Positions 1 through 64,000 of a DNA stretch of 64,000 nucleotides are shown here, piece after piece. Numbering within the stretch: the first letter of the stretch is position 1; every line of letters starts with the position of its first letter. The translations under genes were made by a program, and so were the position numbers. The stretch lies in the NCBI GenBank assembly GCA_000004985.1, contig GG738886.1. The stretch is one strand, 5' to 3'. This DNA is from Naegleria gruberi (Eukaryota). The notes under the pieces were generated by a model. That model was not told the origin of the DNA. It saw only the letters and a program-made list of their open reading frames with translations, and made no database searches.

Positions 1-1012
1 TATGTTTATTCAATGATTCCTTTTGATAGTCATCATAGAAGTCCATTACTTTACAAGCCTTGTGAGCAAAATAAACAAGTCCAAGTCTGGTTCCTGAAGT
101 AATAGGAGCAACTTGATGTTTATATTTGTTGCCTTTGAACAATAGCAAATCACCAGGTTTAACAAATACCTTACAATTTTGCTCTGGAAACTCCAAATAC
201 CCTTCTTTCTCATCATAATCTCCCAAGTAAAATAAAACACTAGGTGTAGCATCACGGGTGTCCTTGTGAGCATTCTTGATTCTATGTTTCTCTATCTGTG
301 GTTCTAAATAGTTAAAAGCAGTGGATGGATAAATACAATTATTCAAAATATGATATGGGTGTGGTAACGATGTCAAATAATTAATTGTTCTTGGAGAGAG
401 TATTTCCAATGCAGCAGTAATTGTTTCATCTAGCATTGGATTTACAATTCCAATTAAATATTCTCCCAACTGTGTCTTTAGATCTGATGTAATATAATTC
501 ATAGGCATGTTATTCTCCAAAACTCCACTGTATCCATGATTTTTCTTTCTTGCCTCTTGGATTTTTAATAAATTTTCATTAAATTCCTGAATAATATCCT
601 TTTTCAACACTCCCGGTAAGAAAGCAAGATCTATTTGACCATCTTTCGAAATAATAAAATGTGGACTTGTTATTTTAGTAAACCACTTTTCCGTGTTAAA
701 TATTAAATTACTATTACTATAATCAACATTAAATTTCCGTTTTAATTTCTTTAATAATCCTTTAAGTCTGGTTTTTTTATAAAGACCACCCTTTTCACCT
801 TTTTTCACAGTCAATGATTCCTGCAAATTCACCGACACGGGTCCTAAGGAATGCGTATCAGTTAAAAGGCTAGTAGATGGCTTTTGTCTTTTGTTATCAT
901 TTTTGTTGTTGTTATTGTTGTTCCTTCTTTTCGTTATTGTTGTTATTGATGTTGTTGTTCTTGATGTTTGTTGATGACATTTTTTATTGTTATTTCTTGT
1001 TGACCGTTCTTG
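1..1012 (-). CDS. TET/JBP-family 2OG-Fe(II) dioxygenase (NgTet1-like), 3' end beyond window, no in-frame ATG
   Basis: Uninterrupted minus-strand frame from 1012 down to 1. The translation ...TDTHSLGPVSVN...TEKWFTKITSPHFIISKDGQIDLAFLPGVL...HGYSGVLENNMPMNYITSDL...SPRTINYL...LNNCIYPSTAFNYL...AHKDTRDATPSVLFYLG...EGYLEF..NCKVFVKPGDLLLFKGNKYKHQVAPITSGTRLGLVYFAHK closely matches, from memory, Naegleria gruberi Tet1 (HxD...H...R..LVYFAHK catalytic signature). The ORF track missed it because the frame lacks a start codon. Confidence 0.85.
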
Positions 1013-3812
1013 TCAACGCAGCAAACGCTGCTGTTGTTCTTCTGACTTCAGACACAGCTTTCAATTTTCCTCTTGTTCTTTGCTGTTCTTCATCTACATG
1101 TTCAGCAGCAGTCTTGTTAGTTGGGATGGTGTTTACCTTGTTTGTGGAAATGTGGTATTCTTCTAAATCTGCTGGTACAACAACAGTTCCTTGACAACAT
1201 TGGTGTGGTTGGAAAAGTCTTGTATCTGCTTCTCTCTCGCATAGCTGTTGAAGAATAACTTCATCATTATTCAATTTTACAGTATAATCTTCCTTCAATT
1301 CTTCCAATCTCTTTTTCGTTAACGACCGTGGATGTGGTAAAAGGAAGGTGTTTGGTAGTATTGTTGTTAACAAGAGTATTCTAAGTTTTCGTAGTATCAC
1401 TTGAGCAAGTAATTTCCCCTCCAATCCTAATGAAATGATGGTTCTCTCTTCAACAGGCTGAATACTAAAAACCTTCTTCAATAAATCTTTGTTTTCATCA
1501 ATACCAAAATCCATTCCACTTGGAAGAACAACACCATTGGAACTAAACATTTGTGAATAATCTTTGGTGTTCGAAAATAAGGAATCATGGTAGGTGTGAA
1601 GATGACCACCACCTTTGCTAGAGCCGAAGTTAATCGTGTCCAATTCTTCAATATGACTACTCTCGAAAGCCTGTGTTTCGAAGAGTTTAACATGACCAAC
1701 TCGTTCTTTCAATGGGATGATATGTTTCACCAAAATGTGTGCATACCATGACTTTCCAGGAAATCCTTGTACAGTAGTGATATATAATTTCCAGAATTTT
1801 GAAAGAGAATCGGAAAGAACATCCATTGGCTTATCATAATCAATGTTGTGAAATACCTGTTTCAAACTATGCCATAAATCCTTTGTTTTCTCAGATTCAA
1901 AGAATGGAGCCATTACATTAATGTTTTCTAAAAGAGTATTACAAGTATTGCCATGCAAAAATATTCTCACTTCGTTCCAATCCTCATCCTCCACCTTATT
2001 AATATATTCTAAACCCTTAATTTTTGTAACGGCAGTCCAAAATTTCTCCTTTTCTTTCATTCCACTCAAAGTAATTCTTAGTATATTTTCGCATAATCTT
2101 TCCTTTGCATGAAGTACACAAATAATAATATTACTCGCTGGTAATCCCAATATACATCCAAGCTCTGTTAGTGTTCGTGGTCTGTGATGTTTGGTGCAAA
2201 TTGGGAATGTGATATTACAAAATGGACACCAACTATCCTGTTTAACTCCAGGACAAACTTCACCGAGAGCTTTCAAGTCCATCGTAAGGAAAACATCTAC
2301 ACTGCAATGATACGATCCAATAGTAATACCATTCTTTCTTATAATCTCAATCTCCTTTTTAAAATGCTCAGCTACATGTTTGATTTCTCCTTCATCTCCC
2401 TTCCAAATGGCCAGTGGTGCACATACAGCTCTGGACTGACCGGTTCCAAAACATTTACTGTTAATAACAGTAATATATATCGTTGTCAATTTAGAATTTG
2501 CTGCATAATCCAAATTCAATGCAACAATTAAATCTTTTGTTTCCTTTTTGTCTTGTTCACATAAAGGCCGTCCCTTATCTTTCATCCAACCAATCCACTT
2601 CTTATGTTGCAGAGCGTAACAACATAGTGTTGGGAAAATTGAATGGTATATTAATTTACCCTCTCCTTCTAATGTCAACACTTTCAAATTGAAAAAGTCT
2701 GAACAAAGCAAATCAGTTGATGACTGAGCATGTTGAAGAATACTTGATGAAGAGAGATCATTAACATTTCCTTCATTTCTAAACATGTCAACTGTTTTGT
2801 TGGAAACCTGTTGTCTATTCTTCACCACCACTTGCTTAAGGATTGTTGTATTAATTGTTGAGCTATATGTAGGTTTTCTTTTCTTCTTTTTGGGTGTTTC
2901 TTTTCCAGATTGTTGTACCTTTTCTATTTTTCTTTTTTGAGATTCTTCCCATTGTTTTCCCTTGATTTTTGAAATTTCTACTCTCTCATTCTCAAACACC
3001 TTGTCAGTGGAAGTGGTTTTTTTGGTTTGATGGGATGTTTCTTGTTTCGAAATAAATCCCTCTTCATGTAATCTCTTTTTATCCAATAGATCATTCCTTA
3101 GAAGGATTCCAAGAAATGAATAAATGTTAGTAAACCCCTCCATCTTTGCTAATAAATCATGACCACCTAATCTCATCAATAATCTTTCACCTTTTTTGTT
3201 TTTGGAAGTTATTTTCGAATAATCACTTTTCTTGTACTTGAATGAATTTGTTAAAATGTTGTCCTTCATCATGGTCAACCCAAAATGGTCCTTAATATCC
3301 ATATAATACCTCAAACCATCTGGTTCCATGTATGTCTTATCGCTGGTAGATCCTTTTCCAATGATGTTTTCAATTGGTTTGGAATTTTTAGAATAATATT
3401 GATTTATTATTCTTGTGTTCCATTGGTCAACCATATTTGGAGAGACAATATTTTCTTGGCCTGAATTTGAGGTAGATGATATTGGAATGGTTTGAGATGG
3501 AGGAGGGTAAGAAAACATTGTTTGTGCAACAGTATGTGAAGTAGTTGATGGTTGTGAGTGGAATGAATTTTGATGAAACATGGGCGGAAATTGTGTTGAG
3601 TATGGAAAGATTGTTTGGGGAGGAAATGTTGGCGTATTGTAGTTAAAATAGGGATTGTGAAAGGGATTTATAAATGATTGGTCTTGTGATGGTTGTGGCT
3701 GTGATTCGATAATTGGTGTTTGTGACGAATATGTTGTGCTAATGTTATCCAGGTCCAATACAGAAGTCCAACCACTCTCCGATTGACAATCATCATGATG
3801 GCAATATGTCAT
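990..3812 (-). CDS. 940-aa protein with RAG1/Transib-like RNase-H/zinc signature (candidate transposase-derived), low-complexity N-terminus
   Basis: ATG at 3812, TAA at 990-992. The segment ...LIVALNLDYAANS...CFGTGQS...SYHCSVDVFLTMDLKALGEVCPGVKQDSWCPFCNITFPICTKHH resembles the RAG1 region around D708 (FRGTGYDEKLVREVEG...CTLCD; zinc ligands C727/C730): acidic residues on predicted strands, a D.K...EV motif, and C..C 17-20 residues after the Asp followed by HH. The family assignment is an inference. Confidence 0.5.
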   Translation of the reverse strand: MTYCHHDDCQSESGWTSVLDLDNISTTYSSQTPIIESQPQPSQDQSFINPFHNPYFNYNTPTFPPQTIFPYSTQFPPMFHQNSFHSQPSTTSHTVAQTMFSYPPPSQTIPISSTSNSGQENIVSPNMVDQWNTRIINQYYSKNSKPIENIIGKGSTSDKTYMEPDGLRYYMDIKDHFGLTMMKDNILTNSFKYKKSDYSKITSKNKKGERLLMRLGGHDLLAKMEGFTNIYSFLGILLRNDLLDKKRLHEEGFISKQETSHQTKKTTSTDKVFENERVEISKIKGKQWEESQKRKIEKVQQSGKETPKKKKRKPTYSSTINTTILKQVVVKNRQQVSNKTVDMFRNEGNVNDLSSSSILQHAQSSTDLLCSDFFNLKVLTLEGEGKLIYHSIFPTLCCYALQHKKWIGWMKDKGRPLCEQDKKETKDLIVALNLDYAANSKLTTIYITVINSKCFGTGQSRAVCAPLAIWKGDEGEIKHVAEHFKKEIEIIRKNGITIGSYHCSVDVFLTMDLKALGEVCPGVKQDSWCPFCNITFPICTKHHRPRTLTELGCILGLPASNIIICVLHAKERLCENILRITLSGMKEKEKFWTAVTKIKGLEYINKVEDEDWNEVRIFLHGNTCNTLLENINVMAPFFESEKTKDLWHSLKQVFHNIDYDKPMDVLSDSLSKFWKLYITTVQGFPGKSWYAHILVKHIIPLKERVGHVKLFETQAFESSHIEELDTINFGSSKGGGHLHTYHDSLFSNTKDYSQMFSSNGVVLPSGMDFGIDENKDLLKKVFSIQPVEERTIISLGLEGKLLAQVILRKLRILLLTTILPNTFLLPHPRSLTKKRLEELKEDYTVKLNNDEVILQQLCEREADTRLFQPHQCCQGTVVVPADLEEYHISTNKVNTIPTNKTAAEHVDEEQQRTRGKLKAVSEVRRTTAAFAALTRTVNKK

Positions 3813-3880
3813 TATGATATTTCTTTTTGAAATATTTGAAAAAACCGTTACAGAAATAATTTAATTAAATGTAAATTTTA

Positions 3881-4567
3881 TTAGAAGAAATGGAATTCAT
3901 CTTCATCATCGTACTTTATCTTCGTATCATAAGCAAAATGCATCGTGACTTCACCAGATTCAGTATCAAAAATAAAGGAAATGTTCTTCACTTGTAAAAG
4001 ATATTGGGTAACAATGTAGTTGTCCTCTATCTGGGTGGCACTAGTAATGACTTGTTGACCCCAGTTATCAAATATATCCAATACAGGAAGATGAGATGTA
4101 AATCTATATCCAATACAAGGAACCTTATACTTAATGCCATGTCTTGTAACTGTTCTATCAGAGTGGAAAAAGGTAGCACCTAACATGCTTTGAAACATGA
4201 CTTGAAATACACCAAGTTCAACAGAGCCACATCCAACGTAACTTCTTTTATCAATACCTCCCAACTTCAGCAATCTATTGATTTTCACTCGAGCACAATT
4301 AGCCAATACTTGGAATGATCTGGCAGCAAAATCTTTCTCACTTTCGCATAAATCGTCATATGTGGTGGAAAGAGGTTGGATTCTTGGTAACCCGTGTTCC
4401 ATGATGATGTCTTTGAAGTCATATGAAGAAGTTTCCTCCTTTCGTTGTTGTTGGATTTGGAGGTCTACATGGTTGTTTGTTGGTGAAGTAATTGGCACAT
4501 CAAACATATCGATATCACCTTCATCCAAGATGGTCTCAGTGATATATACTTGTTGTTGTGTATTCAT
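3881..4567 (-). CDS. hypothetical protein (228 aa)
   Basis: ATG-initiated intact ORF with a compact intergenic fit. It contains VGCGSVELGVFQVMF, which weakly recalls the hG[GS]...h[DE]h[DE]h nucleotidyltransferase motif with the acidic residues replaced. Confidence 0.5.
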   Translation of the reverse strand: MNTQQQVYITETILDEGDIDMFDVPITSPTNNHVDLQIQQQRKEETSSYDFKDIIMEHGLPRIQPLSTTYDDLCESEKDFAARSFQVLANCARVKINRLLKLGGIDKRSYVGCGSVELGVFQVMFQSMLGATFFHSDRTVTRHGIKYKVPCIGYRFTSHLPVLDIFDNWGQQVITSATQIEDNYIVTQYLLQVKNISFIFDTESGEVTMHFAYDTKIKYDDEDEFHFF

Positions 4568-5083
4568 TGTGTTTGTTGGTTTTTTTGTTGTTGTTGTTGG
4601 TAGGAGAGAGTGATAGGGTCGTTCATTTTATAGTCTTTTTTTTTGTAAGAAAAATCATCATTTTCTACCAGGCTTAGCTTGGCCAGGGCATTTTTAGCTT
4701 TGATGTAAATTTCTAGTGATTCATAATTTTGAACATTGAAAAGAGTTTATTATGTTGATAATTGCTCTGAATCCACTTACCTCTGAGGTGACATCTTACA
4801 TTGGAGCAAATTCTGCTGCGCTAGTTGAAAGAAGATGGAAGAAGCAGTTGCTACTGAAATAATGGAAAGAAATATTATTAAGGAATTGTTAATAATAGAT
4901 GAGGTTAACATCAACCATTCGAATACATAACATGAATTGCAAATAGAAGACAAATGGCTTCTAGGAGCACATAGAGAGAGCACTCCATAACATTTTAGGT
5001 TTTGAAAATTAAAGTTCAACATTGTTCGATTCTAATTAAAAAGTTGCAAACAATTTTACCTTTCAAATTATTCATAAAAAAAA

Positions 5084-5994
5084 ATGGGCAATAAACAATC
5101 TAACCATCATCATCACCAACAACAACAACAGTCTTCTTCCACGAGCACCTTCACACCAACAACTATTCCGGTTTCTAATGAAGAGGCCTACAGAAGAGAA
5201 ATGGAAATTTGTAGACAATACGAAATTGAAAGTAAGATGAGAGAAATGCATGAAGCCAAGTTTCATCAATATTCGGAAAATAAGGAGCCAGCATTGCAAA
5301 ATCTTCAATTGGTATTAATAATTGATCACTCTGGATCAATGGGTTCTTTTGGTAGGTTTTTTTTGTGAAATAATTTTTATTCTAATTGGAAACTGAACAA
5401 GATGAGGATGCAACAGGTCAAAATCGTTCCAAGGGCTTGGTTGATTCTAATCATTGGACACGTTATGATAATGTTATTCAAGCAGCTAAATATCTTTCTG
5501 AAAGTATATTTCAATATGATAAGGATGGAAAGGTACCACTTATTTTCTTTGATTCAAATGTTAGAGAAGTGATTGTTGACAGTATTCCAAGATTAGTTGC
5601 TGCATTTGAAAAAAATCAACCAAATTCAAGTACCAATTTATTAGGAGCTCTTGAATTAGCATTTAAAAATCATGTTAATGATCATGAAAATGTATTATTT
5701 ATTGTTTTCACAGATGGTAGTCCTAACGGAGGTCAAGAACCAAAAATCAAACAATTAATTCAAGACAAGTTGACCAAACCAGATCCTAATGGAAACAGAT
5801 TGAATATTTTATTTATTCGTCATGGTGATGATATCTCTGCAATTAATTTTTTGAAACATTTGGATGATTGTGAGGCAATTGGAAATAATGTTGACACCAA
5901 GTCAGATAATGCTATTTATGCTCTTGGACCAAAGAATTTAATTCTCAATTCTATATTTGAACATATGGATGCTGAATTTTTACAATATGTTTAA
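5084..5994 (+). CDS. N-myristoylation-motif vWA (copine-like, MIDAS DxSxS) protein, 2 exons
   Basis: The N-terminus MGNKQS is a myristoylation consensus. Exon 1 (5084..5351) ends ...LVLIIDHSGSMGSFG at a GTAGGT donor. A 50-nt intron (5352..5401) ends ..caag. Exon 2 (5402..5994) continues in frame as a vWA fold (TRYDNV...IVFTDGSPNGG). Confidence 0.7.
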
Positions 5995-6384
5995 AATAAA
6001 TTGATTACTTTCATGTTTTAACTAAGAATCTGAAAATTGAATAGCAACAATAAAAAATGATATAAACAGTTTCGAATAGATTTCCAATATTAGTGATCGA
6101 CCTTTACAATGATAAAAATACACAGGTCGTACCTTAACCTAGTCGTACCACTTGTCTCTTTGTAAACTCTCATCCAATATTCTGCTTCTTACTGATTTAC
6201 TAAACAAGACACAATACCACATTAATCCCATAATTGAAAATGGAACTCTATTTTCTCTGCTCCTCAAATTCATTTCCATTTCTTCAATTATTATTTATAA
6301 TTCAAGAAAAAAAAGTTTTTATATTCACTACTAACCCACAGAGAAAGGTTTTAAATTTCCAATTGTTTTTTATTGAGTGTGTTG

Positions 6385-6810
6385 ATGTCGAGATATGCTT
6401 TAAAGCCACCTGAAGGTGATTTTTCCTATAATAATAATATTAATCATCATCAACAAGTTCCTACACAAGGTGTTGCTGTAGCCTATGATCAACAACAATT
6501 TCCTTCCAATACAACCATGATGATGATGGCACACCAATATAATAATAATAATAATTACATGATGAATGCTTCTAATAATAATAGCATGGTAATTCAACCT
6601 CCTCCTCCATCTCAAGCCTATGTTCCTCAACAAGAACCCTACATTCCATCACATTATATTGTTGATGGTGTTTATGGTACTGGTGCTGGAGGCTCGGGTG
6701 GTGCTAATACTGCTACAATTATTCAATACTCCTATGATAATGGTAATAATAATGCTAAAGCTCATGATTGGAATACTAATCCTAATGGTGGTTGTTGTAC
6801 CATTTTGTAA
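6385..6810 (+). CDS. low-complexity Q/N-rich protein with C-terminal CaaX (CTIL) prenylation motif
   Basis: ATG at 6385. Asn/Gln/Met-rich. The ORF ends ...GGCCTIL followed by stop. Confidence 0.45.
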   Translation: MSRYALKPPEGDFSYNNNINHHQQVPTQGVAVAYDQQQFPSNTTMMMMAHQYNNNNNYMMNASNNNSMVIQPPPPSQAYVPQQEPYIPSHYIVDGVYGTGAGGSGGANTATIIQYSYDNGNNNAKAHDWNTNPNGGCCTIL

Positions 6811-6855
6811 TTAAGAATTTAAATAATTAGTATTTAATTATTTAATAGAAAAAAA

Positions 6856-7941
6856 ATGAATCATCATGATGATCATCGGAATGGCAATTATTCAACATTT
6901 TCAGGAGAATATGAAGTGAAAAAGGTTGTTAGGGAGAATCATAAACAAGATATTACTTTTATGAAAAGACATCCTGTATTGGAGTGTTTATTCTTTACTG
7001 CTAGTTCTCAAGGAAGACAAATTAATTTATATAATAATGATCACGATGGACATTTGGATTTGGTTTCTTATTATTTACATGATGATGATATTGGAGGTGT
7101 TTGTTGGTTAAATCATAATTTGGTTGGATTTTATGATATGAAAGGGAAGATTTATCATGCCTCTATAACTTATTCGAGAGTGGAAAGAATTTATGAGCCA
7201 TTAATTGATAGTAACATTACAGAAAATTCAGATTATATTAACTATATGTGCTCATCATTTCAATATTATCCCAATAGTCCAAATTATTACTTATTCACAA
7301 TATTAAATGAAAGTAAGAATGTACAGGTTTGGGATATCAATACTGATAGTTGTATTTGTAATATGAAAACAGATGATAATGCTCTATTTCACTTTGGTAT
7401 GCCTATTGCCTATAACAAGTTCATTATTATACAATCCAACGGAAGAGTTTTACTATTAAGTATTGAACAAGCTAATGTTACTATTGAACCAATTCTACTT
7501 TCCAATGATAATGAATTATATGATGCTATATTAGATAATGATGTGAAAGAAATTCATTTAATCCAACAAACTAACAAGGAAACAAATTTACTTATTCAAA
7601 CATCTTCATCCTTCATTCTATGCAATATTACATCTGAATATTCCAAGCTCACTCTCAAAACGATATCACATTTAGACTATTCATGTGAATGGGAGATTGA
7701 TATTGCTAAATTGGAAAATAACAAATTTACAATATTAATACCAAGTATCAAAGATATCAAACTAATTGAATTTAATACGAGACGCTTTGAGGAAAAACAC
7801 AAACTCAAACATAACAAGAAAGGTACAACTAATATCACTCATTCTCTTAATTTCAAGAATGGTTCCATAATAATTGCCATTAATAATTCCGATTCCAGCA
7901 TATTGAGGTTTGAAAGAATTGAAAATAATTCGGAACCATAA
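6856..7941 (+). CDS. hypothetical protein (361 aa)
   Basis: ATG-initiated long ORF in an A-rich start context. Confidence 0.55.
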   Translation: MNHHDDHRNGNYSTFSGEYEVKKVVRENHKQDITFMKRHPVLECLFFTASSQGRQINLYNNDHDGHLDLVSYYLHDDDIGGVCWLNHNLVGFYDMKGKIYHASITYSRVERIYEPLIDSNITENSDYINYMCSSFQYYPNSPNYYLFTILNESKNVQVWDINTDSCICNMKTDDNALFHFGMPIAYNKFIIIQSNGRVLLLSIEQANVTIEPILLSNDNELYDAILDNDVKEIHLIQQTNKETNLLIQTSSSFILCNITSEYSKLTLKTISHLDYSCEWEIDIAKLENNKFTILIPSIKDIKLIEFNTRRFEEKHKLKHNKKGTTNITHSLNFKNGSIIIAINNSDSSILRFERIENNSEP

Positions 7942-8187
7942 ATGAAGAAATAAATCTATCTTTACAAAGAGCTTTTTACATATTTTGACGAGAAGTAATG
8001 TACTGAAATACTGAGAATGATTGGCTTAGGATAACAGCATTCATTTATGAACAAGTCAGTTAGATATTATTTATCTTTGATTTCTTCCTTTTCAATTATT
8101 ATTTTAAGGTTTTTAATCTTCTGATTTCTTCTTCAAGTTCCATGATTCTCCTATTTTCTGCTTCAAGTTTCTTCGTTAATTCCTTAT

Positions 8188-8590
8188 TTAATTTTCGAGG
8201 TCATTATTTTCTTCAATTATTTGTGGAATATCTTTGAGGGGAGTAATTTCATTGTAACTTTCCATTTCCTTTTCAATTGATTCTATTGTTATTTTATCAG
8301 AGCCTTTAAGATAGAGAACAACTTTTGATATAATGGTCATGTGAGTGAAACAGTTCAATCTCTTTGAGGAATCTTTTTGAATCATGGTTATCAAACATTT
8401 AGTAAGAATATTATTCACTCCAAAAGATGGATCCACATATCGAACAATGGTTTTCTGAATTGCATGGTGTAATTTCTTCTCTCTTAATAAATCTGATAAA
8501 ACTGAATAGAAATAAAGTCCATAATAGTTAAAGTAGGAATAATTTCCATCATATTTACAAATAATATAAATATGATGGAAATTATTCCTA
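8188..8590 (-). CDS. hypothetical small protein, 5' end unresolved
   Basis: The frame is open from about 8590 to the stop at 8188 (...NYYGLYFYSVLSDLLREKKLHHAIQKTIVRYVDPSFGV...) with no ATG near its start, so an upstream exon or intron probably exists. Confidence 0.3.
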
Positions 8591-8714
8591 CCGGTACAGG
8601 TATCTATTTATTACATTCCTGAATATTTGAATCTTCCAAAAAGTTTCTATCAAGTTTCAATGAACAATTTGTCAATAATTTCAATAAAATACAGCCCAAT
8701 GAGAATATATCACA

Positions 8715-9338
8715 CTATGTTGAAATATTTCCAATATTATGTGCGAGCTTGTCACCATCCTTTAGTGATGCTTCTTCATAACTTTCGAATGAGACCTCAG
8801 GAGACATGTAATGATATTTTCCAACTGTCAAAGTTATGGAATTTCCACTTTTGACAACTTTTGCAATATCAAAATCAATAATTTTGTAATGATCTTTCAC
8901 CTTAACTATATTCTTTGGATCTAAATCTCTATGCAACACATTTTTATCTTCAAGTGATTTCACAGAAAACAATATTTTTGTATATAAATTCATTTTGATA
9001 AACATTCATATTTCTATCAATAATCTTGTACTGTCTCTTCTCCCATTTCCATAATTGAGTACATAACCATCTATGAGATTACAGTCATAACATTTGATTT
9101 TACCTTCAATATCATCTCTTTTAAGAAATTTAATTCTCTCCTGCGCAGAAATTTCATCTATTTTGTCAAATTTAACTTTAAATGCAACAAATTCATTCAA
9201 TATCTTACTGAAAGCTTTGAATGCAACCCCTTCTCCTCCGTGTCCCAGAAATAATTTCATATTGATTGTTAAAATACTTGTTGGAATAGTTTTGAAATTC
9301 TTTGAATATTTGAATGACTTTGGCAAGATCACCTCCAA
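8715..9338 (-). pseudogene. protein kinase-like gene interrupted by in-frame TGA with degenerate catalytic motifs
   Basis: Glycine loop LGHGGEGVAFKA and VAFK lysine sit in 9006..9338. HRDLDPKN (catalytic Lys replaced by Asp), DFD and SPE sit in 8715..9005. The two ORFs are in the same frame separated only by TGA, and no GT..AG intron is placeable around it. Confidence 0.5.
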
Positions 9339-9556
9339 TTTTGTTTCTACAAGAACTTGCTTACGGTTTTTCTACATTTTGATTTTTTAATCCAACAAGA
9401 AATAAACAATAACACTAACCCAATCCATTTGTATTGATGCCATTTTTTTGATGTTTTTAATCTAGTCTAAGAAAGGCGATTGGTTGACCATTCCTGTAAT
9501 TAACTTAATCAGATGTTTTACAATAAACTATTGACTTTGAACAAAGAGATTATTAT

Positions 9557-11635
9557 TTATTCATCATCCTCAATATCTTCGATTTCTTCTTCTGTTTCTG
9601 TTGTCTTTTCAAGAGTTATCTTTTTCTTCTTTGGTTCAATATCACAACCAATAGATTTCAGTACAATTGAAACTTGATCGTATTTGATATGTCTAGAAAT
9701 TGTAATATTTCCCTTAAAACCAATGACAACAATGTTGTCATGAGAATCTTCATCTTCGTCTTTAATCTTAACTAAAACACCACCTGGTTCCATTTGTGAA
9801 ATTTTTTCAGCTTCTTCCTTTTGACCATTTTCTTCGAAAATCTTTGGTGAAACTTGAGGTTCAACTAAGAATTTGATAAAGTTTTCACGATTCAATTCAA
9901 TTTTTCTGTGTGAGTTAGTATTATCCCAGAGTAATGTTGCAGCTTCTTGTGTCATTCTATAACGACATCTCAAAAATTGAGCCTTATTTCTAGCAAAAAC
10001 TCTAATACCACAGTTGATAATGTTAAATTGTTGGCCATCATTCATGTTATGTTCAACAAATTTACGAACGGATGGAGAAATATACATAACTTTTCTGACA
10101 CTGTCAAGTTCTGTGGCACTGTCAGTAGTTCTAAGACAAAATTGTTCATTCTTGAAGTTATCTCTATTAACACCATAAAAATCAAGAATTTTTTCAAGTT
10201 TTTCTGGTTCCATAGATTGAATAGTATCCTTTTGAATACCTCTTCCCTTGAATTGTTTGATTGTTTCTTCAGTATTTTCATTATATTCAGAAATTGGTTC
10301 ATCCAAATCGGCAACCTTCTTAAAGTGAGCAATATAGAAACCACCAGTATTATTTTGATTTGGTAAAATTCTCATAGTGTAATGCATATTCATATCCTTA
10401 ACATCATCTTTAGCAAATTCACTTTCAGTAATTCTGTTATCAGAGTTATATTTACGGGCATATTCGAAAGATGGTAATAATTCTCCTTTCTTTGAAGTAA
10501 CAACCCAATTTGTCATACCTGGCTTGTACTTTAATGATGGGTATCTAGAAGATAAATCTTGTAAAACAAGCTTTCCCTTTGTTCTTCTAATAATTTCAGC
10601 AACTACAGCTTCATCTTCAATAGGATTTAATGTACATGTACTATATACAATTTCACCTCCAACATTTAACATATCAAAAGCTCTCAAAACACAATCAACT
10701 TGTAATTTGTGAAGACCATGACCCATATTTGCCTTCCATTGTCTCCAAACTTGTGGTGATTTTCTGATGGTACCATCTCCACTACACATGATATCACAGA
10801 GAACCTTATCAAATTTGAGTTTTGGTTCAGTAGTAAATTGTGGATACTTTGTAGCATCATGATTTGTAATCATCAAATGTGGGAATAAAAAGTTCAATCT
10901 TTGAAGTTGGTGAACTAATAAATAAGCTCTTTTAACATCATTATCATTGGCAATAACAAATCCCGAAATGTTCTTTGAATCTCCTCCACTACTTTGATAG
11001 AGTAATTCCACAAGTTGTGATGTTTTAGAACCTGGAGCAGCACACATATCAAGAACCTTATCAGATGGTTTCCAATTTGTAAACATCAATGGTGGTAACA
11101 TACTGACAACTTCTTGTCTACAGAAATTACCCTTTTCAGTTTCTCTCATTAAAAAATTTCTAAATTCAGAAAATTCTGGCTGTTTTCTTAATAAATTCTT
11201 TGTAACATGGTCATGCATTTGCCACACAAGATCATCAGGAATAAATGGAACAGGTTTTAAAGAGGCATATTCTGGTTCTGTTTCAACCTTTGATGGTTCA
11301 TGAAGATATTGAGAAACTGCACTGTCATCAATTCTGATTTTAGAAATAGCTTCAGCAAAATTCCTAATCTTTTGTTTTAATTTTTCTTGACTAGATTTTG
11401 GAATTGATTGATTAATTCTGAAAGAAATTGGTAAAGTTTTTCTAAAAGCATCCACCATATCCTTTAATTCCTCTTGTGAGTCAACAACTCTTTGTTGATC
11501 GAAATAATATTGTTCAAAAATTTTGTTTGTTTTTAAATCACCCTTTCTGGTCTTTTCCGGAACCCAAACATTCTTTGATTCTGTTGTTGTTGAAGATGAT
11601 GATGTTTCAGTAGTGGTAGTCGGTTGTTGGCTCAT
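9557..11635 (-). CDS. NSUN2: tRNA (cytosine-5)-methyltransferase, NOL1/NOP2/Sun family (NSUN2/Trm4-like)
   Basis: Contains DMCAAPGSKT (SAM-binding motif), DKVLCDIMCSGDGTIRK (motif IV Cys) and IVYSTCTLNPIEDEAVV (motif VI Cys), 692 aa. Confidence 0.85.
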   Translation of the reverse strand: MSQQPTTTTETSSSSTTTESKNVWVPEKTRKGDLKTNKIFEQYYFDQQRVVDSQEELKDMVDAFRKTLPISFRINQSIPKSSQEKLKQKIRNFAEAISKIRIDDSAVSQYLHEPSKVETEPEYASLKPVPFIPDDLVWQMHDHVTKNLLRKQPEFSEFRNFLMRETEKGNFCRQEVVSMLPPLMFTNWKPSDKVLDMCAAPGSKTSQLVELLYQSSGGDSKNISGFVIANDNDVKRAYLLVHQLQRLNFLFPHLMITNHDATKYPQFTTEPKLKFDKVLCDIMCSGDGTIRKSPQVWRQWKANMGHGLHKLQVDCVLRAFDMLNVGGEIVYSTCTLNPIEDEAVVAEIIRRTKGKLVLQDLSSRYPSLKYKPGMTNWVVTSKKGELLPSFEYARKYNSDNRITESEFAKDDVKDMNMHYTMRILPNQNNTGGFYIAHFKKVADLDEPISEYNENTEETIKQFKGRGIQKDTIQSMEPEKLEKILDFYGVNRDNFKNEQFCLRTTDSATELDSVRKVMYISPSVRKFVEHNMNDGQQFNIINCGIRVFARNKAQFLRCRYRMTQEAATLLWDNTNSHRKIELNRENFIKFLVEPQVSPKIFEENGQKEEAEKISQMEPGGVLVKIKDEDEDSHDNIVVIGFKGNITISRHIKYDQVSIVLKSIGCDIEPKKKKITLEKTTETEEEIEDIEDDE

Positions 11636-11759
11636 TTTTTTTCTTCAAGTATCATTTTGAAATTGCACCATCTTCATCACACCTCTTCGGAACGAATAAT
11701 AACAATAATAAATAAATAAAATTCATCATCAAATAATAATCATGATGAAGAATTTAAAA

Positions 11760-12110
11760 AGAGAATGCCATGCAACCCTCGCCAGTAGTCTGAATTGTGT
11801 TACAGCCCAGTGAGCTGTGTTGTACATCTAACTAAACTTTTGCGGTGTCATCCCAGCCGTTTCAATTGAGAGTTTCCTCCCAAGCCCATTTCTGGTTCTG
11901 GGATATTAGCATTATTGATTTACCAACCTCACTTCTCGTGAGTAAACAACACCTCAGACCTTCCCAGGAGTTATGGTTAATGTGAGTGTTCTTACTTGTT
12001 TAAAGTAATCTCGTATGTATTCTCCTCAATACGTCCAAGCTCAAGATGCAAGCAGACCCCGAAGATTAAATGTAATTTGCATCCTTGTGAAAGATTGGAT
12101 ATTTTTTAGG
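11760..12110. other. GC-elevated ORF-free island (candidate ncRNA gene or regulatory element)
   Basis: About 45% GC against roughly 30% around it, with no ORF in any frame. It contains gctcaagatgcaagcagacc, which matches 17 of 20 positions with a motif in the 21850-22500 island. Confidence 0.25.
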
Positions 12111-12188
12111 AGGTAAGATTTATGGTTTCAAAAAAGAGTTTTCTATATTTTACATAATTCAATTTCACTCAACTATTATTCAAGTTAA

Positions 12189-13101
12189 TTACCAGACATT
12201 CTCACCAGATAGATCGAGTGTGATTGGCTTGTCAAAAACTTCGAGGAAATCTGATAATTGGAAACAATGTTCACATTCGTTTGATATTTCTTTAAGGAGA
12301 GATTCTCTTGGAATAATCTGAGGAAAATCTTGATTAAGACTGTCAAGGAAAAGTGACATTTGTCTGATACCAAGACCCATTACCTTCTTACCAAGAGTCA
12401 CTAATTGTGTGACCATTTCCTGTATTTTAAAAATCCAAATTAATCCTGCTTTTTCTTCTTCCTTTGAGAGTGGATTTCCATTTGTAAAATCATCGTCATC
12501 GGTTTCAGCTGGATGGCCTGTTGGTATATCTCTACAGGTCCATCTAGGGAAACTCAGTGAACCTGAATCATCAGTGTACAGTAATATTTTGACAGATAAT
12601 ATTTTGTAATCAAATTCCTTCAAAAATTCATCATCCTTCTTTGCTCTGTGTAGAACCCTCAGAAAATCCAAGGTGCAATCCTTTGTTCCTTCCAAGAAAT
12701 GTACATAATATTCCTGTCCTTCAAATAATATTCCGTAAAAATCGTCTTCCTTACGTCCAGTTTTATGAAATAAAGCCATATGATATTCTATCATTAATTA
12801 ATCATCCCTATTATCCAGGTTCCCAAAACTTACGTTCGGTAAGACTTCCATTTGTTGTATCTTCTTGATGTTTCTTTGCTACATACAACAATCTGGAATG
12901 TGTCTTTTGGTCCTGTAAATTATTGTGTCTTGCCATAATAACATCCAACAATGAGGATCTTGCTGTTTGAGCAACCTCACTCATCGTTTCCTTTTGGTTG
13001 GCACTTGTTGAAATATTATTTGCGTTGTTTTTTGTTGGCACTGGAGTGGCCTTTCCTATCGATGGGCTTATATTGATGAGACTACTGTTATTGCTGTTCA
13101 T
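12189..13101 (-). CDS. hypothetical protein, 2 exons (about 288 aa)
   Basis: Exon 1 (13101..12834) ends at a GTAAGT donor. A 46-nt intron (12788..12833) ends ..gatag. Exon 2 (12787..12189) continues in frame. Confidence 0.55.
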
Positions 13102-13703
13102 TTCCAGAAAGTGTGGGTGATAAAGTGGTCTCTTTTTTTTTAAAGTTTTATTTGAATTTGTTTTCTGTAGTAAAATTGGGCGGGAATTGTCTAAACTTCA
13201 ATATTAAATACAATAGTCAATAGGAAAGAAAAATTCTTATTGGAAAGTATTAACCAAATAACAGTCCATAGATTAGAGGATGTCATCTCATTATTTGGAC
13301 TTTTCATTTGTTAAGGCAAGAAAACCGTTAAATTGGCAAGTAAAATTCCCAATATTTAACAGTCAACTCAATATTATTATGAATTTACCTTGTTGTGTGC
13401 ATTAGAAATAAAGAATATTCCTTTTTTGTATTTTTGATGGGATGTCGGATTTTTAATAGTGTTGAATTGCCGTTTTTCTGATGATGAATTCAGCCTTTGA
13501 GTATTTTGTAAACGAGCTGTCAATGGTCAATCAGATTTTATTAATAATTTATTGGGAAGCAACCAATAGAATTGATGAAAGTTGGACGTTACAATGGTTT
13601 CATCTTGTCAGACAGCGCGTCAACAATTTTTTTGTTGACTGACAGTATAAATAGTTGAGAAGAAAAACTCAACACAAACATTCTCAAAAAAAACAATCCA
13701 ACA

Positions 13704-14669
13704 ATGAAGATTCTCTTCTCTCTTTTGCTTGTCCTTGTACTTGCCTCACTTGTCAGCTGCCAAACTTACCTCCCATATAATAATGCCACAACATTCTCCT
13801 CCTTCACCAAATATTTTGTTAAAGTTAATGGTGGTTTCAAGGCAGGAATTACATACACTCAAAAATCAAGTAGTATTTGCTTCATGTATGTCTACCACAG
13901 TAGTACTTCATTGAGTACTTCTAATGAATGTTATACAGCAACAATCAATTCTAATACTACAAGATATTTTGAATTGATACCTTTTACTGATGTTTCCAGT
14001 GATACTTTTACTATTTCATATAGTGGATTGGGTATTTGTGAAGGAACTATCAAGATTACTCAATTAAGTCAAGCAGCAGGTGATGTTTCATCAAAGAAAG
14101 CTGTCATTCCATTCGGTTATGCTTTTGAACAAAATTATGATATCATCTTGTATCGTTCAAGTGCATTCGCAATTCCTGCTGGTTACAAAGCTGTTGGTAC
14201 AATTTATGGAATGAGTGGATCATGTGATCTCAAATTCAGTCATTCTGATACAAACTTTTTAACTTTGGGAATGACCAAGGGACAAACTCAATCATTTGAA
14301 CTTATTCCACCAGAAAAGGCAACTTCAACTTCCACTATTTCAATTTCAGCCTCAAGTATTTCCGTTATTTGCCAAGTTCAATATAGTGTTGAACTGAAAA
14401 GTAGAACAGCAACTGATAAGGCCAATGTTGGCGAAGATTCCTCAACATCAGGTTCAGCAAATACAGGTGCTATTGTAGGTGCTGTCTTGGGTACATTGTT
14501 TGGATTGTGTTGTATCGTAACCATTGTTATTATTGCCATAGTTGCATGTATATTTGGTACAGCATGTTGTGCTGCTGGTGTTGCTGGAGGTGCAGCTGCT
14601 GCAGGAGGAGCTGCAGTGGTTGCTACAACAGCCAATCAAAATAATAAGGCTGAAGCTCAATATGTTTAG
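13704..14669 (+). CDS. type-I membrane surface protein (signal peptide, Cys-rich stalk, C-terminal TM)
   Basis: MKILFSLLLVLVLASLVSC looks like a signal peptide. A hydrophobic, Gly/Ala/Cys-rich transmembrane stretch lies near the C-terminus. Confidence 0.6.
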   Translation: MKILFSLLLVLVLASLVSCQTYLPYNNATTFSSFTKYFVKVNGGFKAGITYTQKSSSICFMYVYHSSTSLSTSNECYTATINSNTTRYFELIPFTDVSSDTFTISYSGLGICEGTIKITQLSQAAGDVSSKKAVIPFGYAFEQNYDIILYRSSAFAIPAGYKAVGTIYGMSGSCDLKFSHSDTNFLTLGMTKGQTQSFELIPPEKATSTSTISISASSISVICQVQYSVELKSRTATDKANVGEDSSTSGSANTGAIVGAVLGTLFGLCCIVTIVIIAIVACIFGTACCAAGVAGGAAAAGGAAVVATTANQNNKAEAQYV

Positions 14670-14696
14670 TTTGTTCCAATAAAAAAATTATGAATT

Positions 14697-16864
14697 TTAG
14701 TTCACGTTATTTTTGAATGCCAAATAGGATTTGATGATTAATTTTCCTGGAGAGGTTGATAATCTTTCCAGTAATGTTAGTGTGGTAGCTGTTCCATTGT
14801 GTGGTCTTGGCATGTTGGTGTTTGCTTGTTTGAATTGAGAGTTTAGTAAATTGGTCAGGAATGGTGAAATGGCTGAAATACTATCAGTTTCGAATCTGAT
14901 ATGCCATGAAAATTTGGAAAGTCTTTCATTGAAATCTTTCAAATCAATCAAATTACCATTATCATGTGCCATTTCAGCAAAAGTATCCATAAAAAACTTG
15001 CACAATATTTCGTATTTTTCTAAAATAGTCAAAAGGCCAGTTGAGTGGACTGAGTTTTCAAATGTTTGTTTGATTCTTTCCATGCATTCATGATCGTTGT
15101 GGCATGTCTTGACTAATTCAAAAATATTACTTTCTTGATCGTTGGATTGTTTCTCATTCTCCTTCAGATATAAAATGGAGGAATATTGAGGAGAAGGAAC
15201 TCGAACAAAACCATTTCCATCGTAAACTAAACACTCTTTCACTTTGAAAGGATTACATGTATTAACGTAGGCTTTCACTTCACTAATATTTGAGAATATC
15301 AATGGACTATACTTGGAAAATACAGGACTGTATCTGGTTCTCTCAATAAATATATCTAAATGAGAAAGTTTAGACTTTTCCACATTAAACGATGTTAAAA
15401 GTAAAAACTCCATATTCTCATCCTTTGATATTTCAAATGTTAAGCTTCCAGATTTGTCAAGATTAATATTCTTCTCTGTAATAAATCCAATAACAAGCTC
15501 TTCGATTGATCTATTGAAGATAATTTCAGATCCATTAGATGTAGTTTGAGAGCATACTTTCATTTCTCTATTTACAATATCATAATATACACTAGCAATA
15601 ATGCTATTATCATAAATTTCACAACATTTTGCTTTTTTCCAATTCATATTCTTGTAGGATTGGGCATGACTGTAGGGTAAAATTCTGAGAGGTGGCTTGC
15701 AAAGTATTTCATATGGGGAATCTAAATTTTTTCTGTACAAAACTAAACCATAAAATACTTCTTGAACAAGTGAAGAGTAAGTTGGTGATTCATCAACAGC
15801 TCTCAAATAAATATATTCATTTTCTTCTGTAGTATTCCAAAGGGTATTTTCAATAGAGAAAAATAATCTTAAATTTTCCAATAAAGTCTTGGAATTTGAA
15901 ATATTATTGGCATAGGCCAGAATACTGGATTTGTATAATTTAGTTTCCTCTTCAGTTACTAGATTATCTTTCTTTGTAATTTCATTGAAAACATCTTTCA
16001 ATTCTTGATATTTTGGATAATATTCCTTTTCAAAAAATTTCCAAGATGATTCCTTATGAAAAGATTGCATTATTAAATAGTAAGTGTTGTTAGCAGCTCC
16101 ATAATCTACAATTTTCAAATTAGATGCTATCTGAATACCAAAAATTAAATCTCTAAAGGTATGGGCAATATATTTCCGTTCCTGATAATTTGGAATCTCA
16201 TTTTCATTTTCTAATCGACCCCACTTTCTTCTCGCCATTTGAAAATGTTTACCAGCTTCGCCGACAACAGATAAAATCAATTTTCTGAAATAAATCTTGG
16301 TGTCAGTATGAAGATTTGGAAAATCGCATCTCCACACAAATTGTTCAGGTAAAAAGATGCACATTAAAGATTGCAACCAATTATCATTCAACTTGTTTTG
16401 GAAAACTGAATACTTGTACAAATTAATGTTCAATTCTATATCAGTTCCTTCTACTGAAATATATAAACATTGATATCCTTCAATAAATCCATCAAAAAGT
16501 GATTCAACTTTTGTTTCAATTAATTCCTTCCTTCCAGATTGATACCATTGAGTAGACAAACAATCATCTCTTTCAACTCTATAATATTCATCCATTTCTT
16601 CGTAGAGTTCATTAGAGACGATAATGAAAAAATCATAATCAGCATTTGGCTTTGCAGTTCCATACACTCTTGAGCCTAATAATTAATTCAATCATCATCA
16701 AACTAAAATTTCAGAATTTAATTACCTGTCTGATAAACATTCATCTGAGTTTTACTTTTAAATTTATCCAATTTCATACACTCAAGAATTGTATTAATAT
16801 TACATGAGACTAATGATTCCGAAGATTGACTCGCTGATGATGAGTTCGCTTGATGTTGAGACAT
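14697..16864 (-). CDS. hypothetical protein, 2 exons (about 702 aa)
   Basis: Exon 1 (16864..16726, ATG; MSQHQANSSSASQ...NVYQTG) ends at ACAG|GTAATT. A 50-nt intron (16676..16725) ends ..attag. Exon 2 (16675..14697) continues in frame with the 656-aa ORF. Confidence 0.6.
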
Positions 16865-16964
16865 TTTTTTAGAGTGCATTTTAAAATTACATAAAGTTCA
16901 CAGTTTCAAGTTTACTTGGTTCAATAATTATTATTGAATTATTGAAATTTGCATTGTTGGGTTA

Positions 16965-18132
16965 TTAACATATAATACATGAATCCTTTTCCTTTGTTGG
17001 TGGAACTGTTTGTTCTTTTGGATAATTTGGAGAGTCAAGATTGTGTTTAGCAACCAAATATTTCTCCCACTGAATGGTGAGGAGATTCTTGTAAATGTCA
17101 GTGGATGGTTCCTCTGTAACAATTCTAAACTCTTGAGGTCCATTCATGATAATTTCTCTGTTTGCACCACTCCAACTGAATAGACACTATTTTGATTAGA
17201 GAAAGAATAAAAGATTCATTACTTACAGGGCCAGCTCCATTGTGAAATGGATTAATTTCAATAATTGTTACACCCTTAGTTGGTGAAACAAAGAAATCAA
17301 CGACGAATGAAGGATGGGGAATTCTCTCAATGCAAAACCCATTGAAGAACTCATTAATTTTCTTTAAAATTTCTTCTTTTTGAGCAATTAAATCATCAAA
17401 CTTGAAATCACAAAAGTATTGAGAAATGGCGTTCAATTTCTTTTCGTGTACGAAACATCTAAATTCAAATTGAGGCAATTCAATCATTTCTTCGTTCCAC
17501 TCTCTTAAAATTATCTTACTTTCGTACAATTTCTCACCAAATCCAGTGTTCTTTTGCAAATCCTCATAAATTCTCTGTGATCTTCCCAATAATTCCATTG
17601 CAGATTTTCCACTATTAATTTTCATCGACTTGTTCATTGCTTTAAGGAAAGCAACACAAATATTATTTGGTGTCCTGTCAGAAACTCTTTCCACTTCCTT
17701 ATTTAATTGATTTTGATAACTTTCATCATTATGACACTTCCATGGTACATCTTTTGGACTTCTTGTATTCAATTTAACAAAAGCTCCATCATTAAACTCT
17801 GTATGAGCTGCCAAACATTCATCAATTCTTTTTTCAACATTTTCCAATAAAACAACTTCTTCACTAGTTAAACTTGTTGTTTTTTCATAGGTTTTTGCAT
17901 TCACTTTAAACAAGGATATTAAAGCCAAGGCTTCTTGATAGGATAAATCAACACTTCTAGTTTTGAAGGTAAAAGGTTCCAGCTCTGCAGTACACCATGA
18001 TTCAATTCCGAAACAATTTTGATAATGCTTTCTTCTGTATTGTTCAATTTGATGATCGGCAACTCCTAATTCTCTGATTTGATCATCAGATAGTAAAAAA
18101 GGGCTGGAATAGAAAGAAGGTTGTTGTGACAT
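16965..18132 (-). CDS. CDC123: Cdc123 (D123) family ATP-grasp protein, 2 exons
   Basis: Contains FVKLNTRSPKD, EFRCFV and VTIIEINPFHNGAGP. A GTAAGTAAT donor follows GP (exon 1 18132..17227). A 40-nt intron (17187..17226) precedes exon 2 (17186..16965), which begins CLFSW and matches the human CDC123 LFTWEEL region. Confidence 0.75.
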
Positions 18133-18232
18133 TTTTTTGTTGGATAAAGTTCGTTTGAACTTGGTACTTTTACAAATTACAAGATAAGGTTATTGTATTA
18201 TATAATCATAGAAAAATCCAAAATGAACACCA

Positions 18233-18315
18233 GCCCGCGTAGCAGAGTGGTCAAATGCGTAAGACTTAAGATCTTATCCCGAATGGGTTCGTGGGTTCGA
18301 ACCCCACCGCTGGCA
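18233..18315 (+). tRNA. tRNA-Leu(UAA)-like, long variable arm, one C.U mismatch in acceptor stem
   Basis: GCCCGCG-T-AGCAGAGTGGTCAAATGCG-TAAGACTTAAGATCTTA-variable arm-GTGGGTTCGAACCCCAC-CGCTGGC-A followed by TTTCCTTTT. The architecture parallels eukaryotic tRNA-Leu. Confidence 0.6.
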
Positions 18316-18446
18316 TTTCCTTTTACCTTTGACAGAAAGAAATGGAACTTGAGACTTAATGTATCTTATATGATGTCTATTGACCAGAATTAATATTTTA
18401 AAGTTCCATTCTAACAATTTACAAATTAATTTCCAAAGATAAAAAA

Positions 18447-19595
18447 ATGGGTCAATCACAACCTCAGAAAATTGCACCACCACCACCTGTTTGCTCCTCA
18501 TCTACATCATCATCTTCAATGCCTTTCATTAATTCGGATCGTGTTGAACAACTTAAAAAATCATCTCTCATCAACAAGTTGGCAAATCCTAAAATGTTTC
18601 CAAACAAGATTTTTCATGATTTAATCGAATCAAAAAGTGATCTGAAGAGTGTTGAGAAATATGCAGTTTATAATTATGAAAATTGTTCAATTTTTGAAAA
18701 GGAATTGCCAGATGAATTATTTATTTGTATTTTGGGATTTTTAATGAATCATGAACTTTTCAAATTACAACGAGTTTCCAAAAATTTCAAATATTATTGG
18801 ACTCAAAATAGTTTTTTATGGAGAGGAAGATTGTTGGATGATTACAATAAGATTTTCATGTATTTTAAACCAATTATGCAATCACCAAACAATAGTATTG
18901 TATATTATCATCACTTTATACAAACAATTTTAAGTTCGTACAAAGAAAAATCAGATGTACCCAACTCTATGATTTGTAAACAAGTTTTAATGGGAATGGA
19001 TCAATGTGGTAAATCTGAACTAGCTAAATTATTTTCAGATTCAACAAGATTATTTGATTCAAAATATTCTCGAACCATTGGAGTTGAGTTTTATTCAAAA
19101 GGTTATGAGTATAATAATAATTTACATTGCAAAATTCAATTATGGGATACTGGTGGACATGCAAGGTTTCAATCAATTGCATCAGCCTATAAAAGAGGTT
19201 CCAAGACTATCATTTATTGCTTTGATTTGAGTGATGAAGAGTCTTTTGATCGAATGAAGGAACTTATTGACAATAATAGTGAAAAACCTCAAAATACTCC
19301 TTGGAATGATTATTTACAATGTGAAAGGTTAAGTATGATAATTATTGGATTGAAGAGAGATTTAGTAAGAAAGGTGAAAATGAGTCGAATTGAAAATCTC
19401 CTCCAACAGTTTGTACCCATTATTGATGGTATTTCATTGAAAGATTTGAAAGTTCAATATTTTGAGCTAAGTTGTAAAACTGATGCCAGATGTTACATTC
19501 AATTCCCTCTATTATTTGGATTATTGATGAGTGAGGAAGTAATGATTGAGGATGCATCTATTGACAAGAAGGTAATGGCGGAAATAAAAACTTGA
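18447..19595 (+). CDS. F-box + Rab-like small GTPase (catalytic Gln to His)
   Basis: F-box LPDELFICILGFLMNHELFKLQRVSKNF. P-loop GMDQCGKSEL, switch I YSRTIGVEF, WDTGGHARF in place of WDTAGQE, and GLKRD in place of NKxD. Confidence 0.65.
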   Translation: MGQSQPQKIAPPPPVCSSSTSSSSMPFINSDRVEQLKKSSLINKLANPKMFPNKIFHDLIESKSDLKSVEKYAVYNYENCSIFEKELPDELFICILGFLMNHELFKLQRVSKNFKYYWTQNSFLWRGRLLDDYNKIFMYFKPIMQSPNNSIVYYHHFIQTILSSYKEKSDVPNSMICKQVLMGMDQCGKSELAKLFSDSTRLFDSKYSRTIGVEFYSKGYEYNNNLHCKIQLWDTGGHARFQSIASAYKRGSKTIIYCFDLSDEESFDRMKELIDNNSEKPQNTPWNDYLQCERLSMIIIGLKRDLVRKVKMSRIENLLQQFVPIIDGISLKDLKVQYFELSCKTDARCYIQFPLLFGLLMSEEVMIEDASIDKKVMAEIKT

Positions 19596-19604
19596 TGAGC
19601 ACCA

Positions 19605-19687
19605 GCCCGCGTAGCAGAGTGGTCAAATGCGTAAGACTTAAGATCTTATCCCGAATGGGTTCGTGGGTTCGAACCCCACCGCTGGCA
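19605..19687 (+). tRNA. second identical copy of tRNA-Leu(UAA)-like gene
   Basis: Identical 83-nt sequence plus about 8 nt upstream and about 37 nt downstream flank shared with the copy at 18233. Confidence 0.6.
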
Positions 19688-19796
19688 TTTCCTTTTTCTT
19701 TGCCAGAAAGAAATGGAACTTGATCGAATATATTGCTAAATAATTGCTTTTATATTCAATTTTTGAAATGCAAGTGTGAAAATCCATTCCAAAAAA

Positions 19797-20531
19797 ATGT
19801 TTCTAACTTCCTTCGCTAGTATGATCAGTTTTACCTTGTTCTTTCTGGTCATCGTCAAATCGTTGGGATGGATTTTGAAAAAGCAATTCCCAAATCTTCG
19901 GAAATATGAAACATCCATTAGAAAAATCATTTCTTTTAACAACACTCTATATGGCATACTTTCTGGAGTCTATTGCATATCATTTGTGTTATTCCATCAA
20001 AAACCACAGTCAAGTGATCTATTAATTTATATCTATTACTTGTCCAAAATTTATGAGTTTCTTGATATTGTGTTGGTGATTATTCTGAATCATGCCAAGA
20101 AGAGTGATGAAGGATTGAGTGGTCACTTTGCCATTCATCACATCACTACTCTCAGCTTGGTATGGGCTTGTTTCTATGCTCCTTCTTCAATGATTATGCA
20201 AGAAGACAGACTGTTGAACAAGAAGACTCTGTTGGGAGAAATTCATGTGGCTCCAATTGTAACTAATACTTTCCATCACTTTCTAATGTATATCCATTTG
20301 GGAGGTTATATTAAAATGTTTGGGAGATTGTTGCCTTGGAGTGGTGGACTTCAATTGGTTGTTGGTGTATTGGCAGTAGGATCTCAAGTATTTGAAAAGA
20401 TTTTCCTTTATGGGAAGTGGAATATTCAAGCTGAAGTTTATGTTTGTGTAATGTATGTCATTTACTTTTGTTGTCACATTCGAGATGTGAGAGCCAGTAG
20501 TGCCCCACCTAAAGAAAATGATTCCAAATAA
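19797..20531 (+). CDS. multi-pass membrane protein (ELO/TLC-like His-box HFAIHH)
   Basis: First ATG at 19797. Several hydrophobic helices. The family call is uncertain. Confidence 0.45.
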   Translation: MFLTSFASMISFTLFFLVIVKSLGWILKKQFPNLRKYETSIRKIISFNNTLYGILSGVYCISFVLFHQKPQSSDLLIYIYYLSKIYEFLDIVLVIILNHAKKSDEGLSGHFAIHHITTLSLVWACFYAPSSMIMQEDRLLNKKTLLGEIHVAPIVTNTFHHFLMYIHLGGYIKMFGRLLPWSGGLQLVVGVLAVGSQVFEKIFLYGKWNIQAEVYVCVMYVIYFCCHIRDVRASSAPPKENDSK

Positions 20532-20619
20532 ATATAAATAAATTAGGCAAGATCACATTATTCAACTAATTGTTGGTTAGTCCACTGGCCAATTTTAAAT
20601 TGAGATTAAAGTGAAATTA

Positions 20620-21819
20620 TCAAAATTCGAACATAATATCATTGTATGATTTTGTGGCAAGCTTAGAGAATTTCAATGGAGGTAATACAAATGTTGGAAG
20701 TTTCATTTCAAAAAATGAAATGTCATTGAACCCAATGTCCTTTTTTGCATTGTAAAGTAAATATCTCCTAATTCCTCCAAATAGCAAAATCCTATTTCCT
20801 GATCTGATTTGATAATGAGATTGAGGATTAATTCGTAAGAGGTTTTCTTTTTCTTCCTCTGAGCAATCAAGAGTAAAATGTCCAATCCTACAATTATAAA
20901 GACAATCAAATATACCAATCCTTTCTGAGTAAATCAATTTACCTCTATAGTATCCACAAAAACTGATTAAATACCGACCAGCTATGAGAACACTTGAATT
21001 AAAGGAAGCTTTTACATCTAACGAGGATTCAAAACCTCTTGTTACACTCTTACATTGATCACTGAAATCAAATCTAATAATTTTTGATGAAGTAAAGCTT
21101 GAACCAAACAATGACCCACCATATGATATCACACTTCCACTTCCTTCCTCAACATTATAACTCAATAACTGACAACCATGAGTAGAGGGTGAAACTACAC
21201 CACCCATTCCTTCTTGTACAATTCCTGGGTTTGCTTGAAAGCAAGAAATTGATGATCTACTTTCCAACATTTCACTTGTTAAATTCAGTTTAAACATTGA
21301 TTGGTGGAATATCAAAAAATCACTCTCTTTCAAAATAGAACTCTCTACTTTTTCTAAATCTTTCACAAATGTAATCTTTCCATCCTCATGAACTTTCATT
21401 AATTTGAAGCCCTTAAAATCATACAATGAATAACAAAGAAAATATGGACTATTTTCAATAACAATCAAATCATCAACCATTTCATGATCCTGAAAAACAA
21501 ATTCAGATTCAATAATATATTCTTTCCTCCACAAGTCGAATAGAGCAACTCCATAATATGAAATCTGCCTCCATACACGAAACGACACCAGCAAAAATCT
21601 TTCATCACTTGCATTATTCGGCAATTTGATAAATTTTGATGATATTATTTCACACAACGTATTACAGGTATCTGAGGTTGGCCGTTCTTTCAAAAGTTGG
21701 ATGACTATTTTTTCTTCTATTGGAAGGGAATTCTTGGGAAATTGGATAGAACAGAGAATATTACCGAGAAATTTATCTTCATCATGATCCCTGGGAGACA
21801 GGAAGTGTCTTGTTTCCAT
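20620..21819 (-). CDS. hypothetical protein, possible kelch/beta-propeller (ILLFGG)
   Basis: ATG at 21819, 400 aa. Confidence 0.5.
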   Translation of the reverse strand: METRHFLSPRDHDEDKFLGNILCSIQFPKNSLPIEEKIVIQLLKERPTSDTCNTLCEIISSKFIKLPNNASDERFLLVSFRVWRQISYYGVALFDLWRKEYIIESEFVFQDHEMVDDLIVIENSPYFLCYSLYDFKGFKLMKVHEDGKITFVKDLEKVESSILKESDFLIFHQSMFKLNLTSEMLESRSSISCFQANPGIVQEGMGGVVSPSTHGCQLLSYNVEEGSGSVISYGGSLFGSSFTSSKIIRFDFSDQCKSVTRGFESSLDVKASFNSSVLIAGRYLISFCGYYRGKLIYSERIGIFDCLYNCRIGHFTLDCSEEEKENLLRINPQSHYQIRSGNRILLFGGIRRYLLYNAKKDIGFNDISFFEMKLPTFVLPPLKFSKLATKSYNDIMFEF

Positions 21820-21849
21820 TTTTTTAGTTATTGCGTCCCTCAAAAAAAT

Positions 21850-22500
21850 ACCTCAACGTCTAGTACGTTTGTGCGGTTTTCTAGATTGACCAAGATGCAA
21901 GTAGCACAGCGCTAAACTATCGCCGTAACTTTCGGCATCGAGGTTTAGATGGATTCAAACTATGTATTGTTTATTCTTGTCTGTAGAATAACATATAGCT
22001 ATCTTCTGTCAAAGATTTAAAGCAGGTTTCTTTAGTTTAGCACGGGCAAAACAATGTAAAGATACCGAGGCGTGGAGAGTAATGATTTAATTATGAACAG
22101 AAAGGAAATTTTATAAGAATATAATCAAAGAGAATAGATATTGTAGAACGTTACGTAAGAATTTTATTGCAGCGTAAGAGATGGTATTGGATCACCTTCT
22201 CGATATCCTTGACAGATATTTCAGATGCTTCCCCATTTAATTTTCTATTATTTCGCGATGTTTACTTTCCCTATGGTTTCCATTAGTCACGGTCTAACTC
22301 TTGATTAGTTTCCAACTATGCAACTTAAAGGCTAGGCGATAACTCCACTCCTAAAAGTCCCCGTCCAATGACGAAGCTGTGAATGAACTTTGTTCCTACG
22401 ATACACACTCCAAAAGTACACCATCACAAGAGTGCTTGGTCGAGAATCTGAATAGATTCGAAAAATTGTAGTGTATAATAATCGGTATTATAAATTTTTT
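21850..22500. other. GC-elevated ORF-free island (candidate ncRNA or regulatory element)
   Basis: No ORF longer than about 40 aa. It contains gaccaagatgcaagtagcac, related to the motif at 12035. Confidence 0.25.
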
Positions 22501-22585
22501 TAGTTATTGCTCCGAAAGAGATTTGTTTCAATATAAAATTTCATCAGCACTGAGTACGAGCTTAAACTTAATCTCAAACATTTTG

Positions 22586-22979
22586 TTTTATTTACAATTT
22601 ACTGAATTATTTACAAGTTGTAATTTACATCTTTTTCGATTTGGTAATCTTCTTAGCTGTGGTGGTTGATTGTATTGAATTTTTCAAAGATCTTTTCACC
22701 GAAATTTGTTTACCATTTAAATTAGCATGATGATAATCAATATTATTACGATGTCTAGTTCCACTCATAATATTTGAAGTATCAATATCAAATAATGATA
22801 ATTTTAGATAAATCAATTGGTTTAGATCTTGTCCTTTCTGTTTTTATTGGAATTCTATCTTTGGATGATGAAGAATTTGATGAAGTATTTCTAGCTGACA
22901 TTTTGCTCTTAGTTTTTGTTATTTAGTTATTTTGTTTTGTTGTGTAAATTTCATCATCGATACCAGTTATCTATTTCCA
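22586..22979 (-). repeat. dispersed repeat copy 1 (inverted B segment 22586..22897 + A segment 22898..22979) with frameshifted small basic ORF
   Basis: The minus strand is about 90% identical to 61569..61905. A 2-nt deletion splits the ORF into MSARNTSSNSSSSKDRIPIKTERTRSKPIDLSKIIII* and ...LFDIDTSNIMSGTRHRNNIDYHHANLNGKQISVKRSLKNS...KKITKSKKM*. Confidence 0.7.
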
Positions 22980-23226
22980 TGATGATTCCACTAATTTTAT
23001 GATTCGGATTTTTGGATTTTCCACTCATCACAAGAATTTGAATTAATAAAGAAATTTTCATCTGGATATTGTTGTTTCTCCTCTTTGCGCACTCAGAGGT
23101 AATTAGATTTTGGTCAATAGAGGTGCATTCATCGTGATATGGCATTCTTAAAATATACAATTAAGGTTTCAATTGGATACAACCAACAGTGTGCACAGGT
23201 CATTAGAATTGTAACAATTAAAAAAA

Positions 23227-23544
23227 ATGGGAAACTTCTTTTCGTCGAATAATCTTTCGCGAGTGAAAGAACTTCCAGATGAAATTTTATTTACAGAAAT
23301 TTTATCCTATTTGCCTTTGAGAGATTTACCGAATCTTTTGGTTATTTCTAAAGATTTCAATCGGAAAGTGTTGTCATCACACAGTTTATTATATCAGTTT
23401 AGTTTGTATACAAATCCATTCATTTCACTTTCGAATAAAACTGATTTAAAAGATAGAAAAATGACCTATTCCGAAATGAAGAAGGAAATAATTGAATATG
23501 ATTCAATGATTCATAGAATTAAATATTCAAAAACCGTAGAATAA
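23227..23544 (+). CDS. small F-box protein with N-myristoylation motif (MGNFFS)
   Basis: F-box LPDEILFTEILSYLPLRDLPNLLVISKDFNRKVL. Confidence 0.55.
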   Translation: MGNFFSSNNLSRVKELPDEILFTEILSYLPLRDLPNLLVISKDFNRKVLSSHSLLYQFSLYTNPFISLSNKTDLKDRKMTYSEMKKEIIEYDSMIHRIKYSKTVE

Positions 23545-24019
23545 TTTTTTGAATATTTAAATTGTAAATAATTAAGAATATTAACTTAAATGTGTTACTG
23601 ATAAGAGTTTATGTACCACATTTAATACTAATTAGTTCTTTATTCAAATTACTTTATTCGAAACAAGGCTATTCCAGTAAATTCCATGTACGATTCGCCT
23701 AAACGTATGTTAAAAATCTACCAATTCTTTTGAAAGATGTGATGGTTTCATTTGACTTTTGTTGACATTTCGAATAAAAAGCAATTATCTCTAAAATTAT
23801 TCATCATTAATTCAATTTTCATGTGCACAAACCTGAACATTTAATCTAATCTCACCATTTAATAAAATTTTGATGGCCACGAAAAGTCTTTCGCTCAAAA
23901 AAGGAAACCTTCAAAAAAGGAAACTGGTTAAATAATTTCCAAAAAAGAATCTGAGCTCGTTTCATTTGTGATGTTCGTAGACTTTAAGGGTCTCTTTCAA
24001 GAAGAATCACAACAAGAAA

Positions 24020-25813
24020 ATGGGTCAAAACATTCATGCTCCACGTGTTTTCATTTCCTCTAACGAAAAGCAAGGAGACGAATATGTAATTAGTGGAAAC
24101 CTTTCGAATAACAGTTCAACACCAACTAATCTCCACAGTCATAATGTATTTGATGATGCACATTCTAATGGATTATCTCCACCTCATCCTTCTGGTCAAG
24201 CTCCTTTAATTATTGTTGGAGGTTCTTCAAGTGGCAGTAGTAGTGGAGGTGATGAAATAGTTTCGTCTCCTTTCCATTCACCTCGTTCTCCAAAATTTGT
24301 TAGAAATCATGACGATGTAATATTTGACAATCTTTCTGATTCTTCCTATTCTACTTCTCCACAAAATTCACCGAAACTAACCTCAAGAACCAAGAGAATG
24401 AGCTCTGGTCCAAACTACTCACCAAAACTTGAAAATTTTAGAAAGACTCAACAGCAACAAACTAAACAACCAACTGTTTGGTTTTCTTCTGTTTCTAATG
24501 AATCTGATTGGATGGACCATTCGAATAGATTTGCTCATACCAAAAAGCAAAAAATGGTTCTCATGTTAAGTTATGGAGTAAATACTCATTCTGAAGATTT
24601 ATTTCAATATTGGTTTCAGAGATTTTTACCAAAAAGTGAAGAAACACAAACCAAAAGCAAGATTATGCAATTGTGTGCTTTATATTTGAGAAGATTGTGT
24701 TTTGCATATGTAAATAGAAGTTGTTCATCTCAATTAATTCAAGAATGTTCTACATCAACTTGTTCTAATGAAGGTGTTGATCAGATGGTGGACTATTCGA
24801 AAACATTGAAAAGGTTTGATTCATGGTCATTATCACCACTCACTAGAGAAGAAACATTTTCACATGATGATTTCATCAATGAACTCATTGACATGTTAGT
24901 TAACAATGATGAATCATTTATTTTACAATCACTTGGTCATTGGAATGCAAATATTCTCACAAATATGGAATTGTTATGGAAGAGTGAGGCTATTCAACGT
25001 GCAGCCTCTAAATTAGTTGAACAGCAGGTTTACATGGATGAGAAAGTTTATGCAGAGTACTTTTTAAATTCCATTCCTCACTTATTAGATTCTAGTTACA
25101 ATTTAACAGTTTCAGATTTATCGAATGCACAGAGACGTAAATTCAAAATTAATGAAATTAAGATTGTCGATCAGGGAAATTATGATTGTCTCTATTCAGT
25201 ATTGGATATTTCAAGTATGGGAGGAGAAAAGACGAAGTGGTTGAGATCATTCAATAACGTTGATGGATTTTTAATGATTTTTTCACTAGATGAGATAGCT
25301 CAAGACAAATCAGTCCTTCAGAAATCTTTGCATTCCTTCAGAGAAATGACTAGTTACTTCTTTGGAAATAATCAGCAACAAAATGGATGTAAAACTCAAA
25401 TCTATGTATGCTTTTCCAATGTTGCTGAATTCTGCAAATTGGTCAAATCAGAAGAATTACCACTTCAACATTCACTCAAAGGAGATGTCAAGAATCCTTC
25501 CATAGTTTTCAAATATATAGTTTCCCAATTCATGGCCAGTAATGGCAGTTGTTCCAATAATTTAACAGAGAGAAATCCAACAAGTTCTCAAAACATTTCC
25601 TTCTATGCCATTGATAGTTTCTCAGACTATTATTCAATGTACGAATTTACGAGTTATTTACTTGAGGGAAGAAATTATTTCAGTGAACTGATAACAGGTG
25701 CTAAGGAGAAGAGAGAAGTATCGAGGAGAGGTGAATTGTTTTCCATGTGCAAATTGAGTCATGATGATAAATTGAAAAGGAAATTGATAGATATTTCATT
25801 TAACTTTGAGTAA
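24020..25813 (+). CDS. G-alpha-like protein with degenerate GTPase motifs and Ser-rich N-terminal extension
   Basis: The C-terminal 350 aa align to the G-alpha helical and Ras-like domains (LWKSEAIQ vs LWKDSGVQ; LYSVLDISSMGGEKTKWLRSFNNVDGFLMIFSLDE vs [36 protein letters not shown]). The P-loop, DVGGQ and NKxD motifs are not conserved. Confidence 0.6.
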   Translation: MGQNIHAPRVFISSNEKQGDEYVISGNLSNNSSTPTNLHSHNVFDDAHSNGLSPPHPSGQAPLIIVGGSSSGSSSGGDEIVSSPFHSPRSPKFVRNHDDVIFDNLSDSSYSTSPQNSPKLTSRTKRMSSGPNYSPKLENFRKTQQQQTKQPTVWFSSVSNESDWMDHSNRFAHTKKQKMVLMLSYGVNTHSEDLFQYWFQRFLPKSEETQTKSKIMQLCALYLRRLCFAYVNRSCSSQLIQECSTSTCSNEGVDQMVDYSKTLKRFDSWSLSPLTREETFSHDDFINELIDMLVNNDESFILQSLGHWNANILTNMELLWKSEAIQRAASKLVEQQVYMDEKVYAEYFLNSIPHLLDSSYNLTVSDLSNAQRRKFKINEIKIVDQGNYDCLYSVLDISSMGGEKTKWLRSFNNVDGFLMIFSLDEIAQDKSVLQKSLHSFREMTSYFFGNNQQQNGCKTQIYVCFSNVAEFCKLVKSEELPLQHSLKGDVKNPSIVFKYIVSQFMASNGSCSNNLTERNPTSSQNISFYAIDSFSDYYSMYEFTSYLLEGRNYFSELITGAKEKREVSRRGELFSMCKLSHDDKLKRKLIDISFNFE

Positions 25814-26228
25814 AATATTTCAAAAATTGGATTTGATTTTAAAATTTTGAAATATTTCATTCAATTATAGAAATTATATTATTGAATTGATTTAAATAAT
25901 AGAATAATAATATTAAATTGCTTTTTACAAAGGCCTTAATTTTACTTCTCTCCAATAAATTAATCAGCCTTCTAAAAAGCCTTCTTTGAGTTCCAAAAAA
26001 GTACTCTATGAAATTTCCATAACATCTAACTCTCCATCACGATCATATCGATTATCATCTTTTATTCATCACAATTCTTTCATTCATAACCAAATTGCAA
26101 TATTACTAGATAATATTATCTTTTGTACAAACAACACATTTATGCTTGTAGTATTTAATGCCATAACGAGTGATCAATAAAGGGGTCCAAAAAAGAAACT
26201 TTTTTAATAAGAGACCACTCACAAAAAA

Positions 26229-27846
26229 ATGAAGACCTTCCTCTCACGTGTTGCCTCTCAATCAAAGAAAGGTACGTAATTTATTCGGCTCTTTATGTTG
26301 TTAATTATTGTTCTTCTTCTTCTGTTGTTGACTAATTTAAATTGTGCAATGTTGGCGCGGATATTGATATTTTGTATTGAAATTTTACTTTGATACAAAT
26401 AATAATAACAATTACATTATCACTTGTACCAATAATAATAACAATAACACTAATAACAAATAATGCTGCTGCCTAACTTCATCATGATGTTTCTTTCTAC
26501 ATCTAATACAATCACGAAAATATTTAAAAATGTTCTTTAATATTCAACTAAAATGATCTGTGAAATTGATTGGATTTTCTTCATCTTGGTAAATAGTTAA
26601 TTCTATTAACATCAAGAATACCACACAACAAAGATGCCTCAACATTCACGAATATCAAGCTAAGGAACTCTTCAAACAATTCGATGTTCCTCACCAAAGA
26701 GGTATTACCATTGATAACTTGGAAGCCATTCCAGCTACTCTTGCTCAATTGAAGACTGAAACTGGTACCAAGAACTTTATTGTCAAGTCTCAAATTTTGG
26801 CTGGTGGTAGAGGTAAAGGATCATTCATTGAAAATGGATTCCAAGGAGGTGTTAAATTCACAAAGAACGAACAAGTTGCTGCTGATGTTGCTAGCAAAAT
26901 GCTCGGTAATACTCTCGTAACTAAACAAACTGGTGAAAAGGGTATCAAGGTCGACAAGCTCTTCTTTGCTGAATGCTTGGACTTTAACAGAGAATTCTAC
27001 TTTGCCATCCTCTTGGACAGAGCTGCTCAATGCCCAGTTTTCGTCGGAAGTTATGAAGGTGGTATGGATATTGAACAAGTTGCTGAAGAAAAGCCAGAAG
27101 CTATCAAGACTTTGCTCATCAGAGATCTCGAAAATGGTCCAACTCTTGCTGATGCCACTGAATATGCTAAGGAACTCCAATTCAAGAAGCCAGAACAAGC
27201 TGCTCAAATCATGAAGAAGTTGTACACCATGTTCCGTAAGACTGATGCTGCTCAATTGGAAATCAATCCACTCGTTGAACTTGATAACACTGCTGATCTC
27301 TCATGTGTTGACTGTAAATTGAACATTGATGATAATGCTGCTTTCAGACAAGCTAACATCTTTGCTATGCGTGATTGGGCTGCTGAAGATCCAAGAGAAG
27401 TTGAAGCTGCCAAATGTGAATTGAACTATATCGGATTGGATGGTAACATTGGTTGTTTGGTCAATGGTGCTGGTTTGGCTATGGCCACTATGGACATTAT
27501 TCAATTGCACGGTGGTGCTCCAGCTAACTTTTTGGATGTTGGTGGTGGTGCCACTACTAACCAAGTTAAGCAAGCTTTCACTATCATTTTGAAGGATGAA
27601 AGTGTCAAGTGTGTTTTGGTCAACATTTTCGGTGGTATCATGAGATGTGATGTTATTGCTGAAGGTATTGTTCAAGCTGCTCGTGAATTGGGTGTCCGTA
27701 TTCCAATCGTTGTTCGTTTGGCTGGTACTAATGTTGATAAGGGTCTCCAAATCTTGGAAGAAGCTGCCAAGACTGGTACTCTTAAGGTTATTGCTGCTAA
27801 GGATCTCGATGATGCTGCCATCAAGTCAGTTGCTCAATTGAAATAA
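26229..27846 (+). CDS. succinyl-CoA ligase beta subunit, 2 exons
   Basis: Exon 1 (26229..26271) reads MKTFLSRVASQSKK plus a presequence. A 325-nt intron (26272..26596) runs from a GTACGT donor to an ..aaatag acceptor. Exon 2 (26597..27846) reads ...RCLNIHEYQAKELF...LAGGRGKG...GGIMRCDVIA.... Codon usage is C/G-ending and biased. Confidence 0.85.
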
Positions 27847-28292
27847 ATAATTTCTACTAATTTGCTAATTTAAATCACCTTAGATTAATTAGAAAATGCA
27901 AACAGTTCACATTTGTTCAACATCAAACAATATTAAAAAATGTCACAACAAGCAAACAAAGGAAAAGTTGCTCTCGTTATTGTTGGGTAGGTTTAAATTG
28001 ACATTATTCATCATAACCTCCATCAACATTAAATTATCAAACGTGATCATCTGTTATTATTATTATTATCAGATCTGTGGGTTGCATCTCGGCCGTTTCC
28101 TTTTTATTCTCCTTATCAATGGCTATCTGGGGTTGTATGTAGAATTGTATAAAGATAATAATAATAATAATATATTCAATATATATTTAATCTTGATCAT
28201 GATCAATATTAATTTCTTCAGTTACCGTTCATAATGATATCAAATTAGATAAGAATAGTACAGGTTGCACATCTGAAACTATATCCGATTTA

Positions 28293-28758
28293 ATGTTAGC
28301 CTATTGTATATTACTTGTTATTACAGCTTGTGGAAGTATTTGTAATTTATTAACTTCAATTTTAGATCAATGTTGTTGTGGTAATGGTGATAACACCAAT
28401 GGAGATGAACAAAGTAAGAAACCGAAACCATTTAATTCTCTATCACAATGTTGTTTTGCAATACTTGGACTTGCTGTTTGGGGTGTTTTAATTGCCTTGA
28501 CTGTTTACTTGTAAGTTTTCAGAACAAGTTGATGAAGAATTTAAATTGTTTAACATTAATTTATTGAAATATTCAAGATATAAGGATTCTTGTAGAGAAA
28601 TGAGAAAGGAAATGTATTCCTTAATGAATCCATTCATTATTACTCAATATGTTGCATTCCCATTGTTCTGTGTATGTGCAACTTGTTTGGCAATTTGTGT
28701 TCAATGTTGTGCAGTATTTGCTGTTGCTGCATTTGATGAAAGATATAGCAGAGTTTAA
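28293..28758 (+). CDS. small Cys-rich two-TM membrane protein, 2 exons
   Basis: Exon 1 (28293..28510) ends at TT|GTAAGT. A 67-nt intron (28511..28577) precedes exon 2 (28578..28758), which is in frame with the second ORF. Confidence 0.45.
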
Positions 28759-28811
28759 ACATTTCAATGTAGCTTGAAAAAACTCCTGATTATTTATTTA
28801 TCTATGGAATC

Positions 28812-30845
28812 TTATAAAGATTTCTTTTCCAAATCAACTCCACAGTAATATTTACAATAATCGTAGAGGATCTTGGCAAGATAATTGGAGGAGAATGATG
28901 GCATTGGATTTCCCTTCTCTTTGGCTTCTTTTACAGCTTTGAGAATGCCATTATAATTGTCCATACAGAGCTTTTTGGATGAAATTGGATTGGTAAAGAC
29001 GAATTTCTTATTGAGGAAACCACCAAGGTTACAAGTTCTAGCTTCAACATAACGAGTTCTGTACTTGTCAACCATGTTGTAAATTCTGGAACCAACAAAT
29101 GGACACTTGATCAAATCCTTGATTTCTTCATTCTTGACGAAATCACTTGATTTGAATAGGAAGGCGTTTTCAATAAGTTTCTCACCATGGAAATGAGATT
29201 TGCTTGAAAATACAAATTGAACTCCTCTCAATGAGAATAGCGGACCAAAATCAAACTTGGAAGTCATAATTACAGCTGGATACTTTTGAATGGAGCTTGC
29301 AGCATTAATTGGAGTATAGTAATGCCATTGGACATTGTGGAAACAATATTCAAGATGACTATCAAAGTGTGTAGATTTCACAACGTCATTAATTGGATGA
29401 TCAAAATAACCAACAATCTTGGAATTTCTCAATTCTAAATTATCTCTGGAGTGATCTTCATCTGAATTCCATTGCATTACATTTGGCAATTTGGAATAGG
29501 TTAAATACCAATCACCACCATGTTCCCTACACATCCAATTTGAAAAGTTCCAATCACTGTCAATAACATGCTTGATATTCAAATCTTCATTATTGAACTT
29601 GAATTCTCTGTTGGCCTTCTCATTCTTCTCCTTCTTCTTTCTATAGATTTCAACAACATATTTTGGAAGATTTCCATCAACCAAACCATTCTCAAACCAC
29701 TTCCTGACCTTCTTGTTTTGTTTAAATTCAAAGATTGCAAACCAATCACCCAATTCTAATAGGAACATGTTACAAATGAGTTTAATTTCATCAAGCAGAC
29801 CAACAGTGAATCTATTCTCCTCAGAGATGGTTCCTCCAGTGCTATGAACCAACTCTTCCTTAGAGAGAAGTGCATGTTTTGGATCTTTACAATTCACACT
29901 TTGAGCTTGTAAGAATTCTCTCAAGTACACGTGTCTGAATAGTGGAGTATGATCCAATTGACTTGGTAGATACTTTAAATAGAACCATACCTTATCTGGT
30001 GATTCACTTTTAAGCTTTTCAATTTCAACAGATTCGTATGGCATCTTTAAAGCAATCAAAACTTTACAAAACAAATCCAATCGACTGAAAACAGCTTCAC
30101 TCGATTTGAAAACCTTTGATGGAACTTTCTCATTAATTGGATCAAAGAAATGTTCCAAAAACATCAACTTGATCTCAAATTCATTTGCCATCTTTGCTTG
30201 ATCTTCACAATAATCAAGGAATTTGTGTTTCAAATTTTCAATAATTTCATCACTGTTAGTTTTTGGAACTGGTTGATCTTGATAGTAAAAGTTTTGATGA
30301 TAATATGGTACAGAACTGTTGTGAGTGGTATTTAGTGGATTGGCTTGACAGTTATTTGGTGAGATACTCAAGTTATTTGGATTAGGTTGAGCATTGTTTG
30401 GATCTTGTAAACTGGAGAATGAATCAGACGAATCTGAATGGCCAGATTCAGAAGAATCGTATAGATTCGAACCAACAATACTTGTTGGTGTGGTACATTC
30501 AGCTGAATTTAAACTACCAGAACTGTTTCCATACATATTTATGAAATACTCCTTATCAGTGGAGCCAATTGATGAAGTACTATTGTTGACAGGACTTCCA
30601 GGTGAATTTCCAGTACCATGATTAGTGACATTTAGAAATAAATTGCTAGAGGAAGTATCTTTTGATTTGGAACTACCTGATGAGCTAGTAGAAACTGCAC
30701 ATGAACTTAAATTAGTTGAGTTATTCAAAAGATTTGCATATACCACACGTGGGTTGAGTAGAATGGTGACTGGAAGGATGAGTGGTTGTTTGTTTGGAGT
30801 TAGTTGAGTAGTTTCGTTTTTGGTGGATTTTCTGTTGTTGGCCAT
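28812..30845 (-). CDS. START-like lipid-binding domain protein with Ser-rich N-terminus (paralog A)
   Basis: The C-terminal 330 aa are paralogous to 40503..43109 (KWFENGL...EIYRK...HVIDSDW...LTYS...FSLRGVQFVFSSKS...NLGGFLNKKFVFTNPISSKK). Confidence 0.6.
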   Translation of the reverse strand: MANNRKSTKNETTQLTPNKQPLILPVTILLNPRVVYANLLNNSTNLSSCAVSTSSSGSSKSKDTSSSNLFLNVTNHGTGNSPGSPVNNSTSSIGSTDKEYFINMYGNSSGSLNSAECTTPTSIVGSNLYDSSESGHSDSSDSFSSLQDPNNAQPNPNNLSISPNNCQANPLNTTHNSSVPYYHQNFYYQDQPVPKTNSDEIIENLKHKFLDYCEDQAKMANEFEIKLMFLEHFFDPINEKVPSKVFKSSEAVFSRLDLFCKVLIALKMPYESVEIEKLKSESPDKVWFYLKYLPSQLDHTPLFRHVYLREFLQAQSVNCKDPKHALLSKEELVHSTGGTISEENRFTVGLLDEIKLICNMFLLELGDWFAIFEFKQNKKVRKWFENGLVDGNLPKYVVEIYRKKKEKNEKANREFKFNNEDLNIKHVIDSDWNFSNWMCREHGGDWYLTYSKLPNVMQWNSDEDHSRDNLELRNSKIVGYFDHPINDVVKSTHFDSHLEYCFHNVQWHYYTPINAASSIQKYPAVIMTSKFDFGPLFSLRGVQFVFSSKSHFHGEKLIENAFLFKSSDFVKNEEIKDLIKCPFVGSRIYNMVDKYRTRYVEARTCNLGGFLNKKFVFTNPISSKKLCMDNYNGILKAVKEAKEKGNPMPSFSSNYLAKILYDYCKYYCGVDLEKKSL

Positions 30846-32031
30846 TGTTTGTTGTTTTTTTTGTGATATTTTGTTTTGTAGTGAGGTGGTTTAGTTTCGA
30901 ATAATGAATAAGTTGGATAATCTGCCATAGTATCATTTGAGCTTTATTCGAAACAATTAAATATTGTTTATTAAAGAGTTTATTTTCTAAATTGTAAAGT
31001 AATAATACTAAAATAGTAAAAGTTACGGTAACGGATTTGAAAAAATATTTCTTTATTCGAAACCAAAAAACAATCAAATTCCAAAAATTCTACTTTTAGG
31101 AAGGCAGTTAATGAAATTGGAAGAAACAGCCGTTGTTTCTAAAAAGTGTAATATGGTTGTATTATTCTTGGCTTCATACAAAATGAAAGTAATCTTCATT
31201 TCGAATATTATCTCGTGAAATATGAAATGGGTTAATGATCGAGCACTTGTGCTATCCTAACACCTTTTCGAATACAATGAAACTAAATTGGGATTTGTGA
31301 GGATTATATAGACCCCCTCAATTTCTAGTTCATCACCATGTTAAATTATATCACATTGTTGTATTAAGGAAACAATCTTCAGCAACACTTATAAAATGGT
31401 TTTCTGCAAAAATCATAAATTACAACTGATTCCAATAAATTACCCAACATTTCAGACTTAATTCTTTCCTTCTTGTTATATCTTAGTACTCCACGTAAAA
31501 TTTGTTGTAGTGGCTTTATATCACAAGTATTTTCGTATACTTTGACGCCCTCAATTCTTTTTTCAATATCACCTTCGACACATCCATCTAAAATATGTAA
31601 ACAAAACATTCCAAATGAGTATAAATCCGATTCTTGAGAGTAATCAATACCTTCTATCATCTCTGGAGGGATATATGAATCCATTGTACCAGCAACTGTC
31701 TGAATTTCGCTGCCATCACCCAAGTTACTCAATGACATGAAGGCTAATTTCCAAATACCGTTGTCATTGATAATATTTGAAAAATCCAAACACGTGTAAA
31801 CCAAGTTGTGACGATGTAGGAAACAAAATGTCTGTCCTACTCTTTTAATTAATGATATTCTATCATTTGGGATCATTTTGGACAAGTAGTAATTGCTTAA
31901 TGAGTCTCCATTTGGTGTCTCAATAATAAAATCGCCAGATTCACGAATTATTTTACATTGAATTGGTACGTATAAATCATTTCCTAAGTTTGTTCTTCAT
32001 TTTACATTAATGAGATAATTCATAACAAAAC

Positions 32032-35000
32032 TTACAACTGAAAGTATAAAGATTCAAACAAATAATCATCTGGAAAACTAATAAATATTGGAGAGGTATT
32101 TCTTTCAACGTATCTTTCATGTAAAATCAAATATGAAACCACATAAAGTCGTTTGAGATCTATTAAATCAAGGTCAGGTAGTAAGTGAGTTGCTAGTGGA
32201 ATAGTATCAGGGCTCAACAAGGAAATTATTTGGTTGCAATTACAACCAATGACCAACTCTAATGCATAGTGATAACATGGTGCTATCGATTTGTCATTAT
32301 CATCTAATAAAAATAGAACACTTACTGGAATAATATGCATGGGTTTTGATGATTGTTGAAATAAAATCCACGTCCCTGATTTCGTAACCACTCATCAACT
32401 CAGAGTTTCTAGAAATCTTACATACTACTTCAATATTTCCAATTACGACTTCTCCAAATTTTAAATTGACTTCATCTTCATTTATATTTTCCAAAAAGTC
32501 TTCACAAAATTCCCACACTATTTCGACATATTTCTCAATATCAGAAGCATGGGATAGTTCTTTACAACTAAAAACTGTTGCTACAATATTATTATTTCCT
32601 TGAATCAATAAAAGTTCGTGGATGTTTTGAAGATTTCCTTTCACTAACAGGATCATCTTGACATTATGATTTGCTTCAATTTGTTTAGGAGAAAATGACA
32701 CTATCTGAAACAATTTTGACTTCATTTCCTGAATAATAATATCCCAGTTATCTGGTCGGTGTTCTTCTTCTCTTGCAGTGCATCTATGACATAAGTTGCT
32801 AAATTCTTGATCAATACCACAATATTCTAACAATTTTCCAAATGAATAAATATCGCACTTATAAGTATATAAACCTCCTTCTGCTACTTGTGGAGATCTG
32901 AAAAAGGTTGTACCTCCAGATGAATTGTCTTCTCCAAGACATATTTTACCGAATCCAAAATCTACAAGTGTAACTACATTCGATGATATCATAATATTTT
33001 TTGCTGAGATGTCTCGATGAACAATATTAAAAGCGTGAACCTTTTTAAGAGCATCAGCTATTTGAATGAGTATTTTGATTTTCTGAAAACGGCTTGGGTT
33101 TGTTTGATTCCATTCTGCCAAGTTTTGGTCTAATTCGTCTTGAATGATATAGATTGTGTTGTTTTCGTCTCGTAATATTGTTTCCACTTGGGCAAGCTCT
33201 TTAAGTTTATACTTAATATTGAGAAATCTTTACATGTTGGTGATTACAAAAGAATTAAAATACTTACATTAGTATAAAAACTTCTCTGTAAAACGGATAA
33301 TCTTGCTTAGCCCTGGGTATTACCTTTACAACCTTATTTTGGTTGTTCCAAAATATTCTATAAACGGTGCCATAAGCTCCCGATCCAATCGGGTTTGTTA
33401 GCTCGGGTAATTTATCTTTGTAAAATACCTTATTAGCAAAGAAATAGGTTTCAACATAATTTTTCATCAATTCATCTAAGTCTGAAATGTTGAATGGTAT
33501 TTCATTATTGCCAATATCTGTGGCACCAGAGGCTTTCAGAATATTGAAAGCTACCATTCTCTCTTGATATTCTCGATCAATAATAGACTCTGCCAACGTT
33601 TTCATCTTGCTCAACATGATATCCGGAAATAATCTCACTACAGAGTCGATTTGATGATCAATATCATCTTTTCCTACTTTCTTTTTCCTCTCTCCATTCC
33701 CGAAATGAGGCTGTTTAAGCTGGAAAAGGAGGCTGAAAAATCCTCCAATATTTCTTATTTTAGAAGAAATAGTTGATTCCCAAAATCCAAAATTAGTCAA
33801 TTTGGATCTTTCGATAATATCATTCTTTTGATCTACTGGATTAGGGAGTTCATTTTTGGGATTTGCAAAATCATAATGCAAGAAATCTCCAAGCTTAGTA
33901 AGGAAAAGCAATTGAATAGATTGAATATTAACTAATCTCAGAAGTAAACAATTCACTACTCTTGAAACTACTCTTTCATTGTATTCTCCCACATCCAATA
34001 TATCTTCAAAGTAAAGTTTGTCTTTGATATCAGAAGAAATTATATGACTATTCGCAATCTTTTTCTTAAACTTTTCACTATTAACAACCATAAACTTTTC
34101 AATTTGTTGGAAAAGCTTATTCTTGGAAATATTGATATCCTCAATTGATTTCTCTTCTATGATTGTTGTTATAATATTGTTCAAGACCTCCAATATTCTA
34201 GTGGAGTAATATTGTGGGAAATCTTGTAATTTTTGAAGGACTAATAGAAGAAGGTGTTCTTGAAATTCGAAAAATTCGCAATCTGGTATTTGGTTCCTTT
34301 TCATTTTGGATTCTAGAGCATTCTTTGCTGATATTCTAAATGAAGGAATATCTCCAAAATACTCTATTACTTGTGTTTGATGGTATTTTTTATACCTTTC
34401 AACGTTACTTTTGTCTTGTTCTTTGTCTACCATATTGTAAAGAATAATGTTAGGTTCAATGTTTTTTTCTTTAAGAATGGACAATATATTCTAAGAAAAT
34501 TAATGAAATCTGTTGGAGAATACTTACTCGATCTGGATATTGAATGTTTGTAAAATCAACAACACAAATGACGACATCTGAGTTTTCAACAAATTCCAAA
34601 GTGTTTGAATCTATTGCCTCACAATTCTTTTGATTTATGCCAGCAGTATCACATAGATTAATATCAAGTTGTAATAATTCATATCCTGGAAGCTGAATGC
34701 TGAATATCTTTTGTTCAAATTCGTCATTCAAATCCTCACTGAAATCTGAATCGAAATTAGCATCACTAGAAAAGCTTTGTTCGTCTAGCTCAGTAACTCG
34801 TTCAAGTTGTTGGGATAGACGATAATACTCCACCTTGTTACCATTCTCACAAATAATAACTCCACTAGTTGATGGTAAAACATCAGAGTGTAGAACTAGT
34901 CCTCCAAGAATACTGTTGATAACAGTTGATTTACCTACTGATGAGCCTCCCACAAGTGTAATTTTGAAAGTGGAGTCCAACGGTTTTTTAAATGTCAATA

Positions 35001-35592
35001 AATGTTGAATGACATTATTAAAATTATACAACTGATTCGTAATTTCGATCAAGCTTTCTTTAGAGGTTCTCCACTGCGCCATCTCTCCTCTAATTAACTC
35101 ATAATGAACGCTCAATTTGTCCCAAAACTTAGTGACAATAATCTCTCTTAACTTGATATCGGATGCAATGTTCAAAGCCTCTTTGTGTCTTCCTTGCAAT
35201 GATAAACATACAGCATATAAAGGTTCTAAAATTGATTCATTCCCATTATTAGACATAGACTTAATAGTATTAAGCGCATCTATTCAAGTGTAAAATTAGT
35301 ATCTCAAAAACAACCTACTTTTGCTCCATTCAATTTCATCTGTTAGAAAACCAGGATCCAAGTCTATAAAAGATGCAAGATAACGCTTAATGTTACTGGT
35401 GTCAATTGTATTCACTTGTTCTGAGGGATTCAACTTCAAAAAGTCCAAACATCTAGAACAATAAAATCCAGAGCTTGAGCCAACAACGTGACTGCCCAGT
35501 AAATCACAACATTTACACCAACGGCAACAAGGCGTTAAACGTTCATGGCATAGGCTTACTGCAAAGTTAATAATGTCAAGTGTTGATACCAT
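32032..35592 (-). CDS. 5-exon gene: Cys-rich N-terminal domain + AIG1/GIMAP-type GTPase + Ser/Thr protein kinase (about 1133 aa)
   Basis: Exons 35592..35319, 35279..34528, 34490..33268, 33227..32326 and 32282..32032. Introns of 39, 37, 40 and 43 nt use GTAGGT, GTAAGT, GTAAGT and GTAAGT donors with ..AG acceptors, and all phases are consistent. GTPase motifs ITLVGGSSVGKSTVINSILG and DTAG. Kinase motifs GSGAYGTVY, VVKVI, HRDISAKNIM and DFGFGK. Confidence 0.7.
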
Positions 35593-36244
35593 TTTTTTGA
35601 TTTGTTTAATTGAGTGCTATTGGCAATTAGTGATAACCTTGCTTGTTATGAAAGCTTGAAATCACGTTTGGATATTTATGGCAAGCAGGGTAGAATTTAC
35701 AAAATAACCAAACGTGATCACTCTACAGTAATTTTGAAAATAAATTGTAGATGATCACTCTACGGTTGGTATTAAATATTAATATTGAATAATGCACTTT
35801 AAATTGAAAGTCGTAAAATGGAATCCTTTAGACAATTTAATTATCGGAATGCAATGGAATTTTAAAAATTCACAACATTTTTTAAAAAGCACTCGGCAAA
35901 ACAACGCGTCTGCATTTCCATTTATTTTTTTATCAAATTTCAACACCGCTTAATGTTTTGAAGCTTCATAACATTTTCACCACCTCACCTCAGGCTTTAC
36001 AAGACATTATTAAATATTAATAATTTGTACTGTTGGTTTTGATAAGCGATACAATTAATTGGCTAATATTTTTCTTTAAAGGCCACCATTCTAACATGTA
36101 ACATCCCTCCGGAGTCTTTTAGCTACTATATTTTATAAAGATTTGGATAGTGTTACCAGAAACGAACAGTATCTCTCATGGCAATGAATCCAAACTAATC
36201 TTGGACAGTGCCTTGAACAAAGCCCCAACAATTACCACAAAAAA

Positions 36245-37392
36245 ATGTTTCTATCATTCAACAAGCCCTCTGCACTTTCGTCTACTTTCGAATCAAACAA
36301 TGCCAGCTCTATTGTTTTCACAATGACTGACTTTGATGATTTAATTTACTCGGCAATTGATCAATCCTTCTCCTTCTTCTTTATGGCAACTTTTATTTTA
36401 CTAATTTTACTAATTGTTGGATTTTCCATAAAAAGCGATTGGAAAACATTAAAAAAAAGTCAAAAAAATATAATTTTAATGATTTTGACATTGTTGACAA
36501 CTCAAATGATTGGACTGTCAGGGAGAACAAGTTATAATTTTATTGACATTTCAATTTTGACAAGATATGAAAATTATTTAACTGAGAATGGATATACAGA
36601 GAATGATCAACTGTATATTGATGTAATTGTGAATGGAAATGACACTTATTTGACAACTGACATGGTGGGAATACCTTATGCAGATGTAGTTGGATTATTT
36701 CTCTCCAAGTCAATTGAGGCATTTTTCATTTTATTTGGATTAGTGATAATTAACATGGTTTTACATTACATTTCACATTTATTCTTTAATTTAATCAAAT
36801 ATTCACAAGGAGTTTTGAAATCGAATAGAACTAGAGTTATTCGAATGATTTTTGACACTGTCATGTTTATTACTTATTTCTTTTACTTTTTATTATTGAC
36901 TGCCATATTTATATTATTACTCATTGAGAATTTGAAGATAATTCATAACATCCAGTTAATTTTCTTTATCATTTCATTTGTTTTATTTGTTTTCCAATTG
37001 CTTTCTCAAACAATATTTTCATTGGTAAGTAATTTATTCCTACTTTCGTATAAAAATTATTGAAATAGATTGTAGCCATGATAGTTCTTTCAATTATTAA
37101 TCAATCAAGAAAGAAATTCAAAGATCAAACAAATTATTCATGGAAACAACCAATTGTGAAAATTGTAATTTTACAAGCAATTATGATATTTTCATGTTTT
37201 ATTCAAATTATTGCGATTGGATTTGGAGTTGTCATTTCTGCTTGGAATAATTCAGCATTGATTTATGACTTTTTAAATAATTTGGGAGTTTTGATATTTT
37301 CTATATTGGTATTGTGTTTGTATCATCCTTCGTTTGACTTTTTTAAGAATGAGAATGTTCGAATGAGGCTTAATTGTCAAAGTTTAGAATAA
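36245..37392 (+). CDS. multi-pass membrane protein, 2 exons (about 367 aa)
   Basis: Exon 1 (36245..37024) ends at TTG|GTAAGTAAT. A 44-nt intron (37025..37068) precedes exon 2 (37069..37392), in frame. Confidence 0.55.
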
Positions 37393-37406
37393 AATGAGAG
37401 ATTTCC

Positions 37407-39242
37407 TTAATGTAAATGGAATGTTCCACCTCCATATGCATAATTCATTCTCTCACGCAACAGAATATCAAATTCCTCTTGACTATTGATGTGTGAAAAG
37501 TCAGCAATCAATCCATGATATTTAAGAGCTGCCATTCGATACTCTTCATCATGATTCAAATCAATAGCCAAATAAAACGCAGGGGATAATTTCAATGCCT
37601 TCATAACAAACTCTCTATTTTCTATCAGATTCTTTGGAATTTGTTGATAGGAGAATTTGTATTGATTCACTTTCATGGACGAAAGCAAAATTTCTTCATT
37701 GTCTGTAAGAAAGTTTGGAACTTGAGTGAAAACTACCTTTCTTTGCAATATCAAGTCAGCGATCTTCTGTTTGAAATCCAAATCTGAAACAAGTGATTCT
37801 GCTAGACTAATATTTGTGAAATTACCGAGGTCTATAACTTTCAAAACGAAATCCTTATCATTCTTGAAGAATGGAAAATATTCAATGCAATTCTGATTTA
37901 CCATAACACATTCCATAGCAAACTGACTGTCTTTTAACAAATCTTCCTTTGCAAATCTCATTAAAGAAGCATCATTTCGAATAACTTCCAAAATTCCCTT
38001 TCTATCATTTTGTTTGAACAACAATTCGAAATCTTTTCGTTTGTTTGGTTTTTTCACTTCCTCTTCTTCAATAAACTCATCATTCTCTTCATAATTACCC
38101 ACCATAAACATGTCATTTGAATCGTCTTCCAATTGTAAACTTTCTGATTTTTCATTTTCTTTAAAATTCTCAAAACTTTCATCCTTAATTAGTTCAGCAG
38201 GAATGTAAGGAAGAATTTTACAATCATGATTGAGTGCTTTCAATATAAATTGCTTATTATTTCTCAATTCTGATTGTTCAAGTAAGCTTGGATCATGTTG
38301 CAAACAGTTCAATAAGATTTCTTCATCATTGTTTCTAATACTTTCAGATAGATATCTGAAAGCTAAATAATTAATTTTCACTAATTGAAGGCAAAAATCT
38401 CTATCTTGCAATAAATCTATACCTTTAACATGATCCAGGAGGGTTATGTTGACTGGAGCAATTGCCAAAATTATTTCTCTATCTTTCTTCAATTCGTCTT
38501 TCATATTTGAATTCGAATAGACATTCACATTTCTTTTAATTGCTTCTAAAACCACATGTTTATCCTTAAAAAGATAAGAAAGTGAAGTGTTGTAATGCTG
38601 AACTAGATATTCTACAGCTATTTCAGGATATCTTTCGAATACAGATTCTTCCAAAGTTATTGAATCTGATTTGACAGCTGCCATAATAATTTCAGGATCA
38701 TTTTTCAAATCCTCACTAGCATACAGATAAGCCCACCCATCATTCTTCACAGCAGATAAAACAATTCTCTTGTCTGATTGACATTCCTCTGACAGAAACG
38801 CCAAATGTCTTCCTTGAAATTGAACGAGCATGTGAGCAATGTCAAGATCTGATTTAGAAGTTTCTGAGGATTGAAGGAGAGGATCGCAGAACCATTCCTT
38901 GAATGCCAGTTCGAATAATGATTTTCTGTTCAAAATAAATGGTAAATCTCTGACAAGATTCGAATATTTTGGACGAATTGATTTCATTGCTTGAATCACC
39001 AAATAATCATCAAATAAGAATTCAATAGGAAGAAAGTTGACTTGCAACAGTGAATTTGAAACTCTTCTCTCACGTTGTTCTTTAATATATTTCACTTTAG
39101 CTTCAATCCATTTCGAATAACCTTTTCCCAGTTGCGTAAACTTTTCTTTCAACTTTATCCGAAAGGAATTTTGATTATTTGATAGATAAAACGGTTCTTC
39201 CACCAGAATGAGAATGCACTGCTGCTCATGATCTTGTGACAT
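37407..39242 (-). CDS. DUF4116 repeat-containing protein
   Basis: Repeated modules of about 30 aa of the form ...KNDxEIVLAAVKxDGxAL.YASEDLKNDPEII.... Confidence 0.6.
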   Translation of the reverse strand: MSQDHEQQCILILVEEPFYLSNNQNSFRIKLKEKFTQLGKGYSKWIEAKVKYIKEQRERRVSNSLLQVNFLPIEFLFDDYLVIQAMKSIRPKYSNLVRDLPFILNRKSLFELAFKEWFCDPLLQSSETSKSDLDIAHMLVQFQGRHLAFLSEECQSDKRIVLSAVKNDGWAYLYASEDLKNDPEIIMAAVKSDSITLEESVFERYPEIAVEYLVQHYNTSLSYLFKDKHVVLEAIKRNVNVYSNSNMKDELKKDREIILAIAPVNITLLDHVKGIDLLQDRDFCLQLVKINYLAFRYLSESIRNNDEEILLNCLQHDPSLLEQSELRNNKQFILKALNHDCKILPYIPAELIKDESFENFKENEKSESLQLEDDSNDMFMVGNYEENDEFIEEEEVKKPNKRKDFELLFKQNDRKGILEVIRNDASLMRFAKEDLLKDSQFAMECVMVNQNCIEYFPFFKNDKDFVLKVIDLGNFTNISLAESLVSDLDFKQKIADLILQRKVVFTQVPNFLTDNEEILLSSMKVNQYKFSYQQIPKNLIENREFVMKALKLSPAFYLAIDLNHDEEYRMAALKYHGLIADFSHINSQEEFDILLRERMNYAYGGGTFHLH

Positions 39243-39559
39243 TTTTTAAATATATTTAATAATAATATTGAAGGTTACATTAATAATATTATTCATAATT
39301 ATTGATCCAAATTATCCTAAAATCATAATCTTTGATTAGTGACGAGATTAGTTGTTCCAGTTCGAAAGTCTAGACCAATCAAATAAATTTCAATTTCTAG
39401 TGTTGAGAAATTTTCAATTCAAAACCTTATTCGAAACATTAAGGAATAAAATTCGAACCAAACTCTTAAACTCTTGAGAATCATCTAAATCATTTTACTT
39501 TCCATAAATGAAAATGGAGAAATTAAACTATTAATAAAAAACAAAAGTTTTGAAAAAAA

Positions 39560-39946
39560 ATGATTGACCACATTGACCATATCGTGCTCACCACCCACAA
39601 CCTCAACCAATGCATTGATTTCTATACTCGTGTCTTGGGAATGCAATTAGAATCCTTTGGAAATAACAATGAACGTAAAGCTCTCAAATTTGGAAATCAA
39701 AAAATTAATATACACGAATATGGAAAGGAATTTGAACCAAAAGCTCATTTACCAGTTCCTGGTTCGATAGATATTTGTTTTATTGCTTCAATTCCATTGG
39801 AAAAAGTTAGAGAAAAGATTGAAAGTGAAAATTGGGAAATAATTGAGGGTCCAATTTTGAGAACTGGAGCAATTGGTAAAATTACATCAATTTATATAAG
39901 AGATCCAGATTTGAATTTGGTGGAAATTGCTACGTATAATCAATGA
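39560..39946 (+). CDS. VOC/glyoxalase-bleomycin resistance family protein
   Basis: MIDHIDHIVLTTHNLNQCIDFYTRVLG... gives a typical VOC betaalphabetabetabeta N-terminus, 128 aa. Confidence 0.6.
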   Translation: MIDHIDHIVLTTHNLNQCIDFYTRVLGMQLESFGNNNERKALKFGNQKINIHEYGKEFEPKAHLPVPGSIDICFIASIPLEKVREKIESENWEIIEGPILRTGAIGKITSIYIRDPDLNLVEIATYNQ

Positions 39947-40502
39947 GTCAATATTGAGAAATTAGTTTTAAATTTCATTCAGTAAAAATGTCAAGTTGTC
40001 AATTTTTTTTGAAAGTATTTAAAAATATTGAATATTGACACATGTGAACGAAGGAAATATTACATAGTGGAACATTTTCATTACAATATTACCGTGAAAA
40101 TTAACTACTCAATAGTTTAATAAATTTAAATACCAGTTTACAAATTGGCAAGTGGAAACTATCAAAAGTCAAAATTAAACATGTCAAAGATTTGCAATAA
40201 AAGGAGAGGATACAAATTAATTGATTAGTGTCAGGCTTTGGAACCCTTTTTTTCGGATAAGCTTTTCAAATTTGGACGATTCTTGTCTTTGGTCAGAATT
40301 AAAAAACGAAACTTTCGAATAAATTGAAACAAAGAGTAGACAAGGATTTCATATCTTTGTTTTATTCACAGAGTTGCTAGCCATCATCATTAGTAAAATC
40401 ATCATTTTCATCATCATTAGCGAGTAATAATAAATTTAGATCTCGGGAGATAGCAGATTCGAAACCTTTCGAATAGAAAAGTCTATCACAATATTAGGAA
40501 AA

Positions 40503-43109
40503 ATGTTCTCTTCATCCTCTTCGTCATCCTCCAACAATAGGCGTTTACCTCTGGCCATCCTATTCCACACACCACCTAATCCTCTCATCCAACAACAACT
40601 TCCTCCAACACTTTCTCCCAATGTTTCGTCTAATTCTTCCATTCGAATAAACTCACCTCTAACATCCAGCAGTCTATCAAGTACCACTACCAATATCATG
40701 AGCAATATTAGTAGTAGTACCAACAGTTCCATTCATACTTCAACTCCTTCATTTTCTTCATCATCTTCTTTTACTCCAAGTTTAAATTCGCTTAGTTTCT
40801 CCTCATCTAATCCGAATCCGTTGAAACCAAGAAGTAGAAGTAATAGTAATTCAAGTTCTGTTAGTAATGGTGGTTTACATGAGTTTGTTTCGTCTCCGAC
40901 TGCAGAAGAAGTCGAAATTGAAAATGATGAAGAAAAACGAAAGAGGACGAAATCAATGGCAAGTTTGGCGAAACAATTAAAAAAGATTTCGAATCAGCCA
41001 GGTGAAACAATTAATCAACCAATTTCATCAGAAAGTTCTGTCATTGCAAATACGCCACAGAAAGTTGAGAAAGTAGAAGAAACTCCATCCGAAACTATTG
41101 TTGTTGGACTAAAGAGAAGAGTTAGTTCATTTCTATTTAGGAAATCTTTAAATCAAGAAACATTAAGTGCTAATGGAGGAAGTTTTCGTATTCCAGCTGC
41201 TTCATCACCTTCTAGAAAATCATTGAATGTAATTTCTAATACGAATCCAAACGAATCCAACACATATACATCATCTTCTCCTCAATTTGGCAAGGCCACA
41301 GTTTCTAACAACAATCAATCTAATCCTATTCAAAGAACTAATTCAAAAACTAGAAGTTTCTTCACATCTAAAAAGAAGAAACATCAATCAATGGAACATG
41401 AAGTTTCTTCTAATGTTTCTAATAAGAAAAATAGACATTCATCTTCCAGTAATGTAGCAGGAATGTGTGAATCACCAGATACTGGTTCATTATTTTCATT
41501 TGATATAGGAACAGTTGATGCCACAACAAATACTACTAGCAATGATAATGTCAGTAGTACTGATGCAGATTGCATTTCGAATTTTGGTGGAAATAATCAA
41601 AAAAGTTTAGTTTTGGAAGATTTGGAACATGCCACTCCAGAGGAAATGGGAAATATTGATAGTATGAGAGTGAAATTTTTACAATTCATTTCGAATGAAT
41701 TTGTGAGAAATCCAAATACGAAAGGTCTTCCAGAAAATGACTTTCTCGTCAAGTTGTATTTTATGGATTTTATGTATGATGGTATTAGTTTGAAAATTTC
41801 TAGAAAATTGACAAATCTTTTATCAATTTTACATCAAATTGATTCGCTTTGTAAATTTTTATTAACCAAATTTGACAAACATTCCCAATTATGGAGAGAA
41901 ATTATTGAAGATCAAGCAACAAGTTTAAAATATCCATATCTAGAATGTATTGTAACTGACACTATTGAAAATGATGTTCAAAGAATGAGCCAATCTTACT
42001 GGTTGACTCATCAAAGATTATGTAAATTTTTAAAAGAAACCTATGAAGTATATGTGAAGAATAATCATAAACCATTAGAACAACTAGACGAAAATCAATC
42101 TCATTCAACCAATTTGAAGAAACAAATTCAGTTATTGTGTGACATGTTCTTTATTGACTTGGAAGATCAATTTATGCTTTTCCAAGCAAAGAATTACAAG
42201 TACATTAAGAAATGGATTGGTGAGGGTGTGAAAAATAAGACAATTCCAAATCAAGTGATTGAAATTTATAAGAGAGATAGGGAGCATAATGAAAAGATGC
42301 AAAACGAATTCAAGATTCAAGCCGAAGACTTTACAACTAAGCATGTCATTGATAAGGATTGGAAATTTATGAAATATTTCTCTAATGAACTATCTCACCA
42401 TTGGTTCCTTACTTATAGTCAGCTCGGAAAATTGGCTAATTGGAATAGTTTTGCAGATTTTTCATCAGACAATTTGAATTTGAGAATTTCCAAAATGATT
42501 GGATATATTGACCAACCAATTGAGCAAGTTGCAAAATCTTTCAATTATGACAATCATTTACAATATCAATTTAAGAATATGAAATGGTCGTCGTACAATA
42601 CCATTGATGATTCTAATTCACTGCTCAAATATCCATCTGTTCTCATGTCAGGTGTCTATGAATCAGGTTCTATATTCTCATCTAGAAATATGCAATTAGT
42701 ATTCTCATCAAAATCATCGTTTGTAGGCGAAGAATTAACCGAAATGCAAACAATATTCAAATCATGTGAAACTGTAAAGGAGAAATCTAAAAAGGACATT
42801 ATCAAAATCAAAATGCCACTACTAGGAATCAGAATTTTACTGAAAATTGATGAAAATAGAACTAGAGTTACAGAGCTGAGATTTTCCAATTTGGGTGGTT
42901 TCTTAAATTCCAAAATTGTAATTTTTAACCCAATCAGTACAAAGAAATCTTGCTTGGAAACTTATAATTCGCTGCTGAGTGCCATTGCAGCTCATGAAGG
43001 AAAAGGCATGCCCTCCTCACAAGATAATAATCTAATGAGATTGTGGGTTGACTATTGTAATCATTACGCTGGTATTAATGTTGTTGAAAAGTATAAATCA
43101 ATTCGATAG
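40503..43109 (+). CDS. START-like lipid-binding domain protein with Ser-rich N-terminus (paralog B)
   Basis: ATG at 40503. The C-terminal domain is colinear with the 28812..30845 product. Confidence 0.6.
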   Translation: MFSSSSSSSSNNRRLPLAILFHTPPNPLIQQQLPPTLSPNVSSNSSIRINSPLTSSSLSSTTTNIMSNISSSTNSSIHTSTPSFSSSSSFTPSLNSLSFSSSNPNPLKPRSRSNSNSSSVSNGGLHEFVSSPTAEEVEIENDEEKRKRTKSMASLAKQLKKISNQPGETINQPISSESSVIANTPQKVEKVEETPSETIVVGLKRRVSSFLFRKSLNQETLSANGGSFRIPAASSPSRKSLNVISNTNPNESNTYTSSSPQFGKATVSNNNQSNPIQRTNSKTRSFFTSKKKKHQSMEHEVSSNVSNKKNRHSSSSNVAGMCESPDTGSLFSFDIGTVDATTNTTSNDNVSSTDADCISNFGGNNQKSLVLEDLEHATPEEMGNIDSMRVKFLQFISNEFVRNPNTKGLPENDFLVKLYFMDFMYDGISLKISRKLTNLLSILHQIDSLCKFLLTKFDKHSQLWREIIEDQATSLKYPYLECIVTDTIENDVQRMSQSYWLTHQRLCKFLKETYEVYVKNNHKPLEQLDENQSHSTNLKKQIQLLCDMFFIDLEDQFMLFQAKNYKYIKKWIGEGVKNKTIPNQVIEIYKRDREHNEKMQNEFKIQAEDFTTKHVIDKDWKFMKYFSNELSHHWFLTYSQLGKLANWNSFADFSSDNLNLRISKMIGYIDQPIEQVAKSFNYDNHLQYQFKNMKWSSYNTIDDSNSLLKYPSVLMSGVYESGSIFSSRNMQLVFSSKSSFVGEELTEMQTIFKSCETVKEKSKKDIIKIKMPLLGIRILLKIDENRTRVTELRFSNLGGFLNSKIVIFNPISTKKSCLETYNSLLSAIAAHEGKGMPSSQDNNLMRLWVDYCNHYAGINVVEKYKSIR

Positions 43110-43138
43110 TTTTTTGTTGTAAATTGTAACTTATTCAC

Positions 43139-44277
43139 TTATGGTTTATTCTCTTCAAATATTTGATTTAACATTTGATAAACTTGTTCAGTGTTAAATG
43201 CTGAAATTACAAAATGCTTTACAACTCTGTTGTGCACATCCATTTCCATGTACTTTTTCACAATGAACTCAACAATACTGTCAACATTTGATTCGTCGCC
43301 TCCAAATTCTGGAACGTACTGTGAAAACGAAACTCCCCTCTTTATCCTATCTTCTAAAACATCTTTCTTATTGAAAATCAAATAGAGTGGATGTTCAGAC
43401 ACAAGTTTAGAGTCATACCATTTCTCAAATGAAGATAATCCCTCAACAAATCGATTTGTAATATTGTCTTCATAACACAATTCGTCAAATTCACTTAATG
43501 AAATAACGTAGCCAACTACAAGTTTTTGTTGAGAAAATTCAAAAACTTGTGGAATATGCAACCATTTCTTACGCTCAGTACGTTGTCCTCCTATTTTGTT
43601 TTGTTATTAATTGAGTAAATCAGCTATTAAATACGTACCAGTGTCCATGATTGCTTTTTTAGGATTTTTGATATACTTGAAAGATGGTTGACCAGTTGTT
43701 TTAATGGCAGCATAAAAGAAATCATCAAAATTCATTTCAACATTATCTTTTAACAACCTTTCCACATTCTCTTTCTTTGAATAATATTTGATACTTTCTA
43801 AAAATGGTAATGTTGCTCTATTTTCAAATAAAGCTCTTTGTAATCCTGGATCTTGATGCATTTTCAACACAACTCTTTTCACATCATTCCAAACTCTATC
43901 AGGTGCTAATAGATTCTTGTGAGATTGTCCAATAGTTTCTATCATTTCCAAATAGGCCTCTGAATTTTCCCTTCTTTCGAATTCATCTTTATATTTATCA
44001 ATTTCTTCAAAAACCAAATTTAATAATATTGAATAAACATTCAAAATTGACTTTTCATGAGTGTGAGGCAGTTGAATTCCACTTCTTTTCACTATTGAAG
44101 CTAATTATATTATGCAGACGAAACTAAATGGCAAATGTCAAAAGGAATTAACCTACTTTTTCCTGCACCACCTGTTCCTATCAATGCAAGAGCAGTATCT
44201 GTACCTTCCAATGGATCATATGGAGGTGGAACTGTATTCACTGTTCGAAAGTTAAATAATTTACCAAGTTTTTTCAT
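43139..44277 (-). CDS. heterotrimeric G protein alpha subunit, 3 exons (344 aa)
   Basis: Exons 44277..44157, 44100..43639 and 43590..43139. Introns of 56 nt (GTAGGT..tag) and 48 nt (GTACGT..tag). The spliced product gives LIGTGGAGKTSIVKRS (P-loop), IKTTG (switch I), DTGGGQRTERKKWLH (switch II) and FNKKD. Confidence 0.75.
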
Positions 44278-44456
44278 TTTTTTTTCTTTCTAAAATTGTT
44301 CATAAAAGTTCTAGAGCGATCTTTGAAGACACATGTCGAGTCAGTGATGAAATTATCCTAAACCACTTTGAATAGTCGCCAAGAGTTCAATATTTTGTAA
44401 AGTAAAAAGTTATAATTATTTGTAATAAATTTTATGAATTTGCACTTTAAAAAAAT

Positions 44457-45485
44457 ATGTCATCATCAGCTGCATCTTTTCAATCCCTATCTCCAGAACT
44501 AATCTATAGAGTGATTGGCTTTTTAGATTCCTTCTCCGTCTTTCGAATGGAAAGACTAAACTCTAAATTCCACAAGGCACTCACTCGGAATAAACAAGTT
44601 GATCGTTTAATTTATGGAAAATTAATATTGAACGAATTGAAAATATTACCGACATGGTGGAAGCTTCAGTCATCATGTGAAAAAATGATTGATGAATTAT
44701 ATGAAAAGAATCAAGATTGGAAAAATTGGTTGACTGAGGAAAGTTTATTAGATTTACTATTGAATGGGAAGAATGATAGGTTTAGGATAGTTTTGAGGGA
44801 TTTTTATGTGGTTCCATTTAGTCTAGTTCAGGAAAATGTGGAGGGGAGGTATAGTACCGATGTTAGTAGAGATTATTTTAGAGTTGGAGGTGTTGTGGAA
44901 TTTACAAAATGGAAACCATGTGGATTGATTGAGAAATTGTTACAAAATTTCAAGATAACTGAGTATTTTCAAACAAAAATTCATAGCATGCTAATGTTTT
45001 TCTCTATTTGTGATTGGTTTGCTGAGAGGAATGAAATCACTACCATTAGATTGGTTTTGAATGACAATTCCATTTTGAGGAAATTACCTGGAGAGTTTTT
45101 CTTGTGTTTTGTAAAGGATCAAAAAATGGAAAATGTTCAGAATATTAATACTTTCAAAAGTAGCTCACCAATAATTGATTTCAAATTGTTTAGAGAGCAT
45201 TGTACAAAGTATGAAACCTGTAGTATTGATACAATCTTTGAGAAAACTAAAAATCCTCCTTATGGTATGAAACCAAATGCAGCAACTGTAGTGGAATCAC
45301 TCAAATCAGAGCTATACGAATTTGACTCTTACTCTATTGATTGGAGTGCGACTATTGCTGTTAGTACTCAAGATTGGTGCAGTTACTGGTCTAGTGGACG
45401 TGAGTGGTGGGGATGTTATGCCATGACTTCATTCAATTCAAAAGAGTGTGCATTTATTGTTGCAACAGCATCTTGTTCTGATTAA
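44457..45485 (+). CDS. F-box protein
   Basis: LSPELIYRVIGFLDSFSVFRMERLNSKF. Confidence 0.55.
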   Translation: MSSSAASFQSLSPELIYRVIGFLDSFSVFRMERLNSKFHKALTRNKQVDRLIYGKLILNELKILPTWWKLQSSCEKMIDELYEKNQDWKNWLTEESLLDLLLNGKNDRFRIVLRDFYVVPFSLVQENVEGRYSTDVSRDYFRVGGVVEFTKWKPCGLIEKLLQNFKITEYFQTKIHSMLMFFSICDWFAERNEITTIRLVLNDNSILRKLPGEFFLCFVKDQKMENVQNINTFKSSSPIIDFKLFREHCTKYETCSIDTIFEKTKNPPYGMKPNAATVVESLKSELYEFDSYSIDWSATIAVSTQDWCSYWSSGREWWGCYAMTSFNSKECAFIVATASCSD

Positions 45486-45598
45486 TAACAATTATACAAT
45501 CAACTTCATTCTTAGGAGCTCATCGCTCAATTATTCTTTTAAAGACCTTGCCAACAATGATCTGTGGCTAAAATCACGTGACAAATTAGGTCTTTGGC

Positions 45599-46039
45599 TT
45601 AGTCGTTAGGGTACACCATAGTTGATCTGACAGGTTGTAATGGTAATTCAACTTCTCCACATTCACAAGTAGCATCAACCAAGTTATCTTGTTTCTCAGA
45701 GGTTTCAATCAATGTATTCAAAATACGTTTAGCCATTTCTGATGGAATATCTAGTGAAACTAGGTCAGAAATTTCAAGAGTTAGCATTATATAACCGTTT
45801 AGTCTATCCTTCTTGAGCTGTTTAATGTATTTCTTGTCGAAACCTTTGTATTTAAGCCACTTATAGAGTGATTTGTAATTCCACTTGTAGACAGGTTTCT
45901 GTTCAATTTTCTTTAATTTTCTTTCCTTTCTTCTTTCAAAGTAACCTTTCTTTTCTTCTACTTTCATCTTTTCCCGTGGAGAGTTAGTTTCTGTTGCTCT
46001 GGACAGAGGTTGTTTACCTCTAAACAAGATAGAAGACAA
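45599..46039 (-). CDS. small basic protein (possible SAM-like C-terminal domain)
   Basis: ATG-initiated ORF, K/R-rich. Confidence 0.4.
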   Translation of the reverse strand: MSSILFRGKQPLSRATETNSPREKMKVEEKKGYFERRKERKLKKIEQKPVYKWNYKSLYKWLKYKGFDKKYIKQLKKDRLNGYIMLTLEISDLVSLDIPSEMAKRILNTLIETSEKQDNLVDATCECGEVELPLQPVRSTMVYPND

Positions 46040-47103
46040 TGAATGTCTCTTACTTATTACATTAGTTGTAGGTTGTGGTTCTAAAGGTTGTTGTTGTGCT
46101 GATCAATCTTTCGCAGAGTGTCTTGTTCAATACTCTGATTTGACCTACTCTTTTTAGAGAGTGTATGTACAAAGTCCATTTGATGATGTTCTTCTTGATG
46201 ATTAACACAGTCAGCCGAAGTCATCTTATTAATCTTCTTCTTATTACTAGTATTGTTAAGAATAATATTAAAACTTTTTTGTTTTTAAAATTAAATCTTC
46301 TTGTTCAGGTCTTCTACTACAACACAATAAGAAGGCTTGTTTGCCAATGATGATTTTCTTTTTAATGATGAATTAACCGATGATGAGAACGGAGGCTTTT
46401 TTGTTTTTCAATAATTCATATGGAATATCTGAACGCAAAGTTATCGAATCGTCCAGCTTTTCATCGCGCAATAAAAAACCGCTGCGCTATTATAGAGATT
46501 TTTTTGGATAAATACACCTCAATCAAACATGGCGCCAAAATAAAATGTACCATTTCTGTGGAGATGTCAAAGTCAGTATGATGTGTTCATTGAATTTGGT
46601 ATTGTGAAGGTAAAATGGTTGTTTAAGGAATATAAAGAGAAATGCATGAAATTATTTTAAATTTCAATAATGATAAAAACCTTACTTTATTTCTTTGTAT
46701 TGCTTGTCAAGTTTTGTTTTTTGAAATCTGACCTTCACACACAAAGACCTAATTCATTGGAGAATGAAATTGTAAAATGAGTTTTATCATTCAGTAATAA
46801 AATCCTCTAAAATTGTTAAATAGAAATCCAGAACATGAAAGCGGAGAAAGGTGAGTAAGCCAGTGTGAGAGAATTTAACCTGAACCAATTAATTCATGTC
46901 CTAAATGTATTATTATATTCCAGTGTATCTTCAAATCTCTGAATGTAACCTTACATTGGTAATTGCTATCTCTCTTGCCAATCAAAGAGTTGCCTTGATG
47001 GTCAATTTACTTTCATCCAATTTTCACAATTTCAAACATTTTGAAATGGAAAATATGAAATGGAATCAAAAGGAATTGCAATCAAAAAACCAAATTCAAA
47101 AAA

Positions 47104-48390
47104 ATGCTTTCAAACAATGAGTATTATTTTCTTTTACCCGATGAGATGATCACCAACATTATAGATTATTTGGATCCATTCACGATCGTTTCCTGTTCCA
47201 TGCTAATTTCCAAACAATTTTATCGAATTTCTCACCAAGAATTTCAATCCCTTGAAATTTCATCACACCACGACAGAGTAATCCACTATCAATTCATTCA
47301 TAAATGTTCAAGTTTTAGGACACTCACTAGTTTAGATTTGAGAAATTGTAGCATTGAAGTGGAAGATTTTACAAAATGGGTAAAGAGTGGAAATTTGAAG
47401 GGATTGAAATGCTTAGTAGCTCCAAACGATGGACAATTGGTTTTAGAAATTGGTAACATTTACAATGAGTGTATGGAAGAATTGAAGAAGGGATCAGAAG
47501 TGGATTATACCCTTCCCAACTTGAAGAGTATTCAGGTGGAAAATGTTTGTCGATTGGATTTGATTAGTCCTGTGGAATATTCTGAACAAATGACAAAGAC
47601 TCCTGTTGGGGAAATTAAAAGTAGCCGTGGTGAATTATTTGGAAAGAAAAAGGCTTTGAGCACATTAGTGGAGGGGGTTTGTTTGCCAATGGCATTTCCA
47701 CAATTATTCACAGGATCCAGACGTCCTCCAAGACAGTACCTGTTTTTTGGACCTATGAATAGTGGAAAAACGATGATATTAGATGCATTGCATGAATCAA
47801 TGCCTTCCAATTTAATTGAGCCATTCTCAATTAATTACTATGATAAGGAAAGAGCTATCCGAATACTGTTCTCAATTGCAAGGTTGTTTGGGAAATATGT
47901 ATTTTCCATATTGACCTACCATCAAAACCTGTTCCAGGAGGTGGAAACAGAAGGGGAGTTCAATAGGAGAGCTCTAACAGAACTGGTCATACAATTAGAT
48001 ACAAGACCTGAAGAAAATTTAATTATAATTATGTCCTCGAATAGACCAACAACTATTAATACCATCATTAGAAGAAGGCTCTATCCACGAATTTACATCA
48101 AACTCTTAACAGGAGATGATCTCAACATGTTTGTGAAATATCAACTTGAGGGTAGATTTGGAAGTAATAGTTTTACCACAAGTCAAATTGATCAAATTAC
48201 CAAACTTTGTGAAGGATATTCGCCCTTTGAGATTGAGCAAATGGTGAAATCGATCAGAAATGAAAATATCAAGGGGACAAAATTAATTGATTGTTTTAAA
48301 GAGATTATTGAGAAGGCACCACCCCTTAATACAGAGCAAGAAATAATGGAAATTGAAAGCTTTGCAGAAAATTTCGCCAGCGAATATTAG
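47104..48390 (+). CDS. F-box + P-loop NTPase (AAA-like) protein
   Basis: N-terminal F-box LPDEMITNIIDYLDPFTIVSCSMLISKQF. Walker A LFFGPMNSGKTMIL. A sensor-like motif LIIIMSSNRPTTIN. Confidence 0.55.
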   Translation: MLSNNEYYFLLPDEMITNIIDYLDPFTIVSCSMLISKQFYRISHQEFQSLEISSHHDRVIHYQFIHKCSSFRTLTSLDLRNCSIEVEDFTKWVKSGNLKGLKCLVAPNDGQLVLEIGNIYNECMEELKKGSEVDYTLPNLKSIQVENVCRLDLISPVEYSEQMTKTPVGEIKSSRGELFGKKKALSTLVEGVCLPMAFPQLFTGSRRPPRQYLFFGPMNSGKTMILDALHESMPSNLIEPFSINYYDKERAIRILFSIARLFGKYVFSILTYHQNLFQEVETEGEFNRRALTELVIQLDTRPEENLIIIMSSNRPTTINTIIRRRLYPRIYIKLLTGDDLNMFVKYQLEGRFGSNSFTTSQIDQITKLCEGYSPFEIEQMVKSIRNENIKGTKLIDCFKEIIEKAPPLNTEQEIMEIESFAENFASEY

Positions 48391-48726
48391 TAATCTTTGT
48401 TTGGAAGATGGTGATTCCACATACCTTATTGCACAAGAATTTGTGATCGGTTCATTATTTGCTCTGAAATGGATTTTTTAATGAGCTCTATCAATTTGTT
48501 ACTTCTCTGTTATTAGATGGCTTCCTCAATTAACACATATTTCAATAAAGTTGAAGTTATTTATTAGTTAGTCTGTAGTTGAAACTTTTACTGTCTTAAT
48601 TGGTGTTCTCTTTTCTGAATTCTTCCCATTCTCTCAAACTCTTATTCTACAATATTTCTTTTTCTCATCACTTTCATCATCAATTTCTTTATCATTGTCT
48701 TTTCTTTCTCAAGAAAGTTCCCTCTC

Positions 48727-49755
48727 TTAAAAGATCTTTATATTTGCAAAAGAAACAGATATCCAGTTATCCATATGATTTCTTTCTTTTTTTCTAGCAG
48801 CAAGCCCAATTCCGTCGAAGTCAATTGATGTATCAATTAGAATAGAGACTAGATTTTTGGTTTTGGTGGATTTTTCGGTAAGCAAAGTAAGTTGAGGCAT
48901 TAAGAAAAATGGAGATACAGAAGGTTCACAGAATTGGTTGTTCATACCTTTTGGAATTTTGTCATAATATATTTCTCCTAAAGGTCTTACAACACCTTTT
49001 GGTTTGACCACACCATAAATATAAATATTAACATCACAATCACTAGAATCTAAATCAACCAAACACTCAATATTTGAGAATGCAACTGGATGTTTGAAAT
49101 ATATAATAATAGGTTCTAAATTTTCTTCCTTGTAAGCAAAATGATCAGTACCACTGTTACGATAAAAATCTAGAGGTCCAAAACCAGTAATATTAACATT
49201 ATATTGGTTTTGATTATCCGCAAAAGGTCTCTTTTTTCGGTTGCTAACTATTAATTCACTTTGGATACTAACTATTTCATGTTCTTTGTTTTTGTTTCCA
49301 AACAACAGCAAACCTCTTGAAATGTTACTCTGAAACGAAGACCAGTTAGACACATAGCGTTCAGAAAATTTGTTCAAATTTTTGTCGGTATACCAAAGTT
49401 TTTCCTTCAACTCTTTAATTTCTTTCATCATCACATCGAACATGATGTTTAATTTCTCATCATTGTCTCTCTCTTGTTGCGATAGGTTAAACTCTACGTG
49501 TTGATCATCATCCGATGCATTGACTGCTAAATTGATACCTTCATTAGCAATTGAACATCTGATATTATTATTCATCATACATGTTTTATAATATTTGAAA
49601 TGAATAATGGTTGTATTTTCCTCTTTGAATAAATATTTATGATAATTAAATGTACATGAAATAGTTATTATTTGTTCAGAGTATGAAAGAATGAATTCTA
49701 TTGGTTTTCCGGTCCCATCATCACAAGTGAAATAGTAACTTGACTGATTCACCAT
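48727..49755 (-). CDS. hypothetical protein (342 aa)
   Basis: ATG-initiated intact ORF. Confidence 0.5.
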   Translation of the reverse strand: MVNQSSYYFTCDDGTGKPIEFILSYSEQIITISCTFNYHKYLFKEENTTIIHFKYYKTCMMNNNIRCSIANEGINLAVNASDDDQHVEFNLSQQERDNDEKLNIMFDVMMKEIKELKEKLWYTDKNLNKFSERYVSNWSSFQSNISRGLLLFGNKNKEHEIVSIQSELIVSNRKKRPFADNQNQYNVNITGFGPLDFYRNSGTDHFAYKEENLEPIIIYFKHPVAFSNIECLVDLDSSDCDVNIYIYGVVKPKGVVRPLGEIYYDKIPKGMNNQFCEPSVSPFFLMPQLTLLTEKSTKTKNLVSILIDTSIDFDGIGLAARKKERNHMDNWISVSFANIKIF

Positions 49756-49805
49756 TTTTTTTTAAAATAAGACGAAACAATATCAAAATTTTGAAATTCA
49801 AAATT

Positions 49806-49878
49806 TGCCGACACCAGGGATCGAACCAGGGACCTTAAGATCTTCAGTCTTACGCTCTCCCAACTGAGCTATGTCGGC
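49806..49878 (-). tRNA. tRNA-Phe(GAA)
   Basis: The reverse complement GCCGACATAGCTCAGTTGGGAGAGCGTAAGACTGAAGATCTTAAGGTCCCTGGTTCGATCCCTGGTGTCGGCA gives a perfect cloverleaf with anticodon GAA and a downstream T-run. Confidence 0.9.
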
Positions 49879-49938
49879 TTCTTATTTTATCATACAAATT
49901 TTCATACAAGTGAATTATTCCCGAAATTTATCAATTGT

Positions 49939-51042
49939 TTATTCTGAATATTTTTGCTTTGAAAAATCTTTAGAGTGGAACCAAGGAATCATTACGCTCA
50001 CCTGTTTCTGATATAGTGAAAAAAGTGGTTTGGTTTCAGACATTTTTCTCTCTACCCAGGGAACACTGATGAATTGAAATAAGCAAGTAACTAGAATTGG
50101 TCCCCAAATGAAATAAATAAATGACTGGTCAATTTGGGAATTTTGTAAAGAACAAGCAAAGAGGAAAATTGACCACCAAAATCCAACTTCTCCAAAATAA
50201 TTTCCATGTCTAGTGTAGGCCCAAACACCCTCTACAAGTACTTGTCTATTATTTGTTCTGGTTGCCAAGTGTCTATGGAGAGTAACGTCAGCAGCATGTG
50301 AAATCCAAACACAAAATAGTGAAAATAAAGCACTGGAAATGAATGACAATAATTGAACGAATGTCATTGAGTGCTCTGCAATTTGGTTTGAATTGAAAAA
50401 GGTAGCGAAGAGAGGAATCATTGCAAAGAAAACAATAAGTGTTGGGAATAAATGAATTCCAAGGAATGAAATAATCCAATAAGGAATATTCCATCTAGAA
50501 TTATTTTCAATCTTAATTCCAAACCATCCCAGATACGAAAGCGATTTAATTCTCAAAGCTCTATATCGCCAATCTTCTTGTCCCTTTGTTAATATATTTC
50601 CAGCACTATCATCATTATCTGGTCTTGTAAAAAAGTTCTTTGTCAATCTGTATGCCCAAACATTTAAACACATGAACATGATCAGAAATACCCAAGAAAA
50701 TGATCCATTACTAAGTTGACTTGTATCTTGTCCTAAATAATTCATGTAAATTCTACTGATAAATCTATCGGAACAAAAGTAATCAATAAATAAAAGTAAA
50801 ATTGCAAATGGTGGAAATATACTCCAATACGGATCATAAATACTACTATTATTGTAATAGATTGATCCTAAGAATGTTAATATTGTCAAAATGATATCAA
50901 TGTAAAATATCAGCCAAAGCATTGGCTCTGATAAAAGTGCATGATGAGTGGAAATGAAATGCTCAACAATGAGATGAACCATTTTTTTATGCTGCTCATC
51001 CAAATCATGGTTGTTGCATTTCCACGGCTTTCGTGTTGGCAT
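49939..51042 (-). CDS. DUF1295 / steroid 5-alpha-reductase-ICMT superfamily membrane protein
   Basis: Multi-TM with C-terminal motif YTRHGNYFGE. Confidence 0.6.
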   Translation of the reverse strand: MPTRKPWKCNNHDLDEQHKKMVHLIVEHFISTHHALLSEPMLWLIFYIDIILTILTFLGSIYYNNSSIYDPYWSIFPPFAILLLFIDYFCSDRFISRIYMNYLGQDTSQLSNGSFSWVFLIMFMCLNVWAYRLTKNFFTRPDNDDSAGNILTKGQEDWRYRALRIKSLSYLGWFGIKIENNSRWNIPYWIISFLGIHLFPTLIVFFAMIPLFATFFNSNQIAEHSMTFVQLLSFISSALFSLFCVWISHAADVTLHRHLATRTNNRQVLVEGVWAYTRHGNYFGEVGFWWSIFLFACSLQNSQIDQSFIYFIWGPILVTCLFQFISVPWVERKMSETKPLFSLYQKQVSVMIPWFHSKDFSKQKYSE

Positions 51043-51124
51043 AATGATCGCACTTCCTCTTAGTGCGAAGGATTTGGTATTAAATGTTATTACAATTCAT
51101 ATGGAAGAAGGAAATAATGTATTA

Positions 51125-52081
51125 TTATTTGAATATCATGATTGCATGTTGGTCTGAGGAGACAACAAATAGCTCACCAGTGAGATGATTAAGGGCAATA
51201 CCTAAAATTTCTGTTGCACCATCCACCAATAAAGAATGTTTAAACAGCAACCCTTGTTTGTTAAATATTTGGACTGTTTGGTTTTGAGAACTAGACACTA
51301 TCAAGTTTTCAGTTTCTTCATCAATAATTATTGAGCAGGGTAATTTAAACTCACCAAAGCTTTCGTCCTGTATCTCTCTAATTTTAGTAAAATTTTCTGT
51401 ACTAACAACGGTAATAGAGTGTCGAGAATGGCTACCAAACATTAAATAATCCCTCCCAATACAAATTGACCATGGTAAATCAATAGCCAATGAAGGACTA
51501 GAATAAATATTTTTAACAAGTTCTCCATTAATTGAATTCAGTACTCGAATAACATTCTCATCAGTATCACAAACATATATCAAGTTATGAGGATGTTGAT
51601 ATCTTACATCAAGGCCATTTGGCCAATTACAATCTTGGTCATTTTCCCATAATTTTTCTGAGCTATCATTAGCAAGTATGTCCTTAATATCGAACTTGAA
51701 AATTGCAGAAGTAATACAAGCGACAATTAAAAAGTCTGTTTTTTCTGTTCGTTCCACAGTGCAACATCGAGGAAATGCGATTGAGAAATTTGAAAGGTGC
51801 ATCTTTGTTTTTAAATCAAATGTTGTAATTCTACTATTGTAATAATCAGTAACTAAAACACAATCATATAAATATGAAATCTTCACCTCGAAAGGATATC
51901 GAAAATCATGTTTTACAGTTTCAATCAGCCTAAAATTCGTACTAAATTCAACTAATTTTTTCCTCATCATTTTCTTCCGTAATTCGCCAAACAATACATG
52001 ATTTAATCTCTCCGAATTAAAATCCTCTACAATCACGACAACATTTTCTGAACGGTTAGTATCACCACCTTCTTGTATCAT
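51125..52081 (-). CDS. NHL-repeat beta-propeller protein
   Basis: Repeated ...NGLDVRYQHPHNLIYVCDTDENVIRVLN... and ...GELFVVSSDQHAIMIF-type blades. Confidence 0.55.
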   Translation of the reverse strand: MIQEGGDTNRSENVVVIVEDFNSERLNHVLFGELRKKMMRKKLVEFSTNFRLIETVKHDFRYPFEVKISYLYDCVLVTDYYNSRITTFDLKTKMHLSNFSIAFPRCCTVERTEKTDFLIVACITSAIFKFDIKDILANDSSEKLWENDQDCNWPNGLDVRYQHPHNLIYVCDTDENVIRVLNSINGELVKNIYSSPSLAIDLPWSICIGRDYLMFGSHSRHSITVVSTENFTKIREIQDESFGEFKLPCSIIIDEETENLIVSSSQNQTVQIFNKQGLLFKHSLLVDGATEILGIALNHLTGELFVVSSDQHAIMIFK

Positions 52082-52196
52082 CAGAAGACAATTTTTTTAA
52101 TTAATTTAAATTTAAATTAATTTATTAATAATTTGTTTAATATTTTTGGCGCGAAAGAAGTGTTCGACCATCCACAAGAATTTAGAAAAAAAAGAC

Positions 52197-54896
52197 ATGA
52201 TGAACCTACACTTTATTCGGAGGGGACTTTCTCCTCATCAGAACCAACAACATACTTCTGGTAGTGCGAGTAATAGCCAACAATCAAATAATAGCAAACA
52301 AACACCAAATAATAGCATGAGTAATACGAGTAATATGAATTATAGTACAAACCAACATTCTAATTCTTCTTCCTCATCTTGTAGGAAGAGAACTTTGGAG
52401 TATAGTATCGATCTGGATGATTTACCTTCTCCTCCATCCTTATTTTCCTCTGCTTCTTTAATAGCCACAATGAATGCAGTTACCATGATGAATACTAATG
52501 AAACTCTAAAACAATCATCACCCGAAGACGATCAAAAAGCTTCAATAGAGAATGTTATCATGTCCGATGATCCAAATGAAGAACAGCAACAAGAAGAAGA
52601 GGAAATAATCATTTCTCAAACTGATGATGAACCAATCCTTAAAACACAATTCCCACCCTTTTCAATAGTAACAAGTTTGAAAAAAAATGATTCATTAGGG
52701 GATAGTGAGAGTGAGGATGATGGAGAATATGAAGATTCTAATGATGAAGATGAATTGAGGGAGTTTTCAATTAAACAAGTCGAACAATCGACTAAGAAGA
52801 GAAAATTAAATATTGTAAATAAGGAGGATAATAGAAAATCGGAACAGTTAGAGGATAATTCAAAACCAATCATGCTCTTGACTCAATTACCTCCAATGTC
52901 AACATGTGAGGCAAAACAAGAAGACATTACTGTAGTGGTAGAACACCCTATTGATGAAGAAGAGTTTCTAAATAATGCAACAGTCCCTCAGGAGAATGAG
53001 ATGATCAAATCTTTGGAGGATAATATTATTGAGGAACTTGCATTTACTCCAGATCAAGAAAATAACATTGAGAATTTATCCCAAATTCCAAAATTGGAAA
53101 ATAATAGGCAATTAGAGGAAGATTTTGATATTCATGTTGACTTACACGAGTTGGATTATGAATTTTCGAATAATACAGAACCAGCCCAAAAACCAGAAGA
53201 ATCAATTCAAGCTAAGAAGGTTCTTGTTGACATTTCCGTTCAAACTGATAACAGTCTCCTTCCAAAACCTGTACAAATTGTAAATAGCGATCCAAATAAT
53301 ATCTGTTCCATTTGCTTAAGTGCATGGAGCAGTACTGGACTACATCAAGTGTGCTGCCTTTCGTGTGGCCATCTTTTTGGTAAGAATTGCATTGAGAAAT
53401 GGTTGAAAAAAAACTCTACATGTCCAAAATGTAAAAAATCTGCAGATAGAAGTCATATTAGATTACTCTATGTGGACAATATTCATGCCATAGATACACA
53501 AAAAGTTGAAGATTTAGAGAGTAGATTGGAAGCAGAAGTTAAAGCACGAAAAGAGCTGGAGGTAATCAAAAATGGTCTCGAATTGAGAATTAAAATGCTT
53601 TTAGAGCAGAAAGGAGGTGAGAATTTTGCAGAGAACCCTTCATCTTCCCCCCCTAACAACAAGGGTGTTCAACACCGTTCAAGCTCAGAATCAGACACCA
53701 ATAAGAGGAAATCATTGATTCAACGATCGTTAGAACTTGCAGAAAGAAAAAAGAAAGAGTTTGATTTAATGAATTCTGAAGAGGAGGAAGTTACAAGAAA
53801 CATTGTCTGTTACAATGGGAAATCAAAAAATCAACAATCCAGAAAAAAGAACACCTATCTATATGGATCGAATGGAGCTAATAAGCTTCTATTCAATACT
53901 CCACTTGAAAATTCTGGCTTGATAGAAATTAGCAACAATCAAGTATTTATATCTTTTGAAAGAAGGGATAAAATGTGTGGATTTTATGTTGCTGGATTGG
54001 AAAGATTAATGAGTAATCCATCCATAATTAATCAGGCAAGGAAAGTAATGCATAATTCACCAATATCAGATATCAAACCACTCTATCTTCTTTCACCCAA
54101 CAATTCTAAAGGTTACTCTATTGAATATATGCAATCTAACCTTATTTTAACTTCCTCACAAGATAAATCAATGAGAATTACTGATCTACGACAAGGAACA
54201 GCGGACTCTATATGTTTTTTCCCTTATCTATCAACCAATAGAGAAGGTTTATCAACATCTATTACTTGTTGTGAATGGAATAGAACCAATTCAAACTATT
54301 GTTTTGCAGGACTATCATCAGGTTCAATTCTATGTTACGATACTAGAAAACCAAGTGAACCTTTTTTAAATACTGGGGATCATTCATGTTCTCCACATAC
54401 AATGTTTCACATACCCAACAAGGGCCTAGTAGTAGGCTCAAATAATTCCATTACCTACTATGATGAAAATCAATATGGTTATACAAAGGGACATAATTTA
54501 TTTAATAAGGAAGTTTCTTCATTCTACTTTAATACTTCAAATGATACCCTTTTATTCACATGCAGGGAATCATCAAAATCATCTCAATTACATATATTCA
54601 CTCTTGAAAGCAATCAACATGTGAATTGTTTAGAGAGTATCAGTATCAATCACAAAGGACCAAAACTAGGAAGGCCATATGTCTCAGATAATGGTCAAAA
54701 CTTTCTTTCCACAATAGCAGTTCCAAAGCCAGATGATTTTTCTGTAGAAATTTGGAAATCTCAAACAGATCAGGACTATTCATTTAAGGGTGATATCAAA
54801 TTACAATCTAGCACTGAAATTATTCAAAGTTGTGCCCTGTCATTTAATAATCTGTTTGTTGTTACAAAAGACAATCTTAGTGCATACTTGGTTTAA
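52197..54896 (+). CDS. RING finger + coiled coil + C-terminal WD40-like E3 ligase (RFWD3-like architecture)
   Basis: C3HC4 RING CSICLSAWSSTGLHQVCCLSCGHLFGKNCIEKWLKKNSTCPKC, followed by a coiled-coil and a beta-propeller-like C-terminus. Confidence 0.6.
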   Translation: MMNLHFIRRGLSPHQNQQHTSGSASNSQQSNNSKQTPNNSMSNTSNMNYSTNQHSNSSSSSCRKRTLEYSIDLDDLPSPPSLFSSASLIATMNAVTMMNTNETLKQSSPEDDQKASIENVIMSDDPNEEQQQEEEEIIISQTDDEPILKTQFPPFSIVTSLKKNDSLGDSESEDDGEYEDSNDEDELREFSIKQVEQSTKKRKLNIVNKEDNRKSEQLEDNSKPIMLLTQLPPMSTCEAKQEDITVVVEHPIDEEEFLNNATVPQENEMIKSLEDNIIEELAFTPDQENNIENLSQIPKLENNRQLEEDFDIHVDLHELDYEFSNNTEPAQKPEESIQAKKVLVDISVQTDNSLLPKPVQIVNSDPNNICSICLSAWSSTGLHQVCCLSCGHLFGKNCIEKWLKKNSTCPKCKKSADRSHIRLLYVDNIHAIDTQKVEDLESRLEAEVKARKELEVIKNGLELRIKMLLEQKGGENFAENPSSSPPNNKGVQHRSSSESDTNKRKSLIQRSLELAERKKKEFDLMNSEEEEVTRNIVCYNGKSKNQQSRKKNTYLYGSNGANKLLFNTPLENSGLIEISNNQVFISFERRDKMCGFYVAGLERLMSNPSIINQARKVMHNSPISDIKPLYLLSPNNSKGYSIEYMQSNLILTSSQDKSMRITDLRQGTADSICFFPYLSTNREGLSTSITCCEWNRTNSNYCFAGLSSGSILCYDTRKPSEPFLNTGDHSCSPHTMFHIPNKGLVVGSNNSITYYDENQYGYTKGHNLFNKEVSSFYFNTSNDTLLFTCRESSKSSQLHIFTLESNQHVNCLESISINHKGPKLGRPYVSDNGQNFLSTIAVPKPDDFSVEIWKSQTDQDYSFKGDIKLQSSTEIIQSCALSFNNLFVVTKDNLSAYLV

Positions 54897-54941
54897 ATGC
54901 TTGCAATACCGTTTATTAGCATCTTGTCTGGGTTAATAAAA

Positions 54942-56906
54942 TTATTTAATATCCAGGTTTGGAGTTTCAACTCGTGCGTTTGCCAAATTCTCTATACATT
55001 CCAAATGGTAAGATACAAAATTGTAAACTGATGGATCAGTAACTTTCAAACTTTCAATACTTTCTTTAAACTCTTTAAATTCTCCAAGAAGTGGTGTTAA
55101 TTCATCCTTTGATTTTAAAAGTACGGCCTTACACAAAAGTTTTTGTAAAAAAACTCTTGGATCCTGTTTGTACTTTTCAATATAAATATCAATTTTTTCA
55201 AGACATTGATCAGCAAGTCCTAAATCAACCATACAATTAGTTGCACCGAAAAATGCTTCCACAACAATATTCTTGTTGTGAAGGTCAAAATCATATTGGT
55301 CTACTGTAGCATAGGCTTCAATAGCCGATTCATACATGCCACAAGAGTGATAACATACACCTTGATTCATATATAAAATAGGAATATTTGGATGTCTCGA
55401 ATATAGTTCTGTTTGGCTTGAGTAATACAGCCCATTGTTGCCATGCATTTGGCTAGCCTCTACTGAATCAGCAGTTTTTGAGGCCCTAGCATAAACATGG
55501 GCCAATAATAGAGAAATTGGTGTGAATTTGAGATCATTGATCCTCTCCACTTGTTGTTTTGACTCCACTTCTGAAAATTGATTTTTGGAAATATTTGGAT
55601 ATGGAAGCATTGGCATTGTTGAAAGTATCTGAAGTGCCTTCTCTAAATGTGAAATTGCTACCAAGTAATGTTCATTGGCTTGGCTTTCTTGTGTGTATTG
55701 TAAGGTTTGGGCTGTTGCAGTCACACTGTAGGCATACAAGTAGTGAAGATAGATATTTTCTGGTTCTGCATTCACACATTCTTCCAGGATATCCAAAATG
55801 GCTTCTCTGTTTACAGTGTCAAACTTGGCATTTAACTCGGTTGTAGCCTTAATGGCTCTGATAAAATTTCCAAGATGTATTGGCATATCTGTTTCAACAT
55901 CCTCAAACCAATCAAATTCCTCCTCTGAAAATGTTCTATCCAGGTAGGAAAATGCATTCTGATGAGCATTATTTTTCAAAGTATCCATATCAGTAATTTG
56001 CTTGGCATTAGTGTATGCATTCTTAGTAATCTCATAGGCAGAGCTTAACGATTCTGCATAGTTGCACAACTCGTTGAGATCACCTGGACCACCTCTAATT
56101 CTAAAAAAGACAAAAAAGCAGGCAGCAATTAATGATTCCTTTGTAGAAAGATTGATATTTTGAATTTGTGGCACAAAAGCAGAGTTGGACAATTGTGCTT
56201 CATAAATGGAAAATAATAAAAGAGTGTCATCTACTTTGGAACCAGTAGGATACAAGTATCTGAATGGTTCTACACTTGCCTCTGGATTGAATGCTCTTTG
56301 TAACTCTTCGAGAGAGAACCATTCTTGATTAACACCTTTCAAAAGCAATAGTTCAACCTTTTTCATGAGAATGTAACTCTTCATACCAATACTCGAATTG
56401 TAAAATTTAGTGTTGGTTGAATCAGCTCTTGGAACTGTTTGATGGCAATAGGATATTAACTTTAAAATTTCATCAAATAATCCAGAACCTTGAAAAGTTT
56501 GATCGGGATGATTAATTCTATTTTGCATAATAAAACTGGTAATTTGTTTAAATGTATTATCCAAAAATTGATAATTTTCCAATAATTCTGCTTCTTCTTG
56601 AATACTTAATGTGTTATTGTTATTAGAATCAGAAAGATTTTTGGATGAGAAGGAGAATGATCTTTTTGTTATATTGTCATTATGAAGATTAAAAATTGAT
56701 ACTTTTCCTTCCTGACAATGATGATTAATCCATGATGATGATGATAAATTTCTGCTACAATAATTAGAGAAAGATGATGATTGCGCTGGTATTATCTTTT
56801 TGAAAATATTTCTTCTTATCAGTGAAGCTGATGATGAACAAGTAGAAGTAGTAATATTCCGATGTTGATGTAATAATAAATTTCTAACGAGTTGTTGTTT
56901 CTTCAT
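54942..56906 (-). CDS. hypothetical protein with TPR-like C-terminal region
   Basis: ATG-initiated ORF of 654 aa. Confidence 0.5.
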   Translation of the reverse strand: MKKQQLVRNLLLHQHRNITTSTCSSSASLIRRNIFKKIIPAQSSSFSNYCSRNLSSSSWINHHCQEGKVSIFNLHNDNITKRSFSFSSKNLSDSNNNNTLSIQEEAELLENYQFLDNTFKQITSFIMQNRINHPDQTFQGSGLFDEILKLISYCHQTVPRADSTNTKFYNSSIGMKSYILMKKVELLLLKGVNQEWFSLEELQRAFNPEASVEPFRYLYPTGSKVDDTLLLFSIYEAQLSNSAFVPQIQNINLSTKESLIAACFFVFFRIRGGPGDLNELCNYAESLSSAYEITKNAYTNAKQITDMDTLKNNAHQNAFSYLDRTFSEEEFDWFEDVETDMPIHLGNFIRAIKATTELNAKFDTVNREAILDILEECVNAEPENIYLHYLYAYSVTATAQTLQYTQESQANEHYLVAISHLEKALQILSTMPMLPYPNISKNQFSEVESKQQVERINDLKFTPISLLLAHVYARASKTADSVEASQMHGNNGLYYSSQTELYSRHPNIPILYMNQGVCYHSCGMYESAIEAYATVDQYDFDLHNKNIVVEAFFGATNCMVDLGLADQCLEKIDIYIEKYKQDPRVFLQKLLCKAVLLKSKDELTPLLGEFKEFKESIESLKVTDPSVYNFVSYHLECIENLANARVETPNLDIK

Positions 56907-57267
56907 TTTTTTTTCTTTAAAGAAGCCTTTTTTGTAGTTTACATTATTTACTGTAATGATGTTAAATAGTTATTTTTCTTTACAATAAATATTTAACATT
57001 ACAGTAGCTTACTTTGTTAACAACAACGTTTGTGGTTCAACTATGTGTGAAAAACAGCATCTTTGATATTCACACACCGATTCTTTAACAAACCGATGAG
57101 GACGTACTTTCTGCATAGTTTCTACGTGCTCTTTCTTCCTCTTCGTCCTCAATATACAAATTAGTAAATATGGCGCCAAAATGAAAAACACATAAATGCA
57201 AGGTCATGACACCTGTGAACCACACAAGAAATACAAAACAACAATCAAAAAAATAACATTAAACAAA

Positions 57268-58292
57268 ATGGTCAAGGTCCTCGTTCTTTTCTACTCTACT
57301 TATGGTCACATCTGGCAAATGGCTGGTTCGTATCTAGATTCAATGAATATAATTTATTAATCAATATTTTTCAAATAATTGCTCAACTTTTTTGATGTTA
57401 AAATTATAATAATAATAATTATTAATACAAAAACAACTCAATTTGATATTTTTTAACATTGAAATAATTAGAGGCTATTGCTGAAGGTGCTAGACAAGTT
57501 GAAGGTGCTGAAGTTGTTGTCAAGAGAGTCCCAGAAACTCTCCCAACTGAAGTCTTGGAAAAGATGTACGCTGTTGATGCTCAAAAGGCCTTTGCTCACA
57601 TTCCAGTTGTATGTATTGATATAGTTATAATTACATATTTATTAACTTGAAATCATTCAATTTTTTTTGATTGACCATCTTGTTATTGAACTACTCATTA
57701 ACATTATCAAAATAATATGAAAAATAATAGGCTACTACTGAAGAGCTCCCATCCTATGACGCTATCATCCTCGGTTCACCAACTAGATTCGGTACTATGG
57801 CTGGTCAATTGAAATCCTTCTTGGATGCTACTGGTGGTCTCTGGGCTACTGGTGCTTTGGTTGGTAAGGTTGGTTCCTTCTTTACTTCTAGTGCTACACA
57901 ACACGGAGGAAATGAAACAACCATTATTTCATCTATCCCAGGTTCGTATTTTTATACTATATTTGGTAATAACCATTTTAACTTTATTTGAATTATTTCA
58001 TTTATCAACAGTCTTCCTTCACCACGGAATGGTCTATGCTGGTTTGCCTTACTCTTGTGCCACTCAAATGGGTTTGGACGAAATTAAGGGAGGTTCACCA
58101 TACGGTGCTACTACCATTGGTATGTTTTGAATTATGTTGAGTTTTATTAATATTTATTAATCAATTATTTTACTGAAATAATCTGAAACAGCTGGTGGAA
58201 AGGGTGAAAGATTACCATCTGACCAAGAAAAGGAAATGGCTAGATTCCAAGGAAAGCACGTTGCTACTCTTGCTAAGAAGTTGTCCCAATAA
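57268..58292 (+). CDS. WrbA-type NAD(P)H:quinone oxidoreductase (flavodoxin-like), 5 exons (204 aa)
   Basis: Exons 57268..57325, 57472..57608, 57731..57941, 58012..58119 and 58192..58292. Introns have GTTCGT or GTATGT donors and ttag, atag or acag acceptors. Product [44 protein letters not shown]...[31 protein letters not shown]...[31 protein letters not shown]..., with C/G-ending codon bias. Confidence 0.85.
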
Positions 58293-58802
58293 TTTATCAA
58301 TTTTAATTTATTAAAGATTTAATTTTTAATCTCAATATATGATGAATCAAAGATTTTTAATCTCAAAAAATTATTCAACTGAGCTTTAATTTGTTGGAAA
58401 TCAAAGTGCATTCGGCATCATTTCTCTCCGAAGATACACCTCTCTTCATTTCTTGCATGAATATTTTATTAAGAATCAATTGTAATGCCTAAATCCATTC
58501 ATTCAACAATGAATTCTTCATTCATTTATATAAATTATTATCATTTAACTTGTTCTGACTTAGATTACGTTCTAGATTTCCAACAAAGTAGCATCTGCAT
58601 TCTAGATGATAAGCATTACAATTATAGTACATCCACATTTCAAGTATCAGATTACAACTATTTGTTAAAGTAACTTACAAGGAGAAAATCATCTCAATAG
58701 CATTACATGACATTTGGTTGATTTTATATGAATGCATGAATAAACATTCCATTCTTGGACGAACCATTGATTGTGTGAATGTAGCAAAATCAATGATTTA
58801 TT

Positions 58803-60020
58803 TCACACTTGTATGATTGGTGCTGTATTGGTTGTTGTGATAATAGTTGTGGTCTTTAATTGCACAACCTTGGAATCTGATTTTAAATCTTCTTCACTTA
58901 CAAAATCCATATTTGCCTGTTGCAATAAATATTCCTCTCTTGCTCTAACTCTAATGCAGTACCATCTCAATAAAACCAGAACAATACAGCTAATGAATGA
59001 TACACTGAACAGGAAGAGCGTGAGGGTAATATAAATAATGAGCTCATCTGATAGGGCTGCACATGGCCATCCAATGGGTTGAACAGCAATCCTTGTTGCC
59101 CTACCACATGATGCAAAAGCTCTCCATTCTAAATTCAAATGATTTGACATGAGTTCAGTGAATACCTGTCCACCTCCATACCAACTCACAGTTGAGGTAG
59201 TTACCAAAATTTTGTAACTACAATTCGAACCCTTCACACAATAATAATCAACTGGAATGTTTTTAACTGTTTGATGTTCATAGAATGGTGAAAATACTAC
59301 ACTGCTCTGAATGGGTGAGTGACAAATAACTCTTTCTAATGGAAATGATTCCTCAATCTTGATATTAAACGTCACTACATTCATTGAAGATAAAACCAAT
59401 ACAATTTTTTTTCCTAATTTAGGAATGGCTTGTAAGGATATTTCAACCTTACTAGCGTCTTCATTCCCAACCGAGACGAATAATAATTGGGTATCCCTTG
59501 TATCATTGTTACTTTCTATATTCTCCTGGAAAGCCATTGATTCACTTGTTGTGCAGGCAAGACAAAATTGAGTATTCAATTCAGGAATTATGTAAGCAGA
59601 AGGTTGTTCCGAATATGAAGCAGTTGATGATAATTCCTTTCCTACTACCATGCCAATACCACTATTTAAAACCAGTATTATCATACATAAACATAATATA
59701 CAAATTATTTGATAGAGTTGATGAAGTGATATGGAAGATAATGTTTCTATTATTATCATTATTAGAGGATTATTTTTCCTCTCCACTTCCACTACTGTAT
59801 TTGCATTCTTTTGCTTATTAATTGTTTCATAACGATTCTTCTGGTTATAATTAGTATTAGTGGTGATGATGATTGTCTGATGATGATTATTCATTGACAA
59901 TTCCCGTTTTTTGGTAACGTTAGATTTCGAGACTGTTTTTTCTCCTGACATTGAATCATCATCATTGTTGAAACATTCCATCCAACAAGTGGTGTACCTA
60001 CTAGTAGTACAACGGAACAT
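58803..60020 (-). CDS. membrane protein (N-proximal and C-proximal TM segments)
   Basis: ATG at 60020, 405 aa. Confidence 0.5.
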   Translation of the reverse strand: MFRCTTSRYTTCWMECFNNDDDSMSGEKTVSKSNVTKKRELSMNNHHQTIIITTNTNYNQKNRYETINKQKNANTVVEVERKNNPLIMIIIETLSSISLHQLYQIICILCLCMIILVLNSGIGMVVGKELSSTASYSEQPSAYIIPELNTQFCLACTTSESMAFQENIESNNDTRDTQLLFVSVGNEDASKVEISLQAIPKLGKKIVLVLSSMNVVTFNIKIEESFPLERVICHSPIQSSVVFSPFYEHQTVKNIPVDYYCVKGSNCSYKILVTTSTVSWYGGGQVFTELMSNHLNLEWRAFASCGRATRIAVQPIGWPCAALSDELIIYITLTLFLFSVSFISCIVLVLLRWYCIRVRAREEYLLQQANMDFVSEEDLKSDSKVVQLKTTTIITTTNTAPIIQV

Positions 60021-61015
60021 GTTGCTGTTAATTCAGGTAATAAAAAGGAGTTTGGAGTTTGGATGAGTGAATATTCTACGTATACGTTGATAATGAAAAA
60101 AACCCGCCTTGATGATTTACAGTAGAGACTCCACAACTTTTGATCGAAGGCTTTGCGTTGTTGTGTGTCCTGTTGATTTGATGACTGTTTGATCAAAAAA
60201 TGTTGTGATGATGAATTGATGAATAGAAATTTCTTGTACTGGAGATGAAATATTGAAAATGGTGGTTCGGATTCTTTGTGGATCTAATAATAATAATATT
60301 ATCTGTTGTTGAATATGAGAAGAACTATTCGTTTGTTTTTTTCATTATTGAACCATCACGTCTCATCTGTGATTCTCCAGCAAACAATGGTACATGATGG
60401 AAACACTTGATATGTTGTGTGGTGATGCACTGTTACATATTGTTCATAATATTGCAAATTGGAAGGTTATGATAATTAGCAGAGAAATCAATCAAATTTC
60501 GTCTAATCACTTTGGAAATGGATGGATAAAGCGGCCAATAAAATAGTAGATCTTCTATTCATTGACAATGTTTACAGTTAAGGGAACTGTAGATTCATTT
60601 GTTGGAATTGTAATGTCTTGTAAAATTGAATAATTTGAGAATAGTTGGAAGTTTGAAATAACTATTGACAAGACACTTCTTAATTAGGTGAAGAACTTTT
60701 ATTTACCAAGCGAAACGTTGTATTTATTGTTGTTTGCGAGCATTTTCCTTAAATCCAAATTCTCTTTAGTATCCATTGAAAGCAACTCTTTATTCCAATC
60801 TTATTTCTTAGTTCAAAAATTTGAAAATGCACTGAATAGTCTACATCTTTTTACGGAATTAGGAAATAATAAGACATTATATTTTTAGAGGGATAATTTG
60901 TTGAAAAATATTAATTTTCCTATTTGAAAAATAACTATATCAAGTTGTTTACTTAAATGGCTAAAGTCAAGCCTCATTACTCTCTTTTAATAAACCTTAA
61001 CTTAAGATTGTGAAT

Positions 61016-61133
61016 GGCTACGGCCATATCACGATGAATGCACCTCATCCCGTCCGATTTGAGAAGTTAAGCATCGTCGAGCCACATCAGTACTGAGGTT
61101 GGAGACAACTTGGGAACCTGTGGTGCTGTAGTC
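61016..61133 (+). rRNA. 5S rRNA
   Basis: GGCTACGGCCATATCACGATGAATGCACCTCATCCCGTCCGATTTGAGAAGTTAAGCATCGTCGAGCCACATCAGTACTGAGGTTGGAGACAACTTGGGAACCTGTGGTGCTGTAGTC plus TTTT; the termini pair as helix I. Confidence 0.9.
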
Positions 61134-61289
61134 TTTTAATCTTAGATAAATCAACAGGATTCAAATTGTGCGTATTGAGCTTGAGAGGTTATAAATAACA
61201 TTATGAACTATTGTAAATATTGTGTGAATGATTTAGGTTTTATTTACAATGATTTGCCTAGGTTTACAACATTTTGAGTTAAATGGAGA

Positions 61290-61505
61290 TTACCACTTTT
61301 TGAATTGTTTGTTTCTCATTTCTAAAGTATTATGTGATTGAGATTTGGAAGTTTTGCTTGTTTCACTTCCAATAGAATTCAATGTTTTGTAATCAATTAA
61401 ATTTCTTTTTCTTGTTCCACCCACAATATTATCCAGAGAAATTTCGGAAATAAATTGTGAAGTGTTATTGGAGGAATTATACATATTTCTTCTTGTTGAG
61501 ACCAT
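61290..61505 (-). CDS. diverged paralog (B') of the small basic SGTRxRNxIDY protein family
   Basis: DNIVGGTRKRNLIDYKTLNSIGSE compares to SNIISGTRHRNNIDYHHANLNGKQ. The ATG lies inside the shared A segment, and the gene is divergently oriented from the B copy. Confidence 0.45.
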   Translation of the reverse strand: MVSTRRNMYNSSNNTSQFISEISLDNIVGGTRKRNLIDYKTLNSIGSETSKTSKSQSHNTLEMRNKQFKKW

Positions 61506-61905
61506 TTTCTTATTGTTATTTTGTTTTGTTGGGGAAATTTCATCATCCGATCAACAGTTATTTATTTCCAGCTAGAAATGCTTCATCAAATTCTTCAAAT
61601 TCTTCCGAAGATAGAATTCCAACTAAAACACAATGGACAAGATCTAAACCAATTGATTTATCTAAAAGATTACCATTATTTGATATTGATACTTCTAATA
61701 TTATAAGTGGAACTAGACATCGTAATAATATTGATTATCATCATGCAAATTTAAATGGTAAACAAATTTCAGTGAAAAGATCTTCGAAAAATTCAATTGA
61801 AAAGAGAGCTAAACAACAATCGAACACCACAACTAAGAAGATTACCAAATCGAAAAAGATGTAAATTACAACTTGTAAATAATTCAGTAAATTGTAAATA
61901 AAATA
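61502..61905 (+). repeat. dispersed repeat copy 2 (A 61502..61570 + B 61569..61905) with intact small basic ORF frame (no in-frame ATG)
   Basis: About 90% identical to the inverted copy at 22586..22979, with near-identical sequence through the stop codon and 45 nt beyond. A ends ttatttatttccag, which is acceptor-like. Confidence 0.7.
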
Positions 61906-62255
61906 ATTTGTTTTGAAATAGATGAAGTTTCAATTTAGAATTGATCAGAATATGAGAAACCAAAATTTGGATCAAGCAATTCACATGTCTAATGTTCAAT
62001 AAATTTGAGGTTGATCAACCTTTTCAATTTCTTCAACAACCTGTTATTTGAACACAACAAGATTCGTCCAGAACTCTTGCCTTCACTGTTCATACAGTCA
62101 AAGACTGTAGCGGGATAGTCGCCATATTCCTGGCAGGCTTCCCGTCTAAATTAACAATTGAAAGACAAACAACAAAATCTTATTTACTTGAACTCTTTAA
62201 CTTATTCCTTCATTTTTTCAATTTATTTATTATTCATTGTATTAAGGCAATAAAT

Positions 62256-62340
62256 GGCTACGGTATATCGATTCATAGAGTTAAACATTGATTTTGAGTG
62301 ATGAATAGCTGTACCCAAACCATTTTACAAGTATTAAATT
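62256..62340 (+). pseudogene. degenerate 5S rRNA fragment
   Basis: GGCTACGGTATATCGATTCATAGAG...GATTTTGAG keeps the 5S 5' end and the GATTTGAG box at the right spacing, then decays. Confidence 0.35.
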
Positions 62341-62616
62341 TTTCCAATAATCACCTTTTAAATTCAAAACCATTAAGAGTCAAATTGCATTCAATTCACG
62401 AACAACAAGTTAAAATTCATTATTGCATGTACAGCTTAAGCAATACTTACTAAACATGAACCAAATTTGTGTCCAGAAACAAAAATCGGTTCATTGAAAG
62501 AATTTCTTTGCAGAAGAACTACTTTCTAAAAATATATACATCTCAAAACAATATAAAAAGCAAGGAACTGTTTTGAATTCAAGAAAAACAATAAGAAAAA
62601 CAAGACAACAAACACA

Positions 62617-63075
62617 ATGCAATTATTTGTCAAGACACTCACTGGAAGAACTATCACTTTGGAGGTTGAATCTAATGATTCAATTGAAAACGTGAAAAGA
62701 AAAGTACAAGATAAGGAAGGAATTTCACCAGATCAACAAAGACTCATCTTTGCTGGGAAACAATTGGAAGATGGCAGAACTATTAATGATTACAACATTC
62801 AAAAAGATTCAACTCTTCATTTGGTGTTGAGATTAAGAGGAGGAATGCAACTTTTTGTAAAAACTTTAACTGGAAAGACAATCACTATTGAAATGGAATC
62901 GAATGATACTGTTGAGAATATGAAACAAAAGATATTTGATAAGGAAGGTATTCCTTCAGATCAACAACGATTGATTTATGCCGGTAAGCAATTGGAAGAT
63001 GGAAGAACTATTGGTGATTACAATCTTCAAAAGGATTCAACTGTGCATTTAGTATTGAGATTGAGAGGTGGTTAA
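62617..63075 (+). CDS. divergent di-ubiquitin (two non-identical 76-aa repeats, ends GG-stop)
   Basis: [19 protein letters not shown]...LRLRGG followed by [19 protein letters not shown]...LRLRGG. K6, K27, K29, K33, K48 and K63 are retained, but each repeat differs from canonical ubiquitin at many positions. Confidence 0.85.
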
Positions 63076-63300
63076 GTTTGCAAAATATCATAGATTCTTT
63101 CAATTATTGTCAATAAATTATTCATTGAATAGCGTATTCTTGTATGAGTATAATTTATAAATCAATTGATAATAAACAAAAACAAGTCGATTGTAACTTA
63201 TACGTACTCAATTTTACATTTATTTTTCAATGCAGTTCAGAAATTTCAGAGGGAAACAAGGGTTGAACCGATTCAAGTTTCACAATTTAAGATGATTAAT

Positions 63301-63418
63301 GGCTACGGCCATATCACGATGAATGCACCTCATCCCGTCCGATTTGAGAAGTTAAGCATCGTAGAGCCACATCAGTACTGAGGTTGGAGACAACTTGGGA
63401 ACCTGTGGTGCTGTAGTC
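63301..63418 (+). rRNA. 5S rRNA (second copy)
   Basis: Identical to 61016..61133 except one substitution (cgtAgagcc), followed by a T-run. Confidence 0.9.
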
Positions 63419-63490
63419 TTTTTACCTTGGATAAATCAATAGGATCACTTAAATATCGTTAATGGATTAATTTATTAGAACATGGATACC

Positions 63491-64000
63491 TTAAAGCCCC
63501 TCTGACCAACCATTGAGCATGTTATCAACTGCACCAAGAATAAGTTGGGAAGTTGTTGGTTTCAATAACTGAGCGATGTAACCCGGATCACCAGTTGAGG
63601 TGGCTGCTTGATCATTTCCAAGAATATTGAAACATTGGCCGTACTCAAGTTGTGTTTCTTGAACGAGTGGAAGTGAAAAACCTCCCTTCTCTGGTCCCAC
63701 ATAGATTGTTTGATTCAGTGGGAAACAGAAATCACTTCTGAATTGTAAATCTTGAAAGTGAGGAAGCATGACTGCCTGTTTTGGTGTCTTTTTCATTACT
63801 AAGACATTGTATAGATTGAGAATAGAGTATTCATGAAGTCCCCCTCCTATTGTTCCTTGAGCAAGTAATGGTTTACCTCTTAATGTTACAATAATTGGTT
63901 GGAGTGGATTGAGAATTTGTTGACCTCCCTTCACAGATGCCAGTTGACCTAAATTGGAGGAGATTGCATCGGATAGAGGAATGCCACCAACAATCAAGCC
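63491..64000 (-). CDS. hypothetical protein, N-terminus beyond window
   Basis: Open minus-strand frame running off the right edge, with its stop at 63491. Confidence 0.4.
   Translation of the reverse strand, partial: GLIVGGIPLSDAISSNLGQLASVKGGQQILNPLQPIIVTLRGKPLLAQGTIGGGLHEYSILNLYNVLVMKKTPKQAVMLPHFQDLQFRSDFCFPLNQTIYVGPEKGGFSLPLVQETQLEYGQCFNILGNDQAATSTGDPGYIAQLLKPTTSQLILGAVDNMLNGWSEGL

Follow-up and report, generated by a model that had tools for sequence, protein, structure and literature searches.

We find that the minus strand of the window, the 64,000-nucleotide stretch of Naegleria gruberi DNA analysed here, very probably encodes an NgTet1-like enzyme at positions 2-883, or did so until very recently. 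This window Tet is an NgTet1 paralog within N. gruberi itself, and the family is already known in kind. NgTet1 has served both as a structural model and as a sequencing reagent, and with N. gruberi Tet paralogs already published, the Tet domain alone adds little. What is worth recording beyond the identity of the domain is a defective or unsettled start codon, and a RAG1/Transib-like two-gene module that is recurrently found near Tet in Heterolobosea.

The original prediction placed a Tet frame on the minus strand at 1-1012, and such a frame is present. It occupies positions 2-1012, runs open for 337 codons from 1012 and leaves the window at its start. Its upstream boundary is a TGA at 1013-1015, which makes 1012 its exact upper limit, and the remaining two minus-strand frames across the region are rich in stops. 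In the window (33% GC) 6.3% of all trinucleotides are stops, and at that frequency an open frame of 337 codons would be expected by chance with a probability of about 2.6e-10. Among the window's 8,126 stop-to-stop segments only 21 reach this length. The motifs that had been quoted for the frame (NAHKD, GNKYKHQV and GTRLGLVYFAHK) can all be seen in it. Tet homology proper begins at K44 (codon 883-881) when the frame is compared with NgTet1 and two metagenomic proteins, P0001 and P0002, and the predicted coordinates proved accurate, with 1012 as the limit of the open frame and the homology running from 883. At the other end, at least about four C-terminal Tet codons and the stop codon fall outside the window, judged against NgTet1 and P0002. 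The coordinates of the features discussed here are collected in Table 1.

Table 1. Features of the window, with residue numbers of NgTet1 used for the Tet positions and those of p940 for the transposase-like positions.
Feature	Position	Strand	Remark
Tet/JBP-type Fe(II)/2-oxoglutarate dioxygenase coding region	2..883	-	query residues 44-337, corresponding to NgTet1 residues 21-317
Conserved functional residues, whole span	62..514	-	mapping onto NgTet1
N147 equivalent	codon 512-514	-	NgTet1 alignment
A212 equivalent	codon 317-319	-	NgTet1 alignment
R224 equivalent	codon 281-283	-	NgTet1 alignment
H229 equivalent	codon 266-268	-	NgTet1 alignment
D231 equivalent	codon 260-262	-	NgTet1 alignment
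D234 equivalent	codon 251-253	-	NgTet1 alignment
H279 equivalent	codon 116-118	-	NgTet1 alignment
R289 equivalent	codon 86-88	-	NgTet1 alignment
V293 equivalent	codon 74-76	-	NgTet1 alignment
F295 equivalent	codon 68-70	-	NgTet1 alignment
H297 equivalent	codon 62-64	-	NgTet1 alignment
Low-complexity A-rich leader	884..1012	-	open in Tet frame, without in-frame ATG
Out-of-frame ATG	980-978	-	opens 22-codon ORF
Out-of-frame ATG	900-898	-	opens 12-codon ORF; 1 nt off frame, beside two A4 runs
In-frame ATA-ACA-ACA	946-938	-	where homologues have Met-Thr-Thr
p940, 940-aa ORF, predicted RAG1/Transib-fold DDE transposase-like core	990..3812	-	stop codon 992-990
p940 D435	2508-2510	-	
p940 D512	2277-2279	-	
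p940 C529/C532	2226-2228/2217-2219	-	
p940 H692/H697	1737-1739/1722-1724	-	
p940 E717	1662-1664	-	
p228, small 228-aa ORF	3881..4567	-	always precedes p940-family gene, same strand
XP_002674108.1 exact match	9560-11635	-	
XP_002674034.1 exact match	13704-14666	+	

The identity of the protein rests on its match to NgTet1. Searching the PDB chain sequences with phmmer, we obtained E=1.2e-96 for 4LT5_A and E=1.2e-90 for 5CG8_A, and the next match after the NgTet1 chains was noise (E=0.95). Residues 44-337 of the window Tet pair with residues 27-323 of the 4LT5 chain (NgTet1 21-317) with a single 3-residue gap, and BLASTP gives 50.8% identity over 297 aa, so the near colinearity with Naegleria Tet1 given in the original prediction is borne out. 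All 11 functional residues that we mapped (H229, D231, H279, R289, R224, F295, N147, H297, D234, A212 and V293) are identical in the two proteins, including the predicted His-x-Asp...His triad, which falls on H229/D231/H279. According to the 2014 NgTet1 structure paper these three are reportedly the Fe(II) ligands and R289 the 2-oxoglutarate arginine. In NgTet1, R224 and F295 stack against the flipped base, N147, H297 and D234 read the cytosine edge, and the A212/V293/F295 pocket is required for oxidation past 5hmC (PMC4678852). The same work attributes the choice of 5mC over thymine to D234 and gives Asn as the residue of mammalian TETs there (PMC4678852); the window Tet has Asp at this position, the same as NgTet1. 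The NgTet1 sequence used in these comparisons came from the PDB match for residues 21-317; residues 1-20, which are not part of that match, were used for the N-terminal comparison only.

The homology had also been expected to show in the Pfam family Tet_JBP, and here the outcome was mixed: the NgTet1 match is overwhelming, but the Pfam score stays below the cut-off. Pfam-A returned no family for the window Tet at E<=0.1. At a relaxed threshold Tet_JBP (PF12851) is the top match, with 12.2 bits (E=0.11) where the cut-off is 34.9. The same model gives 11.9 bits for NgTet1, our positive control, and 15.9 bits for P0002. Because the model also misses NgTet1 itself and is blind to this clade, the low score carries no information and is no argument against membership in the Tet family, and the assignment of the locus to the heterolobosean Tets stands in the form of an N. 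gruberi paralog of NgTet1. Searches for homologues of the window Tet, whether started from the sequence alone or from a profile, yielded two metagenomic proteins only, from a collection that apparently lacks N. gruberi's own Tets, and a metagenome contig scan with the Tet found none. XP_002674105.1 is presumably this locus, and the 2014 structure paper reportedly lists that accession among NgTet1-8. By accession order, XP_002674105 to XP_002674107 would be expected for the three minus-strand genes to the left of XP_002674108. A literature text search found no mention of XP_002674105 or of the individual paralogs NgTet2/4/6.

The identity of the protein and the chemistry that homology proposes for it are, in our judgment, highly probable. 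The window Tet would bind Fe(II) through its His-x-Asp...His triad and 2-oxoglutarate through the conserved Arg. The 5-methylcytosine would be flipped from the duplex and caged by the Phe and Arg equivalent to F295 and R224, with the equivalents of N147, H297 and D234 reading the cytosine edge, and would then be oxidised stepwise to 5hmC, 5fC and 5caC. Both the activity and the substrate are those that we infer from homology.

The 5' end of the gene is less settled. As assembled, a complete ATG-to-stop Tet gene is absent, with the start lacking an in-frame ATG and the stop lying outside the window. The first in-frame ATG comes only at residue 169, inside the conserved NSMP(M/F)NY motif, and a full enzyme may therefore not be made. 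The defect concerns the function of this copy and leaves its place in the family untouched. The original prediction had explained the omission of Tet from the list of open reading frames by the want of a start codon; it was right that no in-frame ATG precedes residue 169, but a frame that leaves the end of the window is by itself enough to account for the omission. Upstream of K44 the frame continues into a leader of 129 nt that is A/C-rich. Three readings are open to us: an allele that lost its start very recently, a mistake of the assembly in the low-complexity A-rich tract, or a start that lies beyond our modelling.

It is possible, though we would only suggest it tentatively, that the locus is a pseudogene or null allele which recently lost its initiation codon and makes no full-length enzyme. 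The in-frame ATA-ACA-ACA lies 21 residues before K44, and in NgTet1 and P0001 the Met-Thr-Thr lies 20 residues before the equivalent Lys (for NgTet1 within residues 1-20). Its position suggests an ATG to ATA change at 946-944. Two other repairs are conceivable, in keeping with a 1-nt frameshift after the ATG at 900 or at 980. If the A4 runs just past the ATG at 900 were altered by 1 nt, the protein would start MITK..KPSTS; if the frame shifted by 1 nt behind the GAAAAGAAG tract, which P0001 also has, the ORF of the ATG at 980 would run on into the Tet frame. The leader is too repetitive for a choice to be made among these three single-event repairs, and the ambiguity of alignments in such low-complexity sequence also counts against a loss of the start. 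A frame-correcting intron between the ATG at 980 and K44 was considered and rejected, as the sole GT in that interval is the one inside that ATG, and this absence of a donor fits a lost start. A genuine intron does occur elsewhere in the window, with the 5' site G/GTAGGT and a length of about 50 nt. A further argument against inactivation is that the 294 homologous codons are free of stops with every functional residue kept; because the rest of the gene is intact, any inactivation of Tet must be recent.

The same intact remainder of the gene is what one would expect if the true start were whole and the assembly or base calling had introduced one wrong base or one wrong homopolymer length somewhere in 884-1012. 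Such an error would explain the leader just as well as a pseudogene does, from the same observations, and a single substitution or 1-nt indel would restore a protein of NgTet1 size. Against such an error, other ORFs of the window are identical to deposited proteins, which suggests that the assembly is generally accurate: six ORFs match N. gruberi NEG-M proteins exactly, all on one 358,576-bp scaffold, and among them are XP_002674108.1, XP_002674034.1, XP_002674035.1, XP_002674037.1 and XP_002674041.1. An error of this kind is a possible explanation, and we would not call it a probable one. Whatever its cause, the absent start codon is of practical weight for anyone cloning this Tet paralog.

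A more radical way to start the Tet frame is to borrow the start of its neighbor. The 940-aa ORF upstream, p940, ends in AAG-AAA-TAA-C (995-989), and a +1 ribosomal frameshift at this stop would enter the Tet frame and yield a RAG1-like-Tet product of about 1,270 aa. The arrangement invites the idea, in that the Tet frame overlaps the final 7 codons of p940, is +1 relative to it, is open from 1012 and has no start codon of its own. We nevertheless regard the fusion as very improbable. Recoding of this sort is not known from Naegleria, and the homologous Tet genes at other loci are separate genes with their own ATG. Moreover AAA-TAA is common in AT-rich DNA, and the open leader amounts to only 43 codons of a stop-poor A/C-rich repeat. 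An intron that would fuse the two genes, from GTAAAC at ~1132 to AAAAG/CCA at 883, was rejected as well, the p940 tail past that site being kept as coding in two metagenome homologues (L002 and L003, described below). As a 5' splice site the GTAAAC at ~1132 is also poorer than the GTAGGT of the real intron in the window.

The neighbor itself belongs to a two-gene module formed by p228 and p940, and 106 nt separate the p940 stop codon from the first homologous Tet codon, K44. Sequence comparison gives little for either ORF. p228 has no Pfam match, and its single-sequence AF2 model (pLDDT 37) is unusable. For p940 there is no Pfam match at E<=0.1, RAG1 and Transposase_21 included, no match of the family profile to PDB sequences, and nothing found in a metagenome contig scan. 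The AlphaFold2 model of p940, built from a 30-sequence alignment, has a core with pLDDT of ~90 over residues 270-870. In a Foldseek search of the PDB its only significant matches are RAG1 (E=3e-10 to 4e-8) and the Helicoverpa Transib, HzTransib (E=1.5e-6), with Hermes as the next fold at E=2.6e-2. The invariant residues of the p940 family are D435, D512, C529xxC532, C565xxH568, H692x4H697 and E717. For D435, D512, C529xxC532, H692x4H697 and E717 the close homologues show no variation, and 20 relatives show almost none. The motif order D..D..C(2)C..H(3-4)H..E defines the EnSpm/Mirage/Chapaev/Transib (CMCT) transposases and RAG1 (PMC12730594). The conserved residues of p940 reproduce this order, and we assign their catalytic roles from motif order alone. 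We call p940 a RAG1/Transib-fold, CMCT-like DDE transposase homologue, a label that leaves the lineages within the clade (Transib, EnSpm, Chapaev or other) undivided.

In an exhaustive search with HMMER we recovered 37 relatives of p940. N. gruberi contributes a divergent paralog, located on a 7.6-kb scaffold, N. lovaniensis a second paralog and Willaertia magna one protein; two carry fused Ulp1 proteases, and one distant member has a weak Transposase_21 (tnp2) match (E=0.008). Divergent paralogs of the module coexist inside single genomes. The small and large ORFs share their order and their strand in the window, in N. lovaniensis (L001, p230 + p907, 56% identical to the window for the large ORF and 67% for the small), at a locus represented by two metagenome contigs that are 99.8% identical (L002/L004, p241 + p985, 44% and 59%) and at a third metagenome locus (L003, p229 + p980, 33% and 49%). 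The neighbor of the module at L003 is an LRR/F-box gene. The W. magna locus (L005) carries p213 + p904, a copy of the module that is only ~23% identical. The p228-family profile finds W. magna p213 with E=2.4e-5, and p213 in turn matches, at E=1e-31, a 220-aa ORF upstream of a transposase-like gene at a further N. lovaniensis locus (L006). Between the window and its N. lovaniensis counterpart at L001 no synteny could be detected outside the gene pair.

If the module were a mobile element we would expect it to have ends, which we took to be terminal inverted repeats (TIRs), usually 5'-CA..TG-3', together with target-site duplications (TSDs) of 2-5 bp. A search of window positions 1-5400 (the window ends inside the Tet gene on the left), L002-L004 and L005, with a single copy available per locus, gave no convincing TIR pair or target-site duplications. 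One candidate was set aside: a 22-nt inverted pair at L004 (95% identical) sits beside two zinc-ribbon genes in inverted arrangement and probably belongs to that duplication.

Counting the six distinct heterolobosean module loci (window, L001, L002/L004, L003, L005 and L006), a Tet-like gene stands beside the module in half of them (3/6). In the window the Tet lies downstream of the module in tandem. At L002/L004 the Tet is P0002, which is 48% identical to the window Tet, lies ~1.3 kb off and is convergent with the module, the orientation thus differing between the two loci. In W. magna a two-exon Tet-like gene lies 3.3 kb downstream on the same strand, and its exon 2 carries HxD...H...R and matches NgTet1 (E=1.7e-5) as well as CcTet (E=1.6e-3). 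With five Tet queries, tblastn found no Tet near the module at L001, L003 or L006, and at L001, which holds the closest homologue of the module, there is none within 10 kb. With only a handful of Tet genes in some 15,000 genes, chance is unlikely to have placed one next to the module in two or three lineages independently, on what is a rough estimate and not a computed statistic. We lean slightly towards a linkage between Tet and the module that is non-random and functional.

A functional linkage can be read in more than one way. By analogy with what has been proposed for fungal TET-carrying transposons, the Tet may act as a cargo or partner that counters 5mC silencing of the element. The window would then hold a bona fide Tet-carrying transposon, in which the Tet is cargo or obligate partner of a so far undescribed family of two-ORF heterolobosean DNA transposons with a RAG1/Transib-fold transposase and helps it to escape silencing by methylation. 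We think this quite possible, though short of probable. No element ends were found, and the locus is at most a candidate for a mobile element with Tet inside it. A domesticated module whose Tet is tied to it functionally, or is simply syntenic with it, is a live alternative. The plainer reading is that the Tet is an ordinary host gene, a cellular epigenetic enzyme that happens to lie beside a domesticated or dead transposase-derived pair, with the adjacency due to inherited synteny or to chance in a genome dense with genes. The failure to find TIRs or TSDs at the loci searched fits this reading, and so do the single copies of Tet and of the p228/p940 module in the 64-kb window, the three module loci without a Tet, and the intactness of the module at 33-56% identity across species, which is as for a domesticated gene. 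Against it, the adjacency recurs with the ~23%-identical module of another genus (Willaertia) and, in the other orientation, in an uncultured relative. The flanks of the module are non-syntenic between N. gruberi and N. lovaniensis, and the scarcity of Tet genes makes repeated chance adjacency very unlikely on the same rough estimate. An incidental neighbor is a serious possibility, to which we would give somewhat less than even weight.

Should NgTet-type genes in Naegleria and Willaertia travel with a RAG1/Transib-like transposase, or stay beside one, then the alliance of transposons and Tet seen in fungi would be an older or a convergent strategy. A true linkage would supply a possible reason why Naegleria has so many Tet copies, and would bring a deep-branching protist lineage into the RAG1/Transib-like structural family. 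If the locus is a Tet-carrying transposon, it would be the first outside fungi and would place a RAG1-like transposase lineage in Discoba. Neither PMC12730594 nor our literature text searches mention a Tet-carrying transposon that is not fungal.

Comparison with the known systems helps to place both genes. The metazoan TET1-3 and kinetoplastid JBP1/2 belong with the window Tet to the double-stranded beta-helix dioxygenase superfamily and share its HxD...H chemistry, and Tet_JBP is its best, if sub-threshold, Pfam match. Unlike them, the window Tet has neither Cys-rich/CXXC domains nor a large insert and scores far under the Pfam cut-off, and at the D234 position it has the Asp that favours 5mC in place of the Asn of mammalian TETs (PMC4678852). 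NgTet1 (PDB 4LT5, 5CG8/5CG9) is much closer: it comes from the same organism, falls in the same size class of ~300-320 aa, is colinear over residues 21-317 at ~51% identity, and has the same Fe triad, 2OG Arg, 5mC contacts and A212/V293/F295 pocket. The window Tet is nonetheless a paralog, in which an Asn/Thr-rich tract replaces the lysine-rich N-terminal tail of NgTet1 and the in-frame ATG is missing. For the module, RAG1, Transib and ProtoRAG are the structural reference, from which p940 differs in having no sequence-level match to Pfam RAG1, Transposase_21 or PDB sequences. No RSS-like or CA..TG termini were found, and the partner ORF p228 is not recognisably RAG2-like. The fungal TET-carrying DNA transposons (KDZ, Plavaka, ESTA, EnSpm and others) differ from the present locus in several ways: the host here is heterolobosean, its Tet is NgTet1-like, our searches gave no TIRs or TSDs, p228 is present as an additional conserved small ORF, and the Tet is missing at half of the loci. 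Several of these fungal elements belong to the CMCT clade, and ESTA was recognised by its similarity to RAG1 (Kojima 2025, PMC12730594). The likeness to them lies in that a Tet/JBP gene adjoins a DDE transposase gene, p940 has the CMCT motif order and a similarity to RAG1, as ESTA does, and the association recurs across lineages.

The upstream regions of p228, the small ORF preceding the transposase-like p940, and of its homolog in the metagenome locus L004 have in common the motif AAATGATGATTTT..TTACAA.AAAAAAA..TATAAAATGA (window 4625-4665, minus strand; L004 ~490-535), despite the two proteins being only 59% identical. This motif is missing from N. lovaniensis and from a second metagenome locus, L003, and its 13-mer, taken alone, showed no enrichment within the window.

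The closest metagenomic Tet relative is P0001, where the homology ends after the residues ITS (L007 ~895-969), short of both the 2OG-binding Arg and the last His. P0001 also overlaps an opposite-strand gene of its contig, L007. Either P0001 is a truncated copy or L007 is a chimeric contig.

Further features of the window are listed in the table together with the Tet-like gene of Willaertia magna. The two-exon gene on the plus strand has a short intron of ~50 nt (5' G|GTAGGT ... ACAAG| 3') and a product with a His/Gln-rich N-terminus. Its DxSGS motif suggests a vWA-like domain, but exon 2 had no match in Pfam. The RNase P RNA lies between two protein-coding genes. Both tRNA-Leu(TAA) genes are held in a 107-nt direct repeat (18223-19701) whose copies flank the Rab GTPase gene, and from accession order a paralog of this gene, XP_002674104.1 (at least 90% identical), should lie immediately left of the window beside the Tet gene.

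Features in the window and in Willaertia magna locus L005
Feature	Location	Strand	Identification
Two-exon gene	window 5084-5994	plus	
Nuclear RNase P RNA	window 11778-12039	minus	Rfam RF00009, 66.8 bits
tRNA-Leu(TAA)	window 18233-18315		
Rab GTPase gene	window 18447-19595		XP_002674035.1
tRNA-Leu(TAA)	window 19605-19687		
tRNA-Phe(GAA) gene	window 49806-49878	minus	
5S rRNA gene	window 61016-61134	plus	
5S rRNA gene	window 63301-63419	plus	
Two-exon Tet/JBP-like gene	L005 16029-17077		

The 5S rRNA pair, with a spacing of 2,285 bp, is inside a 162-nt repeat, and a 228-nt tandem duplication of 77% identity (62616-63071) sits between the two genes. An inverted duplicate of ~330 nt (22576-22868 and 61601-61913) has 91-95% identity over a 39 kb separation. 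It appears to take in the beginning of a small ORF (ATGTCAGCTAGAAAT...), and is therefore probably a duplicated small gene and not a MITE.

In Willaertia magna (L005), the 44-nt stretches that cover the upstream sequence and start codon of p904, the p940-family member (9964-10007), and of the Tet-like gene (15992-16035) are 82% identical, and a 21-nt motif, TTTCGTTTGTCAAATTGTAGT, occurs three times downstream of these genes. Both similarities could be due to chance in such AT-rich DNA. The locus itself (JBEGDK010000099.1, 9306-17077), with p213 of the p228 family, p904 and the two-exon Tet/JBP-like gene, has the architecture of the window in another genus.

Follow-up and report, generated by a model that had tools for sequence, protein, structure and literature searches.

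The locus analysed here raises two questions: whether a 940-aa open reading frame (ORF940) lying beside a Tet/JBP dioxygenase gene in Naegleria gruberi encodes a transposase, and whether the two genes belong to one mobile element. Our analyses of a 64-kb stretch of N. gruberi DNA (the window), together with related loci, indicate that the segment running from position 4718 to at least position 990 is very probably a copy of a CACTA-type transposon, with ORF940 as its transposase and the Tet gene as a likely passenger. The family to which it belongs is a previously undescribed family of CACTA-type, cut-and-paste transposons of Naegleria and its relatives. The features concerned are as follows.

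2 to 988, minus strand: Tet/JBP dioxygenase gene, an NgTet paralogue and probable cargo; its 3' end runs off the window
990 to 3812, minus strand: ORF940, 940 aa with an ATG start, a DDE transposase with a RAG1/Transib-like catalytic core
1443 to 2705, minus strand: catalytic core of ORF940 (aa 370 to 790), an RNase-H-like domain with a zinc-binding insertion
1662 to 1664, minus strand: E717 codon; catalytic Glu within QAFESSH, invariant and 20 aa past H697
1722 to 1739, minus strand: zinc motif H(4)H, formed by H692-x4-H697 within YAHILVKH; Y690, H692, and H697 invariant
2217 to 2228, minus strand: zinc motif C(2)C, formed by C529-P-F-C532 and lying 17 aa past D512; C529 invariant, C532 near-invariant
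2277 to 2279, minus strand: codon of D512, the second catalytic Asp (MDLKAL); invariant
2391 to 2393, minus strand: E474 codon; near-invariant acidic residue with which helix alpha-1 begins
2508 to 2510, minus strand: codon of D435, the first catalytic Asp (LNLD); near-invariant in the 28-sequence alignment
3881 to 4567, minus strand: ORF228, 228 aa, a conserved small element-encoded partner gene with homologues upstream of the transposase
4652 to 4665, minus strand: subterminal motif GAAAATGATGATTT, located in non-coding sequence at the 5' end and conserved at four loci
4705 to 4718, minus strand: left terminal inverted repeat (TIR) of the element, CACTAGAAATTTAC, read from 4718 to 4705; cross-locus homology starts here

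The first-pass annotation had read ORF940 as a transposase-derived protein with a RAG1/Transib-like arrangement of Asp, CxxC, and HH, and the transposase interpretation is supported as largely right. The reading frame is real, and all of the strings quoted from it are present (LDYAAN at aa 434, GTG at 456, SVDVFLTMDLKALGEV at 504, CPFC at 529, and HH at 542). In the alignment of 28 diverged family members (17 to 66% identity), D512, C529, H568, Y690, H692, H697, and E717 are invariant and D435, E474, and C532 are near-invariant, which bears out the Asp-CxxC part of the arrangement; its proposed spacing of about 17 to 20 aa also holds, with 17 residues from D512 to C529. The HH at 542 to 543 is unconserved even in the closest homologues, and GTG, although present, is conserved in the Naegleria subgroup only. 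The zinc-type histidine pair is instead H692-x4-H697; neither this pair nor E717 had formed part of the proposed signature. Both zinc motifs, C529-x2-C532 and H692-x4-H697, sit between D512 and E717 and are kept family-wide. C(2)C is among the motifs by which the CMCT clade of DDE transposases is defined (PMC12730594), and the ORF940 family carries the C(2)C/H(4)H motifs of that clade. As judged from sequence, the combination of DDE, C(2)C, and H(4)H in ORF940 is the signature of the CACTA/Mirage/Chapaev/Transib/RAG1 clade.

The family profile built from ORF940 relatives matches RAG1 in the PDB, in line with a transposase-derived identity. In significant matches of this profile, the H692/H697 pair aligns with RAG1 'YFHKTLAH'; E717 aligns with the Glu of 'EGNES', and in a weak sub-alignment that is not significant alone, E474 lies opposite the Glu of 'LMLADES', which we take to be RAG1 E662. 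The Pfam RAG1 family (PF12940) matches 4 of the 28 family members, with a best value of 1.6e-7, and does not match ORF940 itself. The AF2 model of ORF940 has a beta-beta-beta-alpha-beta topology, with D435 on strand 1 and D512 ending strand beta-4, and structure comparison matches this predicted fold to RAG1, Transib, and the P element, at 12 to 14% identity to RAG1/Transib. Conservation and predicted fold together give ORF940 an RNase-H-like core whose D, D, E triad is conserved, and the RNase H and ZnC2/ZnH2 modules of the RAG1 core are both found in it. Superposed on RAG1, the predicted core fits better than does the solved Transib structure; a closer fit to RAG1 than to Transib does not place the family in the RAG lineage, because the searched PDB holds no solved CACTA, Mirage, or Chapaev structure.

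It could be argued that ORF940 is a lineage-specific protein, neither nuclease nor transposase, whose motifs resemble those of RAG1 by chance. On its own, ORF940 matched no Pfam family, including RAG1 and Transposase_21 (EnSpm), and no PDB entry, and a first AF2 model made from four sequences was poor (pLDDT 45); sequence profile and structure nevertheless agree independently, and the relatives stand in a TIR-bounded, multicopy context, so that we regard this explanation as refuted. The first model was too poor to trust; its top Foldseek match was already RAG1. A four-sequence profile of the family gave only noise against the PDB, and a picornavirus VP1 match of the single sequence (PDB phmmer) was set aside as noise on the low-complexity N-terminus.

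Homology among the loci of N. gruberi, N. lovaniensis, N. fowleri, and the metagenomic relative L003 begins exactly at CACTA in the alignment, and CACTAGAAATTTAC, with its left end CACTAG, has its sole exact match in the window at 4705 to 4718. The relatives have perfect TIRs of 12 to 13 bp that start with CAC(T/A)A. Three N. lovaniensis elements (L001, L007, and L008) have the exact bounds CACTACAACTTAC...GTAAGTTGTAGTG, with 13-bp TIRs CACTACAACTTAC; the 13-bp TIRs of L003 read CACTAGAGAGTAC, and those of the distant paralogues L004 and L005 read CACAACAATTTA and CACTACAATTT, respectively. The terminal matches observed exceeded those of all 300 shuffles. Termini of the CMCT type, 5'-CA...TG-3', occur as CAC...GTG in L001, L003, L004, L007, and L008, while L005 has CAC at the left and a one-base mismatch at the right. 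The form expected of EnSpm/CACTA TIRs (about 10 to 28 bp, starting with CACTA(C/G)) is shown by CACTACAACTTAC, CACTAGAGAGTAC, and the CACTAGAAATTTAC of the window. The perfect TIRs that would mark a transposon are thus present in relatives, but the window holds the left end only: no inverted partner of CACTAGAAATTTAC lies within the 64 kb, and an inverted-repeat scan of positions 1 to 6000 found no credible TIR pair, because the expected right end falls off the window. In gene-strand form, the inverted terminus of the N. gruberi element would read GTAAATTTCTAGTG. The subterminal motif GAAAATGATGATTT is kept in N. gruberi, N. lovaniensis, N. fowleri, and L003, and N. lovaniensis has it in inverted orientation as well, 4 bp inward of the right TIR (L001, 9005 to 9016 and 12970 to 12981); it may be a protein-binding site.

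Target site duplications (TSDs) were rare at the six bounded elements in relatives. No 5-bp TSD, as suggested by the first-pass reading, was found at any of them. Direct duplications of 1 to 10 bp were absent from the flanks of L001, L007, L003, and L004, L008 matched at 1 bp only, and L005 had a 3-bp CTT. TSDs of 2 to 5 bp, the expectation for the CMCT clade, are therefore lacking in five of the six. Old insertions could have mutated their TSDs, yet L007 and L008 are 100% identical copies.

The relatives of the ORF940 locus are true transposons. L001, L007, and L008 are units of 4034 to 4036 bp that are 99.65 to 100% identical and have unrelated flanking genes, and at the 90% level the cluster to which the N. 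lovaniensis protein belongs contains four N. lovaniensis genes together with N. fowleri genes from two loci. EFC35813.1, EFC35667.1, and P0063 are further paralogues. The additional copies that a transposon would predict are therefore present in N. lovaniensis, but there is no second copy within the 64-kb N. gruberi window. Element dS between N. fowleri and N. lovaniensis is 0.015 to 0.047, for which GMP reductase is a poor divergence calibrator (highly conserved, one data point); the near-identical copies in the two species suggest recent activity or horizontal transfer. Decay is also seen in the family, the N. fowleri copy being 3'-truncated and the L003 transposase containing an in-frame stop. 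An apparent tandem duplication in the N. fowleri locus L006 was rejected as a scaffold-gap artefact (N run at 7392 to 7401). A related-locus search with alignment A8 yielded 36 exon-fragmented metagenomic loci, at which neither Tet nor ORF228 was found, and the same search with alignment A3 found nothing; when homologues were sought through a word index with the family alignment, three proteins only were recovered.

These data also bear on the idea that ORF228 and ORF940 are a domesticated, immobile, transposase-derived host pair that now acts together with Tet, for instance to cleave DNA in a programmed manner or to target chromatin. Such a pair would be expected to keep both reading frames intact, with every catalytic and zinc residue retained, as is the case here, and to stand alone, as it does in a window that holds neither a second copy nor a partner TIR. 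The purifying selection seen in related copies (omega 0.16 to 0.26) would fit as well, but it is also expected of active transposases. The closest relatives, however, are multicopy, TIR-bounded, and near-identical, and so were recently mobile, gene context is non-syntenic among N. gruberi, N. lovaniensis, and N. fowleri, and the N. gruberi copy still keeps its CACTA left terminus and subterminal motif. We therefore consider domestication improbable and prefer to view the locus as a transposon copy.

NgTet1 is the structural model for Tet enzymes. The Tet gene at 2 to 988 matches NgTet1 (PDB 4lt5, 4lt5_A) with an E value of 1e-96 and lies directly downstream of ORF940 on the same strand, about 10 bp past the transposase stop (990) as measured to the ATG, so that the claim of a transposase immediately 5' of a Tet gene is confirmed. 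The Tet frame has no in-frame ATG in the window (the ATG at 977 to 979 is in another frame), and an intron rescuing the start was ruled out, as the interval contains no GT. Candidate explanations for this start are an indel in the assembly, a lesion of a pseudogene, or a +1 frameshift at AAA-TAA by which transposase and Tet would be fused. In at least one relative, Tet is inside the element ends: in L003 it occupies 5709 to 6695 of an element spanning 437 to 6762. Tet carriage in the family is patchy, because the gene is on the same strand as the transposase in the window versus convergent in L003, and because the N. lovaniensis elements L001, L007, and L008 have no Tet.

The same patchiness could mean that Tet belongs to the host and lies outside the element, having come next to ORF940 incidentally through insertion nearby or through deletion of the 3' end and right TIR. 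Three complete elements without Tet, the differing orientation, and the failure to find Tet near L002, L004, or L005, beside the 3'-truncated N. fowleri copy, or at any of the 36 metagenomic loci are compatible with this, and N. fowleri proves that 3' truncation of such elements happens. On the other hand, the L003 Tet is enclosed by perfect 13-bp TIRs, and its identity to the window Tet (48%) is close to the values for the transposase (44%) and ORF228 (59%), as co-inheritance would have it. Moreover, no right terminus (no TAGTG) occurs between the transposase stop and Tet, and the window has no room for the 3' subterminal region of about 270 bp seen in N. lovaniensis. A host gene lying outside the element thus appears unlikely, though less so than domestication; Tet is probably cargo of the N. 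gruberi copy, with the expected right end beyond the window edge.

The transposase is consistently accompanied by a small gene. ORF228 homologues (49 to 67% identity) immediately precede the transposase in L001, L002, L003, L006, L007, and L008, and a 213- to 220-aa gene takes this position in the distant paralogues L004 and L005. Between L004 and L005 the small genes share 38% identity (E = 1e-35), and their colinearity with the ORF228 profile is weak (hhalign E of about 1e-3, probability 16 to 19%). A two-gene module, with a gene of about 220 aa followed by the transposase, is thereby kept at every heterolobosean locus examined. ORF228 has no match among Pfam or PDB sequences, and similarity to any known family is undetectable; given its constant position, it may act as an accessory or DNA-binding partner of the transposase. 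In contrast to the RAG1/RAG2 pair, the partner of about 220 aa is too small for a RAG2-type six-bladed propeller. Both ORF228 and ORF940 are missing from the N. gruberi proteome, and the family has consequently been missed by current transposable element and gene inventories.

Among known systems, the family resembles in its termini the EnSpm/CACTA elements of the CMC group (En1/Spm of maize, Tam1, and Tnr3), which share 12- to 13-bp TIRs starting with CACTAC/CACTAG; in the published TIR table for the plant elements En1, Tam1, and Tnr3 (PMC3193017), the Tam1 TIR CACTACAACAAAA has 9 nt in common with N. lovaniensis CACTACAACTTAC, and the Tnr3 TIR CACTAGAAGGGAT has 8 nt in common with N. gruberi CACTAGAAATTTAC. 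A second element-encoded protein is a further likeness, and TET genes occur in some fungal EnSpm elements (PMC12730594). The Naegleria-family elements differ in their small size (4.0 to 6.3 kb), in having two separate, essentially intronless genes rather than alternative splice products, and in the 3-bp TSD of EnSpm/CACTA in the strict sense, which occurs in one of six bounded elements. They also differ in the transposase, as the Pfam model Transposase_21/Tnp2 found nothing in ORF940 at E<=1; among the 28 relatives, one (P0019) was matched at E 0.004 to 0.008, below the curated cut-off.

Elements of the Transib/RAG1 lineage have RSS-like termini, with a heptamer CACAGTG/CACAATG and a nonamer-like element, and a 5-bp TSD. 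Besides its low identity to RAG1, ProtoRAG, and Transib, the Naegleria family departs from this pattern in its CACTA-type termini (CACTACA/CACTAGA; CACAACA in L004), which are not an RSS-like heptamer/nonamer, and in elements without a 5-bp TSD. As for Tet cargo, Iyer reportedly described TET/JBP-carrying KDZ transposons of fungi in 2014. Fungal EnSpm, ESTA, and Plavaka elements of the CMCT clade carry TET/JBP genes as well (Kojima 2025, PMC12730594). The Naegleria elements resemble these fungal transposons in having Tet/JBP inside the TIRs (L003) or directly beside the transposase (the window), in a transposase of the same broad C(2)C/H(3-4)H clade, and in patchy carriage. They differ in their host, a heterolobosean amoeboflagellate, in the NgTet type of the Tet gene, and in a transposase lineage unmatched by the Pfam models of these fungal groups: the KDZ transposase/CxC models match neither ORF940 nor any of the 28 relatives, and the Plavaka model does not match the ORF940 lineage. 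No report of a Tet-transposon link in Naegleria was found in the literature searched.

Taken together, the N. gruberi locus may be pictured as a heterolobosean CACTA-type element that probably extends past position 1 of the window. ORF940 provides an RNase-H-like DDE core, with D435, D512, and E717 plus E474; the C529/C532 and H692/H697 zinc module is set into the stretch that separates the second Asp from the Glu, an architecture common to CACTA/EnSpm, Mirage, Chapaev, Transib, and RAG1. The N. gruberi copy is presumably catalytically active; by analogy with those enzymes, it would recognise the CACTA termini, introduce nicks where the element ends, resolve the breaks, and insert the element once excised, with ORF228 as a second element-encoded protein that always travels with it. 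The downstream Tet gene, most likely passenger cargo, could oxidise 5-methylcytosine and so keep the element from silencing, as the fungal precedent suggests. A more far-reaching and rather doubtful proposal is that the family is a distinct RAG1-like, two-component lineage of Heterolobosea that needs an ORF228-type partner, much as RAG1 depends on RAG2, integrates without TSDs near a GAATTGG-like motif, moves horizontally between Naegleria species including N. fowleri, and spread Tet as an anti-silencing function, giving rise to part or all of the expansion of the eight-member NgTet family in N. gruberi.

A mobile-element link gives a testable hypothesis for the Naegleria Tet family, namely that Tet is transposon cargo counteracting 5mC silencing, and Tet cargo in Naegleria, if true, extends the association of TET with transposons beyond fungi. 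ORF940 is a deeply diverged relative of RAG1 that always occurs with a small partner gene, and its family is a new outgroup for asking how enzymes of the RAG type evolved together with accessory subunits. Any recent activity or horizontal transfer of these elements would concern the genus to which the lethal human pathogen N. fowleri belongs.

The transposase open reading frame, its small partner and the Tet gene lie side by side on one strand of the window:

990-3812, minus strand, ORF940, the transposase, 940 aa
3881-4567, minus strand, ORF228, the partner, 228 aa, just upstream of ORF940
2-988, minus strand, Tet gene, matching NgTet1 (4lt5) at E=1e-96, directly downstream of ORF940 on the same strand

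The extent of the 940-aa frame, the motif strings quoted from it with their spacing, and the adjacency of Tet are all as the first-pass annotation described them. Three other frames in the window are exact matches to the annotated N. gruberi proteins EFC41364.1, EFC41297.1, and EFC41293.1. An exact look-up in the protein collection found neither ORF940 nor ORF228 in the annotated N. gruberi proteome, and the homologue search returned no N. gruberi protein for ORF940, so the ORF940 gene is unannotated.

As a single sequence, ORF940 had no match in Pfam or among PDB sequences; its close homologues were three, one from N. lovaniensis (56% identity) and two on metagenomic contigs. An exhaustive HMM search with a four-sequence profile of its core yielded 89 remote relatives, of which 27 fall below 1e-10, and the species represented among named relatives are N. 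gruberi, N. lovaniensis, N. fowleri, and Willaertia magna. In a core alignment of 28 sequences, 17-66% identical to the window protein, D512, C529, H568, Y690, H692, H697, and E717 are invariant, and D435, E474, C532, C565, and R572 nearly so. The D...CxxC part of the motif proposed earlier is therefore upheld; the adjacent histidines at 542-543 are unconserved, the real pair being H692/H697. The resulting pattern, D...E...D-x16-CxxC...Hx4H-x19-E, is the DDE + C(2)C + H(3-4)H signature common to EnSpm/CACTA, Mirage, Chapaev, Transib, Plavaka, ESTA, Lanisha, and RAG1 (Kojima, PMC12730594).

When a profile of the same 28-sequence alignment was compared with all PDB sequences, RAG1 and amphioxus RAG1L alone matched (E 2.5e-6 to 6e-5). 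The family motif YxHxxxxH...QGxE falls opposite YFHKTLAH...EGNE of RAG1, in which these residues are H937, H942, and E962. Further toward the N terminus, E474, D512, and CxxC lie opposite 'LADES', 'GYDEK', and 'CTLC'; this part is nonsignificant alone, and as a sequence pairing it is only consistent with a RAG1 relationship. Pfam RAG1 was matched by 4 of the 28 members (best 1.6e-7) and EnSpm Transposase_21, weakly, by one. AlphaFold gave a pLDDT of 45 with four sequences and of 84.8 (pTM 0.84) with the 28-sequence alignment; the 32 best Foldseek matches of the better model in the PDB were all RAG1 (E 1.7e-9 to 1e-5; TM <=0.61), the first other match being Hermes at E>0.03. Given the signature, profile, and structure matches, the central inference of the first-pass annotation, a RAG1-like transposase core, was correct.

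P0018 (aa 1155-1250) and P0023, two remote members, have a Ulp1 (Peptidase_C48) protease domain at the C terminus, as is known from other transposon families. Another, P0006, contains cadherin-like/Big_9 domains, perhaps because its gene model is chimeric. At 36 metagenomic loci (L009-L044; JGI and ENA contigs, many from one sample series), an H(4)H...E exon was seen and the gene is spread over several frames, which suggests an intron-containing multicopy family of some other eukaryotic host; neither Tet nor ORF228 was found near these loci.

Flanking genes differ and are unrelated among the N. gruberi, N. lovaniensis, and N. fowleri loci. The block common to the latter two (96-98% nucleotide identity) has its left boundary exactly at CACTACAAC, and the N. 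lovaniensis locus has this terminus again, reverse-complemented, 4 kb downstream, delimiting a 4034-bp unit. The element ends are as follows:

L001 (N. lovaniensis), 8965-12998, 4034 bp, perfect 13-bp TIRs CACTACAACTTAC
L007 and L008 (N. lovaniensis), 4965-9000, 4036 bp, same TIRs as L001
L003 (metagenomic relative), bounded unit of 6326 bp, 13-bp TIR CACTAGAGAGTAC
L004 (distant N. lovaniensis paralogue), bounded unit of 4911 bp, 12-bp TIR CACAACAATTTA
L005 (distant W. magna paralogue), bounded unit of about 3.8 kb, TIR CACTACAATTT
Window, 4718-4705, left end homologous to the relatives' termini, CACTAGAAATTTAC

The terminal matches of L001, L003, and L004 exceeded all 300 shuffles. The TIRs that had been anticipated are thus present, at 12-13 bp, in the relatives; the window retains a left end and the conserved subterminal motif GAAAATGATGATTT, and no inverted partner occurs anywhere in it. 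Additional copies were likewise borne out: L007 and L008 match each other at 100% and L001 at 99.65% identity, in different gene surroundings, and within the 90% cluster that contains the N. lovaniensis protein are four N. lovaniensis genes on separate contigs as well as genes of N. fowleri representing two loci. The expected 5-bp TSDs did not materialize, since five of the six bounded elements, including the identical L007 and L008, lack any TSD and the sole case, in L005, is a 3-bp CTT. GAATTGG or its reverse complement lies <=15 bp from a junction in all three N. lovaniensis insertions, and the L004 junction falls within GG|AATT; such a motif may reflect a target-site preference. L001 also has a 12-bp subterminal inverted repeat, AAGAAAATGATG, at 9005-9016 and 12970-12981, spaced asymmetrically (27 bp inside the left TIR versus 4 bp inside the right); its left copy is conserved across species.

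An ORF228 homologue lies directly upstream of the transposase at every close locus. For ORF228, neither Pfam nor the PDB sequences gave a match. In the same position beside the distant paralogues L004 and L005 is a gene of 213-220 aa; these two share 38% identity (E 1e-35), and their alignment to the ORF228 profile is colinear but weak (hhalign E about 1e-3, probability 16-19%).

Between the N. fowleri copy (L006) and the N. lovaniensis copies, synonymous divergence is 0.015-0.047 and omega 0.16-0.26; in the compared blocks (L001 8964-12646, L006 7432-10952), 282 of 289 positions of the 5' noncoding region are identical. The element proteins of the two species share about 99% and 96% identity, versus just 56-67% with N. 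gruberi; for the highly conserved host GMP reductase, the values are 95% and 89%. Calibrated against this single gene, the sequences point to a very recent ancestor common to the copies and suggest that the element was transferred horizontally or was active very recently. In N. fowleri, the 3' end of the copy is gone, and the remainder has a deletion of roughly 100 bp and a frameshift. In L006 (5722-9071), the 5' part of the element seems to be present twice, as a perfect 1.67-kb tandem repeat, but a run of 10 N (7392-7401) separates the two units, and the duplication is most likely a scaffolding artefact.

The TIRs of L003 (437 and 6762) enclose a Tet gene (5709-6695) that is oriented convergently with the transposase and is by that position element cargo. 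The L003 transposase has an in-frame stop at 3151-3153. A second, outer inverted-repeat pair (123-180 and 7666-7700; 17 bp and 12 bp) encloses the whole element and an adjoining zinc-ribbon gene and could mark a nested or composite element. No Tet gene was found in the N. lovaniensis elements L001, L007, and L008, near the L002, L004, and L005 loci, or beside the 3'-truncated N. fowleri copy. In the window, Tet shares the transposase strand, an ATG follows the transposase stop after about 10 bp, and no TAGTG terminus lies between the two. Because the left TIR has no partner here, the right end either lies beyond position 1, placing Tet inside the element, or has been lost; we lean toward Tet being cargo of the window element. 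The Tet reading frame has no in-frame ATG (880-1020, minus strand), and the only ATG nearby, at 977-979, belongs to the transposase frame, where a stop follows after 22 codons. The Tet frame is shifted by +1 from that of ORF940 and runs open through the ORF940 stop (AAG-AAA-TAA). The most likely cause is an assembly indel or damage to the 5' end; a +1 frameshift fusing the two proteins is only remotely conceivable.

The family fits the sequence, fold, and terminus features that define the CMCT clade, and its TIRs resemble those of the plant CACTA elements En1 (CACTACAAGAAAA), Tam1 (CACTACAACAAAA), and Tnr3 (CACTAGAAGGGAT). Unlike CACTA elements, with their 3-bp TSD, most bounded copies have none; unlike Transib, the family shows neither 5-bp TSDs nor Transib-specific termini; and it falls outside EnSpm in the strict sense by the EnSpm Pfam model. 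We class it as a divergent CACTA-like CMCT lineage with a RAG1-like core, rather than as strict EnSpm or Transib/RAG. We found no published report of a TET-carrying transposon in Heterolobosea. TET-carrying elements of the CMCT clade are already known from fungi (PMC12730594); Heterolobosea would be a new host group for them.

Follow-up and report, generated by a model that had tools for sequence, protein, structure and literature searches.

A Tet gene beside a CACTA-type transposase in Naegleria gruberi is probably transposon cargo with its start codon one base out of frame

The Tet protein NgTet1 of Naegleria gruberi serves as a structural and biotechnological model for Tet enzymes. Iyer et al. 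reportedly described TET/JBP-carrying DNA transposons of fungi in 2014. The fungal transposons that carry TET/JBP genes include KDZ, Plavaka, EnSpm, ESTA and others (Kojima 2025, PMC12730594), and a "third protein" gene has been reported in some fungal TET+ families of the Harbinger type (PMC12730594). In Chlamydomonas, CMD1 is carried in DNA-1_cRei, Helitron2 (bioRxiv 10.1101/2022.06.16.496473). A literature search of partial coverage found no earlier report of a TET-carrying transposon in Naegleria.

We analyzed a 64,000-nt stretch of N. gruberi NEG-M DNA (contig GG738886.1; the window), in which a reading frame for a Tet protein lies next to a 940-aa open reading frame (Table 1). The reading that we favor, and that we consider probable, is that this Tet frame is the cargo gene of a CACTA-type transposon, separate from the transposase and cut off from its start by a one-base shift. 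Eight of the ten long ORFs in the window match N. gruberi EFC/XP proteins exactly. For the Tet frame and the 940-aa ORF, there was no N. gruberi protein model in a database of 5.8 billion proteins, and the best identity to a protein from any assembly was at most 56% (940-aa ORF) and at most 52% (Tet). Both ORFs therefore call for a correction of the annotation.

Table 1. Positions of features in the window and in two related elements (positions of L007 and L001 are their own)
Feature	Position	Strand	Remark
Tet frame	1..1012	minus	337 codons, open, runs past left end of window
Tet Fe ligands	H249 268-266, D251 262-260, H299 118-116	minus	all kept
Tet 2OG Arg	R309 88-86	minus	kept
22-codon ORF, MSSTNIKNNNINNNNNEKKEQQ then stop	912..980	minus	frame of the 940-aa ORF; probable ancestral Tet start
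Second ATG, opens MITKDKSHLLAF then stop	898..900	minus	third frame; one base short of Tet frame
10-nt (3n+1) spacer GAAAAGAAGG	923..932	minus	between two AAY (Asn) triplet runs
940-aa ORF, DDE transposase	990..3812	minus	stop TAA 992-990
Transposase acidic residues	D435 2510-2508, D512 2279-2277, E717 1664-1662	minus	
Transposase Cys/His residues C529/C532, C565/H568, H692/H697		minus	
Transposase C-terminal 48-aa tail (VNTIPTNKTAAEHVDEEQQRTRGKLKAVSEVRRTTAAFAALTRTVNKK)	993..1136	minus	from L003/L007 and P0025 comparisons
Putative intron GTAAAC...AAAAG of the initial annotation	881..1136	minus	judged no intron
ORF1, 228 aa, XP_002674107, NAEGRDRAFT_80703	3881..4567	minus	exact match
Left end of element, placed by homology	4620..4718	minus	homology to left ends of relatives
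Candidate left TIR CACTAGAAATTTAC	4718-4705	minus	~13 nt uncertainty from alignment
L007 element	437-6762 (6326 bp)		perfect 13-bp TIRs CACTAGAGAGTAC and GTACTCTCTAGTG; closest complete relative
N. lovaniensis L001 element	4965-8998		Tet-free; TIRs CACTACAACTTAC at both ends, directly after transposase

We found that the Tet frame encodes an apparently complete catalytic domain. It contains no stop in 337 codons (codon starts 1012, 1009 and so on), compared to 25 and 38 stops in the other two frames. It aligned with NgTet1 (PDB 4LT5) at 51% identity and E 1.4e-96, from about position 874 to position 2 of the window and over residues 30-323. The protein has the TET/JBP double-stranded beta-helix with the HxD...H Fe(II) triad and the 2-oxoglutarate (2OG) arginine, and all of its iron and 2-oxoglutarate ligands are intact; columns that are invariant in our four-sequence alignment are kept in it by definition. 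By homology, the window Tet is predicted to be an NgTet1-like 5-methylcytosine dioxygenase. The frame does not have its own start codon: no in-frame ATG occurs before codon 169 (508-506), which is deep within the fold, and the two ATGs farther upstream (980 and 900) belong to the remaining frames, one to each. The stop counts and frame positions agree with the initial annotation, which had described a Tet frame without an ATG, offset by +1 from the 940-aa ORF and open from 1012.

The 940-aa ORF is a DDE transposase of the RAG1/Transib/CACTA type (CMCT clade). Taking the published definition of CMCT-clade DDE transposases as the criterion (PMC12730594), we found D435, D512, C529-x2-C532, H692-x4-H697 and E717, all invariant in a four-sequence alignment. 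In a 19-sequence alignment of the family, the Cys and His residues were at least 90% conserved and the acidic residues were conserved in most members. In addition, the protein has a RAG1/Transib-like three-dimensional fold. Pfam gave no match for any of the three window ORFs (ORF1, transposase and Tet); for 39 family members its few hints were weak: two matched Ulp1 protease, and Transposase_21 and Transposase_23 came up below threshold. A match in N. fowleri was the only addition from a further word-indexed protein search with the family profile, and there were no matches in two metagenome scans, one with Tet and one with the transposase as query.

ORF1 lies directly upstream of the transposase in the window and in every relative in which we found it (L001, L002, L003, L004, L005 and L007), with 48-69% identity. 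The gap between the two genes is 15-114 nt across elements, a very tight spacing. No known domain was found in ORF1 by Pfam, it had no significant sequence or profile match in the PDB, and its single-sequence structure model was useless (pLDDT 37).

Upstream of ORF1, the window is homologous to the left ends of elements in N. lovaniensis, N. fowleri and L003/L007 (TIRs CACTACAACTTAC and CACTAGAGAGTAC), and a conserved subterminal block, AAATGATGATTT...TATAAAATG, lies next to the candidate left TIR. Terminal repeats that start with 5'-CA, as in CACTA, are present at both ends of L001 and L007. The window copy has the left end, CACTAGAAATTTAC; no partner TIR was found within the window, and the right end would lie beyond position 1. 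We also considered an inverted repeat at 869-902/4935-4968 (71%, the longest in 1-5300) as a TIR pair that would end where Tet homology starts. We rejected it because its left arm is outside the left end defined by homology (4718) and the match is near chance.

The architecture of the relatives indicates how the window locus is probably organized. L007 and L003 are metagenomic sequences. L007 contains ORF1, the transposase and, on the opposite strand, a 328-aa Tet gene (5709-6695) that is inside the TIRs and starts at an ATG of its own, roughly 100 nt from the right end. L003 is 99.84% identical to L007 over the element, and the flank past the right TIR differs. (What looked like a subterminal motif where L003 begins proved to be flank; the true terminus is at L003:71.) Similarly, the copies in N. 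lovaniensis and N. fowleri share 96% identity but have different neighbors, and N. fowleri has a second locus. That is, near-identical elements are found in different contexts, and by this comparison the L003/L007 element is mobile. CMCT-clade elements are expected to duplicate 2-5 bp of target site; the flanks (TGA/TCA in L001 and TAC/AAA in L007) show no clean duplication, and the L007 assembly may be chimeric at repeats.

These comparisons support the interpretation that the window Tet is cargo. The window shares the gene trio and a similar left end with L003/L007, and Tet-free relatives coexist with them: homologs of the 940-aa protein without a Tet are present in N. lovaniensis, N. fowleri and L002. 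In addition, sister copies carry frame-breaking lesions. The L007 transposase is split (579+395 aa) and is intact in the 99.8% identical L003 copy, and the N. lovaniensis transposase has a frameshift ahead of its tail. The window locus would thus be one copy of a CACTA-type DNA transposon that encodes ORF1, the RAG1-fold DDE transposase and, on the 3' side, a Tet as cargo, probably within the element's termini. This Tet would be a gene in its own right, expressed separately, rather than part of the transposase.

It is also conceivable that a host Tet gene adjoining the element lost its promoter and start together with the element's right end, leaving a 5'-truncated relic at a deletion junction; the ATG at 980 would then be coincidental. 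In N. lovaniensis and N. fowleri, roughly 140 nt of right subterminal sequence and a TIR come after the transposase stop, and positions 990-870 of the window indeed lack both. However, L007 has the same trio with the Tet inside the TIRs, and the Tet homology in the window, including an invariant K-x-x-T before LTxTH, reaches 883. Furthermore, the transposase still has its tail and stop, so any deletion would need to start within a few bases of the latter. We regard a deletion junction as quite unlikely.

The initial annotation reported, near 970, a single ATG that opens a 22-codon ORF in the frame of the 940-aa ORF. This ORF is present, with its ATG at 980-978 and its stop at 914-912, and it begins 9 nt past the stop of the 940-aa ORF. 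The ATG is not the only one nearby; another is at 900-898 in the third frame and would be an alternative start candidate if the A-run at 897-881 had lost a base. Based on sequence features, ATG 980-978 is most likely the true Tet start. From 968 to 935, nine of nine AAY triplets are in the register of this ATG, and from 922 to 895 all eight are in the Tet register. The extra base most likely sits in the spacer between the two runs (932-923). With one base removed, the ORF from ATG 980 reads MSSTNIKNNNINNNNNEKKNNNNNNKNDNKRQKPSTSLLTDTH... and starts MSST..., compared to MTTFKQQ for NgTet1 and MTTHNTEKKNK for P0005, a low-complexity and weak likeness. The only GT between 977 and 880 is the one within ATGTCA, so no intron could rescue the ATG-980 ORF. 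The ATG is within an A-rich motif (AATAAAAAATG) similar to two upstream sequences, the TATAAAATG block ahead of ORF1 and AATAAAAATG ahead of the Tet in L007, and this motif may be a promoter element instead of a start.

We suggest that the reading frame is shifted by one base in the Asn-rich N-terminal tract, which parts the Tet start from the catalytic domain. With this shift in the reference, no Tet would be made by ordinary translation from this copy. The cause would be either a very recent inactivation or a 1-nt error in the reference assembly. A frameshift in the A/CAA-rich tract or a pseudogene had been proposed initially as an alternative to a fusion with the transposase; it fits better than fusion, with the ATG-980 ORF rather than the 940-aa ORF as the partner frame. 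A one-base indel whose correction gives a stand-alone ATG ORF had been named as a case against fusion, and it is the one that the sequence most suggests.

The flawless Tet domain implies that the lesion is very recent or that the protein is made by an unseen route. One such route is unconventional translation, by a programmed +1 frameshift from the ATG-980 ORF or by near-cognate initiation in the Tet frame. Candidate sites are a shift at CAA-TAA-C (917-911) and a near-cognate ACG at 934-932. Unconventional translation could account for a Tet domain that is perfectly kept, the ATG-980 and Tet frames are both open over about 65 nt, and a ribosome that skipped one base at the stop would read on into a continuous protein. 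However, we found no known frameshifting motif or stimulatory RNA element: there was no Rfam match at E up to 1, and the region 1000-840 had no stable structure (MFE -3.1 kcal/mol; z +1.2 relative to shuffled sequences). To our knowledge, programmed frameshifting has not been described in Naegleria. In addition, the AAY register changes ahead of the stop codon, which favors an indel in the DNA over an event on the ribosome at that codon. Unconventional translation is in our judgment unlikely.

Another route is splicing. The initial annotation proposed a fusion of the 940-aa ORF to the Tet by an intron, with the donor AAG/GTAAAC at about 1137 and an acceptor at about 872. The donor is at 1137/1136 as described; the acceptor AG is at 882-881, with the exon starting at 880 rather than 872, which gives an intron of 256 nt. 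The predicted junction, ...EEYHISTNK / PSTSLLTDTH, is in frame and yields a product of 1185 aa without a stop. Use of this or another GT-AG pair would produce a transposase-Tet protein of about 1190 aa, perhaps from an alternative transcript, and a shared transcript is possible given that the Tet begins just 9 nt past the transposase stop. In maize, the CACTA element En/Spm makes two proteins, TnpA and TnpD, by alternative splicing, which makes a splice fusion thinkable.

Several results argue against such a fusion. The junction is one of 49 in-frame GT...AG combinations that link the Tet frame to the final 500 nt of the 940-aa frame, so that one like it is expected by chance. The donor has A at +5 and C at +6. 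In contrast, the recognized introns in the window (37-113 nt), a small sample chosen for this pattern, all have GTAAGT, GTATGT or GTAGGT donors with G at +5 and T at +6, and a donor of this form (GTRNGT) occurs in none of the 49 combinations. That is, there is no good splice site. The proposed intron also contains coding sequence, the conserved 48-aa transposase tail and its stop. We consider the tail to be coding because of the L003/L007 homolog and N. fowleri P0025. The full-length match to the L003/L007 homolog reaches aa 939 and is colinear to the stop. The tail alone aligned with L003 without gaps at 30% identity over 47 aa, and both end at the stop (E 6.6e-4 in a very small database). 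P0025 has a tail of about equal length (47 aa) after the same ISTxN motif in a continuous ORF. By eye, the window tail resembled the frame-shifted N. lovaniensis tail; direct BLAST with the tail gave nothing significant at the loci of N. lovaniensis and N. fowleri. Lastly, the databases searched held no protein joining a transposase and a Tet. Comparison with orthologous loci, a check proposed at the outset, spoke against fusion: there are homologs without a Tet, and in L007/L003 the Tet runs on the other strand, in L007 from an ATG of its own. We conclude that a splice fusion is highly unlikely.

The Tet could instead be completed by a 5' exon from another part of the element, for example one spliced from ORF1 or the transposase unit by sites that we did not recognize. 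The N. lovaniensis ORF1 model is 909 nt long for 230 aa, so an intron is apparently present, and the genes are very tightly spaced. However, the region from 1012 to 870 has no pyrimidine tract or TAG acceptor, just weak AAAAG sites, and the Tet in L007 needs no such exon. An exon of this kind seems improbable to us.

This locus places NgTet1's closest detectable paralog in the same genome in what is most likely a RAG1-fold, CACTA-type transposon. If confirmed, this would add the Heterolobosea to the fungi and green algae as groups in which TET/JBP genes travel as transposon cargo, and it would support the notion that mobile elements carry demethylases against host silencing by 5-methylcytosine (5mC). 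The Naegleria Tet family may have spread on transposons. We think it very unlikely that a transposase-Tet hybrid or a frameshifted Tet is made through a non-consensus intron, En/Spm-like splicing or a +1 ribosomal shift in the A-rich tract. If one were, a 5mC oxidase would be tethered to a transposase and aimed at the element's own methylated DNA, and the transposon would erase its own silencing mark.

The element inferred here differs from RAG1, ProtoRAG RAG1L and Transib in that its termini are CACTA-type and the sequence similarity to the 940-aa ORF is marginal (E 0.003, one block). ORF1 is only 228 aa, so the element has no RAG2-like partner in the window. There is no structure of a CACTA or KDZ transposase in the PDB; the RAG1 match therefore probably reflects the CMCT clade as a whole and not a specific kinship with RAG. 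Like maize En/Spm, the element is CACTA-type and encodes more than one protein in tightly packed genes. Unlike En/Spm, it has no credible splice signals, and in a relative the Tet is on the other strand.

The window Tet and NgTet1 (PDB 4LT5, 5CG8/5CG9) are from the same organism, and their identity spans the whole catalytic domain, including the iron triad, the 2OG arginine and the YFAHK strand. In contrast to NgTet1, the window Tet has no in-frame start, has an Asn-rich N-terminal tract with about 12 additional aa, follows a transposase gene at a distance of 9 nt, and lacks a protein model in the database searched. As with the TET+ transposons of fungi and Chlamydomonas, Tet-carrying and Tet-free relatives coexist here. 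The window element differs from those transposons in having a heterolobosean amoeboflagellate as host, a cargo of the NgTet1 type and an ORF1 without a recognizable domain.

We found that the Tet domain encoded on the minus strand is probably an independent cargo gene of a transposon, with a start one base out of frame, either because this copy is a very young pseudogene or because the reference contains a 1-nt error. All 337 codons of the Tet frame (codon starts 1012, 1009...; minus strand) are open down to position 1, and the two other minus-strand frames over this region contain 25 and 38 stops. The frame (~874-2) matches NgTet1 (PDB 4LT5; E 1.4e-96) with 51% identity and retains the iron ligands H249, D251 and H299, the 2OG arginine R309 and the YFAHK strand. 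This flawless domain is the main fact sustaining any reading other than a pseudogene.

The initial annotation was correct that the Tet frame has no start ATG and is shifted +1 from the 940-aa ORF; that ORF, the transposase, terminates at TAA 992-990. Tet lacks a usable start, its earliest in-frame ATG being codon 169 (508-506). It is possible that Tet is completed by an unseen 5' exon, which we consider improbable, or that a deletion junction lies beside Tet, which we consider quite unlikely. A search of the protein database found no N. gruberi model for the transposase or for this Tet; 8 of the 10 long ORFs of the window matched N. gruberi NEG-M proteins exactly, and these are encoded by a scaffold of 358,576 bp. 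Elsewhere, a 677-aa ORF (28812-30845, minus strand) is found exactly in ENA/Logan assemblies. Its 90% cluster also contains the N. gruberi model EFC41368, which has only 300 aa and may be truncated.

The sequence upstream of the Tet domain contains a break in register. The 22-codon ORF that had been noted (MSSTNIKNNNINNNNNEKKEQQ, then a stop) exists and ends at 912; its ATG is at 980-978, not about 970, and it is not the single nearby ATG, since a second lies at 900-898 in the third frame. All nine AAY triplets from 968 to 935 are in the register of ATG 980, and all eight from 922 to 895 are in the Tet register. The spacer between the two runs, GAAAAGAAGG (932-923), is 10 nt, that is, three codons plus one base. 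In the window copy, the Tet start would thus be one base out of frame with the Tet domain. Removing one base gives MSSTNIKNNNINNNNNEKKNNNNNNKNDNKRQKPSTSLLTDTH..., a start resembling MTTFKQQ... of NgTet1 and MTTHNTEKKNK... of the Tet relative P0005, and the repaired N-terminus retains the conserved K-x-x-T before LTxTH. Alternatively, ATG 900 could be the start through a different single-base repair. Frame lesions also occur in sister copies, splitting the transposase of the metagenome contig L007 and shifting the N. lovaniensis tail.

An A-rich motif ending in ATG (TATAAAATG or AATAAAAATG) occurs in the window at 4624-4632 and in L007 at about 6705-6720. In four species it precedes the start codon of ORF1 by about 50-60 nt, and in L007 it is also found upstream of Tet. 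ATG 980 is within a similar motif (978-989), which may be a transposon promoter or initiator element instead of a start codon.

It is also possible that an intact Tet gene is translated unconventionally. No Rfam family matched around the frame break and the RNA there is unstructured (z +1.2); nothing hints at a signal for programmed frameshifting. We regard this explanation as unlikely.

The initial annotation had also proposed that an intron joins the 940-aa ORF to Tet. The junction is indeed in frame, with coordinates corrected to donor 1137/1136 and acceptor 881/880 (a 256-nt intron). We surveyed the window for introns, looking for abutting long open frames on one strand with a GT[AG]NGT donor ending the first. 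The clear introns (e.g. 37025, 34527, 33267, 32035, 17226, 12886, 28135) were 37-113 nt long, with donors GTAAGT, GTATGT or GTAGGT in this small sample selected for that pattern. The proposed donor is GTAAAC, and the pair is not a good splice site. Enumeration from the final 500 nt of the 940-aa frame into the Tet frame gave 49 in-frame GT...AG combinations, none of which had a +5 G with a +6 T. An in-frame pair is therefore expected here by chance. Splicing of the short ATG-980 ORF to Tet is impossible because the only GT in 977-880 is inside ATGTCA.

The sequence of the putative intron is itself predicted to be coding, as the C-terminal tail of the transposase. The 940-aa ORF aligned to the transposase of the metagenome contigs L003 and L007 (44% identity to that of L007) in one HSP extending to residue 939. 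The 48 residues past ...ISTNK aligned without gaps to the last 47 of that homolog (30% identity; E 6.6e-4 in a very small database). An N. fowleri copy, P0025, reads unbroken through ...HYTISTLNRVVPEGSNLNQYLEDETARTEGMLIPVAKAKRVEPAHALARRRKQRNK to its stop, with a tail of 47 aa, about the same length, after the same ISTxN motif. The early stop of the N. lovaniensis transposase model is caused only by a 1-nt frameshift. Direct comparison of the window tail with those of N. lovaniensis and N. fowleri gave no significant similarity. Given the poor donor, the chance-level pairing and the coding character of the putative intron, we reject the splice fusion as very unlikely. In L001:8700-8860, the annotated product C9374_014194 of N. 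lovaniensis (907 aa) terminates ...ISTLNRVA, and the next frame carries on into the tail that P0025 encodes in one piece; the 1-nt frameshift truncating this model could be a genuine mutation or a mistake in the assembly.

The locus is most likely a transposon. ORF1 precedes the 940-aa homolog in constant order, with a gap of 15-114 nt, in the N. lovaniensis locus, two N. fowleri loci (L004 and L005) and three metagenome contigs (L002, L003 and L007), and its homologs there share 48-69% identity; the transposase is less conserved (33-56%). ORF1 had no Pfam match and no significant PDB sequence match; it might, for example, be a DNA-binding or TnpA-like partner. The N. lovaniensis ORF1/transposase pair has perfect inverted repeats at both ends and spans 4034 bp.

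Termini and genes of the element in the window and in N. lovaniensis
Feature	Sequence	Coordinates	Strand	Details
ORF1	window	3881-4567	minus	228 aa; XP_002674107
Transposase	window	3812-990	minus	940-aa ORF
Inferred left end	window	4718-4620	minus	homology to left ends of N. lovaniensis and other relatives
Terminal inverted repeat (TIR)	N. lovaniensis, L001	at 4965		CACTACAACTTAC; perfect 13-bp
Terminal inverted repeat (TIR)	N. lovaniensis, L001	ending at 8998		GTAAGTTGTAGTG; perfect 13-bp

The inferred left end in the window, preceded by the 3 bp AAT, contains CACTAGAAATTTAC followed by the block AAATGATGATTT...TATAAAATG; no partner repeat was found within the window. A vWA-like gene (5084-5994, plus strand; DxSxS motif IIDHSGSM) adjoins this end; a short intron, whose donor at 5352 reads GTAGGT, divides it into two ORFs. 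A 34-nt imperfect inverted repeat (869-902/4935-4968; 71%) was judged a chance match because its outer arm is outside the homology-defined end; its inner arm ends exactly at the start of Tet homology.

The N. fowleri copies are 96% identical in DNA to the N. lovaniensis element, have differing neighbours, and have some parts duplicated or deleted. In one, the left part of the element (TIR, ORF1 and transposase start) is duplicated in tandem as a perfect 1670-bp repeat (L004:1722-5071) adjoining a run of N; this may have arisen during assembly or reflect a genuine partial duplication. N. lovaniensis L001:4965-8998 and N. fowleri L004:1752-6952 are 96-98% identical over 3.2 kb with unrelated flanking genes, a likeness suggesting that the element was active very recently or passed from one species to the other.

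The 940-aa ORF had no Pfam match, but HMMER, run in full against 1.84 billion representatives, found 37 relatives. The residues and motifs conserved in their alignment are, in order, D (LNLDY), D (SDLKAL), CPxC, CxLH, YxHxxxxH and E (QGFExxH), corresponding to D435, D512, C529/C532, H692/H697 and E717 in the window. With this alignment, AlphaFold2 gave a confident model of residues 290-860 (pLDDT 82, pTM 0.82). RAG1 and RAG1L were the sole matches of the family profile to PDB sequences at E < 1 (best E 0.003), and the Y-x-H-x4-H...G-x-E of the family aligns to the zinc-histidine and catalytic-glutamate block of RAG1. Two long, distant members (P0029 and P0033) have a C-terminal Ulp1 (Peptidase_C48) protease domain, which several transposase superfamilies are known to carry as an accessory.

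L007 carries a complete relative of 6326 bp with perfect TIRs (CACTAGAGAGTAC and GTACTCTCTAGTG, at 437 and 6762). Within them are a 241-aa ORF1, the transposase and, on the opposite strand, a 328-aa Tet (48% identity to that of the window) whose own ATG is separated from the right terminus by about 100 nt. L003 is 99.84% identical to L007 over the element and differs past the right TIR, indicating two insertions of a mobile element. Thus, the ORF1/transposase/Tet trio recurs, with Tet in either orientation, and Tet-free relatives have their right TIR where Tet would be. Based on this gene content we infer that Tet is an independent gene carried as cargo. Within the literature covered by our search, we found no report of a TET/JBP-carrying transposon in Naegleria. 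Fungal DNA transposons carrying TET/JBP genes are documented in a passage of PMC12730594 that cites Iyer 2014, and in Chlamydomonas CMD1 is carried by the DNA transposon DNA-1_cRei.

Follow-up and report, generated by a model that had tools for sequence, protein, structure and literature searches.

The DNA analyzed here is a 64,000-nucleotide stretch of contig GG738886.1 from the Naegleria gruberi assembly GCA_000004985.1, hereafter referred to as the window. It is nuclear DNA of this heterolobosean amoeba, in keeping with a GC content of 29–36%, long, intron-poor open reading frames (ORFs), an RNase P RNA of the nuclear type, three tRNA genes, and two 5S rRNA genes at dispersed positions. Two copies of a short unit, each carrying a tRNA-Leu(UAA) gene, lie in the same orientation on either side of a protein gene that encodes both an F-box and a Ras/Rab domain (Table 1). 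Copy 1 occupies the 314-nt divergent intergenic region between the D123/CDC123 homologue on the minus strand and the F-box-Rab gene on the plus strand. The tRNA of copy 2 begins only 9 nt past the TGA stop codon of the F-box-Rab gene, and the unit containing it lies approximately 74 nt upstream of the ATG of a gene for an ELO-like membrane protein. Each unit precedes the ATG of a plus-strand gene by 74–95 nt.

The bracketed ORF matches the NCBI entry "rab family member [Naegleria gruberi]" with 100% identity and carries both domains expected from a sequence-only reading of the locus, which had described the repeats as bracketing an F-box-Rab-like gene. By eye, the GTPase domain is divergent, with DTGGHARF in place of DTAGQE and LKRD in place of NKxD. 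The protein belongs to a Naegleria family: other N. gruberi scaffolds encode several paralogues, and N. lovaniensis has a relative, all at 30–40% identity. Because of this Naegleria family with its paralogues, the F-box-Rab gene is evidently an old resident family member and not imported cargo.

Table 1. Positions of the tRNA-Leu(UAA) repeat, its neighboring genes, and the 5S rRNA gene pair in the window.
Feature	Position	Strand	Remarks
D123/CDC123 homologue	17125–18132	-	Left neighbor of copy 1
Repeat unit, copy 1	18223–18352	+	130 nt; blastn and alignment; putative donor
tRNA-Leu(UAA), copy 1	18233–18315	+	ARAGORN, Rfam
A box, copy 1, TAGCAGAGTGG	18240–18250	+	Read from sequence
B box, copy 1, GGTTCGAACCC	18294–18304	+	Read from sequence
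3' flank, copy 1	18316–18352	+	T4 run 18321–18324 (likely Pol III terminator), then CAGAAAGAAATGGAACTTGA
AACTTGA, m1	18346–18352	+	Final 7 nt of unit copy 1
F-box-Rab ORF	18447–19595	+	Single exon, 382 aa; F-box residues 86–125, Ras/Rab domain 178–349
AACTTGA, m2	19589–19595	+	Directly left of copy 2; last codons and TGA stop of the F-box-Rab ORF
Repeat unit, copy 2	19595–19723	+	129 nt; blastn and alignment; putative derived copy
tRNA-Leu(UAA), copy 2	19605–19687	+	ARAGORN, Rfam; 83/83 identical to copy 1
3' flank, copy 2	19688–19723	+	T5 run 19693–19697; terminal AACTTGA 19717–19723 (m3)
5S rRNA genes	61016–61134 and 63301–63419	same orientation	1 nt different; 2285 bp apart

The repeated elements are canonical tRNA-Leu(UAA) genes

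ARAGORN calls Leu(UAA) for both elements, and Rfam assigns each of them a score of 57.8 bits with RF00005, compared to a gathering score of 29 bits. By this scoring the tRNA is canonical, and the central observation of the sequence-only reading, an identical tRNA-Leu(UAA) pair within direct repeats, holds at every position of the two genes. The tRNA belongs to class II, and its long stem-loop variable arm, UCCCGAAUGGGU, appears as an insert in the cmscan alignment. The anticodon loop, CUUAAGA, has U33, the anticodon UAA, and G37; U8 and A14 are present, and the discriminator base is A73. The terminal CCA is not encoded, A73 being followed by TTTCC, and a T-run is found 6 nt beyond the 3' end of the tRNA, consisting of four residues in copy 1 and five in copy 2. 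An Rfam search at E ≤ 1 found only the tRNA in the unit.

The single irregularity of the tRNA, present in both copies, is C4·U69, which cmscan marks as a non-standard pair and which corresponds to the C·U acceptor-stem mismatch noticed earlier. The eukaryotic leucine identity set comprises A73, C3–G70, A4–U69, G5–C68, a large variable region, and U8:A14 (Giege & Eriani 2023, PMC9976931, Table 1). Its acceptor pairs were determined for human tRNA-Leu and may differ in Naegleria; here, C3–G70 and G5–C68 are present, whereas 4:69 is C·U and not A–U. Because every other element of the leucine identity set is present, the mismatch looks like a replacement of A4 by C within an identity pair. To judge from these features, both elements represent true tRNA-Leu(UAA) genes; neither belongs to a repeat family or is a mobile element.

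A 25-mer comprising the T arm and the 3' acceptor strand gave 0 matches in JGI metagenomes, GTDB genomes, and IMG/VR, and a 21-mer from the anticodon arm gave a single metagenome match, to a distinct tRNA-Leu(UAA) belonging to another organism. The plus-strand frame is open through the entire unit, and peptides from this frame had no exact or homology match among 15 billion predicted proteins. A 42-residue protein gene at copy 2 (ATG at 19596 to TGA at 19723) was considered and rejected, because copy 1 is out of frame owing to the 1-nt indel and no such protein occurs in the collections.

The repeat has sharp limits and has diverged only in its flanks

The two copies are 96.9% identical (blastn, E = 2.5e-59). 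Each consists of a 10-nt 5' flank, the 83-nt tRNA, and a 3' flank of 37 nt in copy 1 and 36 nt in copy 2. The repeat itself is thus as first described, although its measured length is 130 and 129 nt instead of 128 bp; the original estimate of approximately 37 nt downstream of the tRNA agrees with the alignment, whereas that of approximately 8 nt upstream falls short of the 10 nt found. The 5' flank reads ATGA[A/G]CACCA, with one mismatch between the copies, and the 3' flanks differ by two substitutions and a 1-nt indel. In precursor transcripts, the copies would differ only at position −6 of the leader (A versus G) and in the trailer (UUUUA versus UUUUU). Beyond these limits, the ungapped in-register identity is 28–36% over 30–100 nt, which equals chance for this composition. 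The tRNA genes are spaced 1289 nt apart, copy 2 lying approximately 1.4 kb downstream of copy 1. The 20-mer CAGAAAGAAATGGAACTTGA of the 3' flank occurs exactly twice in the window, compared to 0.04 occurrences expected, and no third copy, partial copy, or flank fragment of the unit was found in the window or in the fetched Naegleria and Willaertia loci.

The pair displays the features of a segmental duplication, namely direct orientation, contiguous homology that includes untranscribed flank, and sharp breakpoints. Because the flanks are shared, the boundaries are sharp, and the orientation is the same, the two copies evidently descend from one segment of approximately 129 bp. The differences between them fall at 4 of the 47 flank positions and at none of the 83 tRNA positions (Fisher p = 0.016, or 0.045 with substitutions only). 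Since the flanks have diverged while the tRNA is unchanged, the duplication event is not brand new. The description of a recently duplicated tRNA gene in the sequence-only reading is therefore correct as to the duplication, but "recently" applies only in a relative sense. The tRNA portions have been kept intact, as the contrast with the flanks implies, by selection or gene conversion.

In the 19 long ORFs of the window, TTA is the commonest leucine codon (33%) and TTG accounts for 28%. Extra tRNA-Leu(UAA) genes would plausibly be useful, because TTA is the commonest leucine codon in these ORFs. Both copies probably supply tRNA for UUA, since their internal promoters and T-run terminators are intact and their identity has been held despite the drift of the flanks.

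No tRNA-Leu was found near D123 in N. fowleri or Willaertia magna, for which 10 kb upstream were read, and beyond D123 itself the window has no neighboring genes in common with the D123 loci of these two species. In these loci, the arrangement was thus not seen outside the N. gruberi lineage. The D123 contig of N. lovaniensis, which reaches only 493 nt upstream of the gene, gives no information on that side. In an environmental N. gruberi-like strain (ENA ERZ929261), the D123 contigs stop approximately 20 nt before copy 1.

A heptamer at the junction suggests how the second copy was made

The unit ends in the heptamer AACTTGA, and the same heptamer stands directly to the left of copy 2, at the very end of the F-box-Rab ORF (m1, m2, and m3 in Table 1). 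The base preceding m2 is A, compared to G preceding m1, and the match stops at 7 nt. If I denotes the unit minus its last 7 nt, m the heptamer, G' the gene segment 18353–19588, and P and Y the outer left and right sequences, the layout of the locus is P - I - m - G' - m - I - m - Y. AACTTGA occurs in the window at a frequency of 2.8e-4 per position, or 2.3e-4 when these three occurrences are excluded. The match was noticed post hoc, and when roughly ten alternative junction patterns are taken into account, p is ~2–3e-3; with this proviso, the in-register match is suggestive and unlikely to have arisen by chance. The microhomology at the other junction is only 1 nt, and no homology for the reverse polarity, with copy 1 as the inserted copy, was found at the inspected junctions. 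The heptamer is the sole recombination signature found, and it concerns how the repeat was made and not its use as a recombination substrate, which the sequence-only reading had suggested. A candidate remnant of a third unit, consisting of the last 35 nt of the ORF aligned with the 3' flank of the unit, was rejected as not significant, as 25–102 of the 2093 windows of an empirical null score equally.

We consider it likely that a local, short-range duplication at the DNA level, comprising a segment of approximately 129 bp from −10 to +37 relative to the tRNA, yielded two ordinary nuclear Pol III tRNA-Leu(UAA) genes. Within this account, we infer that copy 1 served as the source of copy 2, that copying proceeded by template switching, and that both genes are active. 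The ancestral order would have been D123, tRNA, F-box-Rab, ELO-like, and the empty site for copy 2 would have read ...GGAAATAAAAACTTGA joined directly to TCGAATATATT..., with the heptamer already present at the target. During replication or break repair, a nascent strand would have copied the end of the F-box-Rab ORF (...AAAACTTGA, position 19595) and then switched back by approximately 1.37 kb, thereby recopying 18224–18352, that is, the tRNA together with its own start region and terminator. Having made ...GGAACTTGA, the strand could then have re-annealed at the departure site by means of the 7-nt match and continued into TCGAAT.... The outcome would be a second complete tRNA gene directly behind the stop codon, where the 3' UTR/poly(A) region of the F-box-Rab gene must previously have been, with no target sequence lost. 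An AATAAA is present at 19583–19588, and the cleavage zone predicted for the F-box-Rab mRNA overlaps with the leader of tRNA copy 2 and with the 5' half of this tRNA. The same product could arise in two steps, through tandem duplication of the 1372-bp block of tRNA and gene, with the second gene copy then lost by deletion between the AACTTGA repeats. A one-step backward template switch would be the simplest reading.

A comparable arrangement of 5S rRNA genes

The two 5S rRNA genes of the window bracket an ORF with a CHZ domain and a di-ubiquitin gene, the locus of which is also covered by a further short contig of the environmental N. gruberi-like strain. They have approximately 17 nt of 5' flank and approximately 35–40 nt of 3' flank in common, with a divergence of approximately 15%, and no convincing AACTTGA-like junction signature was found at this pair. 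Retroposition cannot account for this 5S pair, because the shared 5' flank of the 5S genes is untranscribed. That the two 5S genes, too, share just short flanks raises the possibility that such family-specific elements are selected rather than recently inherited, which counts against reading the short shared flanks as a trace of duplication.

With a protein-coding interval between two Pol III genes at both places, the 64 kb contain two such sandwiches (n = 2), a hint of recurrent short-range copying of cassettes. In its general form, this would be a process in N. gruberi by which Pol III genes, both tRNA and 5S, are copied to nearby intergenic sites as minimal, self-contained cassettes (from about −10 or −17 to +37) through microhomology-guided template switching, perhaps set off when forks stall at strongly transcribed Pol III genes. 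We regard such a general process as unlikely. If true, it could account for the large tDNA complement of the genome, for which 924 tRNAscan-SE hits, corresponding to 883 tRNAs and 41 pseudogenes, have been reported in 41 Mb (Bermudez-Santana et al. 2010, PMC2888827), and it would predict many further cases of a protein gene enclosed between two Pol III genes.

Alternative origins of the pair

The identity of the tRNA parts next to non-identical flanks would also be expected if the two genes were older or independent, with flanks that are functional elements under selection (a start-site region, a terminator hairpin, or a downstream element) and coding parts homogenised by gene conversion. Such a history would likewise fit the position of each unit at a similar short distance ahead of a plus-strand ATG. 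The 3' flank can fold into a small hairpin that includes the T-run, but this hairpin is no better than those of shuffled sequences (z = −0.2 and −1.1), and the differences between the copies are not compensatory. A structured RNA in the 3' flank was rejected as a candidate on the basis of the shuffles and of the Rfam search described above. Furthermore, the flanks of the window's tRNA-Phe gene are unrelated to those of the unit, and because a Willaertia 5S gene lacks the N. gruberi 5S flanks, the 5S flanks are not conserved across genera. Selection on the flanks also leaves unexplained the recurrence of the unit's terminal 7 nt directly left of copy 2, and overall we consider this history quite improbable.

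The sequence-only reading had offered a tRNA-derived SINE-like repeat as one possibility, and this suggestion finds no support: the tRNA lacks none of its parts and scores as canonical, just 47 nt of the unit lie outside it, there is neither an A-rich or simple-repeat tail nor a target-site duplication outside the unit, and the 64 kb contain no third copy. More broadly, the 130-nt unit might be a genome-wide dispersed cassette, either as a SINE-like retroposon or as a DNA cassette by which Pol III genes are spread, and the two copies would be neighboring members of it. The unusually large tDNA complement of N. gruberi (924) is compatible with such dispersal, as are the −10 limit of the unit, which lies near the expected start of the Pol III transcript, and the resemblance of the two 5S genes to short cassettes (−17 to ~+38) that bracket protein genes. 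However, the unit has no poly(A), A-rich, or simple-repeat tail and no LINE-like 3' end, the 37 nt after the tRNA ending instead in ...GGAACTTGA, and its 3' limit, instead of coinciding with a terminator, is found 28 nt past the T4/T5 run. No target-site duplication is found outside either copy; the heptamer to the left of copy 2 matches the inner end of the unit and not the outer right flank. The tRNA is intact and not degenerate, and the lack of a third copy or fragment extends from the window to the fetched Naegleria and Willaertia loci. SINEs, moreover, make up just 0.04% of the N. fowleri genome (PMC6831594). We consider dispersal of this kind very unlikely. Within the window and the fetched loci, the pair is a duplication at a single locus of a canonically scoring tRNA, to that extent the outcome that the sequence-only reading had named in advance as speaking against it.

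Finally, a head-to-tail tRNA pair with a period of approximately 129 nt that was split by a 1236-bp F-box-Rab segment with a 7-bp target-site duplication, AACTTGA, would formally give the observed order (unit-AACTTGA-[18353–19588]-AACTTGA-unit), and closely spaced tRNA clusters are known in the related heterolobosean Willaertia, but this is highly improbable, as the segment has no terminal inverted repeats, transposase, or poly(A), its ORF would need to take its stop and the two codons before it from the duplicated target, and the gene belongs to the resident Naegleria family described above.

Significance and comparison with known systems

So far as can be read from the DNA, the pair stems from the ordinary local duplication of a tRNA gene that looks functional, and it is not a mobile element. 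It has little significance beyond annotation, but it allows the origin of one additional tRNA gene to be plausibly traced base by base. Specialists may be interested in two points, namely the landing site 9 nt past a stop codon and the occurrence of C4·U69 at a base pair that serves as a leucine identity element in human.

Several known systems resemble the pair in one respect or another. As with the att repeats of bacterial genomic islands at tRNA genes, tRNA-containing direct repeats bracket DNA, but the present repeats belong to a eukaryotic nucleus, the whole tRNA and its 5' flank are repeated, an integrase is absent, and the gene in between is resident. Like tRNA-derived SINEs, the units are present more than once and include tRNA-related sequence that contains an internal Pol III promoter; they differ from SINEs in that the tRNA is complete and canonical, that a tRNA-unrelated body, a LINE-related or A-rich tail, and flanking target-site duplications are all lacking, and that just two copies, adjacent to each other, were seen.

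Microhomology-mediated template switching of the FoSTeS/MMBIR type copies a short segment to a nearby position in direct orientation, without loss of target sequence and with a return at a short microhomology. The Naegleria pair has in common with such events the nearby direct copy, the intact target, and the microhomology at the return junction; it differs in that the mechanism would be deduced from one junction and that homology at the first switch is limited to 1 nt.

Further parallels come from a survey of short-range tRNA gene duplications in nuclear genomes of eukaryotes, among them that of N. gruberi itself, in which 77 close tDNA pairs were counted compared to 39 expected (PMC2888827). 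Pairs of the same isoacceptor on the same strand within the distance window of that survey numbered 8 compared to 1.02 expected, an approximately 8-fold excess (PMC2888827, supplement 2), and local duplication of tRNA genes is therefore already documented for this genome. Although the pair described here differs from the surveyed duplications in that the copied segment is only approximately 129 bp long, that an unrelated protein gene lies between the copies, that a 7-nt microhomology is present, and that the spacing of 1289 nt may exceed the pair window of the survey, it is like them in having the same isoacceptor, the same strand, close spacing, and an identical coding sequence (PMC2888827).

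The tRNA-Leu(UAA) precursor and the gene upstream of its second copy

Both copies of the tRNA-Leu(UAA) gene carry the C4.U69 mismatch in the acceptor stem, and in the first copy the 5' leader offers a potential alternative partner for the 3' acceptor strand. The sequence CCAGC, made up of the end of the leader and tRNA bases 1-2, could pair perfectly with GCUGG of that strand (18230-18234 versus the 18311-18315 region), forming a register-shifted helix in which U69 is paired with A-1. This helix dominates the minimum free energy fold of the precursor-length sequence and may be a by-product of the mismatch.

The second copy begins 9 nt after the stop codon of the F-box-Rab gene, directly ahead of which lies an AATAAA hexamer (region 19583-19604). 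If this hexamer is used, the poly(A) site of the F-box-Rab mRNA would land within the leader or 5' half of the second tRNA copy. The encoded protein (ORF 18447-19595, + strand) contains a divergent Rab-like domain, with DTGGHARF at switch II, where His replaces the catalytic Gln, and LKRD as its NKxD motif. Several N. gruberi paralogues, with identities of 30-40%, likewise combine an F-box with a Rab domain.

The whole repeat unit is open in one frame (19596-19723 and 18224-18393, both + strand). In the second copy this amounts to a 42-codon ORF running from ATG to TGA, the limits of which are exactly those of the repeat, and in the first copy the frame is shifted relative to it by a 1-nt indel. 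The predicted peptide had no match among 15 billion predicted proteins, and the open frame was therefore judged coincidental.

Other RNA genes and related loci

The remaining features are listed in the table. The sequences on either side of tRNA-Phe(GAA) bear no relation to the flanks of the tRNA-Leu unit. The nuclear RNase P RNA sits immediately downstream of the adjoining NSUN2-like gene.

Features in the window and on other contigs
Feature	Location	Strand	Remarks
NSUN2-like RNA methyltransferase gene	window 9557-11635	-	
Nuclear RNase P RNA	window 11778-12039	-	Rfam RF00009, 66.8 bits
tRNA-Phe(GAA)	window 49806-49878	-	67.9 bits
5S rRNA gene	window 61016-61134	+	
CHZ-domain ORF	window 61457-61864		between the 5S rRNA genes
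Di-ubiquitin gene	window 62617-63075		between the 5S rRNA genes
5S rRNA gene	window 63301-63419	+	
tRNA-Val(AAC), tRNA-Ile(AAU)	L003 cluster, tRNAs 1-2	+	Willaertia magna
tRNA-Leu(UAA)	L006 5888-5973	-	metagenome contig OBEQ010394819.1, AT-rich organism

A strain near-identical to N. gruberi NEG-M is present in a metagenome sample (ENA ERZ929261, run ERR1078381; contigs L004, L005 and L007); the two do not differ in their D123 and di-ubiquitin proteins, and a few SNPs separate them in intergenic DNA. The contigs of the metagenome strain are short, the two covering D123 (L004, L005) stopping ~20 nt ahead of the first tRNA-Leu copy. In W. magna (L003), three tRNA genes are tightly clustered ~70 nt apart (4397-4768, + strand). 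The third, of 82 nt (Rfam 58.1 bits), was left untyped by ARAGORN with a 4-base anticodon 'tcat', and could be tRNA-Sec(UCA) or another long-arm tRNA.

Comparison with other Pol III loci

The tRNA-Leu pair and the 5S rRNA pair share one layout, in which two Pol III genes enclose protein-coding DNA. The two 5S genes differ by 1 nt, have the same orientation and lie at a distance of 2285 bp. Their common flank comprises only ~17 nt on the 5' side and ~35-40 nt on the 3' side (~15% diverged), and is not shared by the Willaertia 5S gene. The L006 tRNA-Leu(UAA) matches the Naegleria gene at 38/39 positions of the D and anticodon arms, but differs from it in the acceptor stem and variable arm.

What the first reader, a model, noticed from the sequence alone, without database searches (positions are those of the whole stretch)
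22586..61905. A 400-bp repeat in inverted orientation 38.6 kb apart encodes a small basic-protein family in a palindromic arrangement
Locus 2 is B'(minus)-A-B(plus): two divergently transcribed paralogs (...SGTRHRNNIDYHHANLNGKQISVKRS... and ...GGTRKRNLIDYKTLNSIGSE...) around a segment A of about 70 bp. Locus 1 is rc(B)-A, with B about 90% identical, including 45 nt past the stop codon, to locus-2 B but frameshifted. A abuts the 5' end of B by opposite ends in the two loci, so A is flipped relative to B. In locus 2 the B frame lacks an ATG and is preceded by ttatttatttccag, an acceptor-like sequence.
Basis: seen in the sequence. Interest (0 to 1): 0.55.

Follow-up and report, generated by a model that had tools for sequence, protein, structure and literature searches.

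The report
Duplicated 5S-linked CHZ histone-chaperone-motif gene pair
The inverted 350-bp repeat is two decaying copies of a small Naegleria gene for a basic protein with a histone-binding (CHZ) motif, part of a conserved head-to-head gene pair that sits next to 5S rRNA genes; it is ordinary gene duplication and decay, not a mobile element or a spliced gene.

Summary
B (22576-22897, minus) matches 61569-61913 (plus) at 88% over 345 nt, and A (22914-22979) matches 61505-61570 in direct orientation, so A is flipped relative to B.

The window is Naegleria gruberi nuclear DNA. B and B' are paralogous genes for 71-100-aa, very basic proteins with a CHZ motif, the H2A/H2A.Z-H2B binding motif of yeast Chz1. 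Both evolve under purifying selection.

Related contigs and N. fowleri show the canonical layout: B'(-), a 232-247-bp spacer, then B(+) with its own ATG. A 5S rRNA gene lies beside the pair in N. fowleri and one contig.

Segment A is the B-type core promoter and 5' leader.
- Locus 1 is a canonical B copy turned pseudogene. It has a 2-nt frameshift, an 18-nt deletion and changes at invariant residues. B' is deleted and the 5S gene truncated.
- At locus 2 the spacer has collapsed to 62 bp. The B-type leader now faces B', and B has lost its leader and ATG at a CCA junction.

The 'splice acceptor' is the reverse complement of the purine-rich leader plus that junction.

There are no target-site duplications and no transposase, and the 38.6 kb between the loci holds ordinary cellular genes. 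This is a new member of a known kind, of low to moderate interest.

The parts
22545..22624 (-). 3' UTR of the locus-1 B copy. The repeat formally ends at 22576 and residual homology reaches about 22545.
22625..22901 (-). psi-B, the locus-1 pseudogene copy of B. ATG at 22899-22901 and stop at 22625-22627. It has a 2-nt frameshift near 22801-22803, an 18-nt in-frame deletion in the C-terminal part, and changes at two residues invariant across the family (P2S, W23R) plus one seen in no close copy (I46M).
22902..22979 (-). B-type 5' leader with a TATA-like AAATAGATAA.
22980..23050 (-). Upstream promoter region of B (CTTGTGATGAGTGGAAAATCCA...). It is shared with metagenome copies L001 and L002 and is absent from locus 2.
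23120..23175 (-). Truncated 5S rRNA pseudogene: about 30 nt of the 5S upstream flank plus part of the 5' region of 5S (a 24-nt exact match to 61023-61046), with the first few bases lost.
   Evidence: It is below Rfam detection.
61016..61134 (+). Intact 5S rRNA gene adjacent to the 3' end of B'
   Evidence: RF00001, 105 bits
61290..61505 (-). B' gene: 71 aa, basic, intact ORF, CHZ-like motif NIVGGTRKRNLIDY. No N. gruberi protein in the database matched it.
61506..61570 (-). Segment A at locus 2: a B-type core promoter and leader now oriented toward B'. Only the last 9 nt or so before the B' ATG are B'-type.
61568..61864 (+). B at locus 2: a 97-codon open frame plus stop, with CHZ domain, lacking leader and ATG. 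The junction is at CCA 61568-61570. It equals XP_002668573.1 'predicted protein, partial'.
61865..61940 (+). 3' UTR of locus-2 B

Best explanation
The two inverted repeat copies are paralogous copies of one small nuclear gene (B) of Naegleria gruberi. B and its distant paralog B' encode 71-100-aa, lysine/arginine/serine-rich proteins whose conserved core is a CHZ motif, so they most likely bind H2A-H2B or H2A.Z-H2B histone dimers (inferred from the motif only). In the genus Naegleria the two genes form a conserved head-to-head pair separated by about 240 bp. That spacer carries each gene's own promoter and A/C-rich leader, and the two leaders form an imperfect inverted repeat. A 5S rRNA gene lies beside the pair in three of the four places where the flank can be read. 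The window holds two copies of this 5S-B'-B cassette in opposite orientation, both damaged. Locus 1 keeps the canonical B promoter and leader (segment A plus a further 70 nt) but is a dead copy: B is frameshifted, B' is deleted and 5S is truncated. At locus 2 a rearrangement across the inverted leader repeats, either an inversion or a template switch, was combined with a deletion of about 180 bp ending at a CCA microhomology. This left the B-type promoter and leader pointing at B' and removed B's leader and start codon. Segment A therefore looks flipped relative to B because at locus 2 it now serves B'. The 38.6 kb between the copies is ordinary single-copy chromosome. Shown here: the anatomy, homology, selection and comparative layout. 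Inferred: histone binding, the order and mechanism of the rearrangement, and that locus-2 B is not expressed.
For: Organism: B is 100% identical to an N. gruberi protein, and the window carries nuclear RNase P RNA, 5S rRNA and tRNAs. CHZ motif: Pfam PF09649 scores 28.5 bits against a cutoff of 23.3 for B and 16 bits for B'. The only PDB hit is Chz1 in 2JSS, aligned over IDTSNII-SG-R-R--IDY. CHZ is described as a general H2A/H2A.Z-H2B binding motif (PMC6544321). Real genes: dN/dS is 0.18-0.27 for B and 0.21-0.41 for B', with 7 synonymous and 0 nonsynonymous differences between L003 and L004. Intact homologs exist in N. fowleri and Willaertia magna. Canonical layout: B'(-), a 232-247-bp spacer, then B(+) starting with ATG in L001, L003 and N. 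fowleri L005. A 5S gene is adjacent in L003 and L005. Locus 2's spacer is only 62 bp. Its B' leader scores 84 and 68 against the B-type leaders of locus 1 and L002, but 33 and 26 against the B'-type leaders of L001 and L003. Locus 1 shares a further 70 nt of upstream sequence with L001 and L002. It also carries a truncated 5S with its upstream flank, a frameshift, an 18-nt deletion and substitutions at invariant residues. The leaders form 19-32-nt inverted repeats 137-165 nt apart in all three canonical spacers.
Against: No transcript data were available, so the non-expression of locus-2 B and psi-B is an inference. Locus-2 B still has an intact 97-codon frame with dN/dS of about 0.2 against its relatives. 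That fits a very recent loss of the start codon, but it fits continued function by another route equally well. Only one close relative (L001) shows the canonical B' leader. The alternative that N. gruberi leaders are homogenised by gene conversion, rather than rearranged, cannot be excluded without the other N. gruberi copies, such as the NAEGRDRAFT_69990 locus, which the tools could not fetch. The proteins are strongly basic and lack the acidic DEF/Y element of fungal Chz1, so histone-dimer binding is not assured. The 5S linkage is not universal: L004 has no 5S within 300 bp of B', and the Willaertia homologs have none.
Confidence: 0.8

Rival explanations
1. Locus-2 B is a functional gene that acquires its start codon by splicing. 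A short upstream plus-strand exon would be joined to the AG at 61570-61571, across an intron that contains B' on the other strand.
For: The sequence ttatttatttccag precedes the open frame. An in-frame candidate exists: ATG 61203 with donor ATT|GTAAAT at 61212/61213 and a 359-nt intron, plus six other in-frame ATG/GT combinations. The B frame is intact with dN/dS of about 0.2.
Against: All canonical copies start with their own ATG at exactly this point and need no intron. The pyrimidine tract is the reverse complement of the leader and also occurs at locus 1, where it is followed by 'catg'. Seven in-frame ATG/GT combinations in 430 nt of AT-rich DNA is what chance gives. The NCBI model for this gene is a 5'-partial protein with no upstream exon.
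Confidence: 0.08
2. The inverted copies are the terminal repeats of a 39-kb composite mobile or invertible unit.
For: There are inverted repeats of about 345 bp at 88% identity, 38.6 kb apart. Such repeats could in principle mediate inversion by homologous recombination.
Against: There are no target-site duplications and no sharp outer boundary. No transposase, integrase or reverse transcriptase was found among the ORFs scanned. The interior is cellular genes and a tRNA. The repeats are gene copies whose homologs elsewhere stand alone, without a partner repeat.
Confidence: 0.03
3. Segment A is a reversible promoter switch. Recombination between the inverted leader repeats flips the promoter region so that it drives either B or B'.
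For: Imperfect inverted leader repeats flank the spacer in three lineages. At locus 2 a B-type promoter and leader is found in the flipped orientation in front of B'.
Against: Only one flipped instance was seen, and it is accompanied by a deletion that destroys one repeat arm and B's ATG, so it cannot flip back. No recombinase is nearby. The repeats are short, imperfect and low-complexity A/C-rich leaders. All other copies are in one orientation.
Confidence: 0.04
4. The locus-2 junction, or the locus-1 frameshift, is an assembly or sequencing artefact.
For: The region is repeat-rich: 5S copies, a ubiquitin tandem and paralogs.
Against: The NCBI protein XP_002668573.1, on an 11.9-kb contig, reads YLFPARNASS across the same junction. 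Locus 1 carries many independent lesions, not one indel.
Confidence: 0.03

Closest known systems
CHZ-motif proteins (yeast Chz1, Arabidopsis AtChz1, human HIRIP3; Pfam PF09649)
   Same: They share the CHZ motif (..IDTSNII.SG.R.R..IDY..). The motif scores above the Pfam gathering threshold for B and aligns to the Chz1 segment solved with H2A.Z-H2B in 2JSS. The motif is described as a general H2A/H2A.Z-H2B interaction module (PMC6544321).
   Different: These proteins are much shorter (71-100 aa) and strongly basic (pI 10.3-10.9), with no acidic tracts and no DEF/Y motif. They have their own flanking conserved motifs: KTEWTRSKPID.SKR at the N-terminal side and KRSSKN(S/T).EKR at the C-terminal side. 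These motifs are shared only with heterolobosean and unnamed metagenomic homologs. They are paralogous, head-to-head and multi-copy.
Linkage of 5S rRNA genes to other small multicopy genes (histone genes, spliced-leader RNA, snRNA genes in various eukaryotes; from general knowledge)
   Same: A 5S gene sits within about 100-250 bp of the B'/B pair in N. gruberi, in a related metagenomic Naegleria contig and in N. fowleri. A 5S fragment was co-duplicated at locus 1.
   Different: There is no tandem array here. The position and orientation of 5S relative to the pair differ between N. gruberi and N. fowleri. N. gruberi is reported to have about 279 5S copies (PMC3369914), so adjacency may partly reflect the density of 5S genes.
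Dispersed segmental duplicates that decay to pseudogenes; rearrangements at quasi-palindromes (template switching, microhomology-mediated deletion)
   Same: One copy has a frameshift, deletions and loss of neighbouring genes. The other has a deletion ending in a 3-nt microhomology next to inverted leader repeats.
   Different: Nothing unusual. The mechanism is inferred from end products only.

Membership tests
CHZ domain family (PF09649) | Match to the Pfam CHZ HMM at or above the gathering score (23.3 bits) | tested here: met
   B scores 28.5 bits, E 1e-6. B' alone scores 16.0 bits, below the cutoff, but is a significant paralog of B across the motif. The N. fowleri ortholog scores 22.0 bits.
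CHZ domain family (PF09649) | Sequence correspondence to the Chz1 segment that contacts H2A.Z-H2B in a solved structure | tested here: inconclusive
   The only PDB hit is 2JSS_B (Chz1), aligned at residues 29-54, but E is 0.85.
CHZ domain family (PF09649) | Binding of H2A-H2B or H2A.Z-H2B dimers | not testable with these tools
   Needs ITC or pull-down with recombinant proteins.
Fungal Chz1 orthologs (H2A.Z-specific chaperone) | [quoted passage not shown] | tested here: not met
   B has 21 K+R against 7 D+E and pI 10.9. No run of D/E followed by F/Y is visible in the sequences. It is a CHZ-motif protein, not a Chz1 ortholog.
Composite or TIR-bounded mobile element | Target-site duplication directly outside the inverted repeats | tested here: not met
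   No direct repeat of 5 nt or more at the outer ends, and homology fades gradually.
Composite or TIR-bounded mobile element | Encoded transposase, integrase or reverse transcriptase | tested here: not met
   Pfam scans of 30 ORFs of the window gave only cellular domains or no hit. Several ORFs without Pfam hits remain uncharacterised.
Spliced gene (intron acceptor in front of locus-2 B) | Conserved intron position in paralogs and orthologs, or transcript evidence | tested here: not met
   All other copies carry an ATG at this position and have no intron. Transcript evidence is not testable here.
5S rRNA (RF00001) | Covariance-model score above the gathering threshold | tested here: met
   61016-61134 scores 105.4 bits and 63301-63419 scores 106.5 bits. 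The locus-1 fragment is detected only by BLAST and pairwise alignment, not by the model.

The most novel reading that the evidence does not exclude
The 5S-B'-B cassette is a unit that Naegleria genomes repeatedly copy and rearrange, and the inverted leader repeats in its spacer act as a recombination or template-switch hotspot that can re-aim the shared promoter from one CHZ-motif gene to the other. That would be a eukaryotic promoter-flip affecting a pair of histone-binding mini-proteins, physically coupled to Pol III 5S genes.
Probability: 0.05. Interest if true: 0.6.

Novelty: new member of a known kind. Interest (0 to 1): 0.22.

Why it matters
The result mainly improves annotation.
- It defines a heterolobosean family of very small, basic CHZ-motif proteins. 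No N. gruberi protein in the database matched B', and B is recorded only as a partial hypothetical protein.
- It shows that the genus Naegleria keeps the two genes as a head-to-head pair, usually beside a 5S rRNA gene.
- It explains an odd-looking 'flipped' segment as a promoter and leader displaced by a local rearrangement.

If the proteins do bind H2A-H2B dimers, they would be among the smallest CHZ-motif histone binders known to me. That would make them a convenient minimal model for the motif. Nothing here challenges current understanding.

Tried and rejected
- Exact-sequence look-ups of window proteins and of the two N. gruberi NCBI proteins found no contigs. The third N. gruberi copy (NAEGRDRAFT_69990) could therefore not be inspected.
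- A scan of JGI metagenome contigs with the B alignment found no relatives.
- Rfam found nothing at locus 1 beyond noise, so the 5S fragment there rests on BLAST and pairwise alignment.
- Rfam gave no family for the conserved element X.
- A literature search for Naegleria plus Chz1 found no papers.
- The composite-transposon reading was considered and rejected: no TSD and no transposase.
- The splice-acceptor reading was considered and rejected, because the canonical copies have an ATG there.
- P0008, a 1005-aa bacterial repeat protein in the HMMER search, was judged a false positive from its repetitive, unrelated sequence.
- No structure prediction was run, because 70-100-aa low-complexity basic proteins are expected to be disordered and a model would add nothing.
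Full report
**1. The observation**

Self-BLAST of the window aligns 22576-22897 to 61913-61569 in inverted orientation: 88.1% over 345 columns, E 3e-108. It aligns 22914-22979 to 61505-61570 in direct orientation: 86.8% over 68 columns, E 4e-13. The repeat finder reports the first match as three ungapped arms of 132, 98 and 67 nt at 91-95%.

The homology covers a coding region plus about 50 nt of 3' flank and fades over a further 30 nt or so. It is not low-complexity sequence.

**2. Where the window comes from**

The window has 32% G+C. It carries a nuclear RNase P RNA, two intact 5S rRNA genes (61016-61134 and 63301-63419) and three tRNA genes. Its long ORFs encode eukaryotic domains: F-box-Ras, G-alpha, DUF4116, RING-WD40 and polyubiquitin.

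The locus-2 B protein is 100% identical to 'predicted protein, partial [Naegleria gruberi]' XP_002668573.1. A second N. gruberi paralog, XP_002674900.1 / NAEGRDRAFT_69990, lies on another scaffold.

**3. What B and B' are**

- **Motif.** B matches the Pfam CHZ histone-chaperone domain above the gathering threshold (28.5 bits against 23.3). B' matches below it (16 bits).
- **Paralogy.** B and B' are 45% identical over 47 aa including the motif, pairwise E 8e-10.
- **Structure hit.** A profile of B hits a single PDB chain, Chz1 in the Chz1-H2A.Z-H2B complex 2JSS, across IDTSNII-SG-R-R--IDY, but weakly (E 0.85).
- **Known role of the motif.** It is described as a general H2A/H2A.Z-H2B dimer-binding module. 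H2A.Z specificity in fungi comes from extra elements, namely acidic regions and a DEF/Y motif (PMC6544321). The Naegleria proteins lack those elements.
- **Composition.** The proteins are strongly basic, with pI 10.3-10.9.
- **Selection.** Both genes evolve under purifying selection. dN/dS is 0.18-0.27 among B copies and 0.21-0.41 among B' copies. Two B' copies differ by 7 synonymous and 0 nonsynonymous changes.
- **Wider family.** A full HMMER search finds 80-150-aa relatives and two longer ones. They include an intact 100-aa N. fowleri protein and two Willaertia magna proteins. All share KTEW.RS.P.D..KR, the CHZ motif and KR.S.N..E.R.

**4. The canonical locus**

Four metagenomic contigs (L001-L004) and the N. 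fowleri locus L005 were retrieved.
- **Pair layout.** In L001, L003 and L005 the layout is B' on the minus strand, a 232-247-bp spacer, then B on the plus strand starting with its own ATG (MPARN... or MDSRT...).
- **5S position.** A 5S rRNA gene lies about 170 bp beyond the 3' end of B' in L003. In N. fowleri one lies about 240 bp beyond the 3' end of B, on the opposite strand.
- **Decayed copies.** L004 is a copy in which B has lost its leader, ATG and first 20 codons or so, while B' stays intact. L002 keeps only the 3' end of B'. Decay of individual copies is therefore recurrent.
- **Age.** The Willaertia homologs are solitary and not near 5S. The pair plus 5S arrangement is thus a feature of the genus Naegleria.

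**5. What A is**

In locus 1, L001 and L002 the sequence directly upstream of the B ATG is the reverse complement of A. It consists of a TATA-like AAATAGATAA and an A/C-rich leader (ACAACAAAACAAAATAAC...). A further 70 nt upstream is also shared (CTTGTGATGAGTGGAAAATCCA...). A is therefore the core promoter and 5' leader of B.

At locus 2 the same segment lies upstream of B'. Scored against 90-nt leaders, the locus-2 B' leader gives 84 and 68 against the B-type leaders of locus 1 and L002. It gives only 33 and 26 against the genuine B'-type leaders of L001 and L003. Only the last 9 nt or so before the ATG (aataagaaa) are B'-type.

The locus-2 spacer is 62 bp instead of about 240 bp. B homology begins at codon 2, and the junction reads tatttCCAgctaga. 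In canonical copies the end of A reads tatttCCAtg and the start of B reads atgCCAgct. This fits a deletion ending in a CCA microhomology.

In all three canonical spacers the two leaders form an imperfect inverted repeat of 19-32 nt, 137-165 nt apart. That gives a substrate for an inversion or a template switch.

My inference is as follows. A rearrangement across these inverted leaders, plus a deletion of about 180 bp, turned the B-type promoter toward B'. The same event removed B's leader and ATG. The 'acceptor-like' ttatttatttccag is the reverse complement of the purine-rich leader plus this junction.

**6. Locus 1**

Read on the minus strand, locus 1 runs as follows:
- A truncated 5S gene, made of its 30-nt upstream flank and part of the 5' region of 5S (a 24-nt exact match to the intact gene).
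- A remnant of the spacer.
- The canonical B promoter and leader.
- B, carrying a 2-nt frameshift, an 18-nt deletion and P2S, W23R and I46M. Positions 2 and 23 are invariant across the family alignment, and position 46 is unchanged in the close copies.

B' is missing. Locus 1 is a dead, partly deleted copy of the same 5S-B'-B cassette in the opposite orientation.

**7. Not a mobile unit**

There is no target-site duplication or sharp boundary at the outer ends. No transposase-like domain was found. The intervening 38.6 kb encodes ordinary cellular genes and tRNA-Phe. Homologous copies elsewhere occur singly.

Splicing into locus-2 B cannot be excluded without RNA data. Seven in-frame ATG/GT combinations exist upstream. 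It is unnecessary, however, and no other copy supports it.

**8. Verdict**

The thing itself is a duplicated and decaying copy of a small gene cassette. Its mildly interesting content is threefold:
- a lineage-specific family of CHZ-motif mini-proteins;
- their conserved head-to-head pairing next to 5S genes;
- a promoter and leader flip at one copy.

Novelty: new member of a known kind. Interest: low to moderate.

Noticed in passing
window 62050-62152; N. fowleri L005 4053-4155: A non-coding element of about 100 nt just 3' of locus-2 B is about 85% identical to a segment next to B' in N. fowleri, although the surrounding intergenic DNA does not align. RNAalifold predicts three hairpins with 4-5 compensatory pairs on either strand. 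There is no Rfam match. It is probably an unannotated small RNA gene; strand and class are unknown.
   Followed up: partly
window 60999-61160 and 63284-63445: Two intact 5S rRNA genes 2.3 kb apart share only 17 nt of upstream and 26 nt of downstream flank (162 nt at 94%). 5S genes therefore appear to be dispersed as solo units of about 160 nt. A short 5S-like 5' fragment (aatggctacgg...) also lies near 62254-62285.
   Followed up: partly
window 62617-63075: A two-unit polyubiquitin ORF (152 aa) explains the 228-nt tandem repeat at 62616-63071. It lies between locus 2 and the second 5S gene.
   Followed up: yes
window 18223-18352 and 19595-19723: A duplicated tRNA-Leu(TAA) gene with about 130 nt of shared sequence (97%) flanks an F-box-Ras-domain ORF (18447-19595).
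   Followed up: no
window 11778-12039 (-): Nuclear RNase P RNA gene (RF00009, 66.8 bits).
   Followed up: no
L004 (metagenome contig, reverse complement around 790-810): Another Naegleria-like copy of the pair in which B has independently lost its leader, ATG and first 20 codons or so, while B' is intact. This suggests recurrent loss of B 5' ends.
   Followed up: partly
window 8533-8591: A 60-nt perfect-centre palindrome (90% self-complementary) was reported by self-BLAST.
   Followed up: no
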